NCBI GenBank assembly: GCA_045535075.1
Contig: JAZSKX010000018.1
Location: forward strand, 128,001-192,000
Direction: 5' to 3'
Source of the DNA: Candidatus Spyradenecus sp.
Lineage (GTDB): Bacteria > Verrucomicrobiota > Verrucomicrobiia > Opitutales > UBA953
Length of the DNA: 64,000 nt
Part shown: in pieces, positions 1 through 64,000 of the stretch
Layout of the letters: each line of letters opens with the position of its first letter
Numbering within the stretch: the stretch's first letter is position 1
Position numbers and translations under genes: made by a program
The notes under the pieces: model-generated
Seen by the model: only the letters and a program-made list of their open reading frames with translations
Database searches by the model: none
Told to the model about the DNA's origin: nothing

Positions 1-3000
1 CGTTGCCGAACGAAGTTGCCTGCCGAGCCGTTGCAACAGCATTATCAGCCTTCAGGCTAAAGGTTCCGACAAACTCATCGCTGTCGGCAGTCAGAATCAG
101 ACGATCCGCCAAAGCATAGTTGACCGTTCCTTCGCCTTTCAGTTCCTTACCGAAACTTCCTCCGAACGCCAAGTCAAGCTGTGCGTTACGAATCACTTCA
201 AGCGTTGTGCTCTTACGGCTATCGCCGAGCGCTCCCGCGTCTGCCAGCTTCAGCGTTCCTTCCGCGACAAGCGCGTTCCCGCCGAACATCGCATTTGAAT
301 GTGCGAGAGTCAGCGTTCCGCCGCCGGATTTTCTGAAGTCGCCCAAGCCGGAGAATGCGAGCATGAATGTAGCATCCTTAGACGAAGCCACTTCCAAAAC
401 AGCACCTTCCGCGATAGTCGTTTTCGCCGAACCGATTGCATCAACCTCCATCAATTTCAGCGTTCCCGCAGCGATATTGACGAAATCTTCCGAGGTAAAC
501 GCACTCATTTTGGAAGCAACCGTAAGAGTGCCTTCTCCGAGCTTTTCAAAGCTCCAAACCCCGTCGCCGACCTTGCCGGTGAAGACGGTATCCAAATCCG
601 CAAAGCCTGTGGCTCCGAATTTCTGCGTGTCCACGAGAAGCGTTCCCGTAGCATTCTCCGCCAAAACAAGGTCGCTTGCAAACTGCGAAGCATTATTCGC
701 AGAGAGATTCAAGCGCACCGTTGCTCCGTCCGCGAGCGTCGTCGCTCCGGTATAATCATGAGCGGAATTAAGAATCAGGCTTGCGTCTTTACCGACAGTA
801 ACCGTTCCCGCGCCCGTGATTTTATAGGAATCGGAGGCGGCGATTGTCAAATCTGCGCCGTCATTTACGCTCAACGATGTCGGAGCGACATTCGAACCGA
901 GGCTCACCGTTGCGTCGCTTGCAAAGGTAACACGGTCGGAATTCATGTAAGCCGTATCCGTTGCTTTGCTTGAGTCGTTGTTCTTCCAAGACTTTCCGTC
1001 GCCGGTCGCCCAAGTTCCTTCCGAAGCATTCCACGTCAGGCTGTAAATTTCGTTCGTAAGCGAGAGCGATCCGTTTGTGCCGAGTTCGAGGCTTGCGCGG
1101 TCAGAGAGCGCCGCGCCGGAACCGATTGTGAAGTTGCCCTTGTCGAGCGCCGTCCAACCGTCCAAAGTTGCACCGGTGTTTACATCAAAGACTTTGTAAA
1201 CGACCGTTGCCGTCTCGCCGAGAGTGTTCGGAGAGGTGTGCGTCGGATAATCATCCGCTGTGAAATCACTCAAATTGAACACTAGGGCATCGGACTTCGT
1301 AATCGTCGTCGTTCCCGTAACGATGAGCGAAGCTGCATCCTTTCCGCCGAGAACAATTGTTCCGCCGGAAAGTTCGGTTGCGCCGGCAAGCGTTACCGCC
1401 GCCGCAGAAACATCTAAAGTTCCGCCGTTCGCAGTCAACGCGTCTAACGTTGTTCCCGTAGCGGAAACCTTCAGAAGAGCCACCGCATTGTTTCCAATTT
1501 CGACATTTCCAAGCGTTCCGCCTGCCAAGTCAATATTTGCAACATTCGTTCCCGTAGCGAGCGTCAACTTTCCGATATCGGATTTCTTGAGCGTTCCCGC
1601 GCCGGAAACAGTAGCTTCAAGGGCGTAGTCATCAGCAGTGCTGAGCTCCAAAATCCCTCCGGCAACTTTCAGAGAGCCGGCGCCGGAGAGTTTTCCGGAG
1701 AGAGTCAGCGTATTGGAACGCACCTTTTCAAGCGTCGTTCCCGCCTCAAGAGAAACGGTTCCGGCGAAGCTTTGGTCCTTCAAACCTCCGAAGGAAAGCG
1801 CACCCTCCTTCACGGAAATCGAACCCGTTCCCGCGAGCGCTCCCGAAAGCGTCAACGTATTCGCTCCGATTTTTTCGAAAGCCTTGGACGCATTGACCGT
1901 AAGCGTTCCCGCAAAGCTCTGAGCGTTTGCACCGCCGACGGCAAGAGTCCCGTCCGAAACCGTAATCGCAGACTTGGAGTCGCCCTTAATTATTTCCGAG
2001 ATTGTAAACTTCTCGGAGCCGACTTTTTCGAATGTAGCCGATCCGCTAAGTTCCAGCGTTCCCGCGAAATTGCTTGCCGAATTCGCTTTGAGCGTTGCTC
2101 CCGAATCCACGGTAAGCGTTCCCGTGAGTTCGCTCACATCGCCGGAGAGCGTAGCGGATTTTGCCAAACTCAAACGTCCGTTACCGGAGAAATCGTTCTC
2201 GAATCCGGCGTCGGCGCCACCAAGCGTCACGCTACCGGAAACTTCGACGGAACTTTCACCGAACGCCTTCGCATTCTGCGCGATTGCGTTTCCGGAAACA
2301 GCCGTTTTCCCAGTGTAAGTATTCGCCTGAGTCAATGTCACGGTCCCTTCGCCCGAAAGCGTCAGCGCTGCATTATCCGGCGTCGAGCCCGTAATCACAT
2401 TGTTGACAACGACCGAGGTTTCCTTCGCCGCAGCGACTTCAAGGGTCCCGCCGGAAAGCGAAAGCGTTCCCGTGCCCAAAGCGTTTGTTTCCGAAACAAG
2501 AATCTTTCCTTCTTTGAGCGATACCGCGCCGCTGTAAGCGTTTTGGCTCGCATCCGCAGCCAATGTTCCCGCACCCAGTTTTTCGAATCCGACAGAACCG
2601 GAAAGCGTATTGGCTCCGTTGAGTGTCGCGGAGAACGAAGCGTCAATTGTATTATTCAAAACAAACGTTCCCGTTCCGGAAACTTTATTTTTAAATGTCG
2701 GGACCGCACCGGCGACGACGGAGAGCTGGAAGCTTGCCCCGTTTCCGACAGTTGTCGTTCCGCCCAAAACCGATCCGAAGCCTTTCAAAGTCAAATCGAC
2801 GTTATCGGCAACGACGATTTCTGCCGGAATGAGATTCCCGGAAATTTCGACTTCGGCGTTATTTTCGAAGCGTACGGTGTCGTAATCGGCAAACGCGATT
2901 CCGGCGCCGTCGCTCAATTCCCAGTTCATCTTCTGATTATCCCACGTTCCCGTGCTTCCGGCGTTCCAGATAATCGTTTGAGAGGTGAGCGTAATCGTTA

Positions 3001-6000
3001 CGTCGCCGCTGTTTCCGATGTCGACATTATAGTGAGCATCGATTTCTTTCCCGGAAATACGGATATCTTCAAAGCCGACCTTGTCCCAGCCGATGAGCGT
3101 AAGACCGGAGTCAAACACTTGGACGCTTGCCGTCTTTGTATTCGGATCATCCGTATCCTGCAACGACAGGTTTTGGAAGTTGAAGATGAATCCGTCGCTG
3201 ATTTCAACACTTGCCGTTCCGGTAAAGTATGCAGTCTCATGAAGGCTTTCGAGAGAGAGCGTTCCCGCTTTCAGGGCGAGAGTTCCTTCGAGAGCGACCG
3301 AATCCGCCGCCGTCACGGCAACCGTTCCCGTAGCTTTATCGAGCGTCCAATTTTTCATTGTTCCGCCGGAGACGCTTGCGCTGACGGATGCGGTCGACGT
3401 ATCCAAGTTCAACCCGGCGAGCGTTCCGCCTTCGAGAACAAAGGTTCCGTTAAATTCGCCGAGACTTGCGGATGCAATATTCATCGTTCCCGCGACTTGG
3501 CGAATATTTCCGTCTCCGCTGACAGTAGTTGCGAGAGTTGTAATCACATCATCGGCGGAAGCATTTATGAGAGAGGTGTCTTTTTCGAGTTTGACGATGC
3601 CGCTTGCCGTCGTATTGGCCGTCGGCGCGTACTTGAGAGCCGAACCGCCCGCGATTTCCGCGACGACGCTGTCGGAACCGAGCTTTCCGGCGACCGTCAA
3701 AGTTGCCTTGTCCGTCACGGCATATTTTCCGCTAAACGTATTTACCCCGCCAAGAGTCGTATCTCCCTTCGCGTTGACCGTTCCCGTGCCGGCAATAACG
3801 TTATTAACCGCAGTGGATTCTACAGCTCCCGTTTCGAGTACGCCGTCCTTAGCGATAGTAAGCGTTCCCGTGCCGAGTGCGCTGTCGCTGCCAACCTTAA
3901 GCGTTCCGCGAGCAATCGTCGTCCCGCCGGAATACGTATTTTCGCCCGAAAGCATTACCGTTCCCGTGGAGTCGAGTTTTACGGAGCCGCTGCCTTCGAT
4001 TACCTTGGAAACTTCCAAACTCGCGTCCGCATTAACGACATCCCACGCGAGCGTTCCGCCGCTAAGCTGAATGCGTTGATTCGTTTCGTTTTCGACAACA
4101 TAGCTCGTTCCCGCTCCCGAATAGCGATAAGTGGATTCTCCGCCGTTGACCGTAAATCCGACGCGCGCACTCGTTTCCGGGCTCTGCGCCGCCGTCACTT
4201 CAAGAACCGAATTTGCATTCAAACGAATGCGATCCGAATTGAAATTCGCACCGAAATTGGAACCGGCACCCCAAGCCATATTGGCAATTTTAACTGTCCC
4301 GCCGTTGACGACGAGCGTTCCGTTGCCTCCGGAATCTTCCTTACGGGAAGCCTGTGTCAAATCAAGTGTTGCGTCCGCCCCGACGGTAATCATTCCCGGA
4401 TTATTGAACGTTCCCAAGATAGCGACATTCGCGTCCGCAACGATTTTCAGATCCTTTCCATTGAAGTCCAAATTAGCGGAACTTGCCGTATTGAACGTAA
4501 GGTCGCCGCCTGCCGTAACCGCGTTAACAAAGCGGACAGTTCCGTCGTCAATCTTAATTGTACCCGGCGTAACCGTCGTATTGCACAGGAAGAACGTATT
4601 GGAACCGGTTTTGGTGAGCGTGTGTCCCGCCAAATCAAGCGTGTTGGCGCCCCATCCGCTGGAAACCATACCGAAGTTGGAAGTTCCGCCGACGGACGAA
4701 TCCGCCGTAAGCGACATTCCGCCCGCAAGCTGTTTGGAACCGTCTCCGATTTCGTCGCCGGTGTTAATCAAAGCACCGCCGGCGAGGATATAATTGCCGT
4801 AGTTCTTGTCTCGCGTTTGACCGTTCAAATCAAGCGTTCCGTTTTCGCCGATGACGACGGAAACCGTTGCCGCGCCAAGTGCAGAAGACTTGCCCAGCTT
4901 CAGCGTTCCCTCGGAAACAAGTAAAGTTCCTTCAAACCATTCTTTCTCTCCGGAAAGCACGAGCGTTCCCGCGCCGAGCTTTTCAAAGATTCCGTCACCG
5001 TAATCGTAAACCGTTCCCGCGTAGGTCGCCGTTTCGCCCTCCGAGACAGAAAGACCGAAAGCGCCTTCCTGAATTTGAACCGTTTGGAGCACTTCCGAAG
5101 CGTCGGCAGCGACAACCAATTTACCTTCGCCTTTTTTGACGATGCTTCCGCTTGTCGCGACCGTTTTTTCAAAGGCAATCGTTGCGTCTTTTACAACGGA
5201 AACTTCGCCCATGCCGGAAAGCGTCCCGGCGTCGTCGCTACTCGCGGCGAAAACAAGCTTTGCCGCCGTTCCCGCATCGTCCGCAAGCCCCGTGAAAGTA
5301 TAATTTCCGAGAACATTCAAACGCTTTGCGTTGACTTCTCCTTTAATGGTTGCGGTTTCCGTCGCGTCTGCCGCCGTTGCCATGAACTTGTACTTCCGGA
5401 GCGTCGGAGCCGCAGAATAATCTTTCCCGTTAAACTGCGAAGCCGACCAAATCTTGTCGTTTCCGGGCTCGGTCGCATCGGGATTCCAAACGAGCGTGAG
5501 ATAATTTTCGCCCGCCGTAAAAATCACATTCTTAGAGGCGTCTACGGAAATCGTTCCCGCACCCGTTCCTCCGGAGACGATAAAGTCTTCCGCCGTTCCC
5601 GCGTAATTCGTGAACAGCGTCATCGTCAGATTGTCGTCATCGAAGTCAACACCGGAAACATCAATGGTCGTCTTAGAGAAGCTGACATCCGTAAGCGCGA
5701 CACCGGAGAAGCTCGTATCAACGGACTCCGTGAAATACCAGACCCCGCCGGAAACATTCCCTTCGCCGTCTTCAACGCCGCCAAAGCTCAAATTTTTCAC
5801 ACTTCCGGAGGCTTTAACGGACACATTGCCGGTAAGTTTGATTGCATCGCTGACGCCGTCGGCTTTCGTCAGATTCCCGCCGGCAAGCGTCAATGTGCCC
5901 GAACCGACAGCGGAAGCACTCCCTACGGCAAGTGTTCCGTTTTCAAGAATCGTGCCGCCCGAATAGTTATTATTTCCGGAAAGCAAGACCGTTCCCGCGC

Positions 6001-9000
6001 CCGTAAGTTTAACGGAGCCGATTGCGGAAATCGTCTTTGCAATGTTCAAGACGGCATCCTTATCGACAACATCGAGCGTAAGCGCTTTCGAGATGTTAAT
6101 CGCTCCTCCTCCGGCATTGATATAGCTCGTTCCCGTACCGGAATAACGATAAGTTCCTTCGTTGACCGTGAGCCCGGCGGATTCGCTTCCGCTCGCCTGC
6201 GCCGCCGTTACATCGAGAACGCCGCCGTCCCTGAGGGTAATGCGATCCGAATTAAAATTCGCTCCGAAATTGGAGCCTGCGCCCCAATTCATTTTTGCCA
6301 TCTTGACCGTCCCGCCGGCGATAACGAGCGAACCGCTCCCGCCGCCGTTTTCCTTACGGGAAGCCTGCGTCAAATCAAGCACCGCGCCCTTATTAACGGT
6401 AATCGTTGCCGGGCTGTTAAAGGTTCCGGCAATGGTAACATTCGCATTTTCGAGAATCTCGAAATTCTTGCCGTTGAAGCCCAAGTTAGCAGAATCCGCG
6501 ATATTAAATGTAACGTCGCCGTCCGCTTTCAGCGTATTAACAACTTGAATGACACCTTCCTCAACCTCAATGGTCCCGGACGTAATCGTCGTGCTGGCGA
6601 GGAAGAACGTATTAGAGCCGGTCTTTGTAAGCGTGTTCCCGCCGAGCTCAAGCGTATTCGCCGCATAGCTACTGGAAATCATCCCGAAGTTTGCCGTTCC
6701 GCCGACGGACGAATCCGCCGTGAGCACAATCGTTCCCGCACCGGAGGCAATTTGAGCATTTCCGGAGCCCGTTTCAACACTTGCGGACAGCATCCCGCCG
6801 GCGAGGATGTACTTGTTGGTAGAGCCGTCCATGTTTACGGCGAGATCTAAAACGGCACCGTTGCCGACCGTAATCAAGCCGCTTCCCAAAGCATTCTTAT
6901 TCGTAATTTTCAGCGTTCCGTCGCTGACGAGCGTTCCGCCGGAATAATTTTGGGCAGACGAAAGTTCGAGCGTTCCCGCACCGAGTTTCTCAAAACTACC
7001 GGAGCCGGAAATCGTTCCCGCAAACGTCACCGTTCCGTCTGCGACGCTGAGTCCGAACGCGCCTTCCGCAATATTGACAGAGTCAAAGACTCCGGTAGCA
7101 TCTGCCGCGACGACAAACGTTCCCGCGCCTTCCTTGGCCAGCGCCCCGCTCGTCGCAATCGTTTTGTCGAAAGTAAGGGTTTTTCCTTCGTCAACCGTTA
7201 CCTTGCCGTCAATTGTCAGCGCCGAGGTTTCTGCCGTTCCCGTCGAAAGGGTCGCGCTTTCCGTTGCCGTAATGCTTCCGACAACAATATTTCCGGCAAC
7301 CGTAACATTTGCATTCGCAGAACCGAATGTAACGGAGTCGCCGTTTTCGAAAGTCGTTGTTCCGCCGGCAGCCTGGCTTGCCCAAAGCGTTGCGCCGCGA
7401 TTTTCCCATTTTGCATCCGCGGAATCCTGCCAGATCAAATCCGTATAAACTTTCTTCACCAAGTCGAGAACCAGCTTGTTGTCCTCAACGGAGAATACCG
7501 CACTCGCGCGGGAAGAAGTTTCGCCGCCGAAAGAAAGGTTGCTTTCACTCAGAGCGGAAGTATCTAAATTGAGCGTTCCCGCGCTGATAAGTTCGTAGGT
7601 TCCGCTGGAGAAATTCGCAGCAAAATCGAATTTGATGTCGGAGCTCAAATCTGCGGTCCCCGCCACCGAATACGCCGTTCCCGTGAAAACGGAACCGAAC
7701 GCGAGTGTTGCCCCGGAAGCCAAAGTCAAATCTCCTGCCGAGACGGAGGCATCCCCGCGCCCGAGCGTCGCGCCGGAAGCAACCGAAACCGTTCCCGTGC
7801 CAAGCGCGGAAGCACTTCCCGCGACAAGTTTGCCCGCCGAAACGCTTATGTTGCCGTCGAGCGTATTTTCACCCGAAAGCGTGATTGTTCCCGTCGAATT
7901 GACGACGATTTCGCCGCTTCCCGAAAGTGCATTTGCGAAATTGCCGCTTCCGGCGGAAAATTCCAAGGTTGCGCCGGATTCAACGGCAAGCGCGCCCGTA
8001 CCGAGCGCCGTCGCCGAAGCCGCGATAAGTTTGCCTTCCGCAACCGTTCCGCCCTTAATCCAGTAGCGATTATCGCCGGAAAGCTTCATCGTTCCCGCGC
8101 CGGTTTTGGTAAGAGCAGTCTGCACATCCGGTTGTTGGGTGTAAATCTGTCCGTAATTGGTCAGCCAACCGGAAACTTCCAAATCAACACCGTCTGCCGT
8201 CGTTCCCTTGGCAACGTTGAAGGTCCCGTTTTTACGCAAGCCGATAGTTGCAGAAATAAGCGCCGTAGTATCGGAAGCCAACGTTGTGATTCCCTGATTA
8301 GAATCATAAAGGTCGATCTTGGAATTTTCACCGCTTACGCCGGCAGTTCCCGTAACTTTACCGCCTTTAAGCGTAATTCCTCCGGTAAACGTCTGATTTT
8401 GTCCGCCGCTCGGCGTTGCATCTGTTTCAATGCGCAATTCCCCGCCTTCGTTAACAATGAGCGATGTAATCGCGGTGGCGCCTCCGCCCCAGCCGGTCGC
8501 ATCACCGGCAGTCAGGCGGACAAGCCCTCCGTCATTGACCGTTACGGTCCCGCGGAGCACGCTGGACTGCCCGCCGGCTGCAAGAGTGAGCTCTGCGTTT
8601 TCAACCGTTATTCCGTTTGTCGCAGTCGTCTCGCCGCCGGAGAAATTCGCCGTTCCGCCGGAAATTTTCAAGGTTCCGACCGTATTTGTTCCGCCGGAAA
8701 CGGCAAGAGAGCCTTCCGAAACTTGGAGCGTTCCGTCAAATCCGAAGCCGGAAAGAGAAATCGTTCCCGCGCCGATTTTTTCAAGCGTTCCCGAGCCCGA
8801 GAACATCGAAGGCAAGGCGACACTTTGATCCGCGCTTACCGAGAAGCCGAGCGTCGCGCCTTCCGAAATTTCCGCCATAATTGCGGACTTCAAAGACTCT
8901 GCAGACAGAAGATTGACGCGGCCTTCCGTAATTTGAGCGCTTGAGAACAGCGATGCTGCCGCGCCGGACAACTCGAGCGTTCCCGTGCCCGCTTTTTTAA

Positions 9001-11989
9001 GCAAGCCCGTCGTTCCCAAAGAAGCATCGATCGTTGCCGTTTTCCCGTCGGCGACCGTGAGTGCTGTTCCCGCCGCCAACGCCAAAGATGCCCCGCTGTC
9101 GGCAACTGCCGTAAACGTTACATTTTCATTAACGATAATTCCGCCCGGCTGAACCGCGCCTTCGACGGCAACGCTCGCTCCTGCGGTATTAAAGATAACC
9201 GTGTCGCCGTTTTCAAATTTCGGGGTCGCTCCGGTTTCCGTCGCAATTTGACTGCTCCAAAGCGTATCGCCCTGATATTTCCAAGTCGCGCCGTTTCCGC
9301 CGATCCAAGTCAAATCCGTGAAGACCGGCTTGGCGAGTTCGAGCTTCAGGACGTTCCCGTCCAAGACAAAGACCGCTCCGACGCGCTCTGTCGCCGCCAG
9401 CCCGCCGAAAAGCAGGTTGTTGCGGTTCATCGTATTGACATCCGTCGCCGTAATACCGTTGAGCGTCGCGCCTTCCGCCAGGATGTAGGTGATTTTTTCT
9501 GCACCGCCGAGAGCCGGAGACAAATCAAAAATCATTCCCTTGTCGAGAGTCAGCGTTCCCGTAGTCGTCAAAGCCGCCGTATCCGTCGAAAGCATTCCGA
9601 GCGAAAGAGTCGACCCGCTCGAAGCCGAAAGGGAAGGAAGGGTAAGTGAATCCAAAGCCTGAGCGTCCAAGGTTCCGGCAGAAAGAACGACGCCTCCCGT
9701 TCCCAGGGCGTTCGAGTTTCCGACAACCAACGTCCCGCCGGAAATTTCCGTTCCGCCGGTGTAGGTGTTATTACCCGAGAGCGTCAGCGTTCCCGCGCCC
9801 GTTTTAATGAGAGAACCTTCTCCGGAGATAATGCCGGAAAGAGAAACCTCTGAGCCGGTGTTCGCAGAAACAACCTTATTTTTGTCGTCAAATTTAAGTT
9901 TTCCGGTGTCAACAGTCGTCGCGCCTCCCAAGGTCAGATTCCTTGAAGAGCTCCATGCGTCGGCGAGAGAACCGATGGTCGCACTTCCCTTGAGTTCGAC
10001 AGAAAGAATATTGCTGTCGGAAATGCCTCCCGCTCCGACATTAATACGCCCGCCTTCGTGAACGTGAAGACGAACGACTCCTGTGTTGTTTCCCGAATCG
10101 GCAACCACTACGCCGGTATTGAAATTCGCTTCTCCGTAAACATTAATATCGCCGTTCCCGTCTTTATTGCTGATTCCGGCGTTCAACAAAGAAAGCGTCC
10201 CCCAAACGTTTACTGTTTGCGTTGCGCCCCAATGCCCTAATTGGAAAGAACCTTCGTTCCCGCCGGTGGAATTGGAACTTCCGGTAATAGTCAACGAACC
10301 GTCTTCACGAATATTCAACGTTCCCGCAGAGCTACCGCGCGACGTGCCGACATACTGCGTTCCTACGGCATCCCCCCAAATCTTTACCGTTCCGCCGGTT
10401 TGGAAAAGGCTGCCGAAAGTCGTCGAATCACCGCCGAAGGTTGTCGTATTTCCGACATAAACGGAAGTTGTTTCATCTCCGACGAAATTGCCTTCAAACG
10501 TTGTCGTTCCCTGTTCAAACGAAAACGACGCATCTTTAAGCAAGGTAAAATCATTTTCAAAGGTGAGATTCCCGCCACCGCGCTGTTTATTCACACCTTC
10601 TCCGTTGTAGTTAGTCATCGCTCCCTGCACTTCGAACAGTTGCGAGTACGAAACCGTTTCTCCGGTCCAAATATAAGTGCTCGCGAGAATAACTTTTTTA
10701 GTTCCTCCCAATTCGGAGTCTCTGGGAAGATTTGCATTCCCGGAGACCTGTAAGGTTCCTTCAAACCCGCTTCCCAACTTAATTCCGGCAGAATGGTTTG
10801 AAGGTTGCGCATTGAAGATGATTTTCCCCGTTCCCGTAATTGAGGAAACATCCGTTTTCGCCGAAGTCAAATTACCCAAGTTTATCGCGCCGTCTCCGTC
10901 AACCGACACCGAGCCGGTAAATTTTGCAAGCGACGACAAATCGGCTTTCAAGACACCTCCGGTTACGGAAACATTCCCGCTCGCCGAAACATTCCCGCTG
11001 ACGTTCCCGCCATTCGTAAACGTTAAATCGTTGCCGATGTTGAGTGTCGCCGAGCCTCCCGCCCGAATAACTCCCGGTCCGATAAGTGTAATTTTATTGC
11101 CGGACAGCGTTAGTGCGCCGCTCCCCGCGACTGTAATCGCATCCGTCGTAATCGCAGTTCCCGTAACATTAACCGCAGTGTCTGCCGACACATCAAACGC
11201 CGCATACGTTCCCGCTTCCGCAGTAGAATTCGTCCACGGAGTAGAGCCAATAGCCGTATCCGTCCAATTTGTCGCAGTCCCGCTAAGAGAAACGTTCGTT
11301 GCCGTTCCCGTATAGGTGTTGACGACCTGAATCCCGGAAAGCGTCGCACGATTCGATGTCGAACGCTCGTTTGTGAGAGAAACAAACCCGGAGACACCGG
11401 AAACCTTCAGGGCATTCGTCCCCAAAACTAAATTGTCGGAATAATCTCGACTTCCCCAAGCTCCGCTTCCTTCAACGGAACCGTTGGTTGCATCACCCTT
11501 ATAAAATGTCCCGTTTACGGAAACCGCACCGTATTTTCCGCCGTCCCCGGACAAATAAACGTAAACATCACAAACCAGGAATGTTGAATTAATATCAACG
11601 TTCCACGAACCAAGCCCCCAATTCGCCAAGTCATAGTACGAACCTTGAAGCGAACGGATTACCGTTCCGTTCGACCCGTATGGTCCCCAAGTTGCGAAGT
11701 CGCTTCGTGCGGTAACCGAAGCACCTTCAATCAGCGTCCCGTCGTAATTTTTAAGAGCGACTGTTTGTTGAGCGTTCCCGTTGACATTCGCCCAACCCGC
11801 TGCGCCAACCGCAGTCTGCACCCCGCCGTTATCGTAGGTCGCAAGCCCCGCCGTTCCCGTCATCGAATCCGTAATCGCATTTCCGGAATTCCCAAAATTG
11901 ATACTGATGATTTCTCCTGCGGCATGCGCAGTTGCCGTCATAGCGGCGGCGGCAAAAAGGGTCGTTAAGAAAAACTTGGGATTTTTCAT
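1..11989 (-). CDS. Giant secreted beta-helical autotransporter-passenger-like adhesin with PATR-type repeats (3' end outside window, about 4000 aa or more)
   Basis: ATG at 11989 gives MKNPKFFLTTLFAAAAMTATAHA (signal peptide). The same frame reads sensibly at position 1, and no minus-strand ORF in this frame terminates in the track. Repeated KxGxGTLxLSGxNxYxGGT motifs; rich in G/T/A/S. Confidence 0.88.
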   Translation of the reverse strand, partial: MKNPKFFLTTLFAAAAMTATAHAAGEIISINFGNSGNAITDSMTGTAGLATYDNGGVQTAVGAAGWANVNGNAQQTVALKNYDGTLIEGASVTARSDFATWGPYGSNGTVIRSLQGSYYDLANWGLGSWNVDINSTFLVCDVYVYLSGDGGKYGAVSVNGTFYKGDATNGSVEGSGAWGSRDYSDNLVLGTNALKVSGVSGFVSLTNERSTSNRATLSGIQVVNTYTGTATNVSLSGTATNWTDTAIGSTPWTNSTAEAGTYAAFDVSADTAVNVTGTAITTDAITVAGSGALTLSGNKITLIGPGVIRAGGSATLNIGNDLTFTNGGNVSGNVSASGNVSVTGGVLKADLSSLAKFTGSVSVDGDGAINLGNLTSAKTDVSSITGTGKIIFNAQPSNHSAGIKLGSGFEGTLQVSGNANLPRDSELGGTKKVILASTYIWTGETVSYSQLFEVQGAMTNYNGEGVNKQRGGGNLTFENDFTLLKDASFSFEQGTTTFEGNFVGDETTSVYVGNTTTFGGDSTTFGSLFQTGGTVKIWGDAVGTQYVGTSRGSSAGTLNIREDGSLTITGSSNSTGGNEGSFQLGHWGATQTVNVWGTLSLLNAGISNKDGNGDINVYGEANFNTGVVVADSGNNTGVVRLHVHEGGRINVGAGGISDSNILSVELKGSATIGSLADAWSSSRNLTLGGATTVDTGKLKFDDKNKVVSANTGSEVSLSGIISGEGSLIKTGAGTLTLSGNNTYTGGTEISGGTLVVGNSNALGTGGVVLSAGTLDAQALDSLTLPSLSASSGSTLSLGMLSTDTAALTTTGTLTLDKGMIFDLSPALGGAEKITYILAEGATLNGITATDVNTMNRNNLLFGGLAATERVGAVFVLDGNVLKLELAKPVFTDLTWIGGNGATWKYQGDTLWSSQIATETGATPKFENGDTVIFNTAGASVAVEGAVQPGGIIVNENVTFTAVADSGASLALAAGTALTVADGKTATIDASLGTTGLLKKAGTGTLELSGAAASLFSSAQITEGRVNLLSAESLKSAIMAEISEGATLGFSVSADQSVALPSMFSGSGTLEKIGAGTISLSGFGFDGTLQVSEGSLAVSGGTNTVGTLKISGGTANFSGGETTATNGITVENAELTLAAGGQSSVLRGTVTVNDGGLVRLTAGDATGWGGGATAITSLIVNEGGELRIETDATPSGGQNQTFTGGITLKGGKVTGTAGVSGENSKIDLYDSNQGITTLASDTTALISATIGLRKNGTFNVAKGTTADGVDLEVSGWLTNYGQIYTQQPDVQTALTKTGAGTMKLSGDNRYWIKGGTVAEGKLIAASATALGTGALAVESGATLEFSAGSGNFANALSGSGEIVVNSTGTITLSGENTLDGNISVSAGKLVAGSASALGTGTVSVASGATLGRGDASVSAGDLTLASGATLAFGSVFTGTAYSVAGTADLSSDIKFDFAANFSSGTYELISAGTLNLDTSALSESNLSFGGETSSRASAVFSVEDNKLVLDLVKKVYTDLIWQDSADAKWENRGATLWASQAAGGTTTFENGDSVTFGSANANVTVAGNIVVGSITATESATLSTGTAETSALTIDGKVTVDEGKTLTFDKTIATSGALAKEGAGTFVVAADATGVFDSVNIAEGAFGLSVADGTVTFAGTISGSGSFEKLGAGTLELSSAQNYSGGTLVSDGTLKITNKNALGSGLITVGNGAVLDLAVNMDGSTNKYILAGGMLSASVETGSGNAQIASGAGTIVLTADSSVGGTANFGMISSSYAANTLELGGNTLTKTGSNTFFLASTTITSGTIEVEEGVIQVVNTLKADGDVTFNIADSANLGFNGKNFEILENANVTIAGTFNSPATITVNKGAVLDLTQASRKENGGGSGSLVIAGGTVKMAKMNWGAGSNFGANFNSDRITLRDGGVLDVTAAQASGSESAGLTVNEGTYRYSGTGTSYINAGGGAINISKALTLDVVDKDAVLNIAKTISAIGSVKLTGAGTVLLSGNNNYSGGTILENGTLAVGSASAVGSGTLTLAGGNLTKADGVSDAIKLTGNVSVKASGSVKNLSFGGVEDGEGNVSGGVWYFTESVDTSFSGVALTDVSFSKTTIDVSGVDFDDDNLTMTLFTNYAGTAEDFIVSGGTGAGTISVDASKNVIFTAGENYLTLVWNPDATEPGNDKIWSASQFNGKDYSAAPTLRKYKFMATAADATETATIKGEVNAKRLNVLGNYTFTGLADDAGTAAKLVFAASSDDAGTLSGMGEVSVVKDATIAFEKTVATSGSIVKKGEGKLVVAADASEVLQTVQIQEGAFGLSVSEGETATYAGTVYDYGDGIFEKLGAGTLVLSGEKEWFEGTLLVSEGTLKLGKSSALGAATVSVVIGENGTLDLNGQTRDKNYGNYILAGGALINTGDEIGDGSKQLAGGMSLTADSSVGGTSNFGMVSSGWGANTLDLAGHTLTKTGSNTFFLCNTTVTPGTIKIDDGTVRFVNAVTAGGDLTFNTASSANLDFNGKDLKIVADANVAILGTFNNPGMITVGADATLDLTQASRKEDSGGNGTLVVNGGTVKIANMAWGAGSNFGANFNSDRIRLNANSVLEVTAAQSPETSARVGFTVNGGESTYRYSGAGTSYVVENETNQRIQLSGGTLAWDVVNADASLEVSKVIEGSGSVKLDSTGTVMLSGENTYSGGTTIARGTLKVGSDSALGTGTLTIAKDGVLETGAVESTAVNNVIAGTGTVNAKGDTTLGGVNTFSGKYAVTDKATLTVAGKLGSDSVVAEIAGGSALKYAPTANTTASGIVKLEKDTSLINASADDVITTLATTVSGDGNIRQVAGTMNIASASLGEFNGTFVLEGGTLAGLNLDTSTASVSASVSGGTMKNWTLDKATGTVAVTAADSVALEGTLALKAGTLSLESLHETAYFTGTASVEISDGFIFNFQNLSLQDTDDPNTKTASVQVFDSGLTLIGWDKVGFEDIRISGKEIDAHYNVDIGNSGDVTITLTSQTIIWNAGSTGTWDNQKMNWELSDGAGIAFADYDTVRFENNAEVEISGNLIPAEIVVADNVDLTLKGFGSVLGGTTTVGNGASFQLSVVAGAVPTFKNKVSGTGTFVLNNTIDASFSATLNGANTLSGSVGFEKLGAGTLAADASQNAYSGAVSLKEGKILVSETNALGTGTLSLSGGTLEVAAAKETSVVVNNVITGSTPDNAALTLSGEGTVTLTQANTYTGKTAVSGNAIAQNAKAFGESSVEVSGSVTLGGADAGFENDFSGNGRLSLAKSATLSGDVSELTGTLTVDSGATLKANSASNFAGTLELSGSATFEKVGSEKFTISEIIKGDSKSAITVSDGTLAVGGANAQSFAGTLTVNASKAFEKIGANTLTLSGALAGTGSISVKEGALSFGGLKDQSFAGTVSLEAGTTLEKVRSNTLTLSGKLSGAGSLKVAGGILELSTADDYALEATVSGAGTLKKSDIGKLTLATGTNVANIDLAGGTLGNVEIGNNAVALLKVSATGTTLDALTANGGTLDVSAAAVTLAGATELSGGTIVLGGKDAASLIVTGTTTITKSDALVFNLSDFTADDYPTHTSPNTLGETATVVYKVFDVNTGATLDGWTALDKGNFTIGSGAALSDRASLELGTNGSLSLTNEIYSLTWNASEGTWATGDGKSWKNNDSSKATDTAYMNSDRVTFASDATVSLGSNVAPTSLSVNDGADLTIAASDSYKITGAGTVTVGKDASLILNSAHDYTGATTLADGATVRLNLSANNASQFASDLVLAENATGTLLVDTQKFGATGFADLDTVFTGKVGDGVWSFEKLGEGTLTVASKMSAFTSEDFVNIAAGTLKLMEVDAIGSAKTTIAEGAVLEVASSKDATFMLAFSGLGDFRKSGGGTLTLAHSNAMFGGNALVAEGTLKLADAGALGDSRKSTTLEVIRNAQLDLAFGGSFGKELKGEGTVNYALADRLILTADSDEFVGTFSLKADNAVATARQATSFGN
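3900..7000 (-). repeat. Internal duplication in the giant ORF (about 3900-4960 vs about 5940-7000, offset about 2.0 kb)
   Basis: Near-identical DNA blocks, e.g. atgcgatccgaatt(g/a)aaattcgc(a/t)ccgaaattgga, ccttacgggaagcctg(t/c)gtcaaatcaag, gccgacggacgaatccgccgt. Confidence 0.85.
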
Positions 11990-12367
11990 AAGTAGAATTG
12001 AGTAACTTGGGTGATTGCAAAGAGTTTCTGAGCGCGGAATACACCGCATATTGGCGAATAGGATGCAAGCTTCTATGAAATTTCGCAATAAAATTTCGTT
12101 CCCGCGCGGGCAAACGGGAGAGTTCTCCGTCGCCGAAAGGTCTTTGGAATTAACTTCGATTAAACCGCTTTTGCTCGCTAACGCTCCGCCGAAAATCAAA
12201 ACACATGAATTCTCCAAAATTCCGCAAGCAAGTCGTTAGGCGCGTAGAAATTGAACGAATCGGAGTTAAAAAATCTTAAGAACTCAACGATTCGTCCCAA
12301 TCGAAGCTCTCGTTCGAGATTTTAATTTATTCTCCGGGCATTTTTTTGATATGCTCGGGTGTTTATT

Positions 12368-13519
12368 ATGATGTCTGCCGAGTCCAACACGCATTTCACC
12401 GTTTTGAAAACCGATCCCGCAAGCGCAGCGCGCCGTTGCGAACTGCGCACACGCCACGGGAACGTGCAAACGCCGGTTTTCATGCCCGTAGGGACGCAAG
12501 GCACGGTCAAATCGCTCACGCCCGCGCAAGTCAGAGAAACGGGCGCGCAAATCATTCTCGGCAACACTTATCACCTGAATTTACGCCCGGGACCGCAAAC
12601 CGTGCGCGCACTCGGAGGCTTGCACAAATTCATGGATTGGGACGGACCGATTCTGACGGATTCCGGCGGCTTCCAGGTTTTTTCCCTTTCCAAACTGAGA
12701 AAAATCACCGACGCGGGTATCACGTTCGCCTCGCACTTGGACGGGGCGCGCATCACGCTCACGCCGCGTAGCTGCCTCGACATTCAAAGCGCACTCGGTA
12801 GCGATATCGCGATGGTTTTGGATATTTGCCCGCCGTTCCCGGCGAAAAAACGCGACGTTGCCGACGCCAATCGCACAACTTTGCGCTGGGCAAACGAATT
12901 CCTCTGCCACGCGATTGACGATGGCTTCATCGCTGCCGGGCATCACGTTTTCGGCATCGTCCAAGGCGGGATTTACGACGACTTGCGCCGCGAATGCGCC
13001 GAAGCCCTTTCGCAAATGGATTTTCCCGGCTACGCCATCGGCGGCGTTTCCGTCGGCGAACCCGAGCCGGAAATGCTCCAGCAGGTTGCCTCGAGCACAC
13101 CGTTTCTCCCGCATTTTAAGCCGCGCTACGTCATGGGCGTGGGCACTCCGCCGCAACTTCTGAAAATGATTGCTCTCGGTGCGGACATGTTTGACTGCGT
13201 GATGCCCACGCGCCTCGCCCGCCACGGCACCGCGTTCACGCCGGACGGCACAATCAACATTAAAAACGAAAAATTCAAACTCGACGAATCTCCGCTCGTT
13301 GACGGTTTGGACAATTATACCTGCCGCCGTTTTTCGCGCGCGTATCTGCGCCATCTATACGTTTCCGGCGAAATGCTCTCGTCCGTGCTTTTGAGCATTC
13401 ACAACATTCATTTCTTCCAAGACCTGATGCGCCAAGCGCGGGAACACATCGAAGCGGGAGACTTCACGCCGTGGTCGCGCGAATGGATCGCCCGCTACGA
13501 AGCAGGGAAGAAAGGCTGA
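12368..13519 (+). CDS. tgt: tRNA-guanine transglycosylase
   Basis: TPVFMPVGTQGTVK, ILGNTYHL, LTDSGGFQVFSL, DMFDCVMPTR motifs. Confidence 0.96.
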   Translation: MMSAESNTHFTVLKTDPASAARRCELRTRHGNVQTPVFMPVGTQGTVKSLTPAQVRETGAQIILGNTYHLNLRPGPQTVRALGGLHKFMDWDGPILTDSGGFQVFSLSKLRKITDAGITFASHLDGARITLTPRSCLDIQSALGSDIAMVLDICPPFPAKKRDVADANRTTLRWANEFLCHAIDDGFIAAGHHVFGIVQGGIYDDLRRECAEALSQMDFPGYAIGGVSVGEPEPEMLQQVASSTPFLPHFKPRYVMGVGTPPQLLKMIALGADMFDCVMPTRLARHGTAFTPDGTINIKNEKFKLDESPLVDGLDNYTCRRFSRAYLRHLYVSGEMLSSVLLSIHNIHFFQDLMRQAREHIEAGDFTPWSREWIARYEAGKKG

Positions 13520-13559
13520 AGCTTAAAGAGGTTGCGAGATTATTTATACGAAAAATAAA

Positions 13560-13595
13560 AAAGCGTTCCCGCGAAATGAATCACGGGAACGCTTT
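13560..13595. terminator. Bidirectional intrinsic terminator built from an inverted motif pair
   Basis: aaagcgttcccg-N12-cgggaacgcttt between convergent tgt and the lipoprotein gene. Confidence 0.8.
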
Positions 13596-13615
13596 CAAAA
13601 AGGCTGAACGGGAAA

Positions 13616-14335
13616 TTATTCCTCGAAGACTTCTTCCTCTTCGACAACTTCTTCCTCTTCGGCGTACTCTTCTTCCTCGACAGCTTCCAAAGCATCTCCG
13701 GAATCTTGCGGTTTTGCTTTTTCTGCCGCAGCTGCAACCGCCGCAACGTCTTCCGGATCAATCCAAACCGTACAATCGATTTCGTCTCCCGGAACAAGCG
13801 TCGGAGCGCCTACCACTCCGTCCATTTCTTCTGCGACATAGCGTCCGCCTTCTTCCGCACTCACAATTTGAACGAGTGCGTGATCGCCGCTTTTGGAAAG
13901 AACAACCTTTTCGCCGACCTTAAACGCCGAAGCGGAGTCGAACTGAATGAGCGAGCAATCAACATTGTAAGCGACGACGCGCGCTTTTCCTTCTTCCGGC
14001 GTCGGGAGCGGTTCGCTATCCGCCTTTGTTGCTTCAATTGCTGCCAGTGCTCGTTCCTTATTGGCCTGACGAAGCGCAGGATAAGCTGCGAGCAACGGAC
14101 CATTCTCAGAAGCCGTTACCGCAGGAGCAGCAACCGCGGCTTCCTCGGCGGGAGCTACCGCCGGAGCCTCCGCAACCTCGGGAGCCTGAGTGTAACTTGC
14201 CGCCGGCTTCGCTTTTGCCTTAGAGACGGAAGAACCGGCAGACCACGGGCTTTTCGCGGAGCCGTCGCCGTTAGAAGCACAACCGGCGCAAACGAGAATT
14301 GAAACAGAAGCAAGAATGGCGAGAAGATTTCTCAT
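13616..14335 (-). CDS. Hypothetical lipoprotein with Ala/Pro-rich linker and acidic C-terminal tail
   Basis: MRNLLAILASVSILVCAGC lipobox-like signal; poly-Glu tail. Confidence 0.75.
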   Translation of the reverse strand: MRNLLAILASVSILVCAGCASNGDGSAKSPWSAGSSVSKAKAKPAASYTQAPEVAEAPAVAPAEEAAVAAPAVTASENGPLLAAYPALRQANKERALAAIEATKADSEPLPTPEEGKARVVAYNVDCSLIQFDSASAFKVGEKVVLSKSGDHALVQIVSAEEGGRYVAEEMDGVVGAPTLVPGDEIDCTVWIDPEDVAAVAAAAEKAKPQDSGDALEAVEEEEYAEEEEVVEEEEVFEE

Positions 14336-14518
14336 GATAGTTGTTAAAATTTCGGGTGTAATTTGGGATAAACTAGGAAATTCGAGACTGCAAAAGACGC
14401 AATTTCTGCGAAAAGAGTCGCATCGACCGTGTAAATTGTCAACTCATTTCTTGCGCCTTGACAAGATTCCGCCCGATGTAAATGCTTGGGAGCTTATTTT
14501 TTCACCGTAGTTATAAAA

Positions 14519-15403
14519 ATGGCAAACTCCACACCGCTTCTGATGCTCGGCATGCCCAAAGGCAGCCTCGAAGAATCCACGCTCGCCCTTTTCGCAAAGG
14601 CAGGCTATCCCGTCGTAAAAAGCTCCCGCTCGTATCGTCCGTCGTTTGACGATCCCGCGCTTGACGGTCGCTTTGTCCGCGCGCAGGAAATCGCCCGCTA
14701 CGTCGAGCACGGATTTTTTGACTGCGGCTTGACGGGCTACGATTGGGTTGTGGAAAACAACGCCGATGTCGTCGAAGTTTGCGACCTCGTCTATTCCCGC
14801 GCCTCGAATGTTCAAAGCCGCTGGGTTATCTGCGTTCCCGAAGCCTCCGAGATCAAAACAGTCAAGGACTTGCAAGGGAAACGCATCGCGACGGAACTCG
14901 TCGGCACGACGCGCCGCTTCCTCGAAAGCCACGGCGTTACCGCGCAGGTCGAATTTTCCTGGGGCGCGACGGAAGTCAAGGTTCCGGATTTGGCGGACGC
15001 GATTGTCGATTTGACCGAAACCGGAAGCTCCATCAAGGCGAACAAGCTCCGCATCGTCGATACGATTTTAAAAACCAACACCAAGCTCATTGCCAACAAG
15101 CAGGCTTGGGAAAATCCGGAAAAACGCGCCAAAATTGAATCCATCGCCATGATGCTTCAATCCGCGCTCACGGCAAAACACCTCGTCGGTTTGAAATTCA
15201 ACCTCCCGCGCGAAAAGCTCGACGAAGTCGTCGAAAAACTTCCCGCGATGCGCAATCCGACCATTTCGCCGCTCTCGAACGAAGCTTGGATCGCCGTTGA
15301 AACCATTATCGACAGCAAGCTCACGCGCGACATCATTCCCGCGCTCAAAGCCTGCAAAGCGGAAGGAATCATCGAATACCCGCTCAACAAGGTCGTTTAC
15401 TAA
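14519..15403 (+). CDS. hisG: ATP phosphoribosyltransferase (long form)
   Basis: GMPKGSL, RAQEI, WGATEVK, DAIVDLTETGSS, C-terminal PTISPL regulatory domain. Confidence 0.96.
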   Translation: MANSTPLLMLGMPKGSLEESTLALFAKAGYPVVKSSRSYRPSFDDPALDGRFVRAQEIARYVEHGFFDCGLTGYDWVVENNADVVEVCDLVYSRASNVQSRWVICVPEASEIKTVKDLQGKRIATELVGTTRRFLESHGVTAQVEFSWGATEVKVPDLADAIVDLTETGSSIKANKLRIVDTILKTNTKLIANKQAWENPEKRAKIESIAMMLQSALTAKHLVGLKFNLPREKLDEVVEKLPAMRNPTISPLSNEAWIAVETIIDSKLTRDIIPALKACKAEGIIEYPLNKVVY

Positions 15404-15473
15404 TAAAGACGGAAGGAATCGGAAACCGGCAAACGAGTGTTTCTTTCCTCTCCTCTTTAATTTTTAATCTAAA

Positions 15474-15517
15474 ACAAAAAAGCGTTCCCGCCGGCTTCGA
15501 CGGGAACGCTTTTTTGT
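15474..15517. terminator. Bidirectional terminator built from an inverted motif pair
   Basis: acaaaaaagcgttcccg-ccggcttcga-cgggaacgcttttttgt between convergent genes. Confidence 0.85.
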
Positions 15518-15536
15518 CTGCACTCGCGGGAACGCG

Positions 15537-16877
15537 TTAGGCAACACGCTCAACGACGAGGCTGATATCATTCGGGCGCTTCGGCGCGAGGCGATAAGCG
15601 CTACGGAAATATTCCATCGCCTTATCGAGATTGGATTCGTCGTTGTAGAGAATTTCCACAAGCGGCTCGCCCTGCTTGACCTGCGTCCCGACTTTTTTCA
15701 GATTGACCAACCCGACGGCAGGATCGTAGGAGCCGTCTTTACGGCGCGCCAGTTCCTGAACGCCGCGAGCAATCATCCCGGCATTAATCATGTGAACATA
15801 GCCGCGCTTCGCAGCAGGAAGTTTCTTCGAGTATTTAGCCTTCGGGAATTTTTCCGGATTATCGATCCAGTCCGGCTTTCCGCCCTGAGCGACAATCATA
15901 TCACGGAATTTCTTCAACGCAGACCCGTCCTTGAGCGCACGTTCAACCGACTGCTTTGCAGAAAGCGTCGATCCCGCGACACCGGCAAGGCGCACCATTT
16001 CCATTCCAAGCTTGAGAAGCAATTCCTTCAAATCTTCCGGACCTTCACCTTTAAGCAACTCGACAATTTCGAGCAGCTCCAAGCCCGTACCGACCGTGTT
16101 CCCGAGCGGCTGATTCGCATCCGTAACAAGCGCGACACAACGACGGGACATCCCGCGCGCGACGCGCGTGATCGTGCGTGCGAGCTGTTTTGCCTGTTCC
16201 AAATCCCGAATGTAGGAACCATTCCCCCATTTGACATCCACGACAAGACCTTCGCAACCTTCAGCAAATTTTTTGGAAAGGATGCTGCTCGTAATAAGCG
16301 GCAGGCTCGAAACCGTCGCCGTTTGCTGGCGCAAATCGCTGAGCATATCATCAATCGGAGCAATGTGTTTACTCTGCTCGACAACGGCACAACCGACACG
16401 GCGAAGCACCGTCTCATAGTCTTTCACCGAAAGATTCGCTTTGAATCCGGGAATCGCCTTCATCTTATCGACCGAGGTGATAATAAAATCTTCGTCCTTG
16501 GAAACCATGGTCGGAACAACAACTCCGCAAGCCGCAGAAAGCGCAGCAAGCGCAATCGTCGTCTTGTCCCCGACTCCGCCGGTCGAAACTTTTGACATTT
16601 TCGGATCCGTAATGCTGTTAAGTTCAACCGTGTCTCCGGAAAACATCATTTCCTCGGAAAGAGCCGACATTTCGTTTGCCGACATCGACTTAAAATAAAT
16701 TGCCATCAGGAGAGCGGCCTGCTGAGCCGTCGGCATCTGCTCATTGATAATCGCATCAACAATCGTCCGAATTTCATCACTTGTGAACTCACCGCCGTCT
16801 CGCTTCTTCTCAATGAGATATGCATAGGTAGAGCGCATATCTTTATCTTTCTTACTGTCCGTTTTTTTCTCTGCCAT
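15537..16877 (-). CDS. Thymidine/pyrimidine-nucleoside phosphorylase family protein with degenerate phosphate-binding site
   Basis: IEKKRDG, STGGVGDK, TATV..LPLITSSILSKK, VVDVKWGNG and the C-terminal KVG..VKQGEPL domain. KHST reads KVST and the SGRGLGHTGGT loop is replaced. Confidence 0.85.
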   Translation of the reverse strand: MAEKKTDSKKDKDMRSTYAYLIEKKRDGGEFTSDEIRTIVDAIINEQMPTAQQAALLMAIYFKSMSANEMSALSEEMMFSGDTVELNSITDPKMSKVSTGGVGDKTTIALAALSAACGVVVPTMVSKDEDFIITSVDKMKAIPGFKANLSVKDYETVLRRVGCAVVEQSKHIAPIDDMLSDLRQQTATVSSLPLITSSILSKKFAEGCEGLVVDVKWGNGSYIRDLEQAKQLARTITRVARGMSRRCVALVTDANQPLGNTVGTGLELLEIVELLKGEGPEDLKELLLKLGMEMVRLAGVAGSTLSAKQSVERALKDGSALKKFRDMIVAQGGKPDWIDNPEKFPKAKYSKKLPAAKRGYVHMINAGMIARGVQELARRKDGSYDPAVGLVNLKKVGTQVKQGEPLVEILYNDESNLDKAMEYFRSAYRLAPKRPNDISLVVERVA

Positions 16878-17143
16878 TTTGATATAGTATATTTTCTGTT
16901 GTTTACGGGTTAAAAGCCGATGTTAGCGAATAAGATTGCAGAAAAAATTAAAAAAGTCGAGAATAAAAAACTCGACAAGAAAGATTTTTAAGGATAAGAG
17001 CGAAAAAAAATCAACGCGCAACCCGAACGCTCCGCCAATCGCTTTACAGCCTCCGTAAAAGCACATTTTTTTGTTTGCGACAAACAGCAAAGAGAGGGAA
17101 AATCCAAGCCATCAGGAAACCAATTTTAACGCTAAATAAAACT

Positions 17144-18337
17144 ATGTCATACAAAAGCTATCTTGAAACCGTAAACGCACGCCTCGCAGAAATCCGCGAA
17201 GCCGGGCTTTACAAGGAAGAACGCGTAATCGCCAGCCCGCAGGCGGCGCACATTCGCCTCGAAGACGGGCGCGAAGTCATCAATATGTGCGCAAATAATT
17301 ACCTCGGGCTCGCGGACAATCCGGACGTCATCAAAGCCGCCCACGAAGCGCTCGACAAATACGGATTCGGTTGCGCCTCCGTCCGCTTCATTTGCGGAAC
17401 GCAAACGATTCACAAACAACTCGAAGCCGCGATTTCGAAATTCCTCAAAACCGAAGACACGATTCTTTACGGCGCGTGCTTCGACGCAAACGGCGGGCTT
17501 TTCGAATGCCTCCTCAAAGAAGGCGACGCGATTATTTCCGACGAACTCAACCACGCTTCGATTATCGACGGCGTGCGCCTCTGCAAAGCGATGCGTTTCC
17601 GCTACAAAAATAACGATATGGCGGACCTCGAAGCCAAGCTTCAGGAAGCGCGCGCGGCGGGTGCGAAAAACATCATGATCTTCACGGACGGCTCGTTCTC
17701 GATGGACGGCGTTATCGCCAATCTCAAGGGAATCTGCGACCTCGCCGACAAATACGACGCGCTCGTCGGTTTTGACGAATGCCACTCCACAGGCTGCCTC
17801 GGTGCAACCGGACGCGGAACGCACGAGCACTGCGATGTCATGGATCGCGTGGACGTTATCACGGGAACGCTCGGCAAGGGCATTTCCGGCGGTTCCGGCG
17901 GTTTTACTTCGGGTAAAAAGGAAATCATCGATTTGCTCCGCCAGCAGTCCCGCCCGTATCTGTTCTCCAACTCGATTGCTCCGGCGATTGTCGGCGGCGC
18001 GCTCAAGGCGCTCGAACTGCTCGAAAACGATCCGTCGTTTGTCCAACGCATTCAGGAAAACACGAAGTTCTGGCGCGAAGGTTTGACGAAGGCAGGCTTC
18101 AATGTCGTTCCCGGCACGCACCCGGTCGTTCCCGTTATGCTCGGTGATGCACGTTTGGCGCAGGAATATTCTCGCCGCTTGCTCGAAAAAGGCATTTACG
18201 CAATCGGCTTCTTCTATCCGGTTGTTCCGAAAGGCAAGGCGCGTATCCGCACGCAAATTACGGCGGGCCACACGCGCGCGGATTTGGAAAAAGCGCTTGC
18301 GGCGTTTATCGAAGTCAAAAACGAACTCGGCGCATAA
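17144..18337 (+). CDS. kbl: Glycine C-acetyltransferase (2-amino-3-ketobutyrate CoA ligase)
   Basis: [53 protein letters not shown]. Confidence 0.95.
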
Positions 18338-18400
18338 GAAGAGAGCTTAACGATTAGAGAAAATGCGGGAACGCTTTTGATTCCCGTTCTAATCACAGAT

Positions 18401-18439
18401 AAAAAATATTCCCGTAATTTTTTGCGGGAATATTTTTTT
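18401..18439 (+). terminator. Terminator after kbl (motif variant ATTCCCG/CGGGAAT stem)
   Basis: aaaaaatattcccgtaa-tttt-ttgcgggaatattttttt. Confidence 0.75.
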
Positions 18440-18481
18440 AGACAAAAAGAAAAAAGGCGCACGCTTATTTCGTACAAGACA

Positions 18482-18982
18482 ATGTCCGAAGAAACTACCG
18501 CTCAAATGGATTGGCAAACTTGGCTCAAGGCCAACGGTCGCCGCCTTTTGTTATGCGCTCAGCAGTGGACAAACTCCCTTGCCGACGCCGAAGACGTGTT
18601 GCAGGAGGCTTTTGTTCGCTATTGGAAGCACCAACGCCATTTGGGAGGAAGCCCGGAAGCACTCATTATCACTTCGATTCGTCGAGCCGCGATCGACCAA
18701 GGGCGTTCCCGCAGTCGTCGCGTTCATCGGGAAACGCAAGCCTATGAAATGGGCGAACGTTCAACGATGTTCGAATTCGGCCCCGACGAAGAAACGCAAG
18801 CCCTCGAAACGGCACTACAAAAATTGCCGCCGGAGCAACGCGAAGTCGTAGTAATGAAAATCTGGGGCGGACTCAAATTCGAAGAAATCGCCAATGAGTT
18901 AAACATCTCGCAAAACACAGCCGCCTCGCGTTATCGCTATGCGCTCGAAGGATTGCGAAAGTACATAAAAAAACAACCATGA
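18482..18982 (+). CDS. ECF (sigma-70 group 4) RNA polymerase sigma factor
   Basis: DAEDVLQEAFVRYW (region 2); LPPEQREVVVMKIWGGLKFEEIANELNISQNTAASRYRYAL (region 4). Confidence 0.92.
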   Translation: MSEETTAQMDWQTWLKANGRRLLLCAQQWTNSLADAEDVLQEAFVRYWKHQRHLGGSPEALIITSIRRAAIDQGRSRSRRVHRETQAYEMGERSTMFEFGPDEETQALETALQKLPPEQREVVVMKIWGGLKFEEIANELNISQNTAASRYRYALEGLRKYIKKQP

Positions 18983-19578
18983 CGGAACGAGAAATCGAAG
19001 CATTTGAAAAACAACTGAAAGCTGTGCCTCTGACGCCGCTTTCAGATGCGTTTTATGCTCGCGTGGCAAAACAACTTGAGGAACCCTCCGAGGAGGCGAA
19101 GCAGACGGTTGGCACGAACTTCGACGACCTCGCGGATGTCGAAGCCGCCTTGCGTCGTCTCCGACCGCGCGCTCCGAGCGATGCATTCTTCAAAAAAATC
19201 GAAGCCGCACTGCAAACACCTTCCGACAGTGAAATCGCGTTCCCGCAAAAAACACGCGGTCGACTCATTCGCTTTCCGCGATGGCTCTCCGTTGCGGCAA
19301 CCGCCGCCTGTGCCGTGTGCGCCATAGCCGTCGGCTCACATTTCATCCGCAACGGACTCAGCATTCCCTCCCCCCATTACGAATTAGTCAGCACCGAAAA
19401 ACAACTGTGCAACGTTGAAGAACTTCCGCTTGAAACACAGGACGACGGAACCTTGGTGCGCCCGATTCGTTATATCTACGCCAACACGAAGCGTTGGCGC
19501 GATCCGCGAACGGAAAACAGCTTTATCGAATATTGTCCCTTTGAGGAAACCGTCCCGACAGTCGTCGCCGTTTATTAA
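18979..19578 (+). CDS. Putative single-pass anti-sigma factor
   Basis: Overlaps the sigma stop (ATGA); cytoplasmic N-terminus, TM segment WLSVAATAACAVCAIAVG, extracytoplasmic C-terminus. Confidence 0.7.
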   Translation: MTEREIEAFEKQLKAVPLTPLSDAFYARVAKQLEEPSEEAKQTVGTNFDDLADVEAALRRLRPRAPSDAFFKKIEAALQTPSDSEIAFPQKTRGRLIRFPRWLSVAATAACAVCAIAVGSHFIRNGLSIPSPHYELVSTEKQLCNVEELPLETQDDGTLVRPIRYIYANTKRWRDPRTENSFIEYCPFEETVPTVVAVY

Positions 19579-19609
19579 GCAACCAAACACAGCAGAAAGG
19601 ATTCTTCGA

Positions 19610-20584
19610 ATGCGTATTTCAGAAAAATTTAAACTGATTGCCCCGTTATTGCTTTCGACAGGCATCATCCCCGCCCTTGCAGACACTCCGTCTGCGACCG
19701 AAGCCCAGCCCGCCCCGGTAAAAGTAAACGCCGCTCCGGCAGAAATTTGCAAACGCTCATTGCCCATGCTCGGCATCGCGTTCGGAAACAACGTCGATCC
19801 GAAACAGCGGGGAGATTCAAAGTTCGGGCTTCCCATTATTTACGTAAAAAAAGATTCTCCCGCAGAGAAAGCCGGCGTTCAGGTCGGCGACCTACTACTC
19901 ATGCTCGATGGGCAGAAACTCTTTTTCCCGAGCCAATTTGCGGCGCTTTTGCGAACTTACGAACCGGGAGACGAAGTTGAGATCCGATTTCTGCGAGGTA
20001 AAGAAGCATTTGACTCCAAAGTTAAACTCGATGTTCGCGACGGACACGCAATTTCCCGCTCCGCAGGGAAAGGCACCATCGCTCCCGCGACAAATGATCG
20101 CGATGATATTCGAATCGTAATCAACGGACGCGAAATTTCGCTTTCCCGCAACACCGATCTGAAAAACCGGGTGGCACTGACTTCCGACGGTATCATTATT
20201 CGCACTCAAACCGAAAACAACGAGCCGGACGATCTTCAGCGCATCGTGGAACGCTTCCGCAAAGCGATAAACCTTCCGCAACGTATTGAACGCCGCTTTT
20301 ACACCCGGGCAACCGGAACTCCGTTCATCATGACATCTTCCCGCGTATTTTCCGACAGCGAAAACACCATCGTATTCATGAGAGAAAACAACAAACGCGA
20401 GGTAACGGTACGCACGCGTACAAACGGTGAAATTTTCAGCGGTCCCTGCGCGACACAGGAAGAGATCGACGCCATTCCGGAGGATGTCATGAAAATCATT
20501 CGTAAAATGACGGTCTTACGCCCGCTTTCGGATACGGAAAAACAAGCCTCCGAAGAAAAAAACACAGACTCAGACAAAAAATAA
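19610..20584 (+). CDS. Secreted PDZ-domain protein
   Basis: Signal peptide; LGIAF...V..DSPAEKAGVQVGDLLLMLDG PDZ motif; no trypsin domain visible. Confidence 0.8.
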   Translation: MRISEKFKLIAPLLLSTGIIPALADTPSATEAQPAPVKVNAAPAEICKRSLPMLGIAFGNNVDPKQRGDSKFGLPIIYVKKDSPAEKAGVQVGDLLLMLDGQKLFFPSQFAALLRTYEPGDEVEIRFLRGKEAFDSKVKLDVRDGHAISRSAGKGTIAPATNDRDDIRIVINGREISLSRNTDLKNRVALTSDGIIIRTQTENNEPDDLQRIVERFRKAINLPQRIERRFYTRATGTPFIMTSSRVFSDSENTIVFMRENNKREVTVRTRTNGEIFSGPCATQEEIDAIPEDVMKIIRKMTVLRPLSDTEKQASEEKNTDSDKK

Positions 20585-20644
20585 TACGGCGAACGCTTTA
20601 ATTATGTTTTTGGGTTAGATAGAGAAGTTAGAGTTAGTAGAAAT

Positions 20645-20687
20645 AAAAAGCGGGCGGTTCCGAAAGGTGCCGCCCGCCCTCTTTTTT
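20645..20687. terminator. Bidirectional terminator
   Basis: aaaaagcgggcgg...ccgcccgc..cttttt between convergent genes. Confidence 0.7.
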
Positions 20688-20696
20688 CCAAACGGA

Positions 20697-21458
20697 TTAA
20701 AGCCGCGCGGGAACGCCTGCGGCAAGCATCGCCTCTTTCGCTTCACGAATCGAATACGTCCCGAAATGGAAAATCGACGCTGCAAGCACCGCACTCGCCT
20801 TCCCGATTTTTACGGCATCGACCATATGCCGGAGATTCCCCGCTCCGCCGGAAGCAATGACGGGAACGCCCACGGATTCGCTCACGCGCCGCGTCAATTC
20901 CAAATCATAGCCGGCTTTTACCCCGTCGCAATCCATGCTCGTAAGCAAAATTTCTCCGGCTCCCAACGAAACAACTTTTTTCGCCCAATCAACGACATCC
21001 ATTCCGCAAGGCGTTCGTCCCCCATGCGAATAGACCTGCCAAGTATCCGTTCCCGGATTACGGCGTGCGTCAATCGCAACCACAATGCATTGATTCCCGA
21101 AGCGCTTTGCAGAATCCGAAACAAGACTCGGATCGGCAATCGCCGCCGTATTCAACGAAACTTTGTCTGCCCCGGAATTGAGCATCGCCCGAATATCTTC
21201 AACCGTGCGCAAACCGCCGCCGACCGTAAGCGGCATAAAAACCTGATCCGCAGTGCGCTCGACAACGTCGCGCATGATATTACGCCCATCGGATGAAGCC
21301 GTGATATCAAGAAAAACAAGTTCGTCCGCGCCCTGCTTTTCATAAGCGCGCGCACAATCGACGGGATCGCCCGCATCACGGAGCGATTCAAACTGAACGC
21401 CTTTGACAACGCGCCCGGCTTTAACATCAAGACAGGGAATAATTCGAACGGAAAGCAT
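20697..21458 (-). CDS. hisF: Imidazole glycerol phosphate synthase subunit HisF
   Basis: [47 protein letters not shown]. Confidence 0.97.
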
Positions 21459-21546
21459 CTCGGTAATTCGGAAAAAATTTCCGCAATAATGCCTTATCCG
21501 CGTTCCCGCGAAAAGGTTTATTTCCTGCGGAAAGGAGCAAAATCGC

Positions 21547-22578
21547 TTACCGGCGCGAAACCAATTTAACGCCGCTCGCCGACTTAATCTTTGACGACAC
21601 CAGCGGGAACGCCGGATCAAGCTGGTCTTTGTCGCCCCCCAGTTTTACGGTAATTTCTCCGCCCGGAGCAATCACCGTCGCATTCCCGAAAACAAAACTC
21701 GCGCCGCCGTTCCCGCGCAACGAGGCTCCGTCGAGCAAAATCGCCGTATCATGCGGATTTTTTAAGACGACGGACATTTTATCTTTCGCGGGAACGAGCT
21801 TTGCCTGCGGATTTTTAATCTTAACGCCCGGAATCTTTGCCTTCGCCAACTCGGCAAAAGTGAATTCCGCGATGCGGCGCGCTCCCGCAGCATTCGGATG
21901 CAACCCGTCCGGCAAATACATTTCCGGATGGTTCGCCAGCGGAGAATACGCATCCATCGGAAACGCCTTTGCCTTTTTGGCAATTTTTTCAAGCAACTTT
22001 TGAGCTTCCGGACGATTTTTCGATGAGCCGTTATCGCGCGCCGGGAACGAAAATTCCGGCTTAAAAACATTACCCGGGAAAGTCGCCTTTCCATCCGGAC
22101 CGCGAAAATCCGGTGCGAGCTTTGTCCACATAAACAGAGAAACGTTTTTTCGGTTTCCGCGCCAATCGGCAATCAGGCGTTCATAGCCTTCCGTGAAAAG
22201 CTTGGGATTCCACCACGCTCCCGTGTCATTAATCCCGAGATTGCAAATGTAAATATCCGCTTCCCAATCCGTCGCGTTTTTGTGTTGCGGCTGGTCGCCG
22301 AGCCAACGCTTGCGCGGTTTCTCGCTCGGATAATCCCCGCAGGTCTTTCCGGAGTTCCCGAAATTGCGCACTTCAAAATCATCTCCGAGCAAATCGCCCA
22401 AGACTTTCGGATAATTAAACGTTTCGCGTTGCGGGATCAAATACCCGAAAGTGATGGAATCGCCAATGCAGGCAACTTTAGTCGGCTCGGCATAAAGTGC
22501 GGAAGCCGTTCCCGCAACAAAAGCGAGCGCGGGAAGAATTTTTCGGAGAAAACAGGCAAACGGATTAGCGATTTTCAT
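21547..22578 (-). CDS. Secreted SGNH/GDSL hydrolase (carbohydrate esterase-like)
   Basis: Signal peptide; IGDSIT, NFGNSG, LGIND, DGLHPN blocks. Confidence 0.88.
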
Positions 22579-22642
22579 AGTTCCCGCGAGTTTGTCAGCT
22601 TCGAACGGATAAAATCAAGGGAAAAGGCGTTCCTGCGGGCGC

Positions 22643-22677
22643 AAAAAAAATCCCGCTCGTTGCCAAGCGGGATTTTT
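22643..22677 (-). terminator. Terminator after rpsU and the small basic protein gene
   Basis: aaaaaaaatcccgct...agcgggattttt hairpin with U-run on the minus strand. Confidence 0.75.
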
Positions 22678-22689
22678 CGGGAAAGCCGA

Positions 22690-22848
22690 TTAAGCTTCCG
22701 GACGCGTTTTCGGGAGTCCGGTCAGACGCGTGCGTTTGTCGGACCATTGTCCGCGCTTCTTGAGCAAATCAATGCGTTCGAAGCGTTTCAGAACGGTGCG
22801 GCTCGTGGAACCGGCGGCGGCGCTTTTAAAGCTGGCGTGTTGCGACAT
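22690..22848 (-). CDS. PVC-superphylum signature small basic protein (52 aa; not in ORF track)
   Basis: Translated by hand: MSQHASFKSAAAGSTSRTVLKRFERIDLLKKRGQWSDKRTRLTGLPKTRPEA. VLKRFERI...GxW...GLPK matches the Chlamydiae/Verrucomicrobia/Planctomycetes small basic protein; AGGAG RBS upstream. Confidence 0.88.
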   Translation of the reverse strand: MSQHASFKSAAAGSTSRTVLKRFERIDLLKKRGQWSDKRTRLTGLPKTRPEA

Positions 22849-22881
22849 GTTACTATCTCTCCTTCCTGAATTTAAGTTGGA

Positions 22882-23082
22882 TTACATGTTTTCGTAGCGC
22901 TGGCGAAGCATATTGCTGAACGCCTGAGCTTTTTTCTTACGACGGCGTTCTTCGCACGGTTTTTCGAAGTAGCGCTTAGCACGAACGTCGCGAATAATGT
23001 TTTCGCGGTCGAGCTTCTTCTTCATGCGGCGAAGCGCTTTGTCCATGCTTTCACCTTTACGAATCTTGATTTCTACGGGCAT
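22882..23082 (-). CDS. rpsU: 30S ribosomal protein S21
   Basis: GESMDKALRRMKKK, YFEKP motifs. Confidence 0.95.
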   Translation of the reverse strand: MPVEIKIRKGESMDKALRRMKKKLDRENIIRDVRAKRYFEKPCEERRRKKKAQAFSNMLRQRYENM

Positions 23083-23277
23083 TGGATTGATGTGTTTGTT
23101 TTAAAATTTATTGAAATTGGAAAATGTAAGATGTGAGCATGGATTTTTCATTCTCCCGCGTCAAACATTTTTTATCCTCAAAAATATTTTTCCGAAAAAA
23201 GAGCTTGCAAAACCCGCACAATGTCGAGATAGTTGAGCTTCATTTTTCAAAAACAACCTTTTAAAGAGAAAACTATC

Positions 23278-23508
23278 ATGTCACGAGTTTGCGCAATCAC
23301 AGGAAAACGTCCGACGAAGGGACGCAGCATCGTTCACAAAGGTCAAAGCAAGAAGAGCGGCGGGATCGGTCTCCAACTCGTCAAGCAAACGAAACGCACG
23401 TTTAAGCCGAATCTTCAACGCATCCGCGTAAAGCTTCCGAACGGTAGCATCAAGCGCCTCTGGGTTTCCGTTAAGGCCCTCAAAGCCGGACTCGTCGAAA
23501 AAGCGTAA
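23278..23508 (+). CDS. rpmB: 50S ribosomal protein L28
   Basis: MSRVCAITGKRP...TKRTFKPNLQ...RLWVSVKALK. Confidence 0.95.
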   Translation: MSRVCAITGKRPTKGRSIVHKGQSKKSGGIGLQLVKQTKRTFKPNLQRIRVKLPNGSIKRLWVSVKALKAGLVEKA

Positions 23509-23610
23509 TACGCCTTTTCCACGTCTTCCTTTCCGAAAGAATCCGTCGACGCAAAAGGTCGGCGGATTTTTTCTTTTCCCGTTCCCGCGAAAACACTAAA
23601 TTCCTTTACG

Positions 23611-24090
23611 ATGAACAAAGTCCTCAAACTGATTCTTGAAGGCGAGCAGCTTTCGACTGAGCAAATGGCTCGCATCCTCGAACTCACGCCCGCCGAAGTC
23701 GAAGCCCAAATCGCCCATCTTAAGGACGAAAAAATTTTGCTCGGATGGCGTCCGGTGCTCAATCCCGCATTTGACGAAGAAACGCGCGTTCGCGCCGTTA
23801 TCGAACTGAAGGTTTCTCCGGATGTGAGCGGCGGGTTCGACCGCGTCGCCGAGCGCATCAGCCAGTTTGACCAGGTGGAAAGTTGCTACCTGATGTCGGG
23901 CGCCTACGACCTGCTCGTCATCGTAAATGCGGATAATCTTTACAAGGTCGCCAACTTCGTCCACAACCGGCTCGCGCGCATCGCCGGCGTTTTGTCGACG
24001 GGAACGCACTTCATGCTCCGCGCGTATAAAGAATCCGGATACACAATTGCCGCACCGGAAAAACCGGAGCGCCTTGCCGTTTCACAATAG
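23611..24090 (+). CDS. Lrp/AsnC family transcriptional regulator
   Basis: N-terminal HTH; ESCYLMSGAYDLLVIV RAM domain; precedes an aminotransferase. Confidence 0.88.
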   Translation: MNKVLKLILEGEQLSTEQMARILELTPAEVEAQIAHLKDEKILLGWRPVLNPAFDEETRVRAVIELKVSPDVSGGFDRVAERISQFDQVESCYLMSGAYDLLVIVNADNLYKVANFVHNRLARIAGVLSTGTHFMLRAYKESGYTIAAPEKPERLAVSQ

Positions 24091-24202
24091 TGAACAATGA
24101 ACAGTGAATAAGGCAATGCGAGGGATTTTGCCAAGCAAAATCTTTGAAGAGATAATTATTCACTAAAAAACTTTCCCCCATTCGTTTTATACTTTTTCAA
24201 AA

Positions 24203-25366
24203 ATGAGAGATTTTCTTGCTTCTCACGTGCGCACGATGCCGAAATCCGGCATTCGAGATTTTTTCGCGATCGTTTCACAAATGAAAGACGCGGTTTCGCT
24301 CGGGATCGGCGAACCGGATTTCGTTACGCCGTTTCATATTCGCGATGCCGCTATTTCCGCGCTTGAACGCGGGCACACCAGCTACACGGACAACCGCGGC
24401 CTGATTGCGTTGCGCAAAGAAATTTCCAAATACGTCGCCGCCAATTACGGTCCGGAATACAATCCGGAAACGGAAATTATCACGACGGTCGGCGTTTCCG
24501 AAGCACTCGATGCCGTGTTGCGCGCAATTCTTAATCCGGGCGACAAAGTCATCTACCACGAGCCGTGCTACGTTTCGTATTGCCCGTCGATTAAACTTTG
24601 CCACGCGGAAGCCATCGCCGTGGAAACAAAGGCGGAAGACAAATTCGCCATCACAATCGAAGCCCTTCGCAAAGCCTGGCAACCCGGAGTAAAGGCTCTT
24701 TTGATTAATTTTCCGACGAATCCGACCGGCGGCACCGCGTCGCGGGAACTGCTCGAACAAATCGCCGAGTTCGCCATCGAAAAAGACATGCTCGTCATTT
24801 CCGACGAAATTTATTCCGAGCTGACTTTCGACGGCAACCACACGTCCATCGCCTCGATTCCGGGAATGCGGGAACGCACCGTTTTCCTGCACGGTTTTTC
24901 CAAAGCTTACGCGATGACGGGCTTCCGCGTCGGTTACGCTTGCGGTCCCGCCGACATTATCGACGGTATTTTGAAAATTCACCAATACGGCATTCTCTGT
25001 GCTCCGATTGTTTCGCAGGAAGCGGCAATTGAAGCTCTGCGCAACGGGAAAAAATCCATGCTCGAAATGCGCGAAAAATATCGGGAACGCCGCGACTTTA
25101 TCGTGCGCCGCTTCAACGAACTCGGGCTCAAATGCCACTCGCCGCGCGGCTCGTTTTACGCGTTCCCGGACATTTCTTCGACAGGGCTGAGCTCGATGGA
25201 ATTTGCCAAAGGCTTGCTCAACGCCGAGCGCGTCGCCATGGTGCCGGGAACGGCTTTCGGCGCCTGCGGCGAAGGTTTTTGCCGAGCGAGTTTCTCGACA
25301 TCCTACGCGAACATCGACGAAGCCTGTATGCGCATCGATCGCTATTTAAAAAGCTTAAAAGCGTAG
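24203..25366 (+). CDS. Class I/II PLP-dependent aminotransferase
   Basis: SLGIGEPDF, NFPTNPTG, SDEIY, GFSKAYAMTGFRVGY. Confidence 0.92.
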   Translation: MRDFLASHVRTMPKSGIRDFFAIVSQMKDAVSLGIGEPDFVTPFHIRDAAISALERGHTSYTDNRGLIALRKEISKYVAANYGPEYNPETEIITTVGVSEALDAVLRAILNPGDKVIYHEPCYVSYCPSIKLCHAEAIAVETKAEDKFAITIEALRKAWQPGVKALLINFPTNPTGGTASRELLEQIAEFAIEKDMLVISDEIYSELTFDGNHTSIASIPGMRERTVFLHGFSKAYAMTGFRVGYACGPADIIDGILKIHQYGILCAPIVSQEAAIEALRNGKKSMLEMREKYRERRDFIVRRFNELGLKCHSPRGSFYAFPDISSTGLSSMEFAKGLLNAERVAMVPGTAFGACGEGFCRASFSTSYANIDEACMRIDRYLKSLKA

Positions 25367-25380
25367 CGTTTTTCAGATTA

Positions 25381-25422
25381 AAAAAAGGCGTTCCCGTGAT
25401 TATTTCGCGGGAACGCCTTTTT
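25381..25422. terminator. Bidirectional terminator built from an inverted motif pair
   Basis: aaaaaaggcgttcccgtga-ttatt-tcgcgggaacgccttttt. Confidence 0.85.
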
Positions 25423-25512
25423 ACGAATTTTGAACTTCGGGTTCAGAATTTAATTATAAAACTTCTACAGAAAACGCTGAAAAATACAGAAGCTTTTTAC
25501 TTTCTAAAAAAC

Positions 25513-25716
25513 TTAGCGGCGGCGACGCGTGCCGACAAGCGCCAAGGCGCCCAAGCCCGCGAGCAAGCCGAACGTCGACGGCTCGGGAATATAACTGAGC
25601 GTAACAACGCCGCCCTGATAATCAGCAATTTCCCAATTTTTCCAGTCATCTGACAAAATAAAACTCTCCTTTGTCAGCGTCGAGGTAACGGTTGTTTCGT
25701 CAAAAATTTTATACAA
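25513..25716 (-). pseudogene. 3' remnant of a PEP-CTERM protein gene
   Basis: ...VTLSYIPEPSTFGLLAGLGALALVGTRRRR*; no signal peptide or RBS; begins inside the upstream terminator T-run. Confidence 0.7.
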
Positions 25717-25751
25717 AAAAACGTTCCCGCGACTTTCGCCACGGGAACGCT
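25715..25751 (-). terminator. Terminator of the PEP-CTERM gene, built from an inverted motif pair
   Basis: aaaaaaacgttcccgcga...cacgggaacg. Confidence 0.8.
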
Positions 25752-25782
25752 AACACATGAATTAATATATCACTAAAAAAAC

Positions 25783-26475
25783 TTAGCGACGGCGGCGACG
25801 CGCACCGACAAGTGCCAACGCGCCCAAGCCCGCGAGCAAGCCGAACGTCGACGGTTCGGGAATGGCAGCAGTAATACCGTTTGCCGCGAAAGAACCAAGT
25901 TCCTTGATTGTTGTAATATGACTACCGAGTTCGATGTCATTCGCATCAAGCACAAGACCGTTAGCCTGAATAACAGATGTCGTTCCGTTAGTCATATCAA
26001 GCGTAATTGTGCTATTTGTTCCGTCGCAAAGAACAGTGATTCCCATTCCCTCAATTCCGGGAGAAGCATTTCCTCCGGTGGAATTCTTAGAAACCCAAGA
26101 ATCAAGCTTTACTCCATCGGAGGTTGTCCAAGTGAAAACGGTCCCCTCGGTCGATGTAGGAGCAACCCAGCTACGATCATTCGCCGCTGTGTTGTCCATA
26201 GCAACGTAATCTCCCGCTTGCGAGAAAACACCCCAGTCTGTAGCACTGCCTGCGCCGTCCTTGGAAAGAATCAGCACCCAGTCAGAGGTATATCCGTCCA
26301 TATCATCTGTCCCAACGGTAAGATTTAGCGTAAAAGCATCCCCGAACTGATAGTTGGTCGTCAACAGCGCTTCCGCAAGAGCGTCATTAACAGCTTTATT
26401 GGAAAGGTCCGCTTCCGCATTTGCAAGCGCGCTTCCGGCAGCAAGCAATGCCGCGAGTGCAATGTATTTTTTCAT
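25783..26475 (-). CDS. PEP-CTERM sorting domain surface protein
   Basis: Signal peptide MKKYIALAALLAAGSALANA; C-terminal IPEPSTFGLLAGLGALALVGARRRRR. Confidence 0.92.
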   Translation of the reverse strand: MKKYIALAALLAAGSALANAEADLSNKAVNDALAEALLTTNYQFGDAFTLNLTVGTDDMDGYTSDWVLILSKDGAGSATDWGVFSQAGDYVAMDNTAANDRSWVAPTSTEGTVFTWTTSDGVKLDSWVSKNSTGGNASPGIEGMGITVLCDGTNSTITLDMTNGTTSVIQANGLVLDANDIELGSHITTIKELGSFAANGITAAIPEPSTFGLLAGLGALALVGARRRRR

Positions 26476-26510
26476 AATATTTTAGAGTTTCGTGTTAAAA
26501 ATGAGGCTTC

Positions 26511-26539
26511 ATTTTACCCCCCCCCTTAAAAGTCGTCAA
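26511..26539 (-). promoter_or_regulatory. Sigma70-type promoter with a G9 homopolymer in the spacer (candidate phase-variable promoter)
   Basis: Minus strand TTGACG-acttttaaGGGGGGGGG(17 bp)-TAAAAT, about 35 bp upstream of the ATG at 26475. Confidence 0.75.
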
Positions 26540-26691
26540 GTTTTATTTTGAAAGCTTTTAGGCGGTGTTTCGTGCGTATACGGCCGCGAGGAAATTGCGA
26601 TGTCGATTTTCGGGAAGAAGGGCTGCGATGCACGAATAGTTTTGCGGCGCGGGAACAAAAAAATTGTAATGTTTTTCTAATTCTTTTTCTC

Positions 26692-28392
26692 ATGACCGTT
26701 CCCGCAGATTCTTCCAACACGCCGGAAAACGCTCTCGTTCCCGAGCCTAAAAAATCACGTTTCCCGCGCTCCGTATTTTTCATTGTCGGCACAGAAGCCG
26801 GCGAGCGCTTCAGCTTCTACGGGATGCGCAGCATTCTCACGCTTTACATCGTCCACGAGCTGATGAAAAGCCTCGCAACAAGCGGGCCGGAAGGCTTGCG
26901 AGCGGCGGAAGATTACGCGACGATGATCGGGCATATTTTCACGATGGGCGTTTATTTCATGCCGCTTCTGGGCGCGTGGATTGCCGATAAATTCTGGGGT
27001 CGCTACTGGACAATCGTCGCCATGTCGCTTTTTTACGTGGTCGGCAACGGCGTTTTGGCGCTGACGGTCGGCTCGCAAGTCGGCTTATTAATCGGGCTTT
27101 CGCTGATTGCGTTCGGATCGGGCGGCATCAAGCCTTGCGTTTCATCGTTTATGGGCGAGCAATTTTCCAAGGACCAAAGCCACTTCATCGCGCGTGCATT
27201 CGGGATGTTTTATTGGGCGATTAACTTCGGTTCGTTCTTTGCATTTTTGCTGATTCCCGTAATTAAAGATTCCATCGGCTACGCGTGGGCGTTCGGGATT
27301 CCGGGCATTACGATGGGCTTGGCGACGCTGATTTTCGTTGCGGGAACGGCAAACTACAAGCGCAATTTAGGCGAATGGATAAACGAGCCGAACGCAACGA
27401 TAGCCAAGCGCGTGGCAAGTTCCTCCGTGCTTTACGGCGCGCTTCCGGCTTGGTTTTTCTGCGCCCTGATTATGCTCGCAAAGCCGCAAATGCTAGGACC
27501 CGTCGGACAATGGGTAAGCGAAATGAACGTTTTCGGAAAAACGCTTTTTGTCGCGGGAACGGGCGTCGCCGCATTTTTCGCCGTACTTGTACTTTTTGCA
27601 ATCGCGGCGTTTTTACCGAAGTTTTTAATTTCTCTCGCGAAAGAAAAACATCCGGATGACGGCGTTCCCGCAAGCCGGGACGTCTGCGAAAAACCTTCCG
27701 CCGTTCCCGCGCCGTCGATGACGCTCGGCGAGCGCTTTCGCGCGATTCGCGGAATCCTCCTGCTCTTTGCCGTGATTCCCGTTTTTTGGGCGTTGTTTGA
27801 CCAAATGGCAACAACTTGGGTCATTCTCGGCGGTCAAATGTCGACGACAAGCCTCTTCGGCTACCCGATCAACACGGAAACGATGCAAAATATCAATCCA
27901 ATTTTCGTGATGTCGCTCATCCCGATTTTGTCATTCCTTGTTTATCCCGCGCTGAATCGCACACGCTTTTTCAAGACAACGCCGCTCCGCCGCATGACGG
28001 TCGGCATGGTGCTCGCCGCATTTTCGTTTGTCATTTGCGGCTGGCTACAAACCTCCGTCGACGCCTCGCTCGCCGCGGGAACGCGGACCATGTCCGTGTG
28101 GTGGATGGCACTTCCGTATTTTGTCCTGACAATCGGCGAAGTGCTTTTCTCGGCGACCGGGCTTGAATTTGCGTTTTCGCAGGCGCCCGTCTCGATGCGC
28201 AGCACGATTACGAGCTTGTGGAATCTGACGACGACGGTCGGCAACTTCCTCGTTGTCCTTGTCGTCGCGCTGACCGTTCATTACACGGCTGCCGATCGTT
28301 TTTATTTCTTCGCGGCGCTGATGCTCGCCGTCGCCGTTGTTTTCGGCATTTTCTCCGCGTTTTACAAATACAAAACGGAAAACGAAGCCTAA
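26692..28392 (+). CDS. POT/PTR family proton-dependent oligopeptide transporter (MFS)
   Basis: ExxERFSFYGMR, GSGGIKP, FYWAINFG, EFAFSQAP motifs. Confidence 0.92.
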   Translation: MTVPADSSNTPENALVPEPKKSRFPRSVFFIVGTEAGERFSFYGMRSILTLYIVHELMKSLATSGPEGLRAAEDYATMIGHIFTMGVYFMPLLGAWIADKFWGRYWTIVAMSLFYVVGNGVLALTVGSQVGLLIGLSLIAFGSGGIKPCVSSFMGEQFSKDQSHFIARAFGMFYWAINFGSFFAFLLIPVIKDSIGYAWAFGIPGITMGLATLIFVAGTANYKRNLGEWINEPNATIAKRVASSSVLYGALPAWFFCALIMLAKPQMLGPVGQWVSEMNVFGKTLFVAGTGVAAFFAVLVLFAIAAFLPKFLISLAKEKHPDDGVPASRDVCEKPSAVPAPSMTLGERFRAIRGILLLFAVIPVFWALFDQMATTWVILGGQMSTTSLFGYPINTETMQNINPIFVMSLIPILSFLVYPALNRTRFFKTTPLRRMTVGMVLAAFSFVICGWLQTSVDASLAAGTRTMSVWWMALPYFVLTIGEVLFSATGLEFAFSQAPVSMRSTITSLWNLTTTVGNFLVVLVVALTVHYTAADRFYFFAALMLAVAVVFGIFSAFYKYKTENEA

Positions 28393-28393
28393 A

Positions 28394-28578
28394 GGCTACC
28401 TCTAAAAATTCGTTTTTGAGGAAATCGATGAGAGTTGAGGGCTGAGAGCTTAGAGGTAAATGCGTTCCCGCAAGCGGAAAAAAGGATTTCGAAAACCCTT
28501 TTTCGCGAAGCGAGGGGCAAATACCTATCATCTCTCAGCTCTCCTCGCTCATCCGAAACTCTATTTATAGAGATTCCC
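28394..28578. mobile_element. Putative 185-bp MITE / long imperfect palindrome
   Basis: Imperfect terminal IRs GGCTACCTCTAAAAAT / ATTTATAGAGATTCCC flanked by a TAAA direct repeat (28390-28393, 28579-28582); nested internal inverted repeats. Confidence 0.6.
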
Positions 28579-31376
28579 TAAACTCTCTCCTCCGGCGTTC
28601 CCGCGAAAACGAGTTTTCCGCCGCCCTGCCCGCCTTCGGGACCGAGTTCCAAAAGCCAATCGCACGCGCCGAGCACGTCGCCCTGATGCTCGACGACAAC
28701 GACCGAATTTCCCGCAGCCGTCAGCTTTTTCAAAATCTTAATCAGCAACGCCGTATCTTCGCGATGAAGCCCGGTGGTCGGCTCATCCAACAAAAGTAAA
28801 CTCGTCGTTCCCGTAGCTTCGTCTTCTTTGCATGCGGAGATTTCGCCGAGATGACGCGTCAGCTTCAGCCGTTGCGACTCGCCGCCGGAAAGCGTGTTAA
28901 GCGGTTGTCCGAGCGTCAGATAGCCCAAGCCGATTTCTTCGAGCAAGGCAAGCGGCGCCACGATTTTTTTATTTCCTTCAAAAAATGCAATCGCCTCACT
29001 AATCGTCAGCGCAAGAATCTCCGTCGCGTTTTTTCCTCTGTAACGGAACTGCAGAATTTCCTCGCGGAAACGGCGACCTTCGCAAACGGGACACGGAATA
29101 AACACATCGGACAAAAATTGCATTTCGACGGTTTCCCAGCCGGTTCCGTTGCAATGCGGGCAACGTCCGTCGCCGGAATTATAGGAAAAACTTCCCGCCG
29201 TAATGCCCGCCGCCTGCGCTTCCGGCGTTCCCGCGAGCAGCTTTCGGATTTCCGTCCACACGCCGCAATAAAGCGCGGGATTCGAGCGCGGCGTTTTTGA
29301 AAGCGGCGCCTGATCGACAAGCACGACTTCCCTCAACGGCAAATCGCTTTTGAATGTACACGGCGGGAGCTCAAAATCATCTTCTTCGGGAACGGCATCG
29401 CGATCGCTCGAAAACTGTGCGAGCACGTTGTTGAGCAAAGTCGATTTTCCGGAACCGGAAACGCCGCAAATGCCAACCAGTTTTCCTAGCGGAATTTCAC
29501 AGGCAAAATCGCGGAGATTGTGCGCCGTTACGTGCGCAAGCCGCAGCACGGGAACGCGCTTTTTCCGCTTCTTTGCCGTTCCCGCGGCTCCGCCTTTTAA
29601 AATTGAGGCGAGCTCGCGTTCCCGCGCGCCGGAAAGCCATGCGCCCGTAATCGAATCTACGCATTTCAAAATGCCGCCCGGAGTTCCCGCGTAAACGAGA
29701 TTTCCGCCGCCGGCGCCGGGACGCGGACCGATCTCAATCAGATAATCCGCCGCACGCATAACGGATTCGTCGTGTTCGACAACGACAACCGTGTTCCCGC
29801 GCGCAACGAGTTTTTTCAAAATCGAAATCATTTTCGCGAGGTCGCGCGGATGCAAACCGACGCTCGGTTCATCCAAGATAAAAAGCGTATTGGAAAGCGC
29901 CGCGCCAAGGCACGCCGTCAGGTTCACGCGTTGAACCTCGCCGCCGGAAAGCGTGCGCGATTGGCGGTCGAGCGTCAAAAATCCCAAGCCGACTTCCCGC
30001 AAATAACCCAAGCGGCTCCTCGTTTCCGCAAGCGCGACATCTTCGGATTTCTCGGCTTTCGGGAGCAATTCCAGTAATTCGTCAACGCTCTTGCCGAAAA
30101 GCTCCGGCAAACTGTTCCCGCGAAATTTCCACGCGAGCGACTCCGGCTGAAAGCGCGTTCCGCCGCAATCCGGGCATTTCACATACGCGCGGAAACGGGA
30201 AAGAAAAACGCGCACGTGCATTTTGTAAGACGTGCTTTCGAGCCATTCGAAAAATCGCTTCACGCCGTACCATTTCCCGTTCCAATTTTCTTCGCTCCAA
30301 TCGGCATCGCCGTCCAAAATGTAATTTTTTTGTACTGACGAAAGTTTTTTCCACGGAATATTAAGCGGGATTTTCTTTCGCTTTGCGGCGCGCAACAAAT
30401 CGCGTTGCGACTCTCCGTAAACTGCGCCTGAAAACGGAGCGAAAACGCCTTCGTCCAAGGTCTTGTTTTCGTCGGGAATGATCTTTTTCCAATCAAGCGT
30501 AATCACGCGCCCGAATCCGCGGCAACGCGGGCAAGCGCCAATCGGCGAATTAAAAGAAAACAGCGCGGGACTCGCCGGTCGAAAGCTTTGTCGCGTCGCG
30601 GGGGAAATCAGTTTTTCGGAGAAAACGCCAAGTTCGTCGAACGTTCCCGTATCGTTTTTTCCGAAAATAAAAAGCCGGCCGCCGCCAAGCCGCATCGCCG
30701 TTCCCGCGGCTTCGATAAAGCGATTGCGATTGGGATTTTCAGAACGTAATCGATCGGCAATTACAAAAATTCTGTCGCTCGCGGCAAGCGTTCCCGCGTC
30801 CGCATCTTCGATTTCCCAAAGCGTTCCCGCGACAATGATTTTCGTAAAGCCTTGCTCCGCATAACGCTCAAGAATCGGCTTCCAACTTATTTTCTTCGGC
30901 CGCTCCAGAGCGAACGCGATACAAATCGCACGTTCGGGGAAACATTCCCGCACGTGCTTCCAAACGCTCGCAGGCGAATAGGCGACAAGCGGCGTTCCCG
31001 TCGCCGGATCAATCAATTCCGCCGCATGCGCAAACCAATTTTTCATCCAATCGCAAAGCTCGGTCATCGTTCCGACGGTCGAGCGGGAAGTCTTCACCGT
31101 GTTGCCCTGCTTGACGGCAATGGACGGGCGGATGTTTTCAATGGAATCGACGGCGGCTTCCGGAAGAAGCTCCAAAAATTGCCGCGTGTACGGCGAAAAC
31201 GTTTCGACGTAGCGGCGTTGCCCTTCCGCGTGAAGCGTTTCAAAAACAAGAGACGATTTTCCCGCGCCCGAAAGCCCCGTGACGACAACAAGTTTGCCGA
31301 TAGGAATCTCGAGGTCGAAGCCTTTCAGATTGTTTTGGCGAACGCCGTGAAGTCGAATGGAAGACAGGCAGGACAT
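28578..31376 (-). CDS. uvrA: Excinuclease ABC subunit A family protein
   Basis: Two Walker A motifs ([16 protein letters not shown]), [14 protein letters not shown] twice, CxxC zinc fingers; ends abruptly at GTPEERV. Confidence 0.9.
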
Positions 31377-31439
31377 TTTATCCGCAACGTTTCGCAAATT
31401 TCTCAAATTCGTGTCATGCGCGAAATTCGAGCTTCCTTT

Positions 31440-32348
31440 TTATTTTCTTTTGCGACGCGTTCCCGCGAAACCGAGCGCGAAAATTCCCGCAAGTAAACCG
31501 AAAACCGACGGTTCCGGAATAATCGCGTAAATTTGCGAGGCGTACTCGGGAAGAAAAGTAAAACTAGTCACACAAATCGAATTAGGCGTTTCAACATAAC
31601 CCACAGTAGGATTATTCTCGGAGTTCGCGCCAACCGTAATCGCAACGCCGACGACTTCCCAATTCTCACCGTTCTTCACAAAAACTCCGCTTCCGGAATC
31701 ATACATTCCGCATTGAATGCTTTTTTCTGCTTCGGAAGAAAACACCTCTACAAACGACAATGTCTTTCGGCCCCCTTCTTCGACTTCCTGTATGCCGTCC
31801 GCGCAGAATTCTCCCCACTGTTTTACACGGGAACCGGACGAAATCCCGCCGCCGAGCGACAAACTGCAACCGGTTCCGACGCAATAAAGCGGCGTGTTCG
31901 TATAAAGATCTCCGGTATAAATTTCGATATTACCGAGTGCATCCAGATAATCTGCGGCATCGCCCGTTGCCGAGACGGAAAACAACTTCAAGTCGACGCT
32001 TGTGCCGTCGGCATTTTTAAAACCCGTATAAACCTTCCCGCCGTCGCCCAGCACAAGGCTCCTTCCGTCGGCAGTCTTAATTGTTCCACTTACGGAGCTT
32101 ACGTGCGCAGCCGTCAAAACCCAGCGCGTTCCGCCGAAATTCCCGAGATAAGTTCCCGTTCCCGCGCCGAGCGTTACCGTTCGATTCCAGATTTCGGTAA
32201 TCGCTTCCGACGGGGCGTTTCCCTGAAAATCTTTTGTCGGATCGGTATTATGGCCGGCAGTTCCGTTGACGGAGGCAATCATCGCTCCCGCGAAAGGCGT
32301 AAGCGCAAAACCAAGAGCAACAGAACAGACACGCTTCAATAATTTCAT
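31440..32348 (-). CDS. PEP-CTERM-anchored trypsin-like serine protease
   Basis: Signal peptide; WVLTAAHV (His), VDLKLF (Asp), YDSGSGVF (Ser); C-terminal IPEPSVFGLLAGIFALGFAGTRRKRK. Confidence 0.85.
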   Translation of the reverse strand: MKLLKRVCSVALGFALTPFAGAMIASVNGTAGHNTDPTKDFQGNAPSEAITEIWNRTVTLGAGTGTYLGNFGGTRWVLTAAHVSSVSGTIKTADGRSLVLGDGGKVYTGFKNADGTSVDLKLFSVSATGDAADYLDALGNIEIYTGDLYTNTPLYCVGTGCSLSLGGGISSGSRVKQWGEFCADGIQEVEEGGRKTLSFVEVFSSEAEKSIQCGMYDSGSGVFVKNGENWEVVGVAITVGANSENNPTVGYVETPNSICVTSFTFLPEYASQIYAIIPEPSVFGLLAGIFALGFAGTRRKRK

Positions 32349-32411
32349 AGTAAAAAGGTTTTACGGATGTTAGCGTCGCCGCTCCCGCAAGTCCACAGGC
32401 AAAATGCTAAG

Positions 32412-34961
32412 CTACGCATGCGCTTCTAGCCAATTTGCACCGGCGGTAGCTTCGGCAACAAGCGGCACGGAAAGCGGGAACGCCGCGCTCATTTCCTCGG
32501 AAAGGAGCTGTTTGACTTTTTCAGCCTCGGATTCGGGAGCTTCGACGATGAGTTCGTCATGAATCTGAAGTACGATTTTTGCCGCGGGAACGTCTTTTTC
32601 CAGCCGTTTATAAACACGCAACATCGCGATTTTAATAATATCGGCAGCCGAGCCTTGAATCGGCGCATTGAGTGCGACGCGTTCGCCGAAAGCGCGCAGG
32701 TTGCGATTGGCGGCGTTGAGCTCGGGCATCGCGCGGCGGCGACCGAGTAGAGTCGCGACAAATCCGTCCGCTTTTGCTTTTTCGACGACCGCTTTCATGT
32801 ATTCGCGCACGCCGGCATATTTGTCGAGGTAGCTTTCGATGTAATGTTTGGCGGCTTTGCGCGTAATTCCCAGCGATTTTGCGAGCGAAAATTCGCCGAC
32901 TCCGTAAACGATTCCGAAGTTCACGGCCTTGGCGTGTCGCCGCATTGTCGGCGTAATTTGAACCGGTTCGACACCGAAAACGCGGCATGCGGTTACGGCG
33001 TGAATATCGCCGCCTTGATTAAAGGCTTCCCGCATCGCGGTATCGTCGGCGATGTGTGCGAGCACGCGCAATTCGATCTGCGAGTAGTCGGCATCGACGA
33101 GCGTGTTCCCGCCGGCGGCAACGAACATCCGGCGCAGTTCGCTTCCGAGCTCGCCGCGCGTAGGAATATTTTGCAGATTCGGACCGGAAGAGCTCAGTCG
33201 CCCGGTTGCCGTTACCGTCATGTTAAAAGTCGTATGAATGCGCCCGTCGGGAGCGACGGCGGCGATGAGCCCGTCGGCAATGGTTTTGAGTTTTGCGAAT
33301 TGTCGAAACTCAATGATTTTGGCGACAACGGGATGCAACGGCTCCAAATCTTTCAGGACATCGGCATCCGTAGAGTAGCCGGTTTTTGTTTTTTTGCCGG
33401 CGGGAAGGCCGAGTTTTTCAAAGAGCACTTCGCCGAGCTGCTTCGGAGAATTGAGATTAAACGTCGTTCCCGCGAGTTCGAATACGGCATTTTGCGCGGC
33501 GGTTGCGGATTTTTCCGTTTCTGCGGCAAATTCTTCGAGTTTGGCGCGATCGGCGGCGATTCCGCGGAATTCCATTTCGGCGAGAACGCGACAAAGCGGA
33601 AACTCGATTTCGCGATAAAGTTTTGCCATTCCGTTCGCCTCCAACGCGGTAATTTGCTTTCCGAACAAAGCCTGCATTTCCGGCGTGTTTTCCGGCGCAA
33701 TCGGCTTTTTCAGCGGATTGAGCAGATAATCGGCAAGCGCGACATCAAAAACAAAACCTTCTGCGGAAAGTTTTTCTTCGAAGCATTTTCGGAGAATCGC
33801 CTTCACGTTGGCGGCAACTTTTTTTATTTCCGGCGAAAAAAGTTTTCCGAGAAAATCGCGACGTTTTTCGACGCTCAGATTTTCAAAGTCGACTGTGCGA
33901 TGAAGCGTTCCCGCGAGAATTTCCGCTCCGGCAAAGGAAACGCCGTTTTCTGTTTCGGGGAAAAGCAAAAAGCAATGCTCGGCGGCACGACAGGCCTCAA
34001 GGATTTGTCCGAGCTCGTCGCCTCCGGCGGGAGCGGCAATCGACGCGGAAAAAAGCGGCAAATCGTCGTTGGTATCCGCTTCCGCTTCGGCGGGAGTGAG
34101 ATTCCATTTGGCAATCAGCTTGGAAAATTCGAGTTTTTTGAAAAGAGCGTAAAGCGCGGGAACGTCATAATCTTTGCGCCGATTTTCTTCAGGAGAAAAT
34201 GTAATTGGAGCGTCCTTACGAATTGTCGCCAAATCGTAGGAAATGAGCGCACTTTCCTTTCCGGAAATCAATTTTTTTCTCACGGAATCGCGCATTTGCG
34301 CCGTATCGATTTGAGCGTAAATACTTTCGATCCCGCCGATTTTCGAGATGAGTTCCCGCGCCGTTTTCTCTCCGATTCCGGGAACGCCGGGAATATTGTC
34401 CGACGCGTCGCCCCAAAGTGCTTTCAAATCAATAATTTTTCGGGGTTCGAAGCCGTAGTCTTCCCGGAACTTTTCCTCCGTATAATTTGTCGTTTCGGTT
34501 TTCCCCATGCGCGAGACGACGAGCAAGACGCGCACGCCGTCGCGGATGAGCTGGAGGCTGTCGCGATCGCCGGTAACGATGACGCATTCGCATTTTTCGT
34601 CGGCGCAACGCTCGCTGATTGTGCCGATTAAATCATCCGCTTCCCAACCGGCAAGCGCGTAGACGGGAACGCGCATTGCGGCAAGGACTTCTTTCATGAG
34701 CGGAATTTGCGGGCGCAATTCTTCCGGCATCGGCTTGCGCTGTGCTTTGTACGCGGCAAATTTTTCGTGGCGAAACGTCGGCGCGTGAACGTCGAAACAA
34801 ACGCAAAGTGCATCCGGTTTTTCCGCATCGAGTAATCGTGAAAGAATCGCGAGAAATCCGTAAACGGCGTTGGTAAAAATGCCGTCGCGCGTAGAAAGCA
34901 TCCGAATCCCGTAAAACGCACGGTTGATAATGCTGTTGCCGTCGAGAACCATCAATTTCAT
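32412..34961 (-). CDS. polA: DNA polymerase I
   Basis: 5'-3' exonuclease (DGNS, EADD, GDASDNIPGV); polymerase motifs DYSQIELR, KAVNFGIVYG, LQIHDEL; shortened proofreading region. Confidence 0.96.
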   Translation of the reverse strand: MKLMVLDGNSIINRAFYGIRMLSTRDGIFTNAVYGFLAILSRLLDAEKPDALCVCFDVHAPTFRHEKFAAYKAQRKPMPEELRPQIPLMKEVLAAMRVPVYALAGWEADDLIGTISERCADEKCECVIVTGDRDSLQLIRDGVRVLLVVSRMGKTETTNYTEEKFREDYGFEPRKIIDLKALWGDASDNIPGVPGIGEKTARELISKIGGIESIYAQIDTAQMRDSVRKKLISGKESALISYDLATIRKDAPITFSPEENRRKDYDVPALYALFKKLEFSKLIAKWNLTPAEAEADTNDDLPLFSASIAAPAGGDELGQILEACRAAEHCFLLFPETENGVSFAGAEILAGTLHRTVDFENLSVEKRRDFLGKLFSPEIKKVAANVKAILRKCFEEKLSAEGFVFDVALADYLLNPLKKPIAPENTPEMQALFGKQITALEANGMAKLYREIEFPLCRVLAEMEFRGIAADRAKLEEFAAETEKSATAAQNAVFELAGTTFNLNSPKQLGEVLFEKLGLPAGKKTKTGYSTDADVLKDLEPLHPVVAKIIEFRQFAKLKTIADGLIAAVAPDGRIHTTFNMTVTATGRLSSSGPNLQNIPTRGELGSELRRMFVAAGGNTLVDADYSQIELRVLAHIADDTAMREAFNQGGDIHAVTACRVFGVEPVQITPTMRRHAKAVNFGIVYGVGEFSLAKSLGITRKAAKHYIESYLDKYAGVREYMKAVVEKAKADGFVATLLGRRRAMPELNAANRNLRAFGERVALNAPIQGSAADIIKIAMLRVYKRLEKDVPAAKIVLQIHDELIVEAPESEAEKVKQLLSEEMSAAFPLSVPLVAEATAGANWLEAHA

Positions 34962-35011
34962 GGGAACCTCCGTTTTTTAAGCGCTTAATACTTCGAAAAA
35001 TGCGGGAAGAA

Positions 35012-35971
35012 TTATCGGGAAAGCAACCAAAAGCCGATTTTAATCCAAAACGGGAGCGACACGACGCAGGCTGCGGTCGAAATCAAAACAACGCGCAAGG
35101 CGAGCTTTGCATCGCCCTTATAATATTGGACAACGACAATCGGGAGCATTGCCGCCGGCATTCCGGATTGAATCACGAGAATGTATCGTAAATCCTGCGG
35201 GAGCGCCGGAAGCCAAACGGCAGTCGCCACCATCAGCGCCGGAATAATTCCCAAACGCACCGCAATGGCGCCGAGCGACGCACGCACGTCGTCTTTAAGC
35301 CGAAAGCCGTTTAACAAAACCGGAAGCGACATCCCTACAAGCAAAACGCCGCTCGGAATCATGCAGGCGCCGAGCGACTTCGTCGTCGCCGAAAACCATG
35401 CGGGAACGAACGCCGCCCAGCCGCAAAAATTCAAGGCAATCGCAACGACCATTGAAATGAAAATCGGATTCACAAAGGCGGACGCGATTTTTTTCGGTTC
35501 CAAATTTCCGCTGACAACGGAAAGCCCGATAGTCCAAATTCCGACTTCGACCCCCGTATTAAACAAGAGCATCATGCCTACGGTCTCCGGCGAGCACAGC
35601 GAAATACAAACCGGAAGCGCCATATAGCCGTAATTGTAAATTCCCGCGCAATAACCGAAAACGCGGCGTCGCTCCGTTTCGGAAATTCCGAAAAACCGCG
35701 CAAGAAAAACCGCCAAAACAACACCAAGCGCGATTGTGAGAAAACCGGCGGAAAGGACTTTAAGAACAACCGAAAAATCACACAAAAGCGGATTTCCGAG
35801 CACACGATCAAAAATAAGCGCCGGAGTAAACGCCCAGACGACCAAGCGCATCAAGCCGTATTGCGTCTCCTGATTCACCCAGTTTTTGCGTCGAAACAAA
35901 TAACCGACGGACGCAATAAGCACAACCGGCAGGGTCGCTGCCAAAAGAGCCATTCCGGAAACTTCAACCAT
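35012..35971 (-). CDS. AEC (auxin efflux carrier) family transporter
   Basis: About 10 TM segments; NYGYMALP, NPIFISM, MPAAM motifs. Confidence 0.88.
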   Translation of the reverse strand: MVEVSGMALLAATLPVVLIASVGYLFRRKNWVNQETQYGLMRLVVWAFTPALIFDRVLGNPLLCDFSVVLKVLSAGFLTIALGVVLAVFLARFFGISETERRRVFGYCAGIYNYGYMALPVCISLCSPETVGMMLLFNTGVEVGIWTIGLSVVSGNLEPKKIASAFVNPIFISMVVAIALNFCGWAAFVPAWFSATTKSLGACMIPSGVLLVGMSLPVLLNGFRLKDDVRASLGAIAVRLGIIPALMVATAVWLPALPQDLRYILVIQSGMPAAMLPIVVVQYYKGDAKLALRVVLISTAACVVSLPFWIKIGFWLLSR

Positions 35972-35987
35972 TTTACTTAAGATAAGT

Positions 35988-37643
35988 TCAACGAACGGAA
36001 AATGCCGCTCCGGAAATTTCCGCGCAACAGGCGTTCCCGCCGGAGACATCGCCGAAAATCAGCTTGTCCTTGTGCGCATTTACGACAGTTGCCTCCGTCG
36101 TTCCCGCAAGCGCTTCGCCGATTAACTGACCGTCAAGCCAGACAAAATACCCTTCGCCCTGTTTGTAGATGATGCGAAATTCGCGGCTTTTCTTTGTAAA
36201 ATAACCCGCCATCGGATCCGAAGCCGGCGAAGTTTCCTCCACCAAGTCGGAGAGTTTTTCGTTCCCGTAAAGATCCATATTGGAGCCGTAAAGCAATTGT
36301 TTCCCGTTCCAAAAAACGCCGTTTTCACCGATGCCGAGCATGCCGACCTGATTTTCTCCGTTCCCGACAAAAACGGAAAAACGATTGTTTTTCGTCAAGT
36401 CCGTCGGTGATTTTCCGCCGTCTGCCGGTAGCATCTTTACTTTAAAAACAGCCGTGCATTCCCGCAAAGCCCGGCTCGATGCGGAGGGCAACCATTTTAA
36501 TTCCCACGCTCCGGTTGCCGCTTCATTTTTCTCCGCAAAAACAAGCGTTCCCGCCTTCGTCTTGAAACGCGATTTTTCTCCGATTCGGGTGAAGTTGCGA
36601 GCGTTCCCGCCGCGGCGCTTAGCGGCAATCGCGTCGCCGAATACAATTTGAGTTTCGAGCTTTTCCGCCGGTTTTTCCGCATCGGCAAAACCGCAATCGC
36701 GTTGCCCGATTCCGAGAGCACGCGCCATATTTCCCGCGACAATCAATTCGCCTTGCGCATTCGGATGCGCTCCGCCGGGCGTATCGCACATTGCCCCGTC
36801 TTTCGCATAGAATCCGGCAGAAATATCATCGAGAAAAACCTTCGACGTACGCGTTGACCATTTTTTTTCGATGTTTAACGATTCCAAGTAATCGTTGTAA
36901 ATTTTGTAGCGATAAGCGCTTTTGGCTCCGGTTCCGTTGTTTTTTCCTGTCGGGAGCAACTTGAAAACGTGAACCTCGATTTTCGGATTCGCTTTCTGAT
37001 AGGCCTCAACAATCTCTTTTATCCAAGCCGCCGTCGCTTTCACGGTTTCCGGTGCGCCGCTGTCGTAAATATCGTTAATCCCGATCAAAATACAAAGCGT
37101 TTCGGGAAGCTTCGAGCCATAGCGGGAACGATAGGTTTCGCCCGAATAAACAACGATCTTTGCATCATCGAAATACGTTTTTTTATCCTTCGTGTAGGGA
37201 TTTCGCTGCCCGAGTTTCAATGTCACGGGACCGCGGTTTTTCGCATTTGCGACGCTTCCCGGGTCGCTCTTGAATTTATTCTTTCCCCAAACGCCGCCGC
37301 TTGTTGCGGGATGCCCGGCGTACTGATACGCCCGGCCGCTCGCCGCCGCCTCGGAAACATTGACAAATGCCTTCCCGCGATAATCCGGCGTGAGCTTGGC
37401 GACATTGACGCCGTTACGCGCGCCGTCCGTCATGCCCATCGGCACGAATGCGATTCCGTTGTCGACGAAGTTTTTAAAAAGTTGATAACGATAGCTCGGC
37501 ACCGTTCCCGCGAGATACGTTCCGCCTTGCGTAATGGAATCTCCGATAAAAACAATTCCGCCACCGTCTTTCGGCGCGGCGGAAAGCGTTGCGGAGATCA
37601 GAGAGAGAACTCCGGATAAGATTGCTTTTGCTGAAAAACGCAT
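35988..37643 (-). CDS. Secreted SGNH/GDSL hydrolase with a C-terminal beta-rich domain
   Basis: Signal peptide; IGDSITQG, SYRYQL, IGIND, HPNAQG. Confidence 0.8.
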   Translation of the reverse strand: MRFSAKAILSGVLSLISATLSAAPKDGGGIVFIGDSITQGGTYLAGTVPSYRYQLFKNFVDNGIAFVPMGMTDGARNGVNVAKLTPDYRGKAFVNVSEAAASGRAYQYAGHPATSGGVWGKNKFKSDPGSVANAKNRGPVTLKLGQRNPYTKDKKTYFDDAKIVVYSGETYRSRYGSKLPETLCILIGINDIYDSGAPETVKATAAWIKEIVEAYQKANPKIEVHVFKLLPTGKNNGTGAKSAYRYKIYNDYLESLNIEKKWSTRTSKVFLDDISAGFYAKDGAMCDTPGGAHPNAQGELIVAGNMARALGIGQRDCGFADAEKPAEKLETQIVFGDAIAAKRRGGNARNFTRIGEKSRFKTKAGTLVFAEKNEAATGAWELKWLPSASSRALRECTAVFKVKMLPADGGKSPTDLTKNNRFSVFVGNGENQVGMLGIGENGVFWNGKQLLYGSNMDLYGNEKLSDLVEETSPASDPMAGYFTKKSREFRIIYKQGEGYFVWLDGQLIGEALAGTTEATVVNAHKDKLIFGDVSGGNACCAEISGAAFSVR

Positions 37644-37658
37644 GGCTGAAATTTTGTT

Positions 37659-38447
37659 TTAGCTTCGTAGCGAAAAACGCCGGATACATTCCTTCGCGAG
37701 AGCATCGTAGGCGAGCGCTCCCGCGCCGTTCGGATCGTAGTCAAAAATGCTTTTCCCGTAACTGGGCGCTTCGCCGAGGCGAATGGAACGCGGGATTTTG
37801 GCTTTAAAAACAAGTTGCGGGAACGTCTTCGAGATGTCTTCGACAATCGTTCTGGAAAGATTTGTGCGCACATCGAACATTGTCATCAAAATCCCGCCGA
37901 TGGAAAGTTCCGGATTGTTTCCGGACTCGCGGATGCGCTCGACGGTTTCCAGAATCTGACTCAAACCTTCCATTGCAAGATATTCGCATTGCAACGTGAT
38001 GACGAGATGGTTCGCGGCGACGAGACTGTTCATCGAAAGCATTCCGAGCGACGGCGGGCAGTCGATGATGATCGCAGCATATTTGCCGGATGATTTAATC
38101 GGCTCAAGCACGTTGCGTAAGCACCCCAGATAATTTTCCTGCTGGAGCTGGAGCAATTCCGATTCGATTGCGGCGATATCGGCTTCGGACGGAATAATGT
38201 CCAAATTCTTCGTTCCCGTGGGAATAATTTTTTCCTGCGCGGTTGCTTCCCCGAAAAACGCATTGTAAAGGCTTCCTCCTACTTTTTTCTCAAGCCCCAA
38301 CGCGCTTGTCGCGTTTGCTTGAGAGTCCAAATCCACAAGCAAAGTGGGGATTCCGCGGCGCGCAAGCCCGCAAGCGAGGTTAACGGCAGTTGTCGTTTTT
38401 CCGACTCCGCCTTTTTGGTTAGCGATGGAGAAAATTTTAGTGGACAT
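37659..38447 (-). CDS. parA: ParA/Soj family ATPase
   Basis: NQKGGVGKTTT, DLDSQAN, IDCPPSLG, QCEYLAMEG, IPRSIRLGEAPSYG. Confidence 0.92.
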   Translation of the reverse strand: MSTKIFSIANQKGGVGKTTTAVNLACGLARRGIPTLLVDLDSQANATSALGLEKKVGGSLYNAFFGEATAQEKIIPTGTKNLDIIPSEADIAAIESELLQLQQENYLGCLRNVLEPIKSSGKYAAIIIDCPPSLGMLSMNSLVAANHLVITLQCEYLAMEGLSQILETVERIRESGNNPELSIGGILMTMFDVRTNLSRTIVEDISKTFPQLVFKAKIPRSIRLGEAPSYGKSIFDYDPNGAGALAYDALAKECIRRFSLRS

Positions 38448-38581
38448 GGATTATACAAACAATGTCTCAAAGCGCTTAAAGATTAAAGCTCAAAGATTGA
38501 AATTTTGGGCGGGAAAACGGTTTTCGGGAAACGGGAATTTCGGCGCTTGCGTTCCCGCGGCTTTTGTCAGAAATTTTCGGC

Positions 38582-39280
38582 ATGAAAACTGAACTCATTC
38601 TAGCCGTCGACCTCGAAGACAAAGAAGTCGCCAAGCAATTCCTCGCTCCGCTCACCGGGAAACTATCATGGGTCAAACTCGGGCTTCAGCTTTTTACGAA
38701 ATACGGACCGTCGATTGTCAATGAATTTGCCGATTTGGGTTTTAAGGTTTTTCTCGATCTGAAATTGCACGATATTCCGAACACCGTCGCCAGCGCGATT
38801 AAAAGCCTGCGCGGGCGCCCCTGCGACCTGCTTACGATTCACACGCTCGGCGGGAACGCAATGATGACACGCGCCGTCGAAACCGCCGCCGAAGCGCTCC
38901 CGCAAACACGTTTGCTCGGCGTAACCGTACTCACGTCGATGGACGAAACACAACTCGGCGGGATCGGCATTGCACGCTCGCCGATGGAACAGGTCGAAAC
39001 CCTCGCCAAGCTCGCCGTCGCCTCCGGAATGAAAGGACTCGTCTGCTCGCCGCTCGAACTGCCGCGCCTGCGAACTTTTCTGGGCGAAGAAATCGCGTTG
39101 GTCACGCCGGGAATTCGTCCGGCAACAGCAAGCCTAGACGACCAAAGCCGCATCATGACACCGGCGGATGCCGCGCGCGCGGGAGCGAGCTACATCGTCG
39201 TCGGGCGCCCCATTTTAAAAGCCGCCAATCCCGCAGATGCCGCCATCGCAATCGAAGCGGAACTGCGCAAAATCAACTAG
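38582..39280 (+). CDS. pyrF: Orotidine-5'-phosphate decarboxylase
   Basis: FLDLKLHDIPNT, VTVLTS, VTPGIR, IVVGRPI. Confidence 0.96.
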   Translation: MKTELILAVDLEDKEVAKQFLAPLTGKLSWVKLGLQLFTKYGPSIVNEFADLGFKVFLDLKLHDIPNTVASAIKSLRGRPCDLLTIHTLGGNAMMTRAVETAAEALPQTRLLGVTVLTSMDETQLGGIGIARSPMEQVETLAKLAVASGMKGLVCSPLELPRLRTFLGEEIALVTPGIRPATASLDDQSRIMTPADAARAGASYIVVGRPILKAANPADAAIAIEAELRKIN

Positions 39281-39311
39281 CTTTCCCGCGAAATTTTTCG
39301 CCGCCACCAAA

Positions 39312-40625
39312 ATGTTTTCAAGCAGCACACGCTCCGACCGCCAGTTAAAACCGACCGACTTGCGCGGCATCCTCAAATATGTTCCGATGTTTCGCGACCA
39401 CACTTTTGTCATCGCAATTGACGGGAGCATCGTCGAACACGAAAATTTCCAAAATCTGATTTTGGACATTGCGGTTTTGCGCAGCCTGAACATTAACGTC
39501 GTCATCGTCCACGGGATCGGCAAACAACTCCGCGACATGGCAAAAGCGCAACGCAAAACCATCAGCGATGTTTACGGCGAAGGCATAACCGACGAAACCA
39601 CGATGACTCTCGCGCGGGAAGCCGTCGGACTCGTTTCTCAATCCATCATCGAGGGGCTGACGCACGCCAACCTCAAATGCGCCATCACGAACGCCGTCCG
39701 CGCAACGCAAGTCGGCATTCTCGACGGCATCGATCAGGAACTTACAGGTAAAGTCGAAAAAATCGACTCGTCATTGATAAAAAGCCTCCTCGCCCAAGGT
39801 ATTATTCCGCTCGTTACGCCGATTCTTTGCGACCGCGACGGCGTTTCCTTACGTGCAAACAGCGATTCGGTCGCCGCAGATCTGGCTGTCGCGCTCGGCG
39901 CTTCCAAAATTATTTACCTGACGCCCTTCCCCGGGCTGGTCATCGACGGTGATTTGAAGGTAAATCTCAACCTTCAGGACCTTGTTTCCGAGTTGAAAAA
40001 GAAGTCCGTTTCCATTGAAGAGCGTCTTCGCGGAAAAGCGCTTTTTGCAATTCGCGCGCTCGAAAACGGCACACAACGTGCGCACATTCTTGACGGACGC
40101 ACCAACGGCGGCTTGCTTGCCGAAATCTTCGATAAAGTCGGAACAGGCTCCATGATTCACGCTAACGATTACGACTCAATTCGCCCGGCAAAGAAGAAAG
40201 ACGCTCCCGCGATTTACGCGATAACGAAAAATGCGGTTCAGAAAAAAAGCCTTGTCCAACGCACGCACGCTCACATCGAAGCGCATACCGAAGATTACTT
40301 CGTCTATGAAATCGACGGGAGCATCATCGGCTGTGCCTGCCTACGGAAGTTTGAAGACGCGCCTGACACGCTTGAAGTTTGCAGCGTTTACGTTCAGCCG
40401 TTTTATCAAAACCGCGGAGTCGGGAAAAAACTTATCGCCTACGCGGAATTTGTTGCGCGGGAACGCAACGCAAAATCGCTGATTACATTTACAACCCAGA
40501 CTTACGGATTTTTCAAAAGCGTCTGCGGATTTGCCGATGCCGCCCCGGAAGACCTTCCGCCTTCCCGCCTGAAGGAAACACACGCAAACGGAAGAAATTC
40601 CAAAGCTCTGATAAAAAGTTTCTAA
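39312..40625 (+). CDS. argA: Amino-acid N-acetyltransferase (AAK plus GNAT domains)
   Basis: TFVIAIDG, VIVHG, RAHILDG AAK domain; C-terminal GNAT QNRGVGKKL and RNSK. Confidence 0.9.
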   Translation: MFSSSTRSDRQLKPTDLRGILKYVPMFRDHTFVIAIDGSIVEHENFQNLILDIAVLRSLNINVVIVHGIGKQLRDMAKAQRKTISDVYGEGITDETTMTLAREAVGLVSQSIIEGLTHANLKCAITNAVRATQVGILDGIDQELTGKVEKIDSSLIKSLLAQGIIPLVTPILCDRDGVSLRANSDSVAADLAVALGASKIIYLTPFPGLVIDGDLKVNLNLQDLVSELKKKSVSIEERLRGKALFAIRALENGTQRAHILDGRTNGGLLAEIFDKVGTGSMIHANDYDSIRPAKKKDAPAIYAITKNAVQKKSLVQRTHAHIEAHTEDYFVYEIDGSIIGCACLRKFEDAPDTLEVCSVYVQPFYQNRGVGKKLIAYAEFVARERNAKSLITFTTQTYGFFKSVCGFADAAPEDLPPSRLKETHANGRNSKALIKSF

Positions 40626-40647
40626 AAAAGCACGCTCCGGTGAAAAT

Positions 40648-40683
40648 AAAAAACTCCGCCCCGAAAAGAGGCGGAGTTTTTTT
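40648..40683. terminator. Bidirectional terminator
   Basis: aaaaaactccgcc...ggcggagtttttt between argA and rpmG. Confidence 0.8.
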
Positions 40684-40704
40684 ACGAAATTAATTACAGG
40701 GAGA

Positions 40705-40875
40705 TTAACCTTTAATTTCTTTGTGAAGCGTGCGACGGCGGAGGCTCGGGTTGTACTTCATTTTTTCGACTTTTGCCTGCATCGTCTTTTTGTTGCGCGT
40801 AGTCATGTAGCGCGAAGGATTCTTGCCTTCTTTGCGAGCTTCAGTGCATTCGATAATAACGGTTTCTCGTGGCAT
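40705..40875 (-). CDS. rpmG: 50S ribosomal protein L33 (not in ORF track)
   Basis: Translated by hand: [56 protein letters not shown]. Confidence 0.93.
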
Positions 40876-40989
40876 GATGTTATGTTTCCTAAAAAGTTTT
40901 TAAATGAGTTTTTGATAATGGATTTTTAAGGCGTAAGGCGCAAGCGTAAATTTCAAAGGAGCGAAATCCCGGCGTTCCCGCCGCCCGAT

Positions 40990-41772
40990 TTACATCTTAA
41001 ATCCTTCGCCGAGATAGAATTTTCTCGCATCTTCGTCGTTGAGAATGACATCCGACGCGCCTTCAATCAAAACGGTTCCCCGGTGGATCAGGTAAGCGCG
41101 ATCAACAATCGAAAGCGTTTCCCGCACGTTATGGTCGGTAATCAAAACGCCGATTCCCTTATTCTTAAGGTCGATGACAATTTTCTGAACTTCGGCAACG
41201 GAGATCGGGTCAACACCGCTAAACGGTTCGTCCAAAAGCATAAATCGCGGCTTCGTTGCAAGCGCTCGGGCAATTTCCAAACGACGGCGTTCTCCGCCGG
41301 AAAGCGTGTAAGCCGGCTGTTTTGCCAAACGCATCAAGCCGAGATCTTCAAGTTGGGCTTCGCAATAAGCTTTGCGTTCCCGTGCCGGCATACGCATGGT
41401 TTCGACAACGCCCATGACATTATCCCAAACGGAGAGTTTTCGGAAAATGGACGCATCCTGCGGAAGATAACCCAAGCCGCAACGCGCGCGTTGCCACATC
41501 GGCATCGCCGTGATGTCGTGCCCGTCGAGAAGTACCTTCCCGCGTGTTGCCGGAACCAAGCCGACAACCATGTAAAACGTCGTCGTCTTTCCTGCTCCGT
41601 TCGGACCGAGCAAACCGACAACTTCGCCGGATTTCAGACTGAGGCTGACATCGTGCACCACTTCCCGCTTTCCGTAAACTTTCGCCAAACCGCGTGTTTC
41701 GATAATGCCGGCCGGCGGAGCCGCAACGGTTTTGGGAGACGGGGTAATTTCTTCTTCGGTCGCGCTTGTCAT
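40990..41772 (-). CDS. lptB: LPS export ABC transporter ATP-binding protein
   Basis: GPNGAGKTTTFYM, LSGGERRRLEIARAL, LLDEPFSGVDP, ITDHNVRETL, YLGEGF. Confidence 0.95.
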   Translation of the reverse strand: MTSATEEEITPSPKTVAAPPAGIIETRGLAKVYGKREVVHDVSLSLKSGEVVGLLGPNGAGKTTTFYMVVGLVPATRGKVLLDGHDITAMPMWQRARCGLGYLPQDASIFRKLSVWDNVMGVVETMRMPARERKAYCEAQLEDLGLMRLAKQPAYTLSGGERRRLEIARALATKPRFMLLDEPFSGVDPISVAEVQKIVIDLKNKGIGVLITDHNVRETLSIVDRAYLIHRGTVLIEGASDVILNDEDARKFYLGEGFKM

Positions 41773-41846
41773 AGTGTTTTCATTTAATTTACCGCGCTTG
41801 CAGGCGGCGGGCAAGTTCTTTGACACGAGCCGAACGATTTCCCGAG

Positions 41847-42794
41847 CTAAGCCAATTTTCGCCGCGGATGCGTGCGTCGGTGCTCATCGGCAAGGCGCGT
41901 TTTTTCGACAGCCGTATAAATCTGCGTTGTACTGATGTCTGCATGCCCGAGCATTTCCTGAATCGAACGCAAATCGGCACCGTTTGCGAGCAAATGCGTA
42001 GCGAAAGCATGCCGCAATTGATGCGGATGAATTTTTCGCTTAATTCCGGCACGCTCGACTTCTTTTTGAAGGATAACCCAGAGCGTCTTGCGCGAAATCG
42101 CCTTGCCCCACTGGCTGATAAAAAGCGCGCTTCCGGTTTTCGGCTTTACAAGCAAAGGGCGCCCGGCGTCCGATAAATAATTTTTCAACGCATGAATTGC
42201 CCGCTCTCCGACGGGAACGATGCGTTCTTTACTTCCCTTCCCGCGCACGCGTACCAAGCCTTCATCGAAGTTTACGGATTGAATTTCTATCGAACAAAGC
42301 TCCGATGCACGCAAGCCGCTCCCGTAAGCGAGTTCGAGCATCGCACGATTTCGAAGGCTTTGAGCAGAATTTCCGACGGGAAGCTCCAAAATTTTCGTCA
42401 CTTCTTCGAGCGAAAGCGAATCCGGCAATTTCTGGACAACTTTCGGGCGCGCAACGATTTCGCAAAAATCATCAGGGCGCGTTCCCGTCGCGACAAGTTT
42501 TTTAGAAAAAACGCGTAGGGCCGTAAGCTTACGGGCAACGCTTTTCGCGGCAATTCCGGCATCGTCAAGCACACGCAACCACGCGGAAACATCATTCGCT
42601 TCAATCGTCCGCCAATCCTTCGCCCTGCGTTCCCGCCGAATAAAATCAGCAAACTGCGTCAAATCTTTACGATACGCGACCAAGGTATTTTTTGACAAGC
42701 CCCGCTCCAAATCAAGAAATGCCAAAAAATCCTCAAGTTCATCGCTCATGCTCGCGGGAACGATAAAATTCGGCTCGGACTTACACTTCGTCAT
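41847..42794 (-). CDS. xerD: Tyrosine recombinase, XerD-like
   Basis: ERGLSKNT, YGSGLRASEL, GKGSKER, HPHQLRHAFATHLL, LGHADISTTQIY. Confidence 0.85.
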   Translation of the reverse strand: MTKCKSEPNFIVPASMSDELEDFLAFLDLERGLSKNTLVAYRKDLTQFADFIRRERRAKDWRTIEANDVSAWLRVLDDAGIAAKSVARKLTALRVFSKKLVATGTRPDDFCEIVARPKVVQKLPDSLSLEEVTKILELPVGNSAQSLRNRAMLELAYGSGLRASELCSIEIQSVNFDEGLVRVRGKGSKERIVPVGERAIHALKNYLSDAGRPLLVKPKTGSALFISQWGKAISRKTLWVILQKEVERAGIKRKIHPHQLRHAFATHLLANGADLRSIQEMLGHADISTTQIYTAVEKTRLADEHRRTHPRRKLA

Positions 42795-42862
42795 TATTTC
42801 GCTTTCGCCATAAAATGAATTCGCCTGCGGGAGAAACAGCCGCAGGCGAATCGACGGATTTT

Positions 42863-44212
42863 TTATCGGGCGCGGTAATAACCTGCGCTGTCGGAGAGCC
42901 ACCAACAATCAAACGGATTTGTCAAAACCGGTAATTCCGCGTAGCGCTTTCCCGTAGCATCGACTTTTTCGACCAACGAGCGCGGCGGCATCGGCGGCAT
43001 CATGGGCAGTCCTCCTGCCGGAGTCTCATCCGACGCGAGAGAGACCGTCGCCGTTTCGTCAACGCGTTCGACAAGGTAGTCAATCCAGCGACTTTTTACG
43101 GCTTCCGTACCGAAAAGCTGCCAATCGCCTTCGGAATTATTCGCGTACATCTGTTTCGTAAATTCCTCGATCGAAATGCCCAATTTTTCGGCAACCGGTC
43201 CAATGAACATCTTATAAACCTGCTCGGCATTTTCCATGCCTTCCCGCAAAACGGTCAGATTTGCGCGACGAAATGCAGTTGAAATCTGGTGGTGAAGCAC
43301 CTTTGTATTCTCAAAGCAGTAGGAACGTTCCGCAGTTGTTGCAATAACTGCCGCCATGCTTGCCGCCATGCCTTTGACGACGACATAAACCGGAGCGCGG
43401 GAGCTCTGCATTGCTTTCTGAATTTGATATCCGGCAAGCACGGAGCCGCCCGGCGAGTTATCAATTACGATGAAAATCGGGTATTCCGTATTCCGGTTAT
43501 TGTAAAAATTAATCTGATCGCAAACCCAAGATGCCAATTCGGGCGTTACCGGACCGTTGAAATCGATGCGGCGATCGGAAATATGGAGCGTCCCGTCCAC
43601 GAGCGGTTCTTTCAGATACTTCGGCTGTGCGAGCGCCACTTTGGAAAGTTCCTGCTTTTTTGCGAGCAATGCTTTCGGCGCTGAAAATTCTGCATTCAAT
43701 GCCGCAAGATCCATTTGAAGTTCACGGGAAACCGCTTCGAGTTCCGTAACTTTCAGTTGTTTTTCCCGCAATTTCGCGTTCCCGCGTCCGTTTGCCAAAG
43801 CAAGTTTCCGCTCCAGCGTCGCCCGTTCGCCGTCGATTTCCGCCAATTTTGCAGTCAGCATCGTTGCGCGCTGAGCGTTTGCGGCATCCAGGCGCACCTT
43901 TTCCAATTGCTTCGGAAGCATTTCGCGATCACGTTTCGCCGCAGCAAGAGCAAGTTCCGCTTCGATTCTGGCGCGTTCGGCGGTAATTTTCTCAGTCGCT
44001 TCGCCAAGCGCCTTGAGTTCGTCTTCCAAAATTTGAACCGGTGTTTTTTTGGGGGCGGAAGGCGCTACAAATTCTGCGGGAACAGCGGCTGCCGATGATT
44101 GCGAATTCACAACATCCGTTGCCGTGTCTTCCCGTACGACAGTATTTCCGACGAGCAAAGCAGCGGCGGAAAAGCAGGCGGCGACCAACAAATTACGTTT
44201 CGTAAAAATCAT
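42863..44212 (-). CDS. Exported coiled-coil plus ClpP (peptidase S14) domain protein, paralog 2
   Basis: N-terminal hydrophobic signal, long coiled coil, IDNSPGGSVLAG, GMAASMAA (Ser), LHHQ (His), GDW (Asp). Confidence 0.85.
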   Translation of the reverse strand: MIFTKRNLLVAACFSAAALLVGNTVVREDTATDVVNSQSSAAAVPAEFVAPSAPKKTPVQILEDELKALGEATEKITAERARIEAELALAAAKRDREMLPKQLEKVRLDAANAQRATMLTAKLAEIDGERATLERKLALANGRGNAKLREKQLKVTELEAVSRELQMDLAALNAEFSAPKALLAKKQELSKVALAQPKYLKEPLVDGTLHISDRRIDFNGPVTPELASWVCDQINFYNNRNTEYPIFIVIDNSPGGSVLAGYQIQKAMQSSRAPVYVVVKGMAASMAAVIATTAERSYCFENTKVLHHQISTAFRRANLTVLREGMENAEQVYKMFIGPVAEKLGISIEEFTKQMYANNSEGDWQLFGTEAVKSRWIDYLVERVDETATVSLASDETPAGGLPMMPPMPPRSLVEKVDATGKRYAELPVLTNPFDCWWLSDSAGYYRAR

Positions 44213-44235
44213 TTTAAAAACCTTTCATCGTAAAA

Positions 44236-45633
44236 TTAACGGGCAAAGCGATAACGATTCTTAGGATCGTAAATCAACCATGCATCTCCGGGCGCGAGCG
44301 GCGGCAACTCAACAAACGTGTTCCCGCGTTCATCCGTCTTTTCTTCTCCGAGCGGAATAACAATAATCTTCGGTGCCGGCGTCGGTTTTTGCGGCTTCTT
44401 AACAACGGAAGTTTCAACAATGCGATCGGCAATATTGTTGACCCAGCGCATTTTCACGGCATCGGTTCCCCAGGCTGCCCAATCGCCGGTCGAAACGTTT
44501 TCGTACATTTCCTTAACGAATTCCTCTTCCGTTTTACCGATTTTTTTGCAGACCGGAGCGAACAAACGGGAAATCCATTCCCTGATTGTTTTGTACTGTT
44601 CCGACATCACGGTCATATTTCCTTCAACGCCGGAAGATGCCTGGTGGTGCAAAATAATCGTGTTTTCGTAGCAGTAAGAATGCGGAGCAAGCGTCGTAAT
44701 AATCGCCGCCATACTTGCCGCCATGCCTTTAACGACAACGTGAACCGGAGCCTTGCTGCTTTCGATTGCCTTCAAAATCTGATATCCGGCAAACGCGGAG
44801 CCGCCCGGCGAATCGTCAATCACGATAAAAATCGGATATTCCGAACTCTGATTGTTGTAAAAATAAAGGCGCTCGGAAACATACTCGGCAAGTTCTCCCG
44901 TCACCGGACCGTTAAAATCGATACGGCGATCGGAAATGTAGAGCGTCCCGTCCACGAAGGGTTCTTTCAGGTAATCCGACCCGGTTTCGACGAAATCACG
45001 GCTTCCCTGTTCGAGACGGGAACGCGTTAGATCCAAATTGCATTTCCCGAGCGCGATTTCCTGTTCCAAACGCGTAATACGGGCATCCAAATCGCGTTCC
45101 CGCAAACGCAAATTGCGTTCAACCGCCGCAAAATTATCGCGAACCGAGTCGCGCGCCGCAACGGCGTCAAGCGTGCGCTTGGCTTCGTCGATTTCGGCAA
45201 ATTCCGCCGCCAACTTCGCCTGACGAAGAGCGTTTTCGACTTCGAGTCGCGCACGCGCATCGTTCGCGGGAGCCAGTTCCCGACGAAGCTTGGCTTGTTC
45301 AAGTCCGATTTCCGCGTCGATTTTTGCTTTTTGCATTTGCAACTTACGGACGCTGAGCTGCTCCAATTTTTTCTGCTCCATCTCGGCTTTCTTGGCCTCC
45401 GCCTCTGCCTTGCGTTTTGCCTCGGCTTCGGCTTTTTTTGCTGCTTCCTCCGCTTCTTTTGCCGCAATTTCCGGCGACTTAACCGCCTCCTGCTTTGCCT
45501 CCGCGACCGTCGCTTCGGCAGAAATATTTTCCGCAGATTTTTGAACTTTCGACGCTTGTTCCGAATCAGCCCAAACGGCGGTAAACGGCATCAACGCCGC
45601 CGCCAACCAAAAACACAGATTTTGTTTCTTCAT
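44236..45633 (-). CDS. Exported coiled-coil plus ClpP (peptidase S14) domain protein, paralog 1
   Basis: Signal peptide MKKQNLCFWLAAALMPFTAVWA; A/E/K-rich coiled coil; IDDSPGGSAFAG, GMAASMAA, LHHQ, GDW. Confidence 0.85.
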   Translation of the reverse strand: MKKQNLCFWLAAALMPFTAVWADSEQASKVQKSAENISAEATVAEAKQEAVKSPEIAAKEAEEAAKKAEAEAKRKAEAEAKKAEMEQKKLEQLSVRKLQMQKAKIDAEIGLEQAKLRRELAPANDARARLEVENALRQAKLAAEFAEIDEAKRTLDAVAARDSVRDNFAAVERNLRLRERDLDARITRLEQEIALGKCNLDLTRSRLEQGSRDFVETGSDYLKEPFVDGTLYISDRRIDFNGPVTGELAEYVSERLYFYNNQSSEYPIFIVIDDSPGGSAFAGYQILKAIESSKAPVHVVVKGMAASMAAIITTLAPHSYCYENTIILHHQASSGVEGNMTVMSEQYKTIREWISRLFAPVCKKIGKTEEEFVKEMYENVSTGDWAAWGTDAVKMRWVNNIADRIVETSVVKKPQKPTPAPKIIVIPLGEEKTDERGNTFVELPPLAPGDAWLIYDPKNRYRFAR

Positions 45634-45725
45634 AAAAAGGGAATAATGCAATTGAGTGCACCATTACATGCTTCACGGAAAAACTCTGCGAGCTTTTTTT
45701 GAATTCACCGAACAAAGAATCGAAA

Positions 45726-46661
45726 TCAGGCTCCGATTCCGGTATAAATCATCAATACGGTATTCAAATTGAAAAGCCCATGCAAAATCACGGGAACGGC
45801 GAGTTTTCCCGTGTATTCATAAGCATAACAAAGCACACAGCTTAAAACCGCCAACGGGAAAATCCCCGCAAGCGAATCGTGCAAAATTGCGAAGCAAAAC
45901 CCCGTAAGTATCGCCGCGGGAACGCCGGGCATCTTATTCCTTAAAAGACGATAAATTCCCGCACGAAACAAAATTTCTTCAACAATCGGCGTAAAAACAA
46001 CAAGCGTCGGAATAACAATCCACAAAATCCACGGATGCTCCAACGACTGCAGATTATCGATTAAAATTTGATTTTGAGCCCACGCCTCCTTCAGAGACGG
46101 GAACAAAAGCGGAACGCATTGCGAAAGCAAGCCGGCAACAAAAACGCTCAAAAACAAAAGCCCGAAAAACTGCCAAACATTCCCGCGGGAAAACAGAGAG
46201 ATCCGCGACAGCATCGACTTTGCCCCCGACGCATTCCACGCTTTCGCGATACTTAGCGGCTTTTGAAAGACACAAAGCGCCAAAAGAAAAATCAACGCAA
46301 TCGGCTGATAGAAACCAACGGCATAAACCGGATTTCTCGCTAAGTCTATCTCCGGAAACACCGCACCCGCGATTCTGAATCCGAAAATCGGACAAACAAG
46401 CAAAATGAATAAAAATGCTCCCGCAAAACAAAGAATTTCGCCCTTGCCTGCCCGCCAAGGCTCAAGCGTTCCCGCCGGAAATTTTTCCGCACGACGGATT
46501 CTCAAGATTTCGGAAACGAGAAAATGAAGCCCGAAAAACAGAAACGCCAAATCGACCGCGCCCAGCAAAACAGCAAACGGCGAATACGGAAAAGCGTTCG
46601 CAAGCCCGAACATCGTGCAAATGATTTTTTCTTCTGCCATCTTGAAAAACGAATGTTTCAT
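45726..46661 (-). CDS. CPBP (CAAX/Abi) family intramembrane metalloprotease
   Basis: PIVEEILFR, FAILH, HGLFN motifs; multiple TM segments. Confidence 0.88.
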   Translation of the reverse strand: MKHSFFKMAEEKIICTMFGLANAFPYSPFAVLLGAVDLAFLFFGLHFLVSEILRIRRAEKFPAGTLEPWRAGKGEILCFAGAFLFILLVCPIFGFRIAGAVFPEIDLARNPVYAVGFYQPIALIFLLALCVFQKPLSIAKAWNASGAKSMLSRISLFSRGNVWQFFGLLFLSVFVAGLLSQCVPLLFPSLKEAWAQNQILIDNLQSLEHPWILWIVIPTLVVFTPIVEEILFRAGIYRLLRNKMPGVPAAILTGFCFAILHDSLAGIFPLAVLSCVLCYAYEYTGKLAVPVILHGLFNLNTVLMIYTGIGA

Positions 46662-46799
46662 TTATCGCCGAAAAACTCGCGAAACGCAACACCGCGTCAT
46701 CCCATCATTTCTGTACACTTTTAAATGAGGTATCACGCGATCGCGGGAACGCGTTGCGGCATTCGTGTTCCCGTGTGTATTCTGATTTTAAATACACAC

Positions 46800-46834
46800 A
46801 AAAAAGGGAGCGACTTTCCGGTGTCGCTCCCTTT
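46800..46834 (-). terminator. Terminator after leuB
   Basis: aaaaaagggagcgac...gtcgctcccttt. Confidence 0.75.
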
Positions 46835-46847
46835 CTTAAATAAAAAA

Positions 46848-47948
46848 TTAGATTTTTTCCAGAATTGCCGCCGCCATGGCTTTGGTGCCGACGGCGTTCC
46901 CGCCGAAAGCAATGTCCGCCGTGCGCGTTCCCGCGTCGATTGTCGCACGCACCGCCGCTTCGATTTCTGCGGCAACGTCGCGCAAGCCGAAGCTGTGGCG
47001 CAACATGAGCGCGGCGGAAAGAATCTGCGCGCAGGGATTCGCCTTGTCCTGCCCGGCGATGTCGGGCGCGCTCCCGCCGGACGGCTCGTAAAGCCCGAAC
47101 GGAAAGCCGTAGCGGTTTTTCTGTGCGCCGAGCGATGCGGAAGAAAGCATACCGAGCGAACCGCAGACGACCGCCATTTCGTCGGACAAAATATCGCCGA
47201 ACATATTTTCCGTCAGCAAAACATCGAACTGCCCGGGGTTGGCGACGAGTTGCATCGCGGCGTTATCGACGAGCAGGTGCGTCAGCGTAACGTCGGGCGC
47301 AAGCGCGGCGACGCGTTCCGTGACGATTTTATTCCACAAAACGGAAGTTTCGAGCACGTTGGATTTATCGACGAGGCAAATCGTTTTGCGTTCCCGCCCG
47401 CGCGCCGTGGCGATGGCGACGTCGGTGATGCGTTCGATTTCGCTCGTGCGGTAACGCATAGTGTCGACGGCTTCGAGCTCGCCGTTCGGGAGCGTCGTCG
47501 TTTGCTTGGGTTGCCCGAAATAAATTCCGCCGGTGAGTTCGCGAATGCAAACCATGTCAATGCCGTTCGGGATGCGCGCGGGAGCGATCGGTGAAGATTG
47601 CATGAGCGCGGGAAGCAGCAAGCCGGGGCGCACGTTTGCGAAAAGCTCGAAATTTTTGCGAAGCGGCAAAAGCGCGCCGCGTTCGGGCTGTTCGTTGCGA
47701 GGAACGTCTTTCCATTTCGGTCCGCCGACGGAGCCGAACAAAATCGCGTCCGCCGCGCGGCACGCCGCGAGCGTTTCGTCGGGAAGCGCTTTCCCGCAAG
47801 CGTCAATGCCGGCACCGCCGACGGGATGAACGGAATATTCGAGCGTATGTCCGTGTTTTTTGAGTGCCTTTTCGAGAATAGGCAACGTGGCTTCCATGAC
47901 TTCCGGTCCGATGTAGTCGCCCGGCAAAACGGCAATTTTCAAATTCAT
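46848..47948 (-). CDS. leuB: 3-isopropylmalate dehydrogenase
   Basis: LPGDYIGPEV, GSVGGPKW, RELTGGIYFG, NMFGDILSDE, EPSGGSAPDIAG. Confidence 0.96.
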   Translation of the reverse strand: MNLKIAVLPGDYIGPEVMEATLPILEKALKKHGHTLEYSVHPVGGAGIDACGKALPDETLAACRAADAILFGSVGGPKWKDVPRNEQPERGALLPLRKNFELFANVRPGLLLPALMQSSPIAPARIPNGIDMVCIRELTGGIYFGQPKQTTTLPNGELEAVDTMRYRTSEIERITDVAIATARGRERKTICLVDKSNVLETSVLWNKIVTERVAALAPDVTLTHLLVDNAAMQLVANPGQFDVLLTENMFGDILSDEMAVVCGSLGMLSSASLGAQKNRYGFPFGLYEPSGGSAPDIAGQDKANPCAQILSAALMLRHSFGLRDVAAEIEAAVRATIDAGTRTADIAFGGNAVGTKAMAAAILEKI

Positions 47949-48101
47949 AGTGGCGGAAAAATCTACGCGCGTTCCCGCGTTCCCGCAAATTGAAAAAAGT
48001 TTCTTTTCGGGATAAAAACTTTTTTGAAACTTTTTGATTTTTTATTCGTTTTGTTTAACGTCGAAACGAAAACGACGAATTAACCACAAAAATTACATAC
48101 C

Positions 48102-48659
48102 ATGAAATCCAAGATTACATCTGTTCTCATGCTTCTTGCTGCTCCGTTTTTTGCATTTGCGGAAACGCCGGCATCGGAAGCCGTTCCCGCTCCCGCAGAA
48201 AAGCCGGTCGTTTGCGAAAAAGCCAAGCCGAATAAAGGCGCTTTCGTACAACACATTTTGCTTTCTCTCAGCGACGAACAACTGAATGACCTCGCGCAAC
48301 GCGTCGCCGCCGTCCAAAAAATGACGCCGGAAGAAAAAGCGGAAGCCCGTAAGGCGCTCCCGAAACTCCCCATGCCGAAGAAAATGAAATGGGCTCCCGG
48401 CAAATGCTTCAAAGGGAAACCGGGATTCCACAAAGGACCGTGCGGCAAGCGCTTCCACCACGGCAAGCCCGGCTTCGGTCACGGCAAAGGTAAAGGGAAA
48501 TGCTGCGGCAAGCCCGGTATGCGCAAACACGGCAAGCCCGGCTTCCGCCACGGAAAAGGCAAGTTCCAAGGCAAGCCCGGCTTCGGTCACGGCAAAGGTA
48601 AAGGGTGCCCGAAACCGGCTCCGCAAGCCGTTCCGCAAGAACAGCCGAAAGCCGAATAA
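48102..48659 (+). CDS. Secreted hypothetical protein with a cationic G/K/H/P-rich repeat tail
   Basis: Signal peptide; LSDEQ/MTPEE motifs; repeated GKPGF(G/R)HGKGK; exact 36-bp DNA repeat at 48462-48497 and 48570-48605. Confidence 0.75.
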   Translation: MKSKITSVLMLLAAPFFAFAETPASEAVPAPAEKPVVCEKAKPNKGAFVQHILLSLSDEQLNDLAQRVAAVQKMTPEEKAEARKALPKLPMPKKMKWAPGKCFKGKPGFHKGPCGKRFHHGKPGFGHGKGKGKCCGKPGMRKHGKPGFRHGKGKFQGKPGFGHGKGKGCPKPAPQAVPQEQPKAE

Positions 48660-48672
48660 GCTTTTTGCTTAA

Positions 48673-48718
48673 ATAAAAAAAAACGTTCCCGTGATTGGTT
48701 CGCGGGAACGTTTTTTAT
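48673..48718. terminator. Bidirectional terminator built from an inverted motif pair
   Basis: aaaaaaacgttcccgtga...tcgcgggaacgtttttt. Confidence 0.85.
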
Positions 48719-48734
48719 TGAACAAGGTAAAACC

Positions 48735-50411
48735 TCAGATTCTGCGGGAACGATTGAACGCCGAAACAAGCGCGAGCAAGCCCGCAAGTTCGATATTCGT
48801 GTCGATGCCGCAACCCCAAAACACTTTACCGTCGCTGTCGCGGGAAATGGAAACATAGGCGGCAGATTCCGTTGCCGAGCCGGTTCCGATTGCGTGAGAG
48901 CGGTAATCGCGCAGAGTGAAGTTCTTCCAACCTTGCGAATGAATTGCCTTAACGAATGCGTTAATCGGACCGTTCCCGCTACCGGAAATGTGATGTTCCT
49001 GCCCCTGATAAACAACCGTCGCGTTGCAGGAGACCAAAGGCTTCTTTTCCGACGTGCTTTCAAAAACCTTCAGTTTGAGCGGATCGGAAACATTAACAAA
49101 GTGTTGCATGAACGCATCGTTAATTTCTTTCGGCGTGAGTTCCCGCCCGAGTTTGTCTGCAATGCCGCCGACGACTTCGCCGACAACCGGATGCATGAGC
49201 TTCGGCAAATCGATCCCGAAATCGCGGCCGAGAATGTAGGCGATCCCGCCCTTCCCGCTCTGCGAGTTGATGCGAATAATCGCTTCGTAGTTGGCGCCGA
49301 CATCGGTCGGGTCAATCGTCAGGTACGGCACGCGCCACGGAGCGTCCGTTCCCGCGTCGCGGCGCAGGTCCATGCCTTTTTTAATTGCGTCCTGATGCGA
49401 GCCGCTGAATGCCGTAAACACGAGATCGCCGCCGTACGGATGGCGCTCGGGAACGGTCATGCGCGTGCAACGTTCGTAAACTTCGCGAATTGCGGGAAGA
49501 TTATCGAATTTTAAACCGGTTTCGATGCCGTGCGTATACATATTGAGCGCGACGGTAACGATATCGAGATTGCCGGTGCGTTCGCCGTTGCCGAAAAGCG
49601 TGCCTTCGACGCGGTCTGCGCCTGCCATTAAGCCGAGTTCGGTTGCGGCGACGCCGGTCCCGCGGTCGTTGTGCGTGTGGAGCGAAATGATAACGGCTTC
49701 GCGATTGTCCAAGCCGTTTATAAACGCCTCAATCATATCGGCGTAAACGTTCGGAGTTGTCCACTGAACGGTTTCGGGGAGATTCAGAATGATCGGCTCT
49801 TCCTTGGTCGGCTGCCAAACGTCCATCACAGCTTTGCAGCATTCCAAGGCAAAATCGACTTCCGTATCGGAGAAACTTTCGGGCGAATATTCGAGCCGGA
49901 TTTTCGTTCCCGCGGCTTCGGGCAAAAGCGATTTGACAAGTTGCGCTCCTTCGACGGCGATTTGCTTAATCTGTTCTTTCGACGCGTTCCCGAAAGTTAC
50001 GCGGCGTTGAAGCGGCGACGTCGAATTATAGATGTGAACGATTGCCTGCTTCATTCCTCGGAGAGCCTCAAAGGTTCGGCGAATCAGATGTTCGCGGCAT
50101 TGAACGAGGACTTGAACCGTTACGTCGTCCGGAATCAGATTTTGTTCGACGAGCGTTCGCGCGAAAGTGAATTCCGTATCGGACGCGCTCGGGAAGCCGA
50201 TTTCGATTTCTTTGAATCCGATATCGCAAAGCATTTTAAACATCTCGATTTTTTCTTCGACGTTCATCGGAACGGCGAGCGACTGGTTCCCGTCGCGCAA
50301 ATCGACGCTACACCAAACGGCGGGTTTTGTAATCGAATTATTCGGCCATCGGCGATTCGGCAAATCAATCGTCGGGAACGGCGCGTATTTCGTAATTTTT
50401 TCGTGTTGCAT
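48735..50411 (-). CDS. leuA: 2-isopropylmalate synthase (yeast/actinobacterial type)
   Basis: WCSVDLRDGNQ, EYSPESF, SLHTHNDRG, FGNGERTGN, FSGSHQDAIKKG. Confidence 0.96.
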   Translation of the reverse strand: MQHEKITKYAPFPTIDLPNRRWPNNSITKPAVWCSVDLRDGNQSLAVPMNVEEKIEMFKMLCDIGFKEIEIGFPSASDTEFTFARTLVEQNLIPDDVTVQVLVQCREHLIRRTFEALRGMKQAIVHIYNSTSPLQRRVTFGNASKEQIKQIAVEGAQLVKSLLPEAAGTKIRLEYSPESFSDTEVDFALECCKAVMDVWQPTKEEPIILNLPETVQWTTPNVYADMIEAFINGLDNREAVIISLHTHNDRGTGVAATELGLMAGADRVEGTLFGNGERTGNLDIVTVALNMYTHGIETGLKFDNLPAIREVYERCTRMTVPERHPYGGDLVFTAFSGSHQDAIKKGMDLRRDAGTDAPWRVPYLTIDPTDVGANYEAIIRINSQSGKGGIAYILGRDFGIDLPKLMHPVVGEVVGGIADKLGRELTPKEINDAFMQHFVNVSDPLKLKVFESTSEKKPLVSCNATVVYQGQEHHISGSGNGPINAFVKAIHSQGWKNFTLRDYRSHAIGTGSATESAAYVSISRDSDGKVFWGCGIDTNIELAGLLALVSAFNRSRRI

Positions 50412-50539
50412 AAATTATATTTTTTAAAGGTTTTTAAAAATGCCGTGCGTCAAAAATCGCAAAGCGGAAGATTGTTTTTTCGGGAACGTTCCCGTAAGTT
50501 CGGCGTTGAAAAGCGGTCGCCTAAGCCGCAGAAAAAAGC

Positions 50540-50602
50540 TTACTCCCCCACGGGGAGAAGCAAAAAATCAAGACGAAGTCGGCTGTCGTTGAAAAAAATC
50601 AC
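50540..50602 (-). promoter_or_regulatory. Putative Leu-rich leader peptide / attenuator of leuA
   Basis: GTG-start 20-codon ORF MIFFNDSRLRLDFLLLPVGE (5 Leu in 8 codons) overlapping hairpin GCTTCTCCCC-GTG-GGGGAGTAAGC plus T6; TTGACA -35 upstream. Confidence 0.6.
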
Positions 50603-50709
50603 GTTGGGTAAGAAAATCTCGCTTTTCCGGGAACTTGTCAAGAGCGCGTTCCCGCCGAGTCGATTTCAAGATTGCTTAAGCAGAGACTTCGCTTAAACTT
50701 TATCGAATC

Positions 50710-51525
50710 ATGAGAGCCGCGAAACCCAAGGCAGACGTTCCCGCACTAACAACAAAAATTCAACCTTCCGAAGACGGGCTTATCCATATCGATAAAGATT
50801 TCGTCGCCGCGTTGCCGTTGCTTCAGTATGAGGGAAAAATCGAGCTCATTACCGACGAAAAAGCAGCAAAAAAAGCGGTTAAGGCACTTATGAAGGAAGA
50901 CGTGCTCGGCTTTGACACGGAAACCCGTCCCAGTTTCAGCCGCGGGAACTCTTACCTGACTTCGCTCGTCCAGCTTTGCGGAAGAAAATGCGCCTACCTT
51001 TTCCGCCTTGATTATTGCGGCGGCGTTCCCGTGCTTTTTCCGATTTTTGAAAATCCGGACATTCTCAAAGTCGGTGTTGCCGTTAAGGAAGATGTTTTGC
51101 ATCTGAAAAAGCGTGCGCCTTTTGATGATGCCGGATTCGCGGACGCCAGCACTTACACGCGAAAAGCCAAGATCGAAAACACCGGTTTGCGTGCGCTCTG
51201 CGCTTATTTCTTGGGCGGGAGAATTTCCAAAAATGCGCAAGTCTCCAATTGGGCGGCAAAGACGCTGAGCGAACAGCAGATTATTTATGCGGCAACGGAT
51301 GCATGGATTAGCCGCGAACTGTTCCTAAAACTGCGGGAGCTCGGGATTGCGCCTCAAAAGATTTCACGCAAATCAATCTGTGAACCGGAACCGAAAAAAA
51401 TCGTTCCCGTAAAAAAAGAACCCAAAGGCTTCGACATGGCGGAAGTCCTCGGCGAAACCGCTTCCAAAAGACGGCGAGGACGCGGGAGAAGGAGAAATTC
51501 TACAAAAACGGACACCGCCGCATAG
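50710..51525 (+). CDS. 3'-5' exonuclease (DEDDy, WRN/RNase D-like)
   Basis: LGFDTETRP, LVQL, KVGV, SNW, QIIYAATDAW. Confidence 0.9.
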   Translation: MRAAKPKADVPALTTKIQPSEDGLIHIDKDFVAALPLLQYEGKIELITDEKAAKKAVKALMKEDVLGFDTETRPSFSRGNSYLTSLVQLCGRKCAYLFRLDYCGGVPVLFPIFENPDILKVGVAVKEDVLHLKKRAPFDDAGFADASTYTRKAKIENTGLRALCAYFLGGRISKNAQVSNWAAKTLSEQQIIYAATDAWISRELFLKLRELGIAPQKISRKSICEPEPKKIVPVKKEPKGFDMAEVLGETASKRRRGRGRRRNSTKTDTAA

Positions 51526-51600
51526 CGGGAATCCGAAAATCGGCATGACTGCCGTTCCCGTCACATTTGCTTCTTTATCAAAGCAAGCAATTACTCCTAT

Positions 51601-51640
51601 AAAAAAACGTTCCCGCAAGATGCTTTACGGGAACGTTTTT
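51601..51640. terminator. Bidirectional terminator built from an inverted motif pair
   Basis: aaaaaaacgttcccgcaa...ttacgggaacgttttt. Confidence 0.85.
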
Positions 51641-51644
51641 CTCC

Positions 51645-51923
51645 TTAGCGGCGGCGGGGTGCAGGGCGTGCGGGCGTTGCGCCGACCGGTTTCGGTGCAG
51701 AGCTACGGAGGCGATAAGTGATACGCGCCTGCGTAATATCTTTCGGATCCATTTCAACGCGCACCGTGTCACCGACAAAAATTTTGATAAAGTTTTTGCG
51801 AAGCTTCCCGGAAATATGCCCGAGAACAACGTGCTTGTTCGGGAGTTCAATACGGAACATCGTTCCCGGAAGAACCGCCACGATTTTACCTTCTAATTCG
51901 ATAAGACCTTCAGAATTCGCCAT
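51645..51923 (-). CDS. infA: Translation initiation factor IF-1
   Basis: IELEGKIVAVLPGTMFRIEL...GHISGKLRKNFIKI..GDTVRVE...RITYR. Confidence 0.95.
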   Translation of the reverse strand: MANSEGLIELEGKIVAVLPGTMFRIELPNKHVVLGHISGKLRKNFIKIFVGDTVRVEMDPKDITQARITYRLRSSAPKPVGATPARPAPRRR

Positions 51924-52077
51924 GTATAGTTGTAATGTTTCAGAAAAATTAAAGTTTTATAATCTTATTTCAATTACATCGCGTCAACGGAGAACTTACG
52001 GGCGTTCCCGCAAGCAATTTTTCGGTTCGCATTATTCGTAGTTTCAATTCTTTTCCCTAATCGCTAGACTCGTCGGC

Positions 52078-52419
52078 ATGAAAACTTTATTTCAAAAAAT
52101 CGCCGATCGAGAAATTCCGGCAAAGATTGTTTTTGAAGACGATCTGTGTTTCGCGATCGAAGACATCAATCCGCAAGCGCCCGTTCACATTCTCGTCATC
52201 CCGAAACGCGTTATTTCGCGCCTCGGGAACGCCGGAGAAAGCGATGCCGCCCTGCTCGGGCATTTACTCGTCGCCGCCGCGAACATTGCGCGGGAACGCG
52301 GGATTGACGCGAGCGGATTCCGCACCGTTATCAACAGCGGGCGCGACGCGGGAGAGACCGTCCCGCACCTGCATGTTCACCTTCTCGGCGGGCGCCCGCT
52401 TGCGTGGCCTCCGGGCTGA
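52078..52419 (+). CDS. Histidine triad (HINT) nucleotide-binding protein
   Basis: DINPQAPVH, HLHVHLLGGR..WPPG. Confidence 0.93.
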   Translation: MKTLFQKIADREIPAKIVFEDDLCFAIEDINPQAPVHILVIPKRVISRLGNAGESDAALLGHLLVAAANIARERGIDASGFRTVINSGRDAGETVPHLHVHLLGGRPLAWPPG

Positions 52420-52501
52420 TTAAATTTTCGCCGTTGACTTCCTTTACAAAAAACGTTTTCATTCGACGCTTCAAATAATTTCACTTTATTAACAGACCGC
52501 A

Positions 52502-52774
52502 ATGGCCAACATCAAGTCAGCACAAAAGAACATTCGTAAATCCGCGACCAATGCGAAGCGCAACCGCTCCGTGAAGAGCCGCATTAAGACCGTCGCTAAA
52601 AACGCGAAGCAGGCAATTGCTTCCGGCAATGCGGAAACCCTCAAGGCAGTAACGCCGATCTGCGCGTCCGCGTTTGACAAGGCGACGAAATCCGGAGTTA
52701 TCCACCCGAACAAGGCCGCGCGCATGAAATCGCGCCTTGCGAAAGCCGCCAACAAGGTTGCCGCCGCTCAATAA
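52502..52774 (+). CDS. rpsT: 30S ribosomal protein S20
   Basis: MANIKSAQK...IHPNKAARMKSRL. Confidence 0.96.
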   Translation: MANIKSAQKNIRKSATNAKRNRSVKSRIKTVAKNAKQAIASGNAETLKAVTPICASAFDKATKSGVIHPNKAARMKSRLAKAANKVAAAQ

Positions 52775-52837
52775 ATTCTTTTTCAACGAAAGCAGCTCTC
52801 TTTCTTCACGGGAAGAGAGCTTTTTTCGTAAATAACG

Positions 52838-53620
52838 ATGGCGATTCCCACACATTTAAGTTTTCCGCCCGGAACACTTTCGGAGAGTGCGATGCGTCTT
52901 GCAATTCTCCACGCTTCTGCGGGAACGGTCGCGCTTGAAAAGCCGGCGGGAACTTCGGAAATCGGCAATTTATTTCGCGCACAAATTACCGAGGGGAAAC
53001 CGTCGGCATGTGCACTCGGAATCACCCGCCCGCAACTCGTTTTTGCTCCCGAGTCCGAAATCTCCGGCATTCAAATTTATGCGGACAAAGATTCCGGCGC
53101 GCTTGAAATTTGGAAGAACACGCTCGGCTCAGCTCTATTCAAATTCCGTTACGTTTTTCTGACACGCCCGTTGCCGAAAAATTCGAACGAAGAAGCATTC
53201 GCCTGCGCTCTTCCCGTTGCCCAACACGTTTCCAAACCGATCGCACTCATTTCAAATACGACGGGGAAGAAATCGGAAACCGTTTTCCGCCGCCTCGAAA
53301 AGATCTCGGGCTTTGAATTTTGGGAAGCGGTAACGGCGTTCCCGCGATTTCATCAAATCCGCTTGCACGCCCGGGAATGTAGCCTGCCGATTGTCGGCGA
53401 CACGCTTTACGGCGGCGTTCCCGCGATTCGCGTTTCGGAATTGCGCCCGAAAAAACGACTTAACAAAGGCGAAGACAAGCCGCTTTACGCACCGATTTGC
53501 CTACACCTTGCGTCCGTTTCTCTTAAAACCGACGTTCCCGGCATTGAAAAATGCACCATCGAAGCGCCGTTGCCGAACGGCTTTGAAACGCTCTTGAAAA
53601 AATTGAGAACTCGCATTTAA
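52838..53620 (+). CDS. RluA-family pseudouridine synthase-like protein, catalytic motif degenerate
   Basis: EKPAG, HQIRLH, PIVGDTLYG, CLHL retained; HRLD reads FAPE. Confidence 0.75.
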   Translation: MAIPTHLSFPPGTLSESAMRLAILHASAGTVALEKPAGTSEIGNLFRAQITEGKPSACALGITRPQLVFAPESEISGIQIYADKDSGALEIWKNTLGSALFKFRYVFLTRPLPKNSNEEAFACALPVAQHVSKPIALISNTTGKKSETVFRRLEKISGFEFWEAVTAFPRFHQIRLHARECSLPIVGDTLYGGVPAIRVSELRPKKRLNKGEDKPLYAPICLHLASVSLKTDVPGIEKCTIEAPLPNGFETLLKKLRTRI

Positions 53621-54552
53621 TGCCCGGCATGAAAATCGGTTTTTTCGCATTTATCGGCTTTTTTATAACAATTGCGGGAACGCTCTTTGCCGATGAAGTC
53701 CCGAAAATCCGGGTTGTTGCAAGCTTTACCGTTCCCGCCGACTGGGTTCACCAGGTCGCCGGCAGCCGCGCCGAAGTCATCTCGCTCGTCCCCGCAAACG
53801 CCGACAATCATGCCTACCAGCCTTCACCGGGCGACCTAAAGAAAATCCGAAACGCCGATTTCGTCTTCGCGATTTCCCCTAAATTCGAAACTTGGTTAGA
53901 CGCCGTTTCCCGCAACGAACGGACAAAAAATCCCGAGAAATTTATTTTTCTAGGAGAATCCTTGCTTGGGGACAACATCGCCTGTGCCTGCGGTCATCAT
54001 CACCACGACCACGCACACGGAGAAATCTCCGACCCGCATTTTTGGACGGATCCGCGCCTTGTTGCCGAGCACTGCATTCCGATTATCGAAAAAGTACTCA
54101 ACGCCGACGGGACGCACTTCCGGCAAGCGCTCGCAAAATTCGAACGCGACGCCCATGAAGCGCTTGAGAAAATCCCGCCCGAACGCCGGAAAATCGTTAC
54201 TTACCACAATAATATGACGCATTTTGCCAAGCGCTTCGGCTTTGAAATCGCGGGAACGATTCTCACGTCTTCAAGCACGGAGGCTGCAGACCCGTCAGCC
54301 AAAACGCTCGCCCGGCTCAGCCGAAAAATCCGAGAAGAAAATATTCCGATTTTCACCGACAATACGGTTTCCTCGCGGCTTCCCGCGACCTTGGCAAAAA
54401 GCGCCGGAGTCGCCGAACCGATTATTTTGCGCGTCGACGCGCTCGATGTTCCCGGGATGCCGGCAGACTCTTACCTCGGCATGTTACGGGAAAATCTTCG
54501 CGCGCTTCTTACCGCATGCAACGGACAAAACAGCGACAAATCAAATCGCTAG
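53620..54552 (+). CDS. Zn/Mn ABC transporter substrate-binding protein (ZnuA/TroA family)
   Basis: DNHAYQPSP, His-rich loop CACGHHHHDHAH, DPHFWTDP, TYHN. Confidence 0.9.
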   Translation: MPGMKIGFFAFIGFFITIAGTLFADEVPKIRVVASFTVPADWVHQVAGSRAEVISLVPANADNHAYQPSPGDLKKIRNADFVFAISPKFETWLDAVSRNERTKNPEKFIFLGESLLGDNIACACGHHHHDHAHGEISDPHFWTDPRLVAEHCIPIIEKVLNADGTHFRQALAKFERDAHEALEKIPPERRKIVTYHNNMTHFAKRFGFEIAGTILTSSSTEAADPSAKTLARLSRKIREENIPIFTDNTVSSRLPATLAKSAGVAEPIILRVDALDVPGMPADSYLGMLRENLRALLTACNGQNSDKSNR

Positions 54553-55946
54553 AAAATCCGGAAAAAGAAACGAGAAAGTTTTTTGAACAAGGAGTTTTGA
54601 GCTTTCTTCATCATCCATGTTTCCGCAACGCGTTTGCTCAGGAATCCCATGGTCGGGAAAGAATGCTGCAGGAAAAGCAAATCCGTGATGCGTAATTTTT
54701 TCTGAACGGCAAGAGCCCATTCGTTAATCATTTCACCCGATCCTTCGCCGACGATACAAGCTCCGAGAATCCGTCCGGAATATCCGATAAACGCTTTAAC
54801 GAATCCTGCGGGAACGCCCTCAACGATTGCAGCCCCGTAATCCTCATAGCGACAGACAACGGTTTCAAAGCGCGTTCCCGTACGTCGAAGTTCCTCTTCT
54901 CCCATGCCGACTTCAGAAACTTGAGGCTCCGTAAACATTGTCGACGGGACGGCATATTTTCTGAAATCCCGCCTCAAAAACCGCGGAGACATTGCATTGA
55001 TCAACGCAATCATTCCCTGATGCATCGCAGCATGAGAAAAAAGATGCGCACCGTTGCAATCTCCGACTGCAAAGATATTTGCCCGAGTCGTTTGCAAAAA
55101 TTTATTGACGCGAATATTTCCGCGTACATCAAGCGCGACCCCGGCGTTTTCAAGTTTCATCGCCGAATAATCGAAACGCCTTCCCGCCGCGGCAAGAATT
55201 TTCTCGGCGCGGACAACATCTCCTCCGTCCGTCGTCAATTCAATCTCTCCGTCGATCTCCCTTACCTCCTTCGGAAGCCTTCCCGTAAGCACCGTAATTC
55301 CTTCTTTGCGGAATTGCTCCCGAACAATCTCCGCCGCCTCTCTATCTCTTCGGCTCAAAATTCGGCTACTTCGTTGAATCATTGTTATGCGGCACCCGAG
55401 CCGGGCAAATGCTTGCGCCATTTCGCAGGCAATTGCCCCGCCTCCGAGAATAATCATGCTTTTCGGAACCTCTTTAAGCGCAAACAATGTTTCGTTGGTG
55501 AGAAAATTAATCTTTTCCGCTCCGGGAAACTTCGGAAGATCCGGTCGCGTTCCCGCGGCAATAAAAATTCTGCGTGCCGTCTTGCGCTCTCCGTTTACTT
55601 CAATTGTATGCCCGTCGACAAAATGCGCTTCGCCGAAAATAACGGGAATATTCTCGAAAAGATTTTTTGTTTTTTTCTCTCCGATAAACTTTAAGTGTTC
55701 GCGGATTTGGTCAAAAGGCTGAAAAGCCGCTTCCGGCGAATCGCCCAAAATATCGCGAACCGTTTTCAGTCGCTTCGCAAAACGCAAAATCCCTTTACTG
55801 GGAATACACCCGACATTCATACATTCCCCTCCAATGCGTTCCCGCTCCACGCCAAGGACGTTCAATCCCATCGTCGCTCCCATAAGTGAAACCGCCATAC
55901 CGGCAGGACCGAGCCCGATACAAATCAAATCATAATCGTATTTCAT
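54549..55946 (-). CDS. Class I pyridine nucleotide-disulfide oxidoreductase (MerA/RclA-like)
   Basis: GLGPAG, GGECMNVGCIPSK, GGGAIACE, FAVGDC; no C-terminal Cys pair. Confidence 0.88.
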   Translation of the reverse strand: MKYDYDLICIGLGPAGMAVSLMGATMGLNVLGVERERIGGECMNVGCIPSKGILRFAKRLKTVRDILGDSPEAAFQPFDQIREHLKFIGEKKTKNLFENIPVIFGEAHFVDGHTIEVNGERKTARRIFIAAGTRPDLPKFPGAEKINFLTNETLFALKEVPKSMIILGGGAIACEMAQAFARLGCRITMIQRSSRILSRRDREAAEIVREQFRKEGITVLTGRLPKEVREIDGEIELTTDGGDVVRAEKILAAAGRRFDYSAMKLENAGVALDVRGNIRVNKFLQTTRANIFAVGDCNGAHLFSHAAMHQGMIALINAMSPRFLRRDFRKYAVPSTMFTEPQVSEVGMGEEELRRTGTRFETVVCRYEDYGAAIVEGVPAGFVKAFIGYSGRILGACIVGEGSGEMINEWALAVQKKLRITDLLFLQHSFPTMGFLSKRVAETWMMKKAQNSLFKKLSRFFFRIF

Positions 55947-55957
55947 AATTCAAATAT

Positions 55958-55973
55958 ATGATTATATAATCAT
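55958..55973. promoter_or_regulatory. Perfect 16-bp palindrome, candidate ArsR-family operator
   Basis: ATGATTATATAATCAT between the divergent oxidoreductase and ArsR genes, just downstream of a minus-strand TTGACG. Confidence 0.65.
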
Positions 55974-56047
55974 TTAACGTCAAGCAACCTTCTTTACGGG
56001 ATTCAAACTTTATTTTCATATGAGCAAACGATAATATTAAAGAAACC

Positions 56048-56437
56048 ATGACAGAAGAATCTCCGGACAAACACGCATTACTTAGCGACGACGCGCTTGT
56101 ACTCATCGCGGAAAAATTATCTGCGATGGGCGAACCTTTACGCCTGAAGCTCTTAAATTTGCTGTGTTGCGAGGGCGAACTCAATGTCACGGAACTTGTC
56201 TTTAAGAGCGGCGGGCAACAGGCAAATATTTCCCGGCACTTGGCAAAACTCCACTCCGCCGGGCTTGTCAAACGCCGCAAGGAGGGCATCCAGGTCTATT
56301 ATTCACTGGCGGACGATTCGCTTCCCGCGATTTGCGAATGCCTCTGCCGCACGACAAAAAACAATCTCAAAAAACTCTCCGGCTATTTTCTCGAACAAAA
56401 ACCGCCGCAGAGCGAGCATCTTCACTCCAAATCTTAA
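56048..56437 (+). CDS. ArsR/SmtB family transcriptional regulator
   Basis: MGEPLRLKLL, ELNVTEL, QANISRHLAKL..AGLV.RRKEG..VYYSL. Confidence 0.92.
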   Translation: MTEESPDKHALLSDDALVLIAEKLSAMGEPLRLKLLNLLCCEGELNVTELVFKSGGQQANISRHLAKLHSAGLVKRRKEGIQVYYSLADDSLPAICECLCRTTKNNLKKLSGYFLEQKPPQSEHLHSKS

Positions 56438-56508
56438 CAAAACGATAGTTCCCGCCTGCAAAATTTTGCTTTTTTTCGCGGGAAGGAAGGATTAGAATTA
56501 CATTAATT

Positions 56509-57045
56509 ATGGTCGAAAATGCCTTATTTTACCTGTTTGCCGCGTTCACTCTCGTGAGCGGCTTGCTTGTCATTATCAACCGCAAGCCGGTCAACGCCGC
56601 GATGGCGATGATTCTCACGATTGTCGGCGTTGCCGCGAACTTCTTCCTGCTCAATGCACCGTTTTTGGCGACTCTGCTGATTATGGTTTACGCGGGCGCG
56701 GTCATCGTGCTTTTCCTGTTCGTTATTATGCTCATGGACCCGGATTTGAAACCGTTGAAAGCTGGCTGGATGAAAACAGCGCTTGGCGGTGCCGTTTTCT
56801 TTGTTTTAGCGACGGCGGGAGCGGTTTGGCTGTTCCAATTCTCCGGCGCCCTTCCCGCAGAAACGGTAACGGAAGCACCGGAAAACGCCATCGCCTATTC
56901 GGCGGATGCCAAGGTTTTCGGACAAATTCTTTTCACAAAATATGCACTGTTGATTGAAGCCGTCGCGCTTCTCCTGCTCGCCGCCATGGCTGCGGTTTTC
57001 ATGTTGCACGCACGCCGTCGCACGCTCCCGCAGGACGCTCAATAA
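56509..57045 (+). CDS. nuoJ: NADH-quinone oxidoreductase subunit J
   Basis: VYAGAVIVLFLFVIML; FGQILFTKY..LIE. Confidence 0.9.
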   Translation: MVENALFYLFAAFTLVSGLLVIINRKPVNAAMAMILTIVGVAANFFLLNAPFLATLLIMVYAGAVIVLFLFVIMLMDPDLKPLKAGWMKTALGGAVFFVLATAGAVWLFQFSGALPAETVTEAPENAIAYSADAKVFGQILFTKYALLIEAVALLLLAAMAAVFMLHARRRTLPQDAQ

Positions 57046-57064
57046 CCCTTTTCTTCTATCGACA

Positions 57065-57364
57065 ATGGATCTCGCCAATTTTCTGATTCTTTCGGGAGCG
57101 CTTTTCGCCGTCGGACTGACGGGAGCGCTCGTTCGCCGCAACATTCTCGTGGTTTACATGTCGCTCGAAATCATGCTGACGGCAGCCATGCTCACGCTCG
57201 TTTCGTTTGCAAAATACACAAACACGATGGAAGGCGCGGTTTTCTGCTTCTTCATTATCGCTATTGCGGCGGCGGAAGTCGCAGTCGGGCTCGCGCTCAT
57301 CGTTGCATTTTTCCGCAAGCGCCAGACGGCATCGCTCGATGAACTCAACAATTTGAAAAACTAA
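57065..57364 (+). CDS. nuoK: NADH-quinone oxidoreductase subunit K
   Basis: RRNILVVYMSLEIML; AAAEVAVGLAL. Confidence 0.93.
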   Translation: MDLANFLILSGALFAVGLTGALVRRNILVVYMSLEIMLTAAMLTLVSFAKYTNTMEGAVFCFFIIAIAAAEVAVGLALIVAFFRKRQTASLDELNNLKN

Positions 57365-59274
57365 TGGACTCTGCAACGCTTCTCCAAACTCTTTTGCTGA
57401 CTCCGCTCGTCGCGGCGATTATTTCAGCATCGTTTTTCCGTCGTTCCCGCTGGGGAGCGCCGATCGTCTCGGTAACAGCAGCAGGAGTCATCCTCATTCT
57501 TTCTTTGCAGCTTCTGCTCGGACTTGATCCCGCAAACCCGACGGCAACGGCATCGTTCCCGGGATTCACGGTCGGCTCTTTCAAAGAACTTGAAACGTTC
57601 GGACTGATGATTGACAAAAATGGAGCCGCCATGCTCTTTGTCGTCACTTTCGTTGCATTTTGGATTCACGTATTTTCGGTCGGCTACATGGACGACGACA
57701 AGGCACGCGGGCGCTTCTTCACGGGCTTGAGCATCTTCATGTTCTCAATCCTCGGCATTATCCTCGCGAAGAATCTGTTCATGACGTTCATCTTCTGGGA
57801 ACTCGTCGGATTCAGCTCTTACATGCTCATCGCGCACTATTTCGAAACGGACTACGCGTCGATGGCTTCCAAGAAAGCATTTATCGCCAACCGAGTCGGC
57901 GACCTCGGATTCCTCATCGGGATTATTCTCTGCTACCACCTTTACGGGACGACCGATTTTGCGGCGCTACAGGCGGGAGGATTCGAAAAATCCACGGCAG
58001 TCGGCTTGCTTTTGATGTGCGGCTTCCTCGGAAAATCCGCTCAGTTCCCGCTTCACGTTTGGCTGACGGACGCAATGGCGGGCCCGACGCCGGTTTCGGC
58101 ACTCATCCACGCGGCAACGATGGTCGCCGCCGGGGTTTTCTTCATGGTCCGCATCTTCTTTATGCTCGACCCGATGGTGCTCGACACAATGCTTTGGCTC
58201 TGCGCAGGCATGGCGGCGCTTGCCGGACTTGCGGCACTCGGACAGACAGACATTAAGAAATCGTTGGCCTATTCGACGCTTTCGCACCTCGGATTCATGG
58301 GCGCGGCGATCGGCCTACGCATGCCGGAAATCGCCCTGCTTCACATGGCAATGCATGCGTTTTTCAAAGCGACGCTCTTCCTTTGCTCCGGTTCGATTAT
58401 TCACGCCTGCCACCACGAACAAGACATGACGAAGATGGGCGGCTTGCTCAAGAAAATGCCGATTACGGCGCTCGCATTCATCGTTGCCGGTCTTTCGATT
58501 GCTGCGTTCCCGTGGATGGCAGGATGGTACTCTAAAGACGCCATCATCTCCGGTGCCTACCTTTCGGGTAACCTCCCGGCGTTTGCGCTTCTAGTCATTG
58601 CCGCAATCGGAACCGCGCTCTACATCGGACGCATGTTCGCTATGGTTTTCCTCGGCAATCCGCACGGACACGGCGCCGAACACGCCAAGGAATCTTCGCC
58701 TTGGATGACGGTTCCGCTTATCGTTTTGGGCGTCATCTTCTCTCTCGGAGCCGGCTGGTTCCTCGCGGGAACGAACGGGCTCCCGTGGCTTGGCGGGAAA
58801 ATGAATGCTCTCTTCCCGCAAGTTGCAACAGAAGCACTTGCCGGCGGGTATCACGACTTGCACCATAAACTCGCAGAGCAAGGCTTGGTCACGCCGATGT
58901 TGCTCCTCGGGCTCGCAATCTTGGTCATCGGATTCGCAATCGCAATATTCTTCTACCGCACGAGCACCGGAAACGATCGCCTGCGCGAAACAAAACCGAC
59001 AGCCTACAAAGCGCTTGAATATCGTTACTGCGACACATTTTACAATTGGTACATCGCCAAGGTCCAACAGCGCTTTGCAATGCTTATCAGCCTGCTCGAC
59101 ACGGTCCTTATCAGCGGGCTCGGCATGCGCGTCATTGTCGCCGGTATTCCCGCGACCGTCGGCTCGCTGATTCGCCGCTTCGTACAAACGGGCAACAGTG
59201 CAGTCACGGTATTTTGGATCGCGGTCGGCTCACTGGTCATCGCCGCGTTGCTTGTTTCCGGCGTTCTTCAGTAA
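57364..59274 (+). CDS. nuoL: NADH-quinone oxidoreductase subunit L
   Basis: FWELVGFSSY, KAFIANRVGD, GKSAQFPLHVWLTDAMAGPTPVSALIHAATMV. Confidence 0.94.
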   Translation: MDSATLLQTLLLTPLVAAIISASFFRRSRWGAPIVSVTAAGVILILSLQLLLGLDPANPTATASFPGFTVGSFKELETFGLMIDKNGAAMLFVVTFVAFWIHVFSVGYMDDDKARGRFFTGLSIFMFSILGIILAKNLFMTFIFWELVGFSSYMLIAHYFETDYASMASKKAFIANRVGDLGFLIGIILCYHLYGTTDFAALQAGGFEKSTAVGLLLMCGFLGKSAQFPLHVWLTDAMAGPTPVSALIHAATMVAAGVFFMVRIFFMLDPMVLDTMLWLCAGMAALAGLAALGQTDIKKSLAYSTLSHLGFMGAAIGLRMPEIALLHMAMHAFFKATLFLCSGSIIHACHHEQDMTKMGGLLKKMPITALAFIVAGLSIAAFPWMAGWYSKDAIISGAYLSGNLPAFALLVIAAIGTALYIGRMFAMVFLGNPHGHGAEHAKESSPWMTVPLIVLGVIFSLGAGWFLAGTNGLPWLGGKMNALFPQVATEALAGGYHDLHHKLAEQGLVTPMLLLGLAILVIGFAIAIFFYRTSTGNDRLRETKPTAYKALEYRYCDTFYNWYIAKVQQRFAMLISLLDTVLISGLGMRVIVAGIPATVGSLIRRFVQTGNSAVTVFWIAVGSLVIAALLVSGVLQ

Positions 59275-59288
59275 TATAACTCCGAATG

Positions 59289-59327
59289 AAAAACGAATCT
59301 CCGTTCCCGCGGAGATTCGTTTTTTTT
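59289..59327 (+). terminator. Terminator after nuoL (motif spans the loop)
   Basis: aaaaacgaatctccg-ttcccg-cggagattcgtttttttt. Confidence 0.85.
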
Positions 59328-59410
59328 GCGTCTGCTTAATCGAATTTTAACAAATCGCCGATTGACGATTTTGTGAGATTCCGATAGTTTGAAACTCAAA
59401 TTCATTTTCT

Positions 59411-59824
59411 ATGACCACCATGTTATTCCTTGCAACCTCTTGGGGCGCAATCGGCTGGGTGATTCTTGGCACGATTGTTTTTATTATCTTAGTCGCCGCT
59501 TTAGGACGCGGCATTGCGGCGGCGTTCCCGCCGAGACCCGAACACATGTCGTCGTTTAAAAAACCGACAGCGAAAGCGACTCCGCTCGCCTCTCCCCGCA
59601 CCCCGGCAAGCATTCCCGCGTTGCGCGCTGCCAGCGATATTTCGCCGGAAATCATGGCCGTCATTGCCGCCTCGGTTGCGACCGTTTTGCAGGGACAAAA
59701 ATATAAAGTTCACAACGTTCGCCTCGCCGCAATGAAAACTCCAAACATTGAACACCTGATGACGGAATGGTCAATGGAAGGTCGCCGCCAAGTTTATTCC
59801 TCACACCAAATCGAACACCGCTAA
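59411..59824 (+). CDS. Na+-transporting decarboxylase gamma/delta-like subunit (OadG/MmdD-like)
   Basis: N-terminal TM, Pro/Ala linker, ISPEIMAVIAASV, WSMEGR. Confidence 0.75.
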   Translation: MTTMLFLATSWGAIGWVILGTIVFIILVAALGRGIAAAFPPRPEHMSSFKKPTAKATPLASPRTPASIPALRAASDISPEIMAVIAASVATVLQGQKYKVHNVRLAAMKTPNIEHLMTEWSMEGRRQVYSSHQIEHR

Positions 59825-59869
59825 AATTTATCGTCCTCTTATTTTTCAACCCTTAACTTTCTAATATTT

Positions 59870-60265
59870 ATGAAAAAACTTAAAGTCACCGTTAACGGCA
59901 AAGTTTATGAAGTTCTCGTAGAAATCGAAGGAGAAGCTTCCGCTCCCGCAGCTGCTCCGGCTCCCGCGCCCGTAAAACCGGCTCCGGTTGCCTCTGCTCC
60001 TGTTTCCGCTCCGGCTCCCGCGCCTGCACCGAAACCCGCAGCCCCTGTCGCCGCCGGTGCCGTTGTCGCTCCGTTGGCAGGAAAAGTCGTCGCAATCGAC
60101 GCGAAAGTCGGCGACGCCGTTAAGGAGGGCGATCAGATTCTGACACTCGAAGCCATGAAAATGAACACCTACATCTACGCAGATCGGGCAGGCAAAATTG
60201 CTTCGATTAACGTTTCCGTCGGGGACGGTGTAGAAGAAGGCCAAGCTCTCGTCACAATTGCCTAA
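59870..60265 (+). CDS. Biotin carboxyl carrier subunit of a Na+-transporting decarboxylase (MmdC-like)
   Basis: KVTVNGKVYEV, Ala/Pro linker, LEAMKM biotinylation motif. Confidence 0.9.
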   Translation: MKKLKVTVNGKVYEVLVEIEGEASAPAAAPAPAPVKPAPVASAPVSAPAPAPAPKPAAPVAAGAVVAPLAGKVVAIDAKVGDAVKEGDQILTLEAMKMNTYIYADRAGKIASINVSVGDGVEEGQALVTIA

Positions 60266-60305
60266 CCGGATTCCCGGCGGGAACGCTCTGAAAGGCGGAA
60301 TCTCT

Positions 60306-60473
60306 ATGTTTTCGTTGTTTGCGGCAACAGAACCGAGTGCGGTATTCGCATTGGAATGGCTTGCGTGGATTGTCCTCGTCGCCATCGCGGTCTCGGTTTT
60401 CATCGCGCTGACGATTAAATCGATCTATCTTGTCCTCCAGCTTTTTTCGAAGCCGGAAGCGAAAAAGAAATAA
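60306..60473 (+). CDS. Small single-TM protein in the decarboxylase cluster
   Basis: 55 aa, one long hydrophobic segment, basic tail; operon position. Confidence 0.55.
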   Translation: MFSLFAATEPSAVFALEWLAWIVLVAIAVSVFIALTIKSIYLVLQLFSKPEAKKK

Positions 60474-60499
60474 ACGCGGGAACGCCAATACTTAACGCT

Positions 60500-61981
60500 A
60501 TGGACATTGATATTGTTGATATTTTTCGTCAGCTTTTCCAAGGCATCACGACCCTCGTCGATTCAGATTCCACAATTCTCTGGGGGCGCATTGTTCTGAC
60601 GCTTTTAGGGATTGTGCTTGTTTTCCTCGGGCGCAAAGGGATTTTGGAACCGCTTCTGATGATTCCGATGGGACTCGGAATGGTTGCCGCCAACACCGGC
60701 GTCCTTTATTTGGACCCGGGAAACGGCGTACGCGCAGAACGAAACTATGACGCCCGCTGGATCAACACGGAAGACCGCACAGATATCCGCTATTTCACCG
60801 TAAAAGGAAATGAGGATTTCGCGGAACTGGCGAAAAATCCGTCCTACATCCCCGTTGACTCGGAAAAACATCTGGATGCGTTTATTGCCGCTGAAAGCTG
60901 CGTCATTCAAGATGCCGACGGGAAGACGCTAACGGGAACAGTCGTCGTTCCCGGGAACTTAAACCTCGAACCTTTGGTTCAGGATCCGGACAACGTTGTC
61001 AACCTTATGCAAGTTGACTGGATTCAACCGATTTACAACTTCGCGTTTTCAAACAATCTGATTGCCTGCTTCATCTTTATGGGAATCGGCGTGCTTTTGG
61101 ATGTCGGCTTCCTCATGGCGCGCCCGTTCCAAAGTATGTTTATGGCATTCTGCGCAGAGCTCGGAACGGTTGTTACGTTTCCCGTTGCCGTACTTTGCGG
61201 ACTCAACCTCGGTGAAGCAGCGTCCGTCGCACTCATCGGAGGCGCAGACGGTCCGATGGTGCTTTTCGGCTCACTACAGCTCGCCAAACATCTTTTTGTT
61301 CCGATTACGGTTGTCGCATATCTCTACCTCGGGATTACCTACGGAGCCTATCCTTTCCTAATTCGCTTCCTCGTTCCCGAAAAATTGCGTCGAGTTCGCA
61401 ATGCGGCACCGAAAAAGCCGGTCAAAGTTACGGCAACGGAAAAAATCGCATTCGCGGTTGTCGCCTGCGGCGTGCTTTGCCTCCTCTTTCCGGTGGGAAC
61501 GCCGCTCTTTTGCTCGCTCTTCGTCGGCGTTGCCGTACGTGAAGCCGGGATTCAATCTTTTGTTCGCCTGATCGACCAGGTGTTTCTCTACGGCGGAACG
61601 TTTTTCTTGGGACTCATCCTCGGTCTGCTCTGCTCTGCGGGAACGCTTCTTGACGAAAAGGTTTTGATTCTCCTCGTACTCGGGATTTTTGCGCTAACGA
61701 TTTCGGCAACCGGCGGCATTCTCGGCGGCTACGTTTTGTACCTGTTCTCCGGGCGCCGCTTCAATCCCGTTTGCGGGATTGCCGGAATTTCCTGTGTCCC
61801 GACTTGTGCAAAGATTGCCCAAAAGGAAGTCTCCCGCGTCGCACCGGATGTCATCGTTCTTCCTGATTCTCTCGGGATTAACATTTCCGGGGTTATCACC
61901 TCCGCAATCTTCACGGGTGTTTATATTGCACTCGTTCCGCAACTTGAAAAAATCTGGGCGCTGACAAGCGCGACACTCTAA
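60500..61981 (+). CDS. Na+-transporting carboxylic-acid decarboxylase beta subunit (OadB/MmdB family)
   Basis: EPLLMIPMGLG, FIFMGIG, AELG, IGGADGP, GISCVP motifs. Confidence 0.9.
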   Translation: MDIDIVDIFRQLFQGITTLVDSDSTILWGRIVLTLLGIVLVFLGRKGILEPLLMIPMGLGMVAANTGVLYLDPGNGVRAERNYDARWINTEDRTDIRYFTVKGNEDFAELAKNPSYIPVDSEKHLDAFIAAESCVIQDADGKTLTGTVVVPGNLNLEPLVQDPDNVVNLMQVDWIQPIYNFAFSNNLIACFIFMGIGVLLDVGFLMARPFQSMFMAFCAELGTVVTFPVAVLCGLNLGEAASVALIGGADGPMVLFGSLQLAKHLFVPITVVAYLYLGITYGAYPFLIRFLVPEKLRRVRNAAPKKPVKVTATEKIAFAVVACGVLCLLFPVGTPLFCSLFVGVAVREAGIQSFVRLIDQVFLYGGTFFLGLILGLLCSAGTLLDEKVLILLVLGIFALTISATGGILGGYVLYLFSGRRFNPVCGIAGISCVPTCAKIAQKEVSRVAPDVIVLPDSLGINISGVITSAIFTGVYIALVPQLEKIWALTSATL

Positions 61982-61997
61982 ATAAAAGCCGGCAAGC

Positions 61998-62210
61998 GTG
62001 AATCTACTTTCCGACCACAAGCATTGGATATACGGAATTGCCGTCGCGCTTGCCGGAGTTTTCCTCGCCAGGGGAATTAGCCCGAACCTGGAATCGGACG
62101 GCACTCGATTCGCCGTCTTATTATTGGGGCATTTTTCCTGCCTAATCGGGCTTTTCATCATCGCGAGAGGCGTTTTTCTCCGCCACCGAGAAGAAAATCG
62201 CGACGAATAA
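61998..62210 (+). CDS. Small 2-TM hypothetical protein
   Basis: Two hydrophobic segments; follows the beta subunit gene. Confidence 0.5.
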   Translation: MNLLSDHKHWIYGIAVALAGVFLARGISPNLESDGTRFAVLLLGHFSCLIGLFIIARGVFLRHREENRDE

Positions 62211-62418
62211 TGCAATCTTCTCACACGTTCCCGCAGGATTAAACTGCGGGATTTTTTGTACGACTCATTAAAATTTTCTCTTCCCAAACGGGAAAACTTC
62301 GTGCATGATTGTACTTCCTTTTGCTGTTCGGGCGGGTGCCCGTTCTTGCGAAAAAGGAAATTAATAACCATCAACCCTGCGCGGAATTCGCGTTCCCGCA
62401 GATACAGAAAGAATAAAT

Positions 62419-64000
62419 ATGTCCTCCATTATGGAACAGCTGCTCGCAGAAAGCGGCAGTCTTAACTCACTCATTCCGGGCTCGATCGTTAAGGGCACGG
62501 TTATCGAAATCCGCGACAACAGCGTTGTTGTCGATATCGGCGGAAAATCCGAAGGTGTCATTCCCGCAAACGAATTTGCGGATGTCAGCGAAATCCAAAT
62601 CGGCGACGAAATCGAAGTTTATTTGGAAAAAGCGGAAGATCGTAGCGGCGCTCCCGTCATCTCCTACGACAAAGCCCAACAGAAGAAAAACTGGGAAACA
62701 ATTGTCGCTGAATGCAAGGAAGGCTCTGTTATGCCCGGCCGCGTCAAAGCTAAGGTCAAAGGCGGACTCATCGTTTCGATGGGTATTGACGCGTTCCTTC
62801 CGGCTTCGCAAATCGACGTTCAGCCGCCGAAGAATCTCGACCAGTACATCGGTCAGACCTACGACTTTAAAATTCTCAAAATCAACCTGGAACGCAAAAA
62901 TCTCGTCATTTCGCGCCGCGAACTGATCGAAGAACAGCGCAACGAAAAGCGCCGCGCGCTTCTCGAAGAAGTTAAGCCGGGTGATATCCGCCGCGGTGTC
63001 GTCAAAAACATCACCGACTACGGAGCGTTCGTTGACCTCGACGGTCTCGACGGGCTTCTCCACATCACCGACATGAGCTGGGGCCGCATCTCGCACCCGA
63101 GCGAAGTTCTCAAAGTCGGCGAAGAAATCGACGTGATGATTATCGAAATCGATCGCGACCGCGAACGCGTTTCGCTCGGGCTCAAGCAATGCACGAGCAA
63201 TCCGTGGGATTCGATTGAAAAGAAATACCCGGTCGGCGCGAAAGTTCACGGTAAAGTCGTCAACCTCGTTCAGTACGGCGCGTTTGTCGAACTCGAACAA
63301 GGTGTTGAAGGCCTCGTTCACGTCACGGAACTTTCTTGGACGAAGCGCATCACAAAACCGTCTGATGTTCTCAAAATCGGGCAGGAAGTTGACGCTGTTA
63401 TCCTCGGCATCAACAAGGAAGAACAAAAGATTTCTCTCGGCATCCGTCAGCTCGAACAAAATCCGTGGGAAATGGTTCGCCACAACTACCCGGTCGGCGC
63501 TCGCGTTCACGGGAAAGTTCGCAACCTCACGACCTTCGGCGCATTCGTCGAACTCGAAGAAGGCATCGACGGCATGGTTCACGTTTCCGACATGAGCTGG
63601 ACGCGCCACATCAACCACCCGGGCGAAATGCTCAAGAAGGGTGACGAAGTCGAAGCCATTGTTCTTGATGTTGATGCGGACCAACAACGCATCGCCCTCG
63701 GTATCAAGCAGACGCAAGACGACCCGTGGGATGACATCGATCGCAAGTTCCACATCGGCGACATCGTTTCCGGCAAGGTTTCCAAGATTGCGAACTTCGG
63801 TGCCTTCATCGAACTCGCCGACGAAATCGACGGTCTTGTCCACATTTCGCAGATCAGCGAAGAACGCGTTGAAAAAATCAAAGACGTTCTCAAACTCGGC
63901 CAGGAAGTTTCGGCTCGCGTTATCAAAATCGACAAGGACGAACGCCGCATCGGGCTTTCCATCAAGGCAGCAAACTACGACCCGGCGCAACTCCAAGCGG
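62419..64000 (+). CDS. rpsA: 30S ribosomal protein S1 (3' end outside window)
   Basis: ATG at 62419: MSSIMEQLL...VVDIGGKSEG, AFLPASQID, YGAFVDLDGLDGLLHITDMSWGR; repeated S1 domains. Confidence 0.95.
   Translation, partial: MSSIMEQLLAESGSLNSLIPGSIVKGTVIEIRDNSVVVDIGGKSEGVIPANEFADVSEIQIGDEIEVYLEKAEDRSGAPVISYDKAQQKKNWETIVAECKEGSVMPGRVKAKVKGGLIVSMGIDAFLPASQIDVQPPKNLDQYIGQTYDFKILKINLERKNLVISRRELIEEQRNEKRRALLEEVKPGDIRRGVVKNITDYGAFVDLDGLDGLLHITDMSWGRISHPSEVLKVGEEIDVMIIEIDRDRERVSLGLKQCTSNPWDSIEKKYPVGAKVHGKVVNLVQYGAFVELEQGVEGLVHVTELSWTKRITKPSDVLKIGQEVDAVILGINKEEQKISLGIRQLEQNPWEMVRHNYPVGARVHGKVRNLTTFGAFVELEEGIDGMVHVSDMSWTRHINHPGEMLKKGDEVEAIVLDVDADQQRIALGIKQTQDDPWDDIDRKFHIGDIVSGKVSKIANFGAFIELADEIDGLVHISQISEERVEKIKDVLKLGQEVSARVIKIDKDERRIGLSIKAANYDPAQLQA

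What the first reader, a model, noticed from the sequence alone, without database searches (positions are those of the whole stretch)
1..64000. Hyper-abundant non-palindromic motif (G)CGTTCCCG(C): candidate DNA uptake sequence in a PVC bacterium
Seen: about 220-230 exact GTTCCCG/CGGGAAC copies by manual count (about 3.5 per kb; roughly 8-10 expected by composition), mostly extended to CGTTCCCG or GCGTTCCCGC, plus many 1-mismatch variants. It occurs on both strands and in different reading frames (xGT, VP, RSR, FP, RER, GN) and in intergenic DNA, so it is not merely an amino-acid artefact. Known: this is how Neisseria DUS and Pasteurellaceae USS behave, while cyanobacterial HIP1 is comparably dense but palindromic. 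Inference: a self-DNA recognition signal for natural transformation, or another protein-bound/recombination signal, that I do not know to be described in Verrucomicrobiota. No competence gene is visible in this window.
Basis: partly seen in the sequence, partly recalled or inferred. Interest (0 to 1): 0.9.

Follow-up and report, generated by a model that had tools for sequence, protein, structure and literature searches.

The report
Genus-wide self-DNA word, uptake-sequence-like
An uncultured gut bacterium and its whole genus carry thousands of copies of one short DNA word that looks and behaves like the 'uptake sequences' by which a few bacteria recognise their own DNA, which would be the first such case outside Proteobacteria, though its function is untested.

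Summary
GTTCCCG/CGGGAAC occurs 230 times in the window against 14.4 expected. CGTTCCCG occurs 5,159 times in the 1.95-Mb genome (2.6 per kb, 2.1% of the DNA). It survives a synonymous-codon null about 10-fold, occurs in all six frames, and is denser in intergenic DNA. The consensus is (G)CGTTCCCG(C/T)(G/A), with no further flanks.

Replication polarity equals that of composition-matched words (55.1% against 55.4%), so it is not Chi- or KOPS-like. 169 inverted pairs form bidirectional intrinsic terminators. Prophage and restriction-modification islands lack the word. Among 301 genomes of the order, only this genus ('Candidatus Spyradenecus', Opitutales) has it.

Sites are ancient: 41.8% of distant-congener sites persist in this genome, against a 10% baseline. 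In the closest relative retention is 10.7%, at baseline, so the maintaining force has been switched off there.

No methyltransferase family tracks the word. RecC co-occurs with the genus, but its Chi pocket does not co-vary with the word. ComEC, DprA, PilT, a secretin and prepilins are present everywhere; ComEA was not found.

Best reading, at about 0.45: a DUS/USS-like uptake or self-recognition signal. The receptor is unknown and the function is unproven.

The parts
1..64000 (.). 230 copies of GTTCCCG/CGGGAAC (195 of the 8-mer CGTTCCCG, 64 of the 10-mer GCGTTCCCGC), dispersed through housekeeping genes and spacers
   Evidence: The window genes are ordinary (Tgt, HisG, UvrA, PolA, XerD, LeuA/B, NuoJ/L, RpsA).
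2..12217 (-). Giant PATR-repeat (autotransporter-type beta-strand repeat) gene with 61 copies of CGGGAAC on its coding strand. 53 are in one frame, and 52 of these encode AGT or TGT.
   Evidence: ORF of 4,072 aa, open at the window edge; PF12951 PATR, 8 stretches, E 1e-25; frames and peptides.
13565..13590 (.). Inverted motif pair forming a terminator-type hairpin between convergent genes (tgt on + and a gene on -), flanked by an A-run and a T-rich stretch
   Evidence: sequence; flanking genes; class statistics.
15484..15507 (.). Inverted motif pair, a bidirectional terminator-type hairpin between hisG (+) and the thymidine phosphorylase gene (-)
25390..25414 (.). Inverted motif pair directly downstream of the aminotransferase gene (24203-25366, +), with A-run and T-run flanks
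25723..25748 (.). Inverted motif pair in the spacer upstream of 25783-26475 (-)
48685..48709 (.). Inverted motif pair between 48102-48659 (+) and leuA (48735-50411, -), with A8 and T6 flanks
51609..51634 (.). Inverted motif pair downstream of 50710-51525 (+)
50481..50494 (.). Two abutting copies in opposite orientation, forming the 14-base palindrome CGGGAACGTTCCCG

Best explanation
The word (G)CGTTCCCG(C/T)(G/A) is a genus-wide 'self-DNA' signal that works like the DNA uptake(-enhancing) sequences of Neisseriaceae and Pasteurellaceae.

Shown here: it is an asymmetric 8-10-mer kept at 0.8 (10-mer) to 2.6 (8-mer) copies per kb on both strands. It is written into genes in all frames, mainly through codon choice. 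It is used in inverted pairs as the stems of bidirectional intrinsic terminators. It is missing from imported DNA. It is restricted to one genus. It is held at orthologous positions over long evolutionary distances by a force that has been switched off in at least two sub-lineages.

Inferred: a component of the DNA-acquisition route prefers fragments that carry the word. That component would be surface or periplasmic binding by a type IV pilus protein, or a step just after entry. Alleles that carry the word are then transmitted more often by homologous recombination between strains. This molecular drive fills every permissive site, including terminator stems, where one hairpin holds two copies.

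Where the specificity factor is lost the word decays to baseline, even though the generic machinery (ComEC, DprA, PilT, secretin, pilins) stays. The receptor is not identified.
For: Enrichment: 230 against 14.4 in the window. 5,159 copies of the 8-mer genome-wide; the next unrelated 8-mer has 1,228. About 10-fold over a synonymous-codon null. The 10-mer occurs 1,614 times against 8 for the reversed-word control.

Anatomy: no conserved flanks beyond +/-2 bases. All six frames. Intergenic 3.22 per kb against coding 2.55 per kb.

No polarity: 55.1% (2,272 of 4,123) against 55.4% for composition-matched words.

Terminators: 169 convergent pairs at 13-22 bp against 31 divergent. 144 of the 169 are intergenic. 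Only 3 lie between divergent genes, although 189 of 1,003 spacers are of that type. 110 of 169 have T-rich tails.

Clade restriction: 19 of 19 genomes of the genus are above control (138-3,301 copies). 0 of 22 other genomes and 0 of 288 exceed 66 copies.

Foreign DNA lacks it: the largest motif-free gaps are restriction-modification loci, and a prophage is motif-poor.

Ancient, actively kept sites: of 335 distant-clade sites, 41.8% are exact in G000 against a 10.1% control.

Density is lower in the most conserved genes.

Machinery is present: ComEC, DprA, a secretin, PilT (437 bits against a cut-off of 319), 2 PilB/GspE and 7 prepilins. One 141-aa pilin has a globular part shared by 18 of 18 congeners, with only N-terminal-helix matches outside the genus apart from one genome.

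Benchmarks for known uptake sequences come from sections 3, 11 and 13 of bioRxiv 10.1101/2025.10.24.684340: 9-10 nt, 10-mer observed/expected ratios of 15.7-65, up to about 2% of the chromosome, inverted repeats in terminators, absence from recently acquired genes. All are matched.
Against: No uptake or transformation experiment exists, and the organisms are known only as MAGs.

A canonical ComEA was not found. The HHH_3 hits in 39 of 41 genomes are long Tex-like frames.

The listing (23 papers, titles and abstract starts only) shows no report of natural transformation in Verrucomicrobia.

The lineages in which the word decays keep intact ComEC, PilT, DprA, the secretin and all seven prepilin genes. 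So there is no loss-of-competence signature, and no candidate receptor emerges from the natural experiment.

Spacing is Poisson-like (CV 1.09), not unusually even.

No dialects were found: low-count congeners carry the same word, only more thinly.

RecC co-occurs with the genus (19 of 19 against 4 of 22), which leaves a post-entry, RecBCD-linked alternative open.
Confidence: 0.45

Rival explanations
1. Hyper-Chi. The word is the Chi-type signal read by the genus's RecBCD. It marks self DNA and protects motif-bearing linear DNA from degradation. Incoming or broken DNA with the word therefore recombines more often, and that gives the drive.
For: G000 encodes RecC (PF04257, 199 bits) and a RecB-like PD-(D/E)XK ORF. 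RecC was found in 19 of 19 genomes of the genus but in only 4 of 22 outside it, at 26-31% identity. The word is an asymmetric 8-mer and is absent from prophage and restriction-modification islands. A 2024 preprint suggests a Chi-like role for HIP1 (abstract only).
Against: There is no replication polarity beyond composition: 55.1% against 55.4%. E. coli Chi is 75% on the leading strand, 4-8-fold enriched and occurs once per 4.5 kb (passages of PMC5959072). Here enrichment is at least 10-fold even over a conservative null, and density is about 12 times higher. RecC is intact in the decaying lineages. At the equivalents of the published Chi-recognition residues, G000 is identical to low-density G002 and G013, and G001 differs at one position. 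High-density species that share the word differ from each other there: Y/A/P/F, D/K/N and R/S/N. The genus-level co-occurrence is a single evolutionary event. Terminator-forming inverted pairs are not, to my recollection, a Chi feature.
Confidence: 0.15
2. HIP-like. The word is created and kept by a modification-linked process, such as a methyltransferase plus a biased mismatch repair as modelled for HIP1, or it is kept by selection for a chromosome-structure role.
For: Density and fold-enrichment are in the HIP1 range of 15-300-fold, with sites conserved between genomes (abstract of PMC5861425). HIP frequency falls in lineages that lose the cognate enzyme (abstract of PMC4390886), which resembles the on/off pattern seen here. 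G000 has an MmeI-family enzyme; such enzymes, by my recollection, read asymmetric sites of this shape.
Against: The word is not palindromic. No methyltransferase tracks it. The MmeI-like enzyme was found in 8 of 18 congeners and not in several of the richest genomes. The long C5 enzyme has 1 orthologue, and 10 of 18 congeners have no C5 match at all. The Dam type was found in 10 of 19 genomes: not in 8 high-density genomes, but present in 3 low-density ones. The N6/N4 type was not found in high-density G000, G004 and G006. Vsr was not found. G000's own methyltransferase genes sit in or beside motif-free, apparently imported DNA. No single transition neighbour of the word is strongly depleted (a weak test).
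Confidence: 0.15
3. Binding site of an unknown genus-specific DNA-binding protein, for example a nucleoid-associated or segregation factor, kept by ordinary selection on each site and not by a transmission bias.
For: Site-specific conservation is four times the baseline. Maintenance switches off abruptly in a sub-lineage. The word is restricted to one genus.
Against: Selection on any one of about 5,000 sites would be minute. Abundance is highest where sequence is least constrained, which is what a drive filling permissive sites predicts. There is no preferred spacing apart from the hairpins. No candidate protein was found among the genes missing or broken in the held 62.5% of G013.
Confidence: 0.12
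4. Artefact of codon or amino-acid usage, a repeated protein motif, or a dispersed mobile element (REP/MITE).
For: 61 of the window's 230 copies come from one repeat protein and encode (A/T)GT or xGN.
Against: The synonymous-codon null gives 167 and 294 against 1,684 and 2,559 observed. Intergenic density is higher than coding density. All six frames are used. No sequence is conserved beyond 2 bases on either side in 5,158 aligned copies.
Confidence: 0.01

Closest known systems
Neisseriaceae DNA uptake sequence (DUS, 10-12-mer; receptor ComP, a minor type IV pilin)
   Same: An asymmetric short word with thousands of copies on both strands. The 10-mer density (0.83 per kb in G000, 1.9 per kb in G003) is of the same order. 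Inverted pairs act as terminators. It is restricted to one clade and absent from recently acquired DNA. A type IV pilus with a PilT retraction ATPase, ComEC and DprA are present.
   Different: The sequence and the phylum are unrelated. No dialects were seen. Most copies are inside genes. ComEA was not found. No ComP homologue is identifiable beyond generic prepilins. Uptake bias is untested. Two sub-lineages have lost maintenance of the word while keeping their pilus and competence genes.
Pasteurellaceae uptake signal sequence (USS, 9-mer core; receptor long unknown, ComN recently predicted)
   Same: Most copies are in coding DNA, with frame and orientation bias. Copies accumulate in less conserved sequence. 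Inverted pairs sit in terminators. Sites are kept at orthologous positions. The receptor cannot be found by homology.
   Different: There is no AT-rich flanking segment: information ends 2 bases outside the core. Density is two- to three-fold higher at the core level. The taxon is uncultured, so no competence phenotype is known.
Cyanobacterial HIP1 (GCGATCGC) and alternate HIPs
   Same: An 8-mer at one or more copies per gene with tens- to hundreds-fold enrichment. Sites are conserved between genomes. Some lineages have lost it. There is a possible link to transformation efficiency (2024 preprint, abstract).
   Different: HIPs are palindromes and track cognate orphan methyltransferases. This word is asymmetric, and no methyltransferase family tested tracks it.
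Chi (RecBCD/AddAB recombination hotspot)
   Same: An asymmetric 8-mer that is over-represented and rare in foreign DNA. RecC is present throughout the genus.
   Different: Chi is 4-8-fold enriched, occurs about once per 4.5 kb and is 75% co-oriented with replication in E. coli (PMC5959072 passages). This word is far more enriched, about 12 times denser, unpolarised, and does not co-vary with the RecC pocket.

Membership tests
DNA uptake(-enhancing) sequences (DUS/USS) | Short non-palindromic word, hundreds to thousands of copies, at least about 15-fold over expectation | tested here: met
   5,159 copies of the 8-mer and 1,614 of the 10-mer in 1.95 Mb. 230 against 14.4 in the window. About 10-fold over a synonymous-codon null. 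1,614 against 8 for the reversed word.
DNA uptake(-enhancing) sequences (DUS/USS) | Both orientations, no replication polarity; coding (biased frames) and intergenic | tested here: met
   55.1% against 55.4% for composition-matched words. All six frames, with two dominant. Intergenic 3.22 per kb against coding 2.55 per kb.
DNA uptake(-enhancing) sequences (DUS/USS) | Intergenic inverted-repeat pairs that form intrinsic terminators | tested here: met
   169 convergent against 31 divergent pairs. 144 of 169 are intergenic, 3 lie between divergent genes, and 110 of 169 have T-rich tails. Terminator activity itself was not measured.
DNA uptake(-enhancing) sequences (DUS/USS) | Shared by a clade of related species, with dialects between clades | tested here: inconclusive
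   Clade restriction is met: 19 of 19 genomes of the genus, and 0 of 288 other genomes of the order, are above background. Dialects were not found: low-count congeners carry the same word more thinly.
DNA uptake(-enhancing) sequences (DUS/USS) | Enriched in long-resident core DNA, absent from recently acquired DNA | tested here: met
   The largest motif-free gaps coincide with restriction-modification loci. The prophage at G000:C16:183-219 kb is motif-poor. 41.8% orthologous retention against a 10.1% control.
DNA uptake(-enhancing) sequences (DUS/USS) | Complete natural-competence machinery (retractile type IV pilus, secretin, ComEA, ComEC, DprA) | tested here: inconclusive
   ComEC, DprA, a secretin, PilT, 2 PilB/GspE and 7 prepilins are present. 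ComEA was not found: the only strong HHH_3 hit is a Tex-like 787-aa protein. These genes also occur in motif-free genera.
DNA uptake(-enhancing) sequences (DUS/USS) | A sequence-specific receptor (ComP/ComN-type minor pilin) | tested here: inconclusive
   Prepilins match only generic or sub-threshold models. A 141-aa pilin is shared full-length by 18 of 18 congeners. Outside the genus I found only N-terminal-helix matches, apart from G029 at 38% identity. It is retained at 90-91% in low-density species.
DNA uptake(-enhancing) sequences (DUS/USS) | Preferential uptake or transformation by DNA carrying the word | not testable with these tools
   The organisms are known only as MAGs.
Chi sites | Co-orientation with replication beyond base composition | tested here: not met
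   2,272 against 1,851 (55.1%). Composition-matched words pooled give 55.4%. 56.5% of 301 such words are at least as skewed.
Chi sites | Cognate RecBCD/AddAB present, with a recognition pocket that goes with the sequence | tested here: not met
   RecC is present. But pocket-equivalent residues are the same in maintaining and decaying species, and differ among species that share the word. The mapping rests on a 26-30%-identity alignment to E. coli RecC, so it is approximate.
Highly iterated palindromes (HIP1 and alternates) | Palindromic word | tested here: not met
   CGTTCCCG and its complement CGGGAACG are different words.
Highly iterated palindromes (HIP1 and alternates) | Cognate methyltransferase whose presence tracks the word's abundance | tested here: not met
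   MmeI-like enzyme in 8 of 18 congeners. C5 type: 10 of 18 without any match. PF02086 in 10 of 19 genomes with the wrong pattern. PF01555 not found in three high-density genomes. Type I HsdM is retained at 93% in low-density G013. An unknown enzyme family cannot be excluded.
KOPS/AIMS-type polar motifs | Strong leading-strand polarity | tested here: not met
REP/MITE-type dispersed repeats | A longer conserved unit around the core | tested here: not met
   Information content is at most 0.03 bit per position beyond 3 bases outside the 8-mer, in 5,158 aligned copies.

The most novel reading that the evidence does not exclude
The word is the recognition signal of a self-DNA discrimination system of a kind not yet described. 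It would not be pilin-mediated uptake of the ComP/ComN type, nor methylation-linked like HIP1, nor RecBCD-Chi. It arose once at the base of 'Candidatus Spyradenecus' and has been switched off at least twice within the genus. That leaves matched on/off species pairs from which the responsible gene could be found by complete comparative genomics.
Probability: 0.2. Interest if true: 0.9.

Novelty: new member of a known kind. Interest (0 to 1): 0.78.

Why it matters
According to the 2025 survey I read (sections 3, 11 and 13), sequence-specific self-DNA uptake signals are known from only two proteobacterial families. My searches found no description of this word, of any uptake sequence in Verrucomicrobia, or of any genome-biology study of this genus (listings only).

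A third, unrelated case would matter for three reasons. It lies in an uncultured, animal-gut Verrucomicrobiota genus, at a density at or above the known ones. It would show that such signals evolve repeatedly. It would imply species-restricted recombination in a gut commensal lineage.

The case also comes with a natural experiment that the classic systems lack. Close relatives differ cleanly in whether the word is maintained: 41.8% against 10.7% retention, with a 10% baseline. So the open question of which protein reads the signal becomes directly testable by comparative genomics and by simple binding assays.

In practice, the word could serve as a genus marker in metagenomes, as a flag for imported DNA, and possibly as an aid to genetic manipulation once a member is cultured.

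Tried and rejected
1. Literature search by the sequence itself returned only primer coincidences.

2. A dialect in G014. Its sample is dominated by CACCACCAACCC, but the copies are clustered at the ends of short contigs. It is a local repeat, not a dispersed word.

3. The MmeI-family enzyme as reader or writer of the word. It was attractive because the word's shape fits that family, by my recollection. It was rejected on distribution.

4. The C5, Dam-type and N6/N4 methyltransferases and Vsr as drivers were rejected.

5. Loss of competence genes as the cause of decay was rejected for ComEC, PilT, DprA, the secretin and all 7 prepilins.

6. A change in RecC specificity as the cause of decay was rejected.

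7. Systematic search for what G013 lacks. In that part:
   - The clean syntenic absence with native motif density encodes ankyrin and outer-membrane proteins.
   - The only genes that looked broken are a lipase-like secreted protein and an artefact of my ORF calling at a FolC-type gene.
   - 424 further G000 genes without a hit could not be annotated in bulk, because they lie outside any referable locus.
   So a driver in the unseen 37.5% is not excluded.

8. Even spacing, reported for USS by my recollection, was not seen (CV 1.09).

9. A very-short-patch repair signature among one-mismatch neighbours: none is obvious, but the Markov expectation is contaminated by the word itself.

10. Phages sharing the word: only 3 viral contigs hold the hairpin form, and none carries further copies above background.

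11. The scan's earlier notes held nothing on this genome or topic.

Not attempted: structure prediction of the pilins, sequencing-run or read analysis, and any test for DNA phosphorothioation genes (the GAAC/GTTC core is, by my recollection, a Dnd motif).

Full report
**Observation.** The window holds 230 exact copies of GTTCCCG/CGGGAAC. Dinucleotide-preserving shuffles give 14.4 +/- 3.8, and none of 100 exceeded 22. Most copies extend further: 195 to CGTTCCCG, 120 to CGTTCCCGC and 64 to GCGTTCCCGC. The window is G000:C5:128001-192000 of a 1.95-Mb assembly in 18 contigs, 99.45% complete. It encodes ordinary housekeeping genes: Tgt, HisG, UvrA, PolA, XerD, LeuA/B, NuoJ/L and RpsA.

One caveat applies to the window. 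61 of the 230 copies lie in a single giant PATR-repeat gene at 2-12217 on the minus strand. All 61 are in one orientation. 53 are in one frame, and 52 of these encode AGT or TGT. The other 51.8 kb still carries 3.26 copies per kb.

**Genome-wide enrichment and nulls.** CGGGAAC is the commonest 7-mer (6,528 copies). CGTTCCCG is the commonest 8-mer (5,159 copies, 2.65 per kb, 2.1% of all bases); the next unrelated 8-mer has 1,228. GCGTTCCCGC is the commonest 10-mer, with 1,614 copies. Density is 2.4-3.2 per kb on every contig longer than 17 kb except one of lower GC, which has 1.97.

I made approximate gene calls: 1,420 genes covering 85% of the genome. Shuffling synonymous codons within each gene keeps every protein and each gene's codon usage. 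In 30 replicates this gave 167 CGTTCCCG (largest 191) and 294 CGGGAACG (largest 326), against 1,684 and 2,559 observed. Shuffling codon order gave 69 and 80. The first null is conservative, because the word has already shaped codon usage.

**Anatomy.** Aligning 5,158 copies gives G (47%) before the 8-mer, C (63%) or T (25%) after it, and then G (44%) or A (29%). Further out, no position carries more than about 0.03 bit, so there is no longer unit and no REP/MITE.
- Of the 5,159 copies, 4,237 lie inside called genes (2.55 per kb), 919 in spacers (3.22 per kb) and 3 on gene edges.
- All six frames are used. Two dominate: xCG-GGA-ACG, mostly Ala/Thr-Gly-Thr (1,463 copies), and xxC-GTT-CCC-G, Val-Pro (1,149 copies).
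- CGGGAACG is on the coding strand in 60% of genic copies. By its abstract, van Passel 2008 reports such an orientation bias for known uptake sequences.

*Polarity.* I oriented 78 bins of 20 kb by the sign of their GC skew. The G-rich form lies on the G-rich strand 2,272 times against 1,851 (55.1%). Words of identical base composition give 55.4% pooled (n = 43,694), and 56.5% of the 301 such words with enough copies are at least as skewed. Spacer copies give 53.2%. So there is no Chi- or KOPS-like polarity.

*Spacing.* The spacing of neighbouring copies is Poisson-like (CV 1.09), apart from one feature.

**Terminators.** Convergent pairs (GTTCCCG ... CGGGAAC) are strongly over-represented at 13-22 bp start-to-start. 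There are 169, with a peak of 58 at 19 bp, against 31 divergent pairs over the same range.
- 144 of the 169 pairs are intergenic.
- 59 lie between convergent genes, and 45 and 40 between co-directional genes.
- Only 3 lie between divergent genes, although 189 of the 1,003 spacers are of that kind.
- 101 have an A-rich 5' flank and 110 a T-rich 3' flank.

The typical form is AAAAAA-GCGTTCCCG(C/T)G-loop-C(G/A)CGGGAACGC-TTTTTT. Six such hairpins lie in the window. These are bidirectional intrinsic terminators by sequence. Termination itself was not measured.

**Distribution among genomes.** Among G000's 40 nearest relatives, all 18 other species of the genus carry the 10-mer far above the reversed-word control: 138-3,301 copies against 8-35. 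The 22 genomes from 20 other genera have 0-49 copies, like the control. In a wider sample of 301 genomes (121 genera) of the order, only the 13 genomes of the genus exceed 100 copies (341-3,301). The other 288 have at most 66.

Record titles of close relatives read 'Candidatus Spyradenecus sp.' or 'Opitutales bacterium', and all are MAGs from animal guts.

Within the genus, density varies:
- 4.4 per kb in a 200-kb sample of G003;
- 0.65 per kb in G001 (119 kb) and in G013 (1.32 Mb);
- about 0.3 per kb in G014 (87 kb).

The low-count species use the same word, so no dialect was found. A different abundant word in G014 is a clustered repeat at contig ends.

**Age and maintenance.** In a PolA codon alignment, all 7 of G000's sites are shared with at least 3 of 6 distant high-density sequences (67-68% protein identity). 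4 of the 7 are shared with all six. In the two closest sequences (85% identity) those four sites carry versions degraded by one to four changes, and outgroups have unrelated sequence there.

By PilT identity, G000's nearest relatives are G001, G002 and G013 (97%), all low-density. G014, also low-density, is more distant at 89%.

Genome-scale, I used the 62.5% of G013 that I could obtain, plus samples of the distant clade:
- Of 257 G000 sites in 85 genes, 143 are exact in the distant clade, and G013 keeps 35 of those 143.
- The unbiased version starts from 335 distant-clade sites. The exact word is present in G000 at 41.8% and in G013 at 10.7%. Flanking non-motif 8-mers are identical at 10.1% and 9.8% (n = 633).

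A word-specific maintaining force therefore acts in G000's lineage and is entirely absent in G013's.

Over all aligned genes, G013 keeps 444 of 2,424 G000 sites. Where the sites differ, the peptide is unchanged in 42.4% of cases, against 48.2% in control windows. So the word is held mostly by codon choice, with a small excess of amino-acid differences. Density falls from 2.8-2.9 per kb in genes below 88% identity to 2.0 per kb in genes of 94% or more (741 genes; Spearman -0.18, p = 1e-6). That is as expected if the word fills permissive sites.

**Foreign DNA.** The largest motif-free gaps coincide with both C5-methyltransferase loci, with DNA next to the MmeI-like gene, and with a type I system. 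A 36-kb region at G000:C16:183-219 kb has 0.3-1.4 copies of the 7-mer per kb, against a genome average of 3.35. It encodes a terminase large subunit, a portal protein and a Mu-type transposase, so it is a prophage. Only 3 contigs of the viral collection hold the hairpin form, and none has further copies above background.

**Machinery.**
- *Competence.* G000 has ComEC (570 aa, no lactamase domain detected), DprA, one secretin of the Akkermansia type-IV-pilus kind, PilT, two PilB/GspE ATPases and seven prepilin-like genes, four of them in one operon. ComEA was not found: the strong HHH_3 hit is a Tex-like protein. The same holds for 39 of 41 genomes of the order sample. ComEC and PilT are intact in 41 of 41 genomes, including motif-free genera and low-density species.
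- *G013.* It keeps DprA, the secretin and all seven prepilins.
- *The 141-aa pilin.* It has full-length orthologues in 18 of 18 congeners. Outside the genus I found only N-terminal-helix matches, apart from one genome. It tracks the word at genus level but not within the genus.
- *Methyltransferases.* None tracks the word, and Vsr was not found.
- *RecBCD.* RecC is present in 19 of 19 genomes of the genus and in only 4 of 22 outside it. I mapped it onto E. coli RecC, using the Chi-recognition residues listed in PMC5959072 (passages). At those positions G000 is identical to low-density G002 and G013, and G001 has one change. High-density species that share the word differ from each other there. 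The alignment is distant, so the mapping is approximate.

**What G013 lacks.** In the held 62.5%, 971 G000 genes have counterparts, at a median identity of 82.5%. The one clean syntenic absence with native motif density encodes an ankyrin protein and small outer-membrane proteins. No DNA-handling gene is broken. The remaining 37.5% could not be examined, so the factor that was switched off is still unknown.

**Comparison and verdict.** Against the benchmarks of the 2025 survey of uptake-enhancing sequences, this word meets every sequence-level criterion. It is as dense as the classic cases (10-mer) or denser (8-mer).
- It fails the defining features of Chi/KOPS (polarity).
- It fails those of HIP (palindromy, cognate methyltransferase; abstracts).
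- It fails that of REP/MITE (a longer unit).

What it lacks is any functional evidence, a ComEA, and a receptor. I therefore read it as a new, third-lineage member of the uptake-sequence kind by anatomy. I put about 0.45 on an uptake or entry-linked drive, 0.15 on a RecBCD-linked hyper-Chi, 0.15 on a modification or repair process, and about 0.12 on a selected protein-binding site. The remainder is for something not yet imagined.

I found no prior description. Those searches cover open-access full text only, and I read only the listings.

Noticed in passing
window 2-12217 (-), continuing beyond the window start: A giant PATR-repeat (autotransporter-type) protein gene: 4,072 aa inside the window and about 4,790 aa by my ORF call. 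Its repeated (A/T)GT tripeptides are almost always written with the abundant word.
   Followed up: partly
G000:C2:15779-18766 (outside the window; L022:250-3237): A complete MmeI-family type IIL restriction-modification enzyme with all five MmeI domains, next to a 3.6-kb motif-free gap. It is patchy in the genus (8 of 18 congeners), and the closest orthologue, in G001, has an in-frame TAA.
   Followed up: yes
G000:C16:183000-219000 (outside the window): A Mu-like prophage (terminase large subunit, portal, transposase) with three- to ten-fold lower motif density than the rest of the genome. A Dam-type methyltransferase hit lies at its right end (C16:218681-220103).
   Followed up: partly
L033-L042 (G014 contigs C1-C10): Many G014 contigs of 5.7-6.1 kb begin and end with clusters of CACCACCAACCC-type repeats, 81 copies in 87 kb. 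These may be assembly breakpoints at a clustered repeat of unknown nature.
   Followed up: partly
G000:C2:9601-13044 (L186) and relatives L187-L207: RecC was found in all 19 genomes of the genus but in only 4 of 22 other genomes of the order sample. This suggests that RecBCD was gained at or near the base of the genus.
   Followed up: partly
41 genomes: A ComEA-sized HHH_3 protein was found in only 2 of 41 genomes of this order (G029, G036). Nearly all other hits are long Tex-like proteins, yet ComEC and DprA are universal.
   Followed up: no
G000:C12:72737-80372 (outside the window): A type I system whose HsdM (93%) and HsdR (88%) are conserved with G013, while the specificity subunit between them is only 32% identical. 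This points to a swapped HsdS.
   Followed up: no
G000:C12:62498-70359 (outside the window): A 7.9-kb cluster with native motif density: an 845-aa ankyrin-repeat protein plus six small lipoprotein or beta-barrel-like genes. It is precisely absent from G013, with a 20-bp gap between the flanking orthologues.
   Followed up: partly
G000:C5:229430-234723 (outside the window): A 5.3-kb stretch with no copy of the word, absent from the syntenic place in G013 (4-bp gap). It is probably a recent insertion. Its content was not examined.
   Followed up: no
L053-L060 (G019, sister genus): The top 8-mers of the motif-free sister genus include CGGGCACG and CGGGTACG, about 0.25 per kb each and about 5-fold over a simple expectation. 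They differ from the word at one position. This could be chance or a faint relative.
   Followed up: no
window 42863-45651 (-): Two adjacent genes, of 449 and 471 aa, each with a weak ClpP/SppA-like serine-protease domain in the C-terminal half. They lie next to xerD.
   Followed up: no
whole assembly G000: An exact match to a universal 16S primer was not found in any contig, so the rRNA operon is probably unassembled in this MAG.
   Followed up: no
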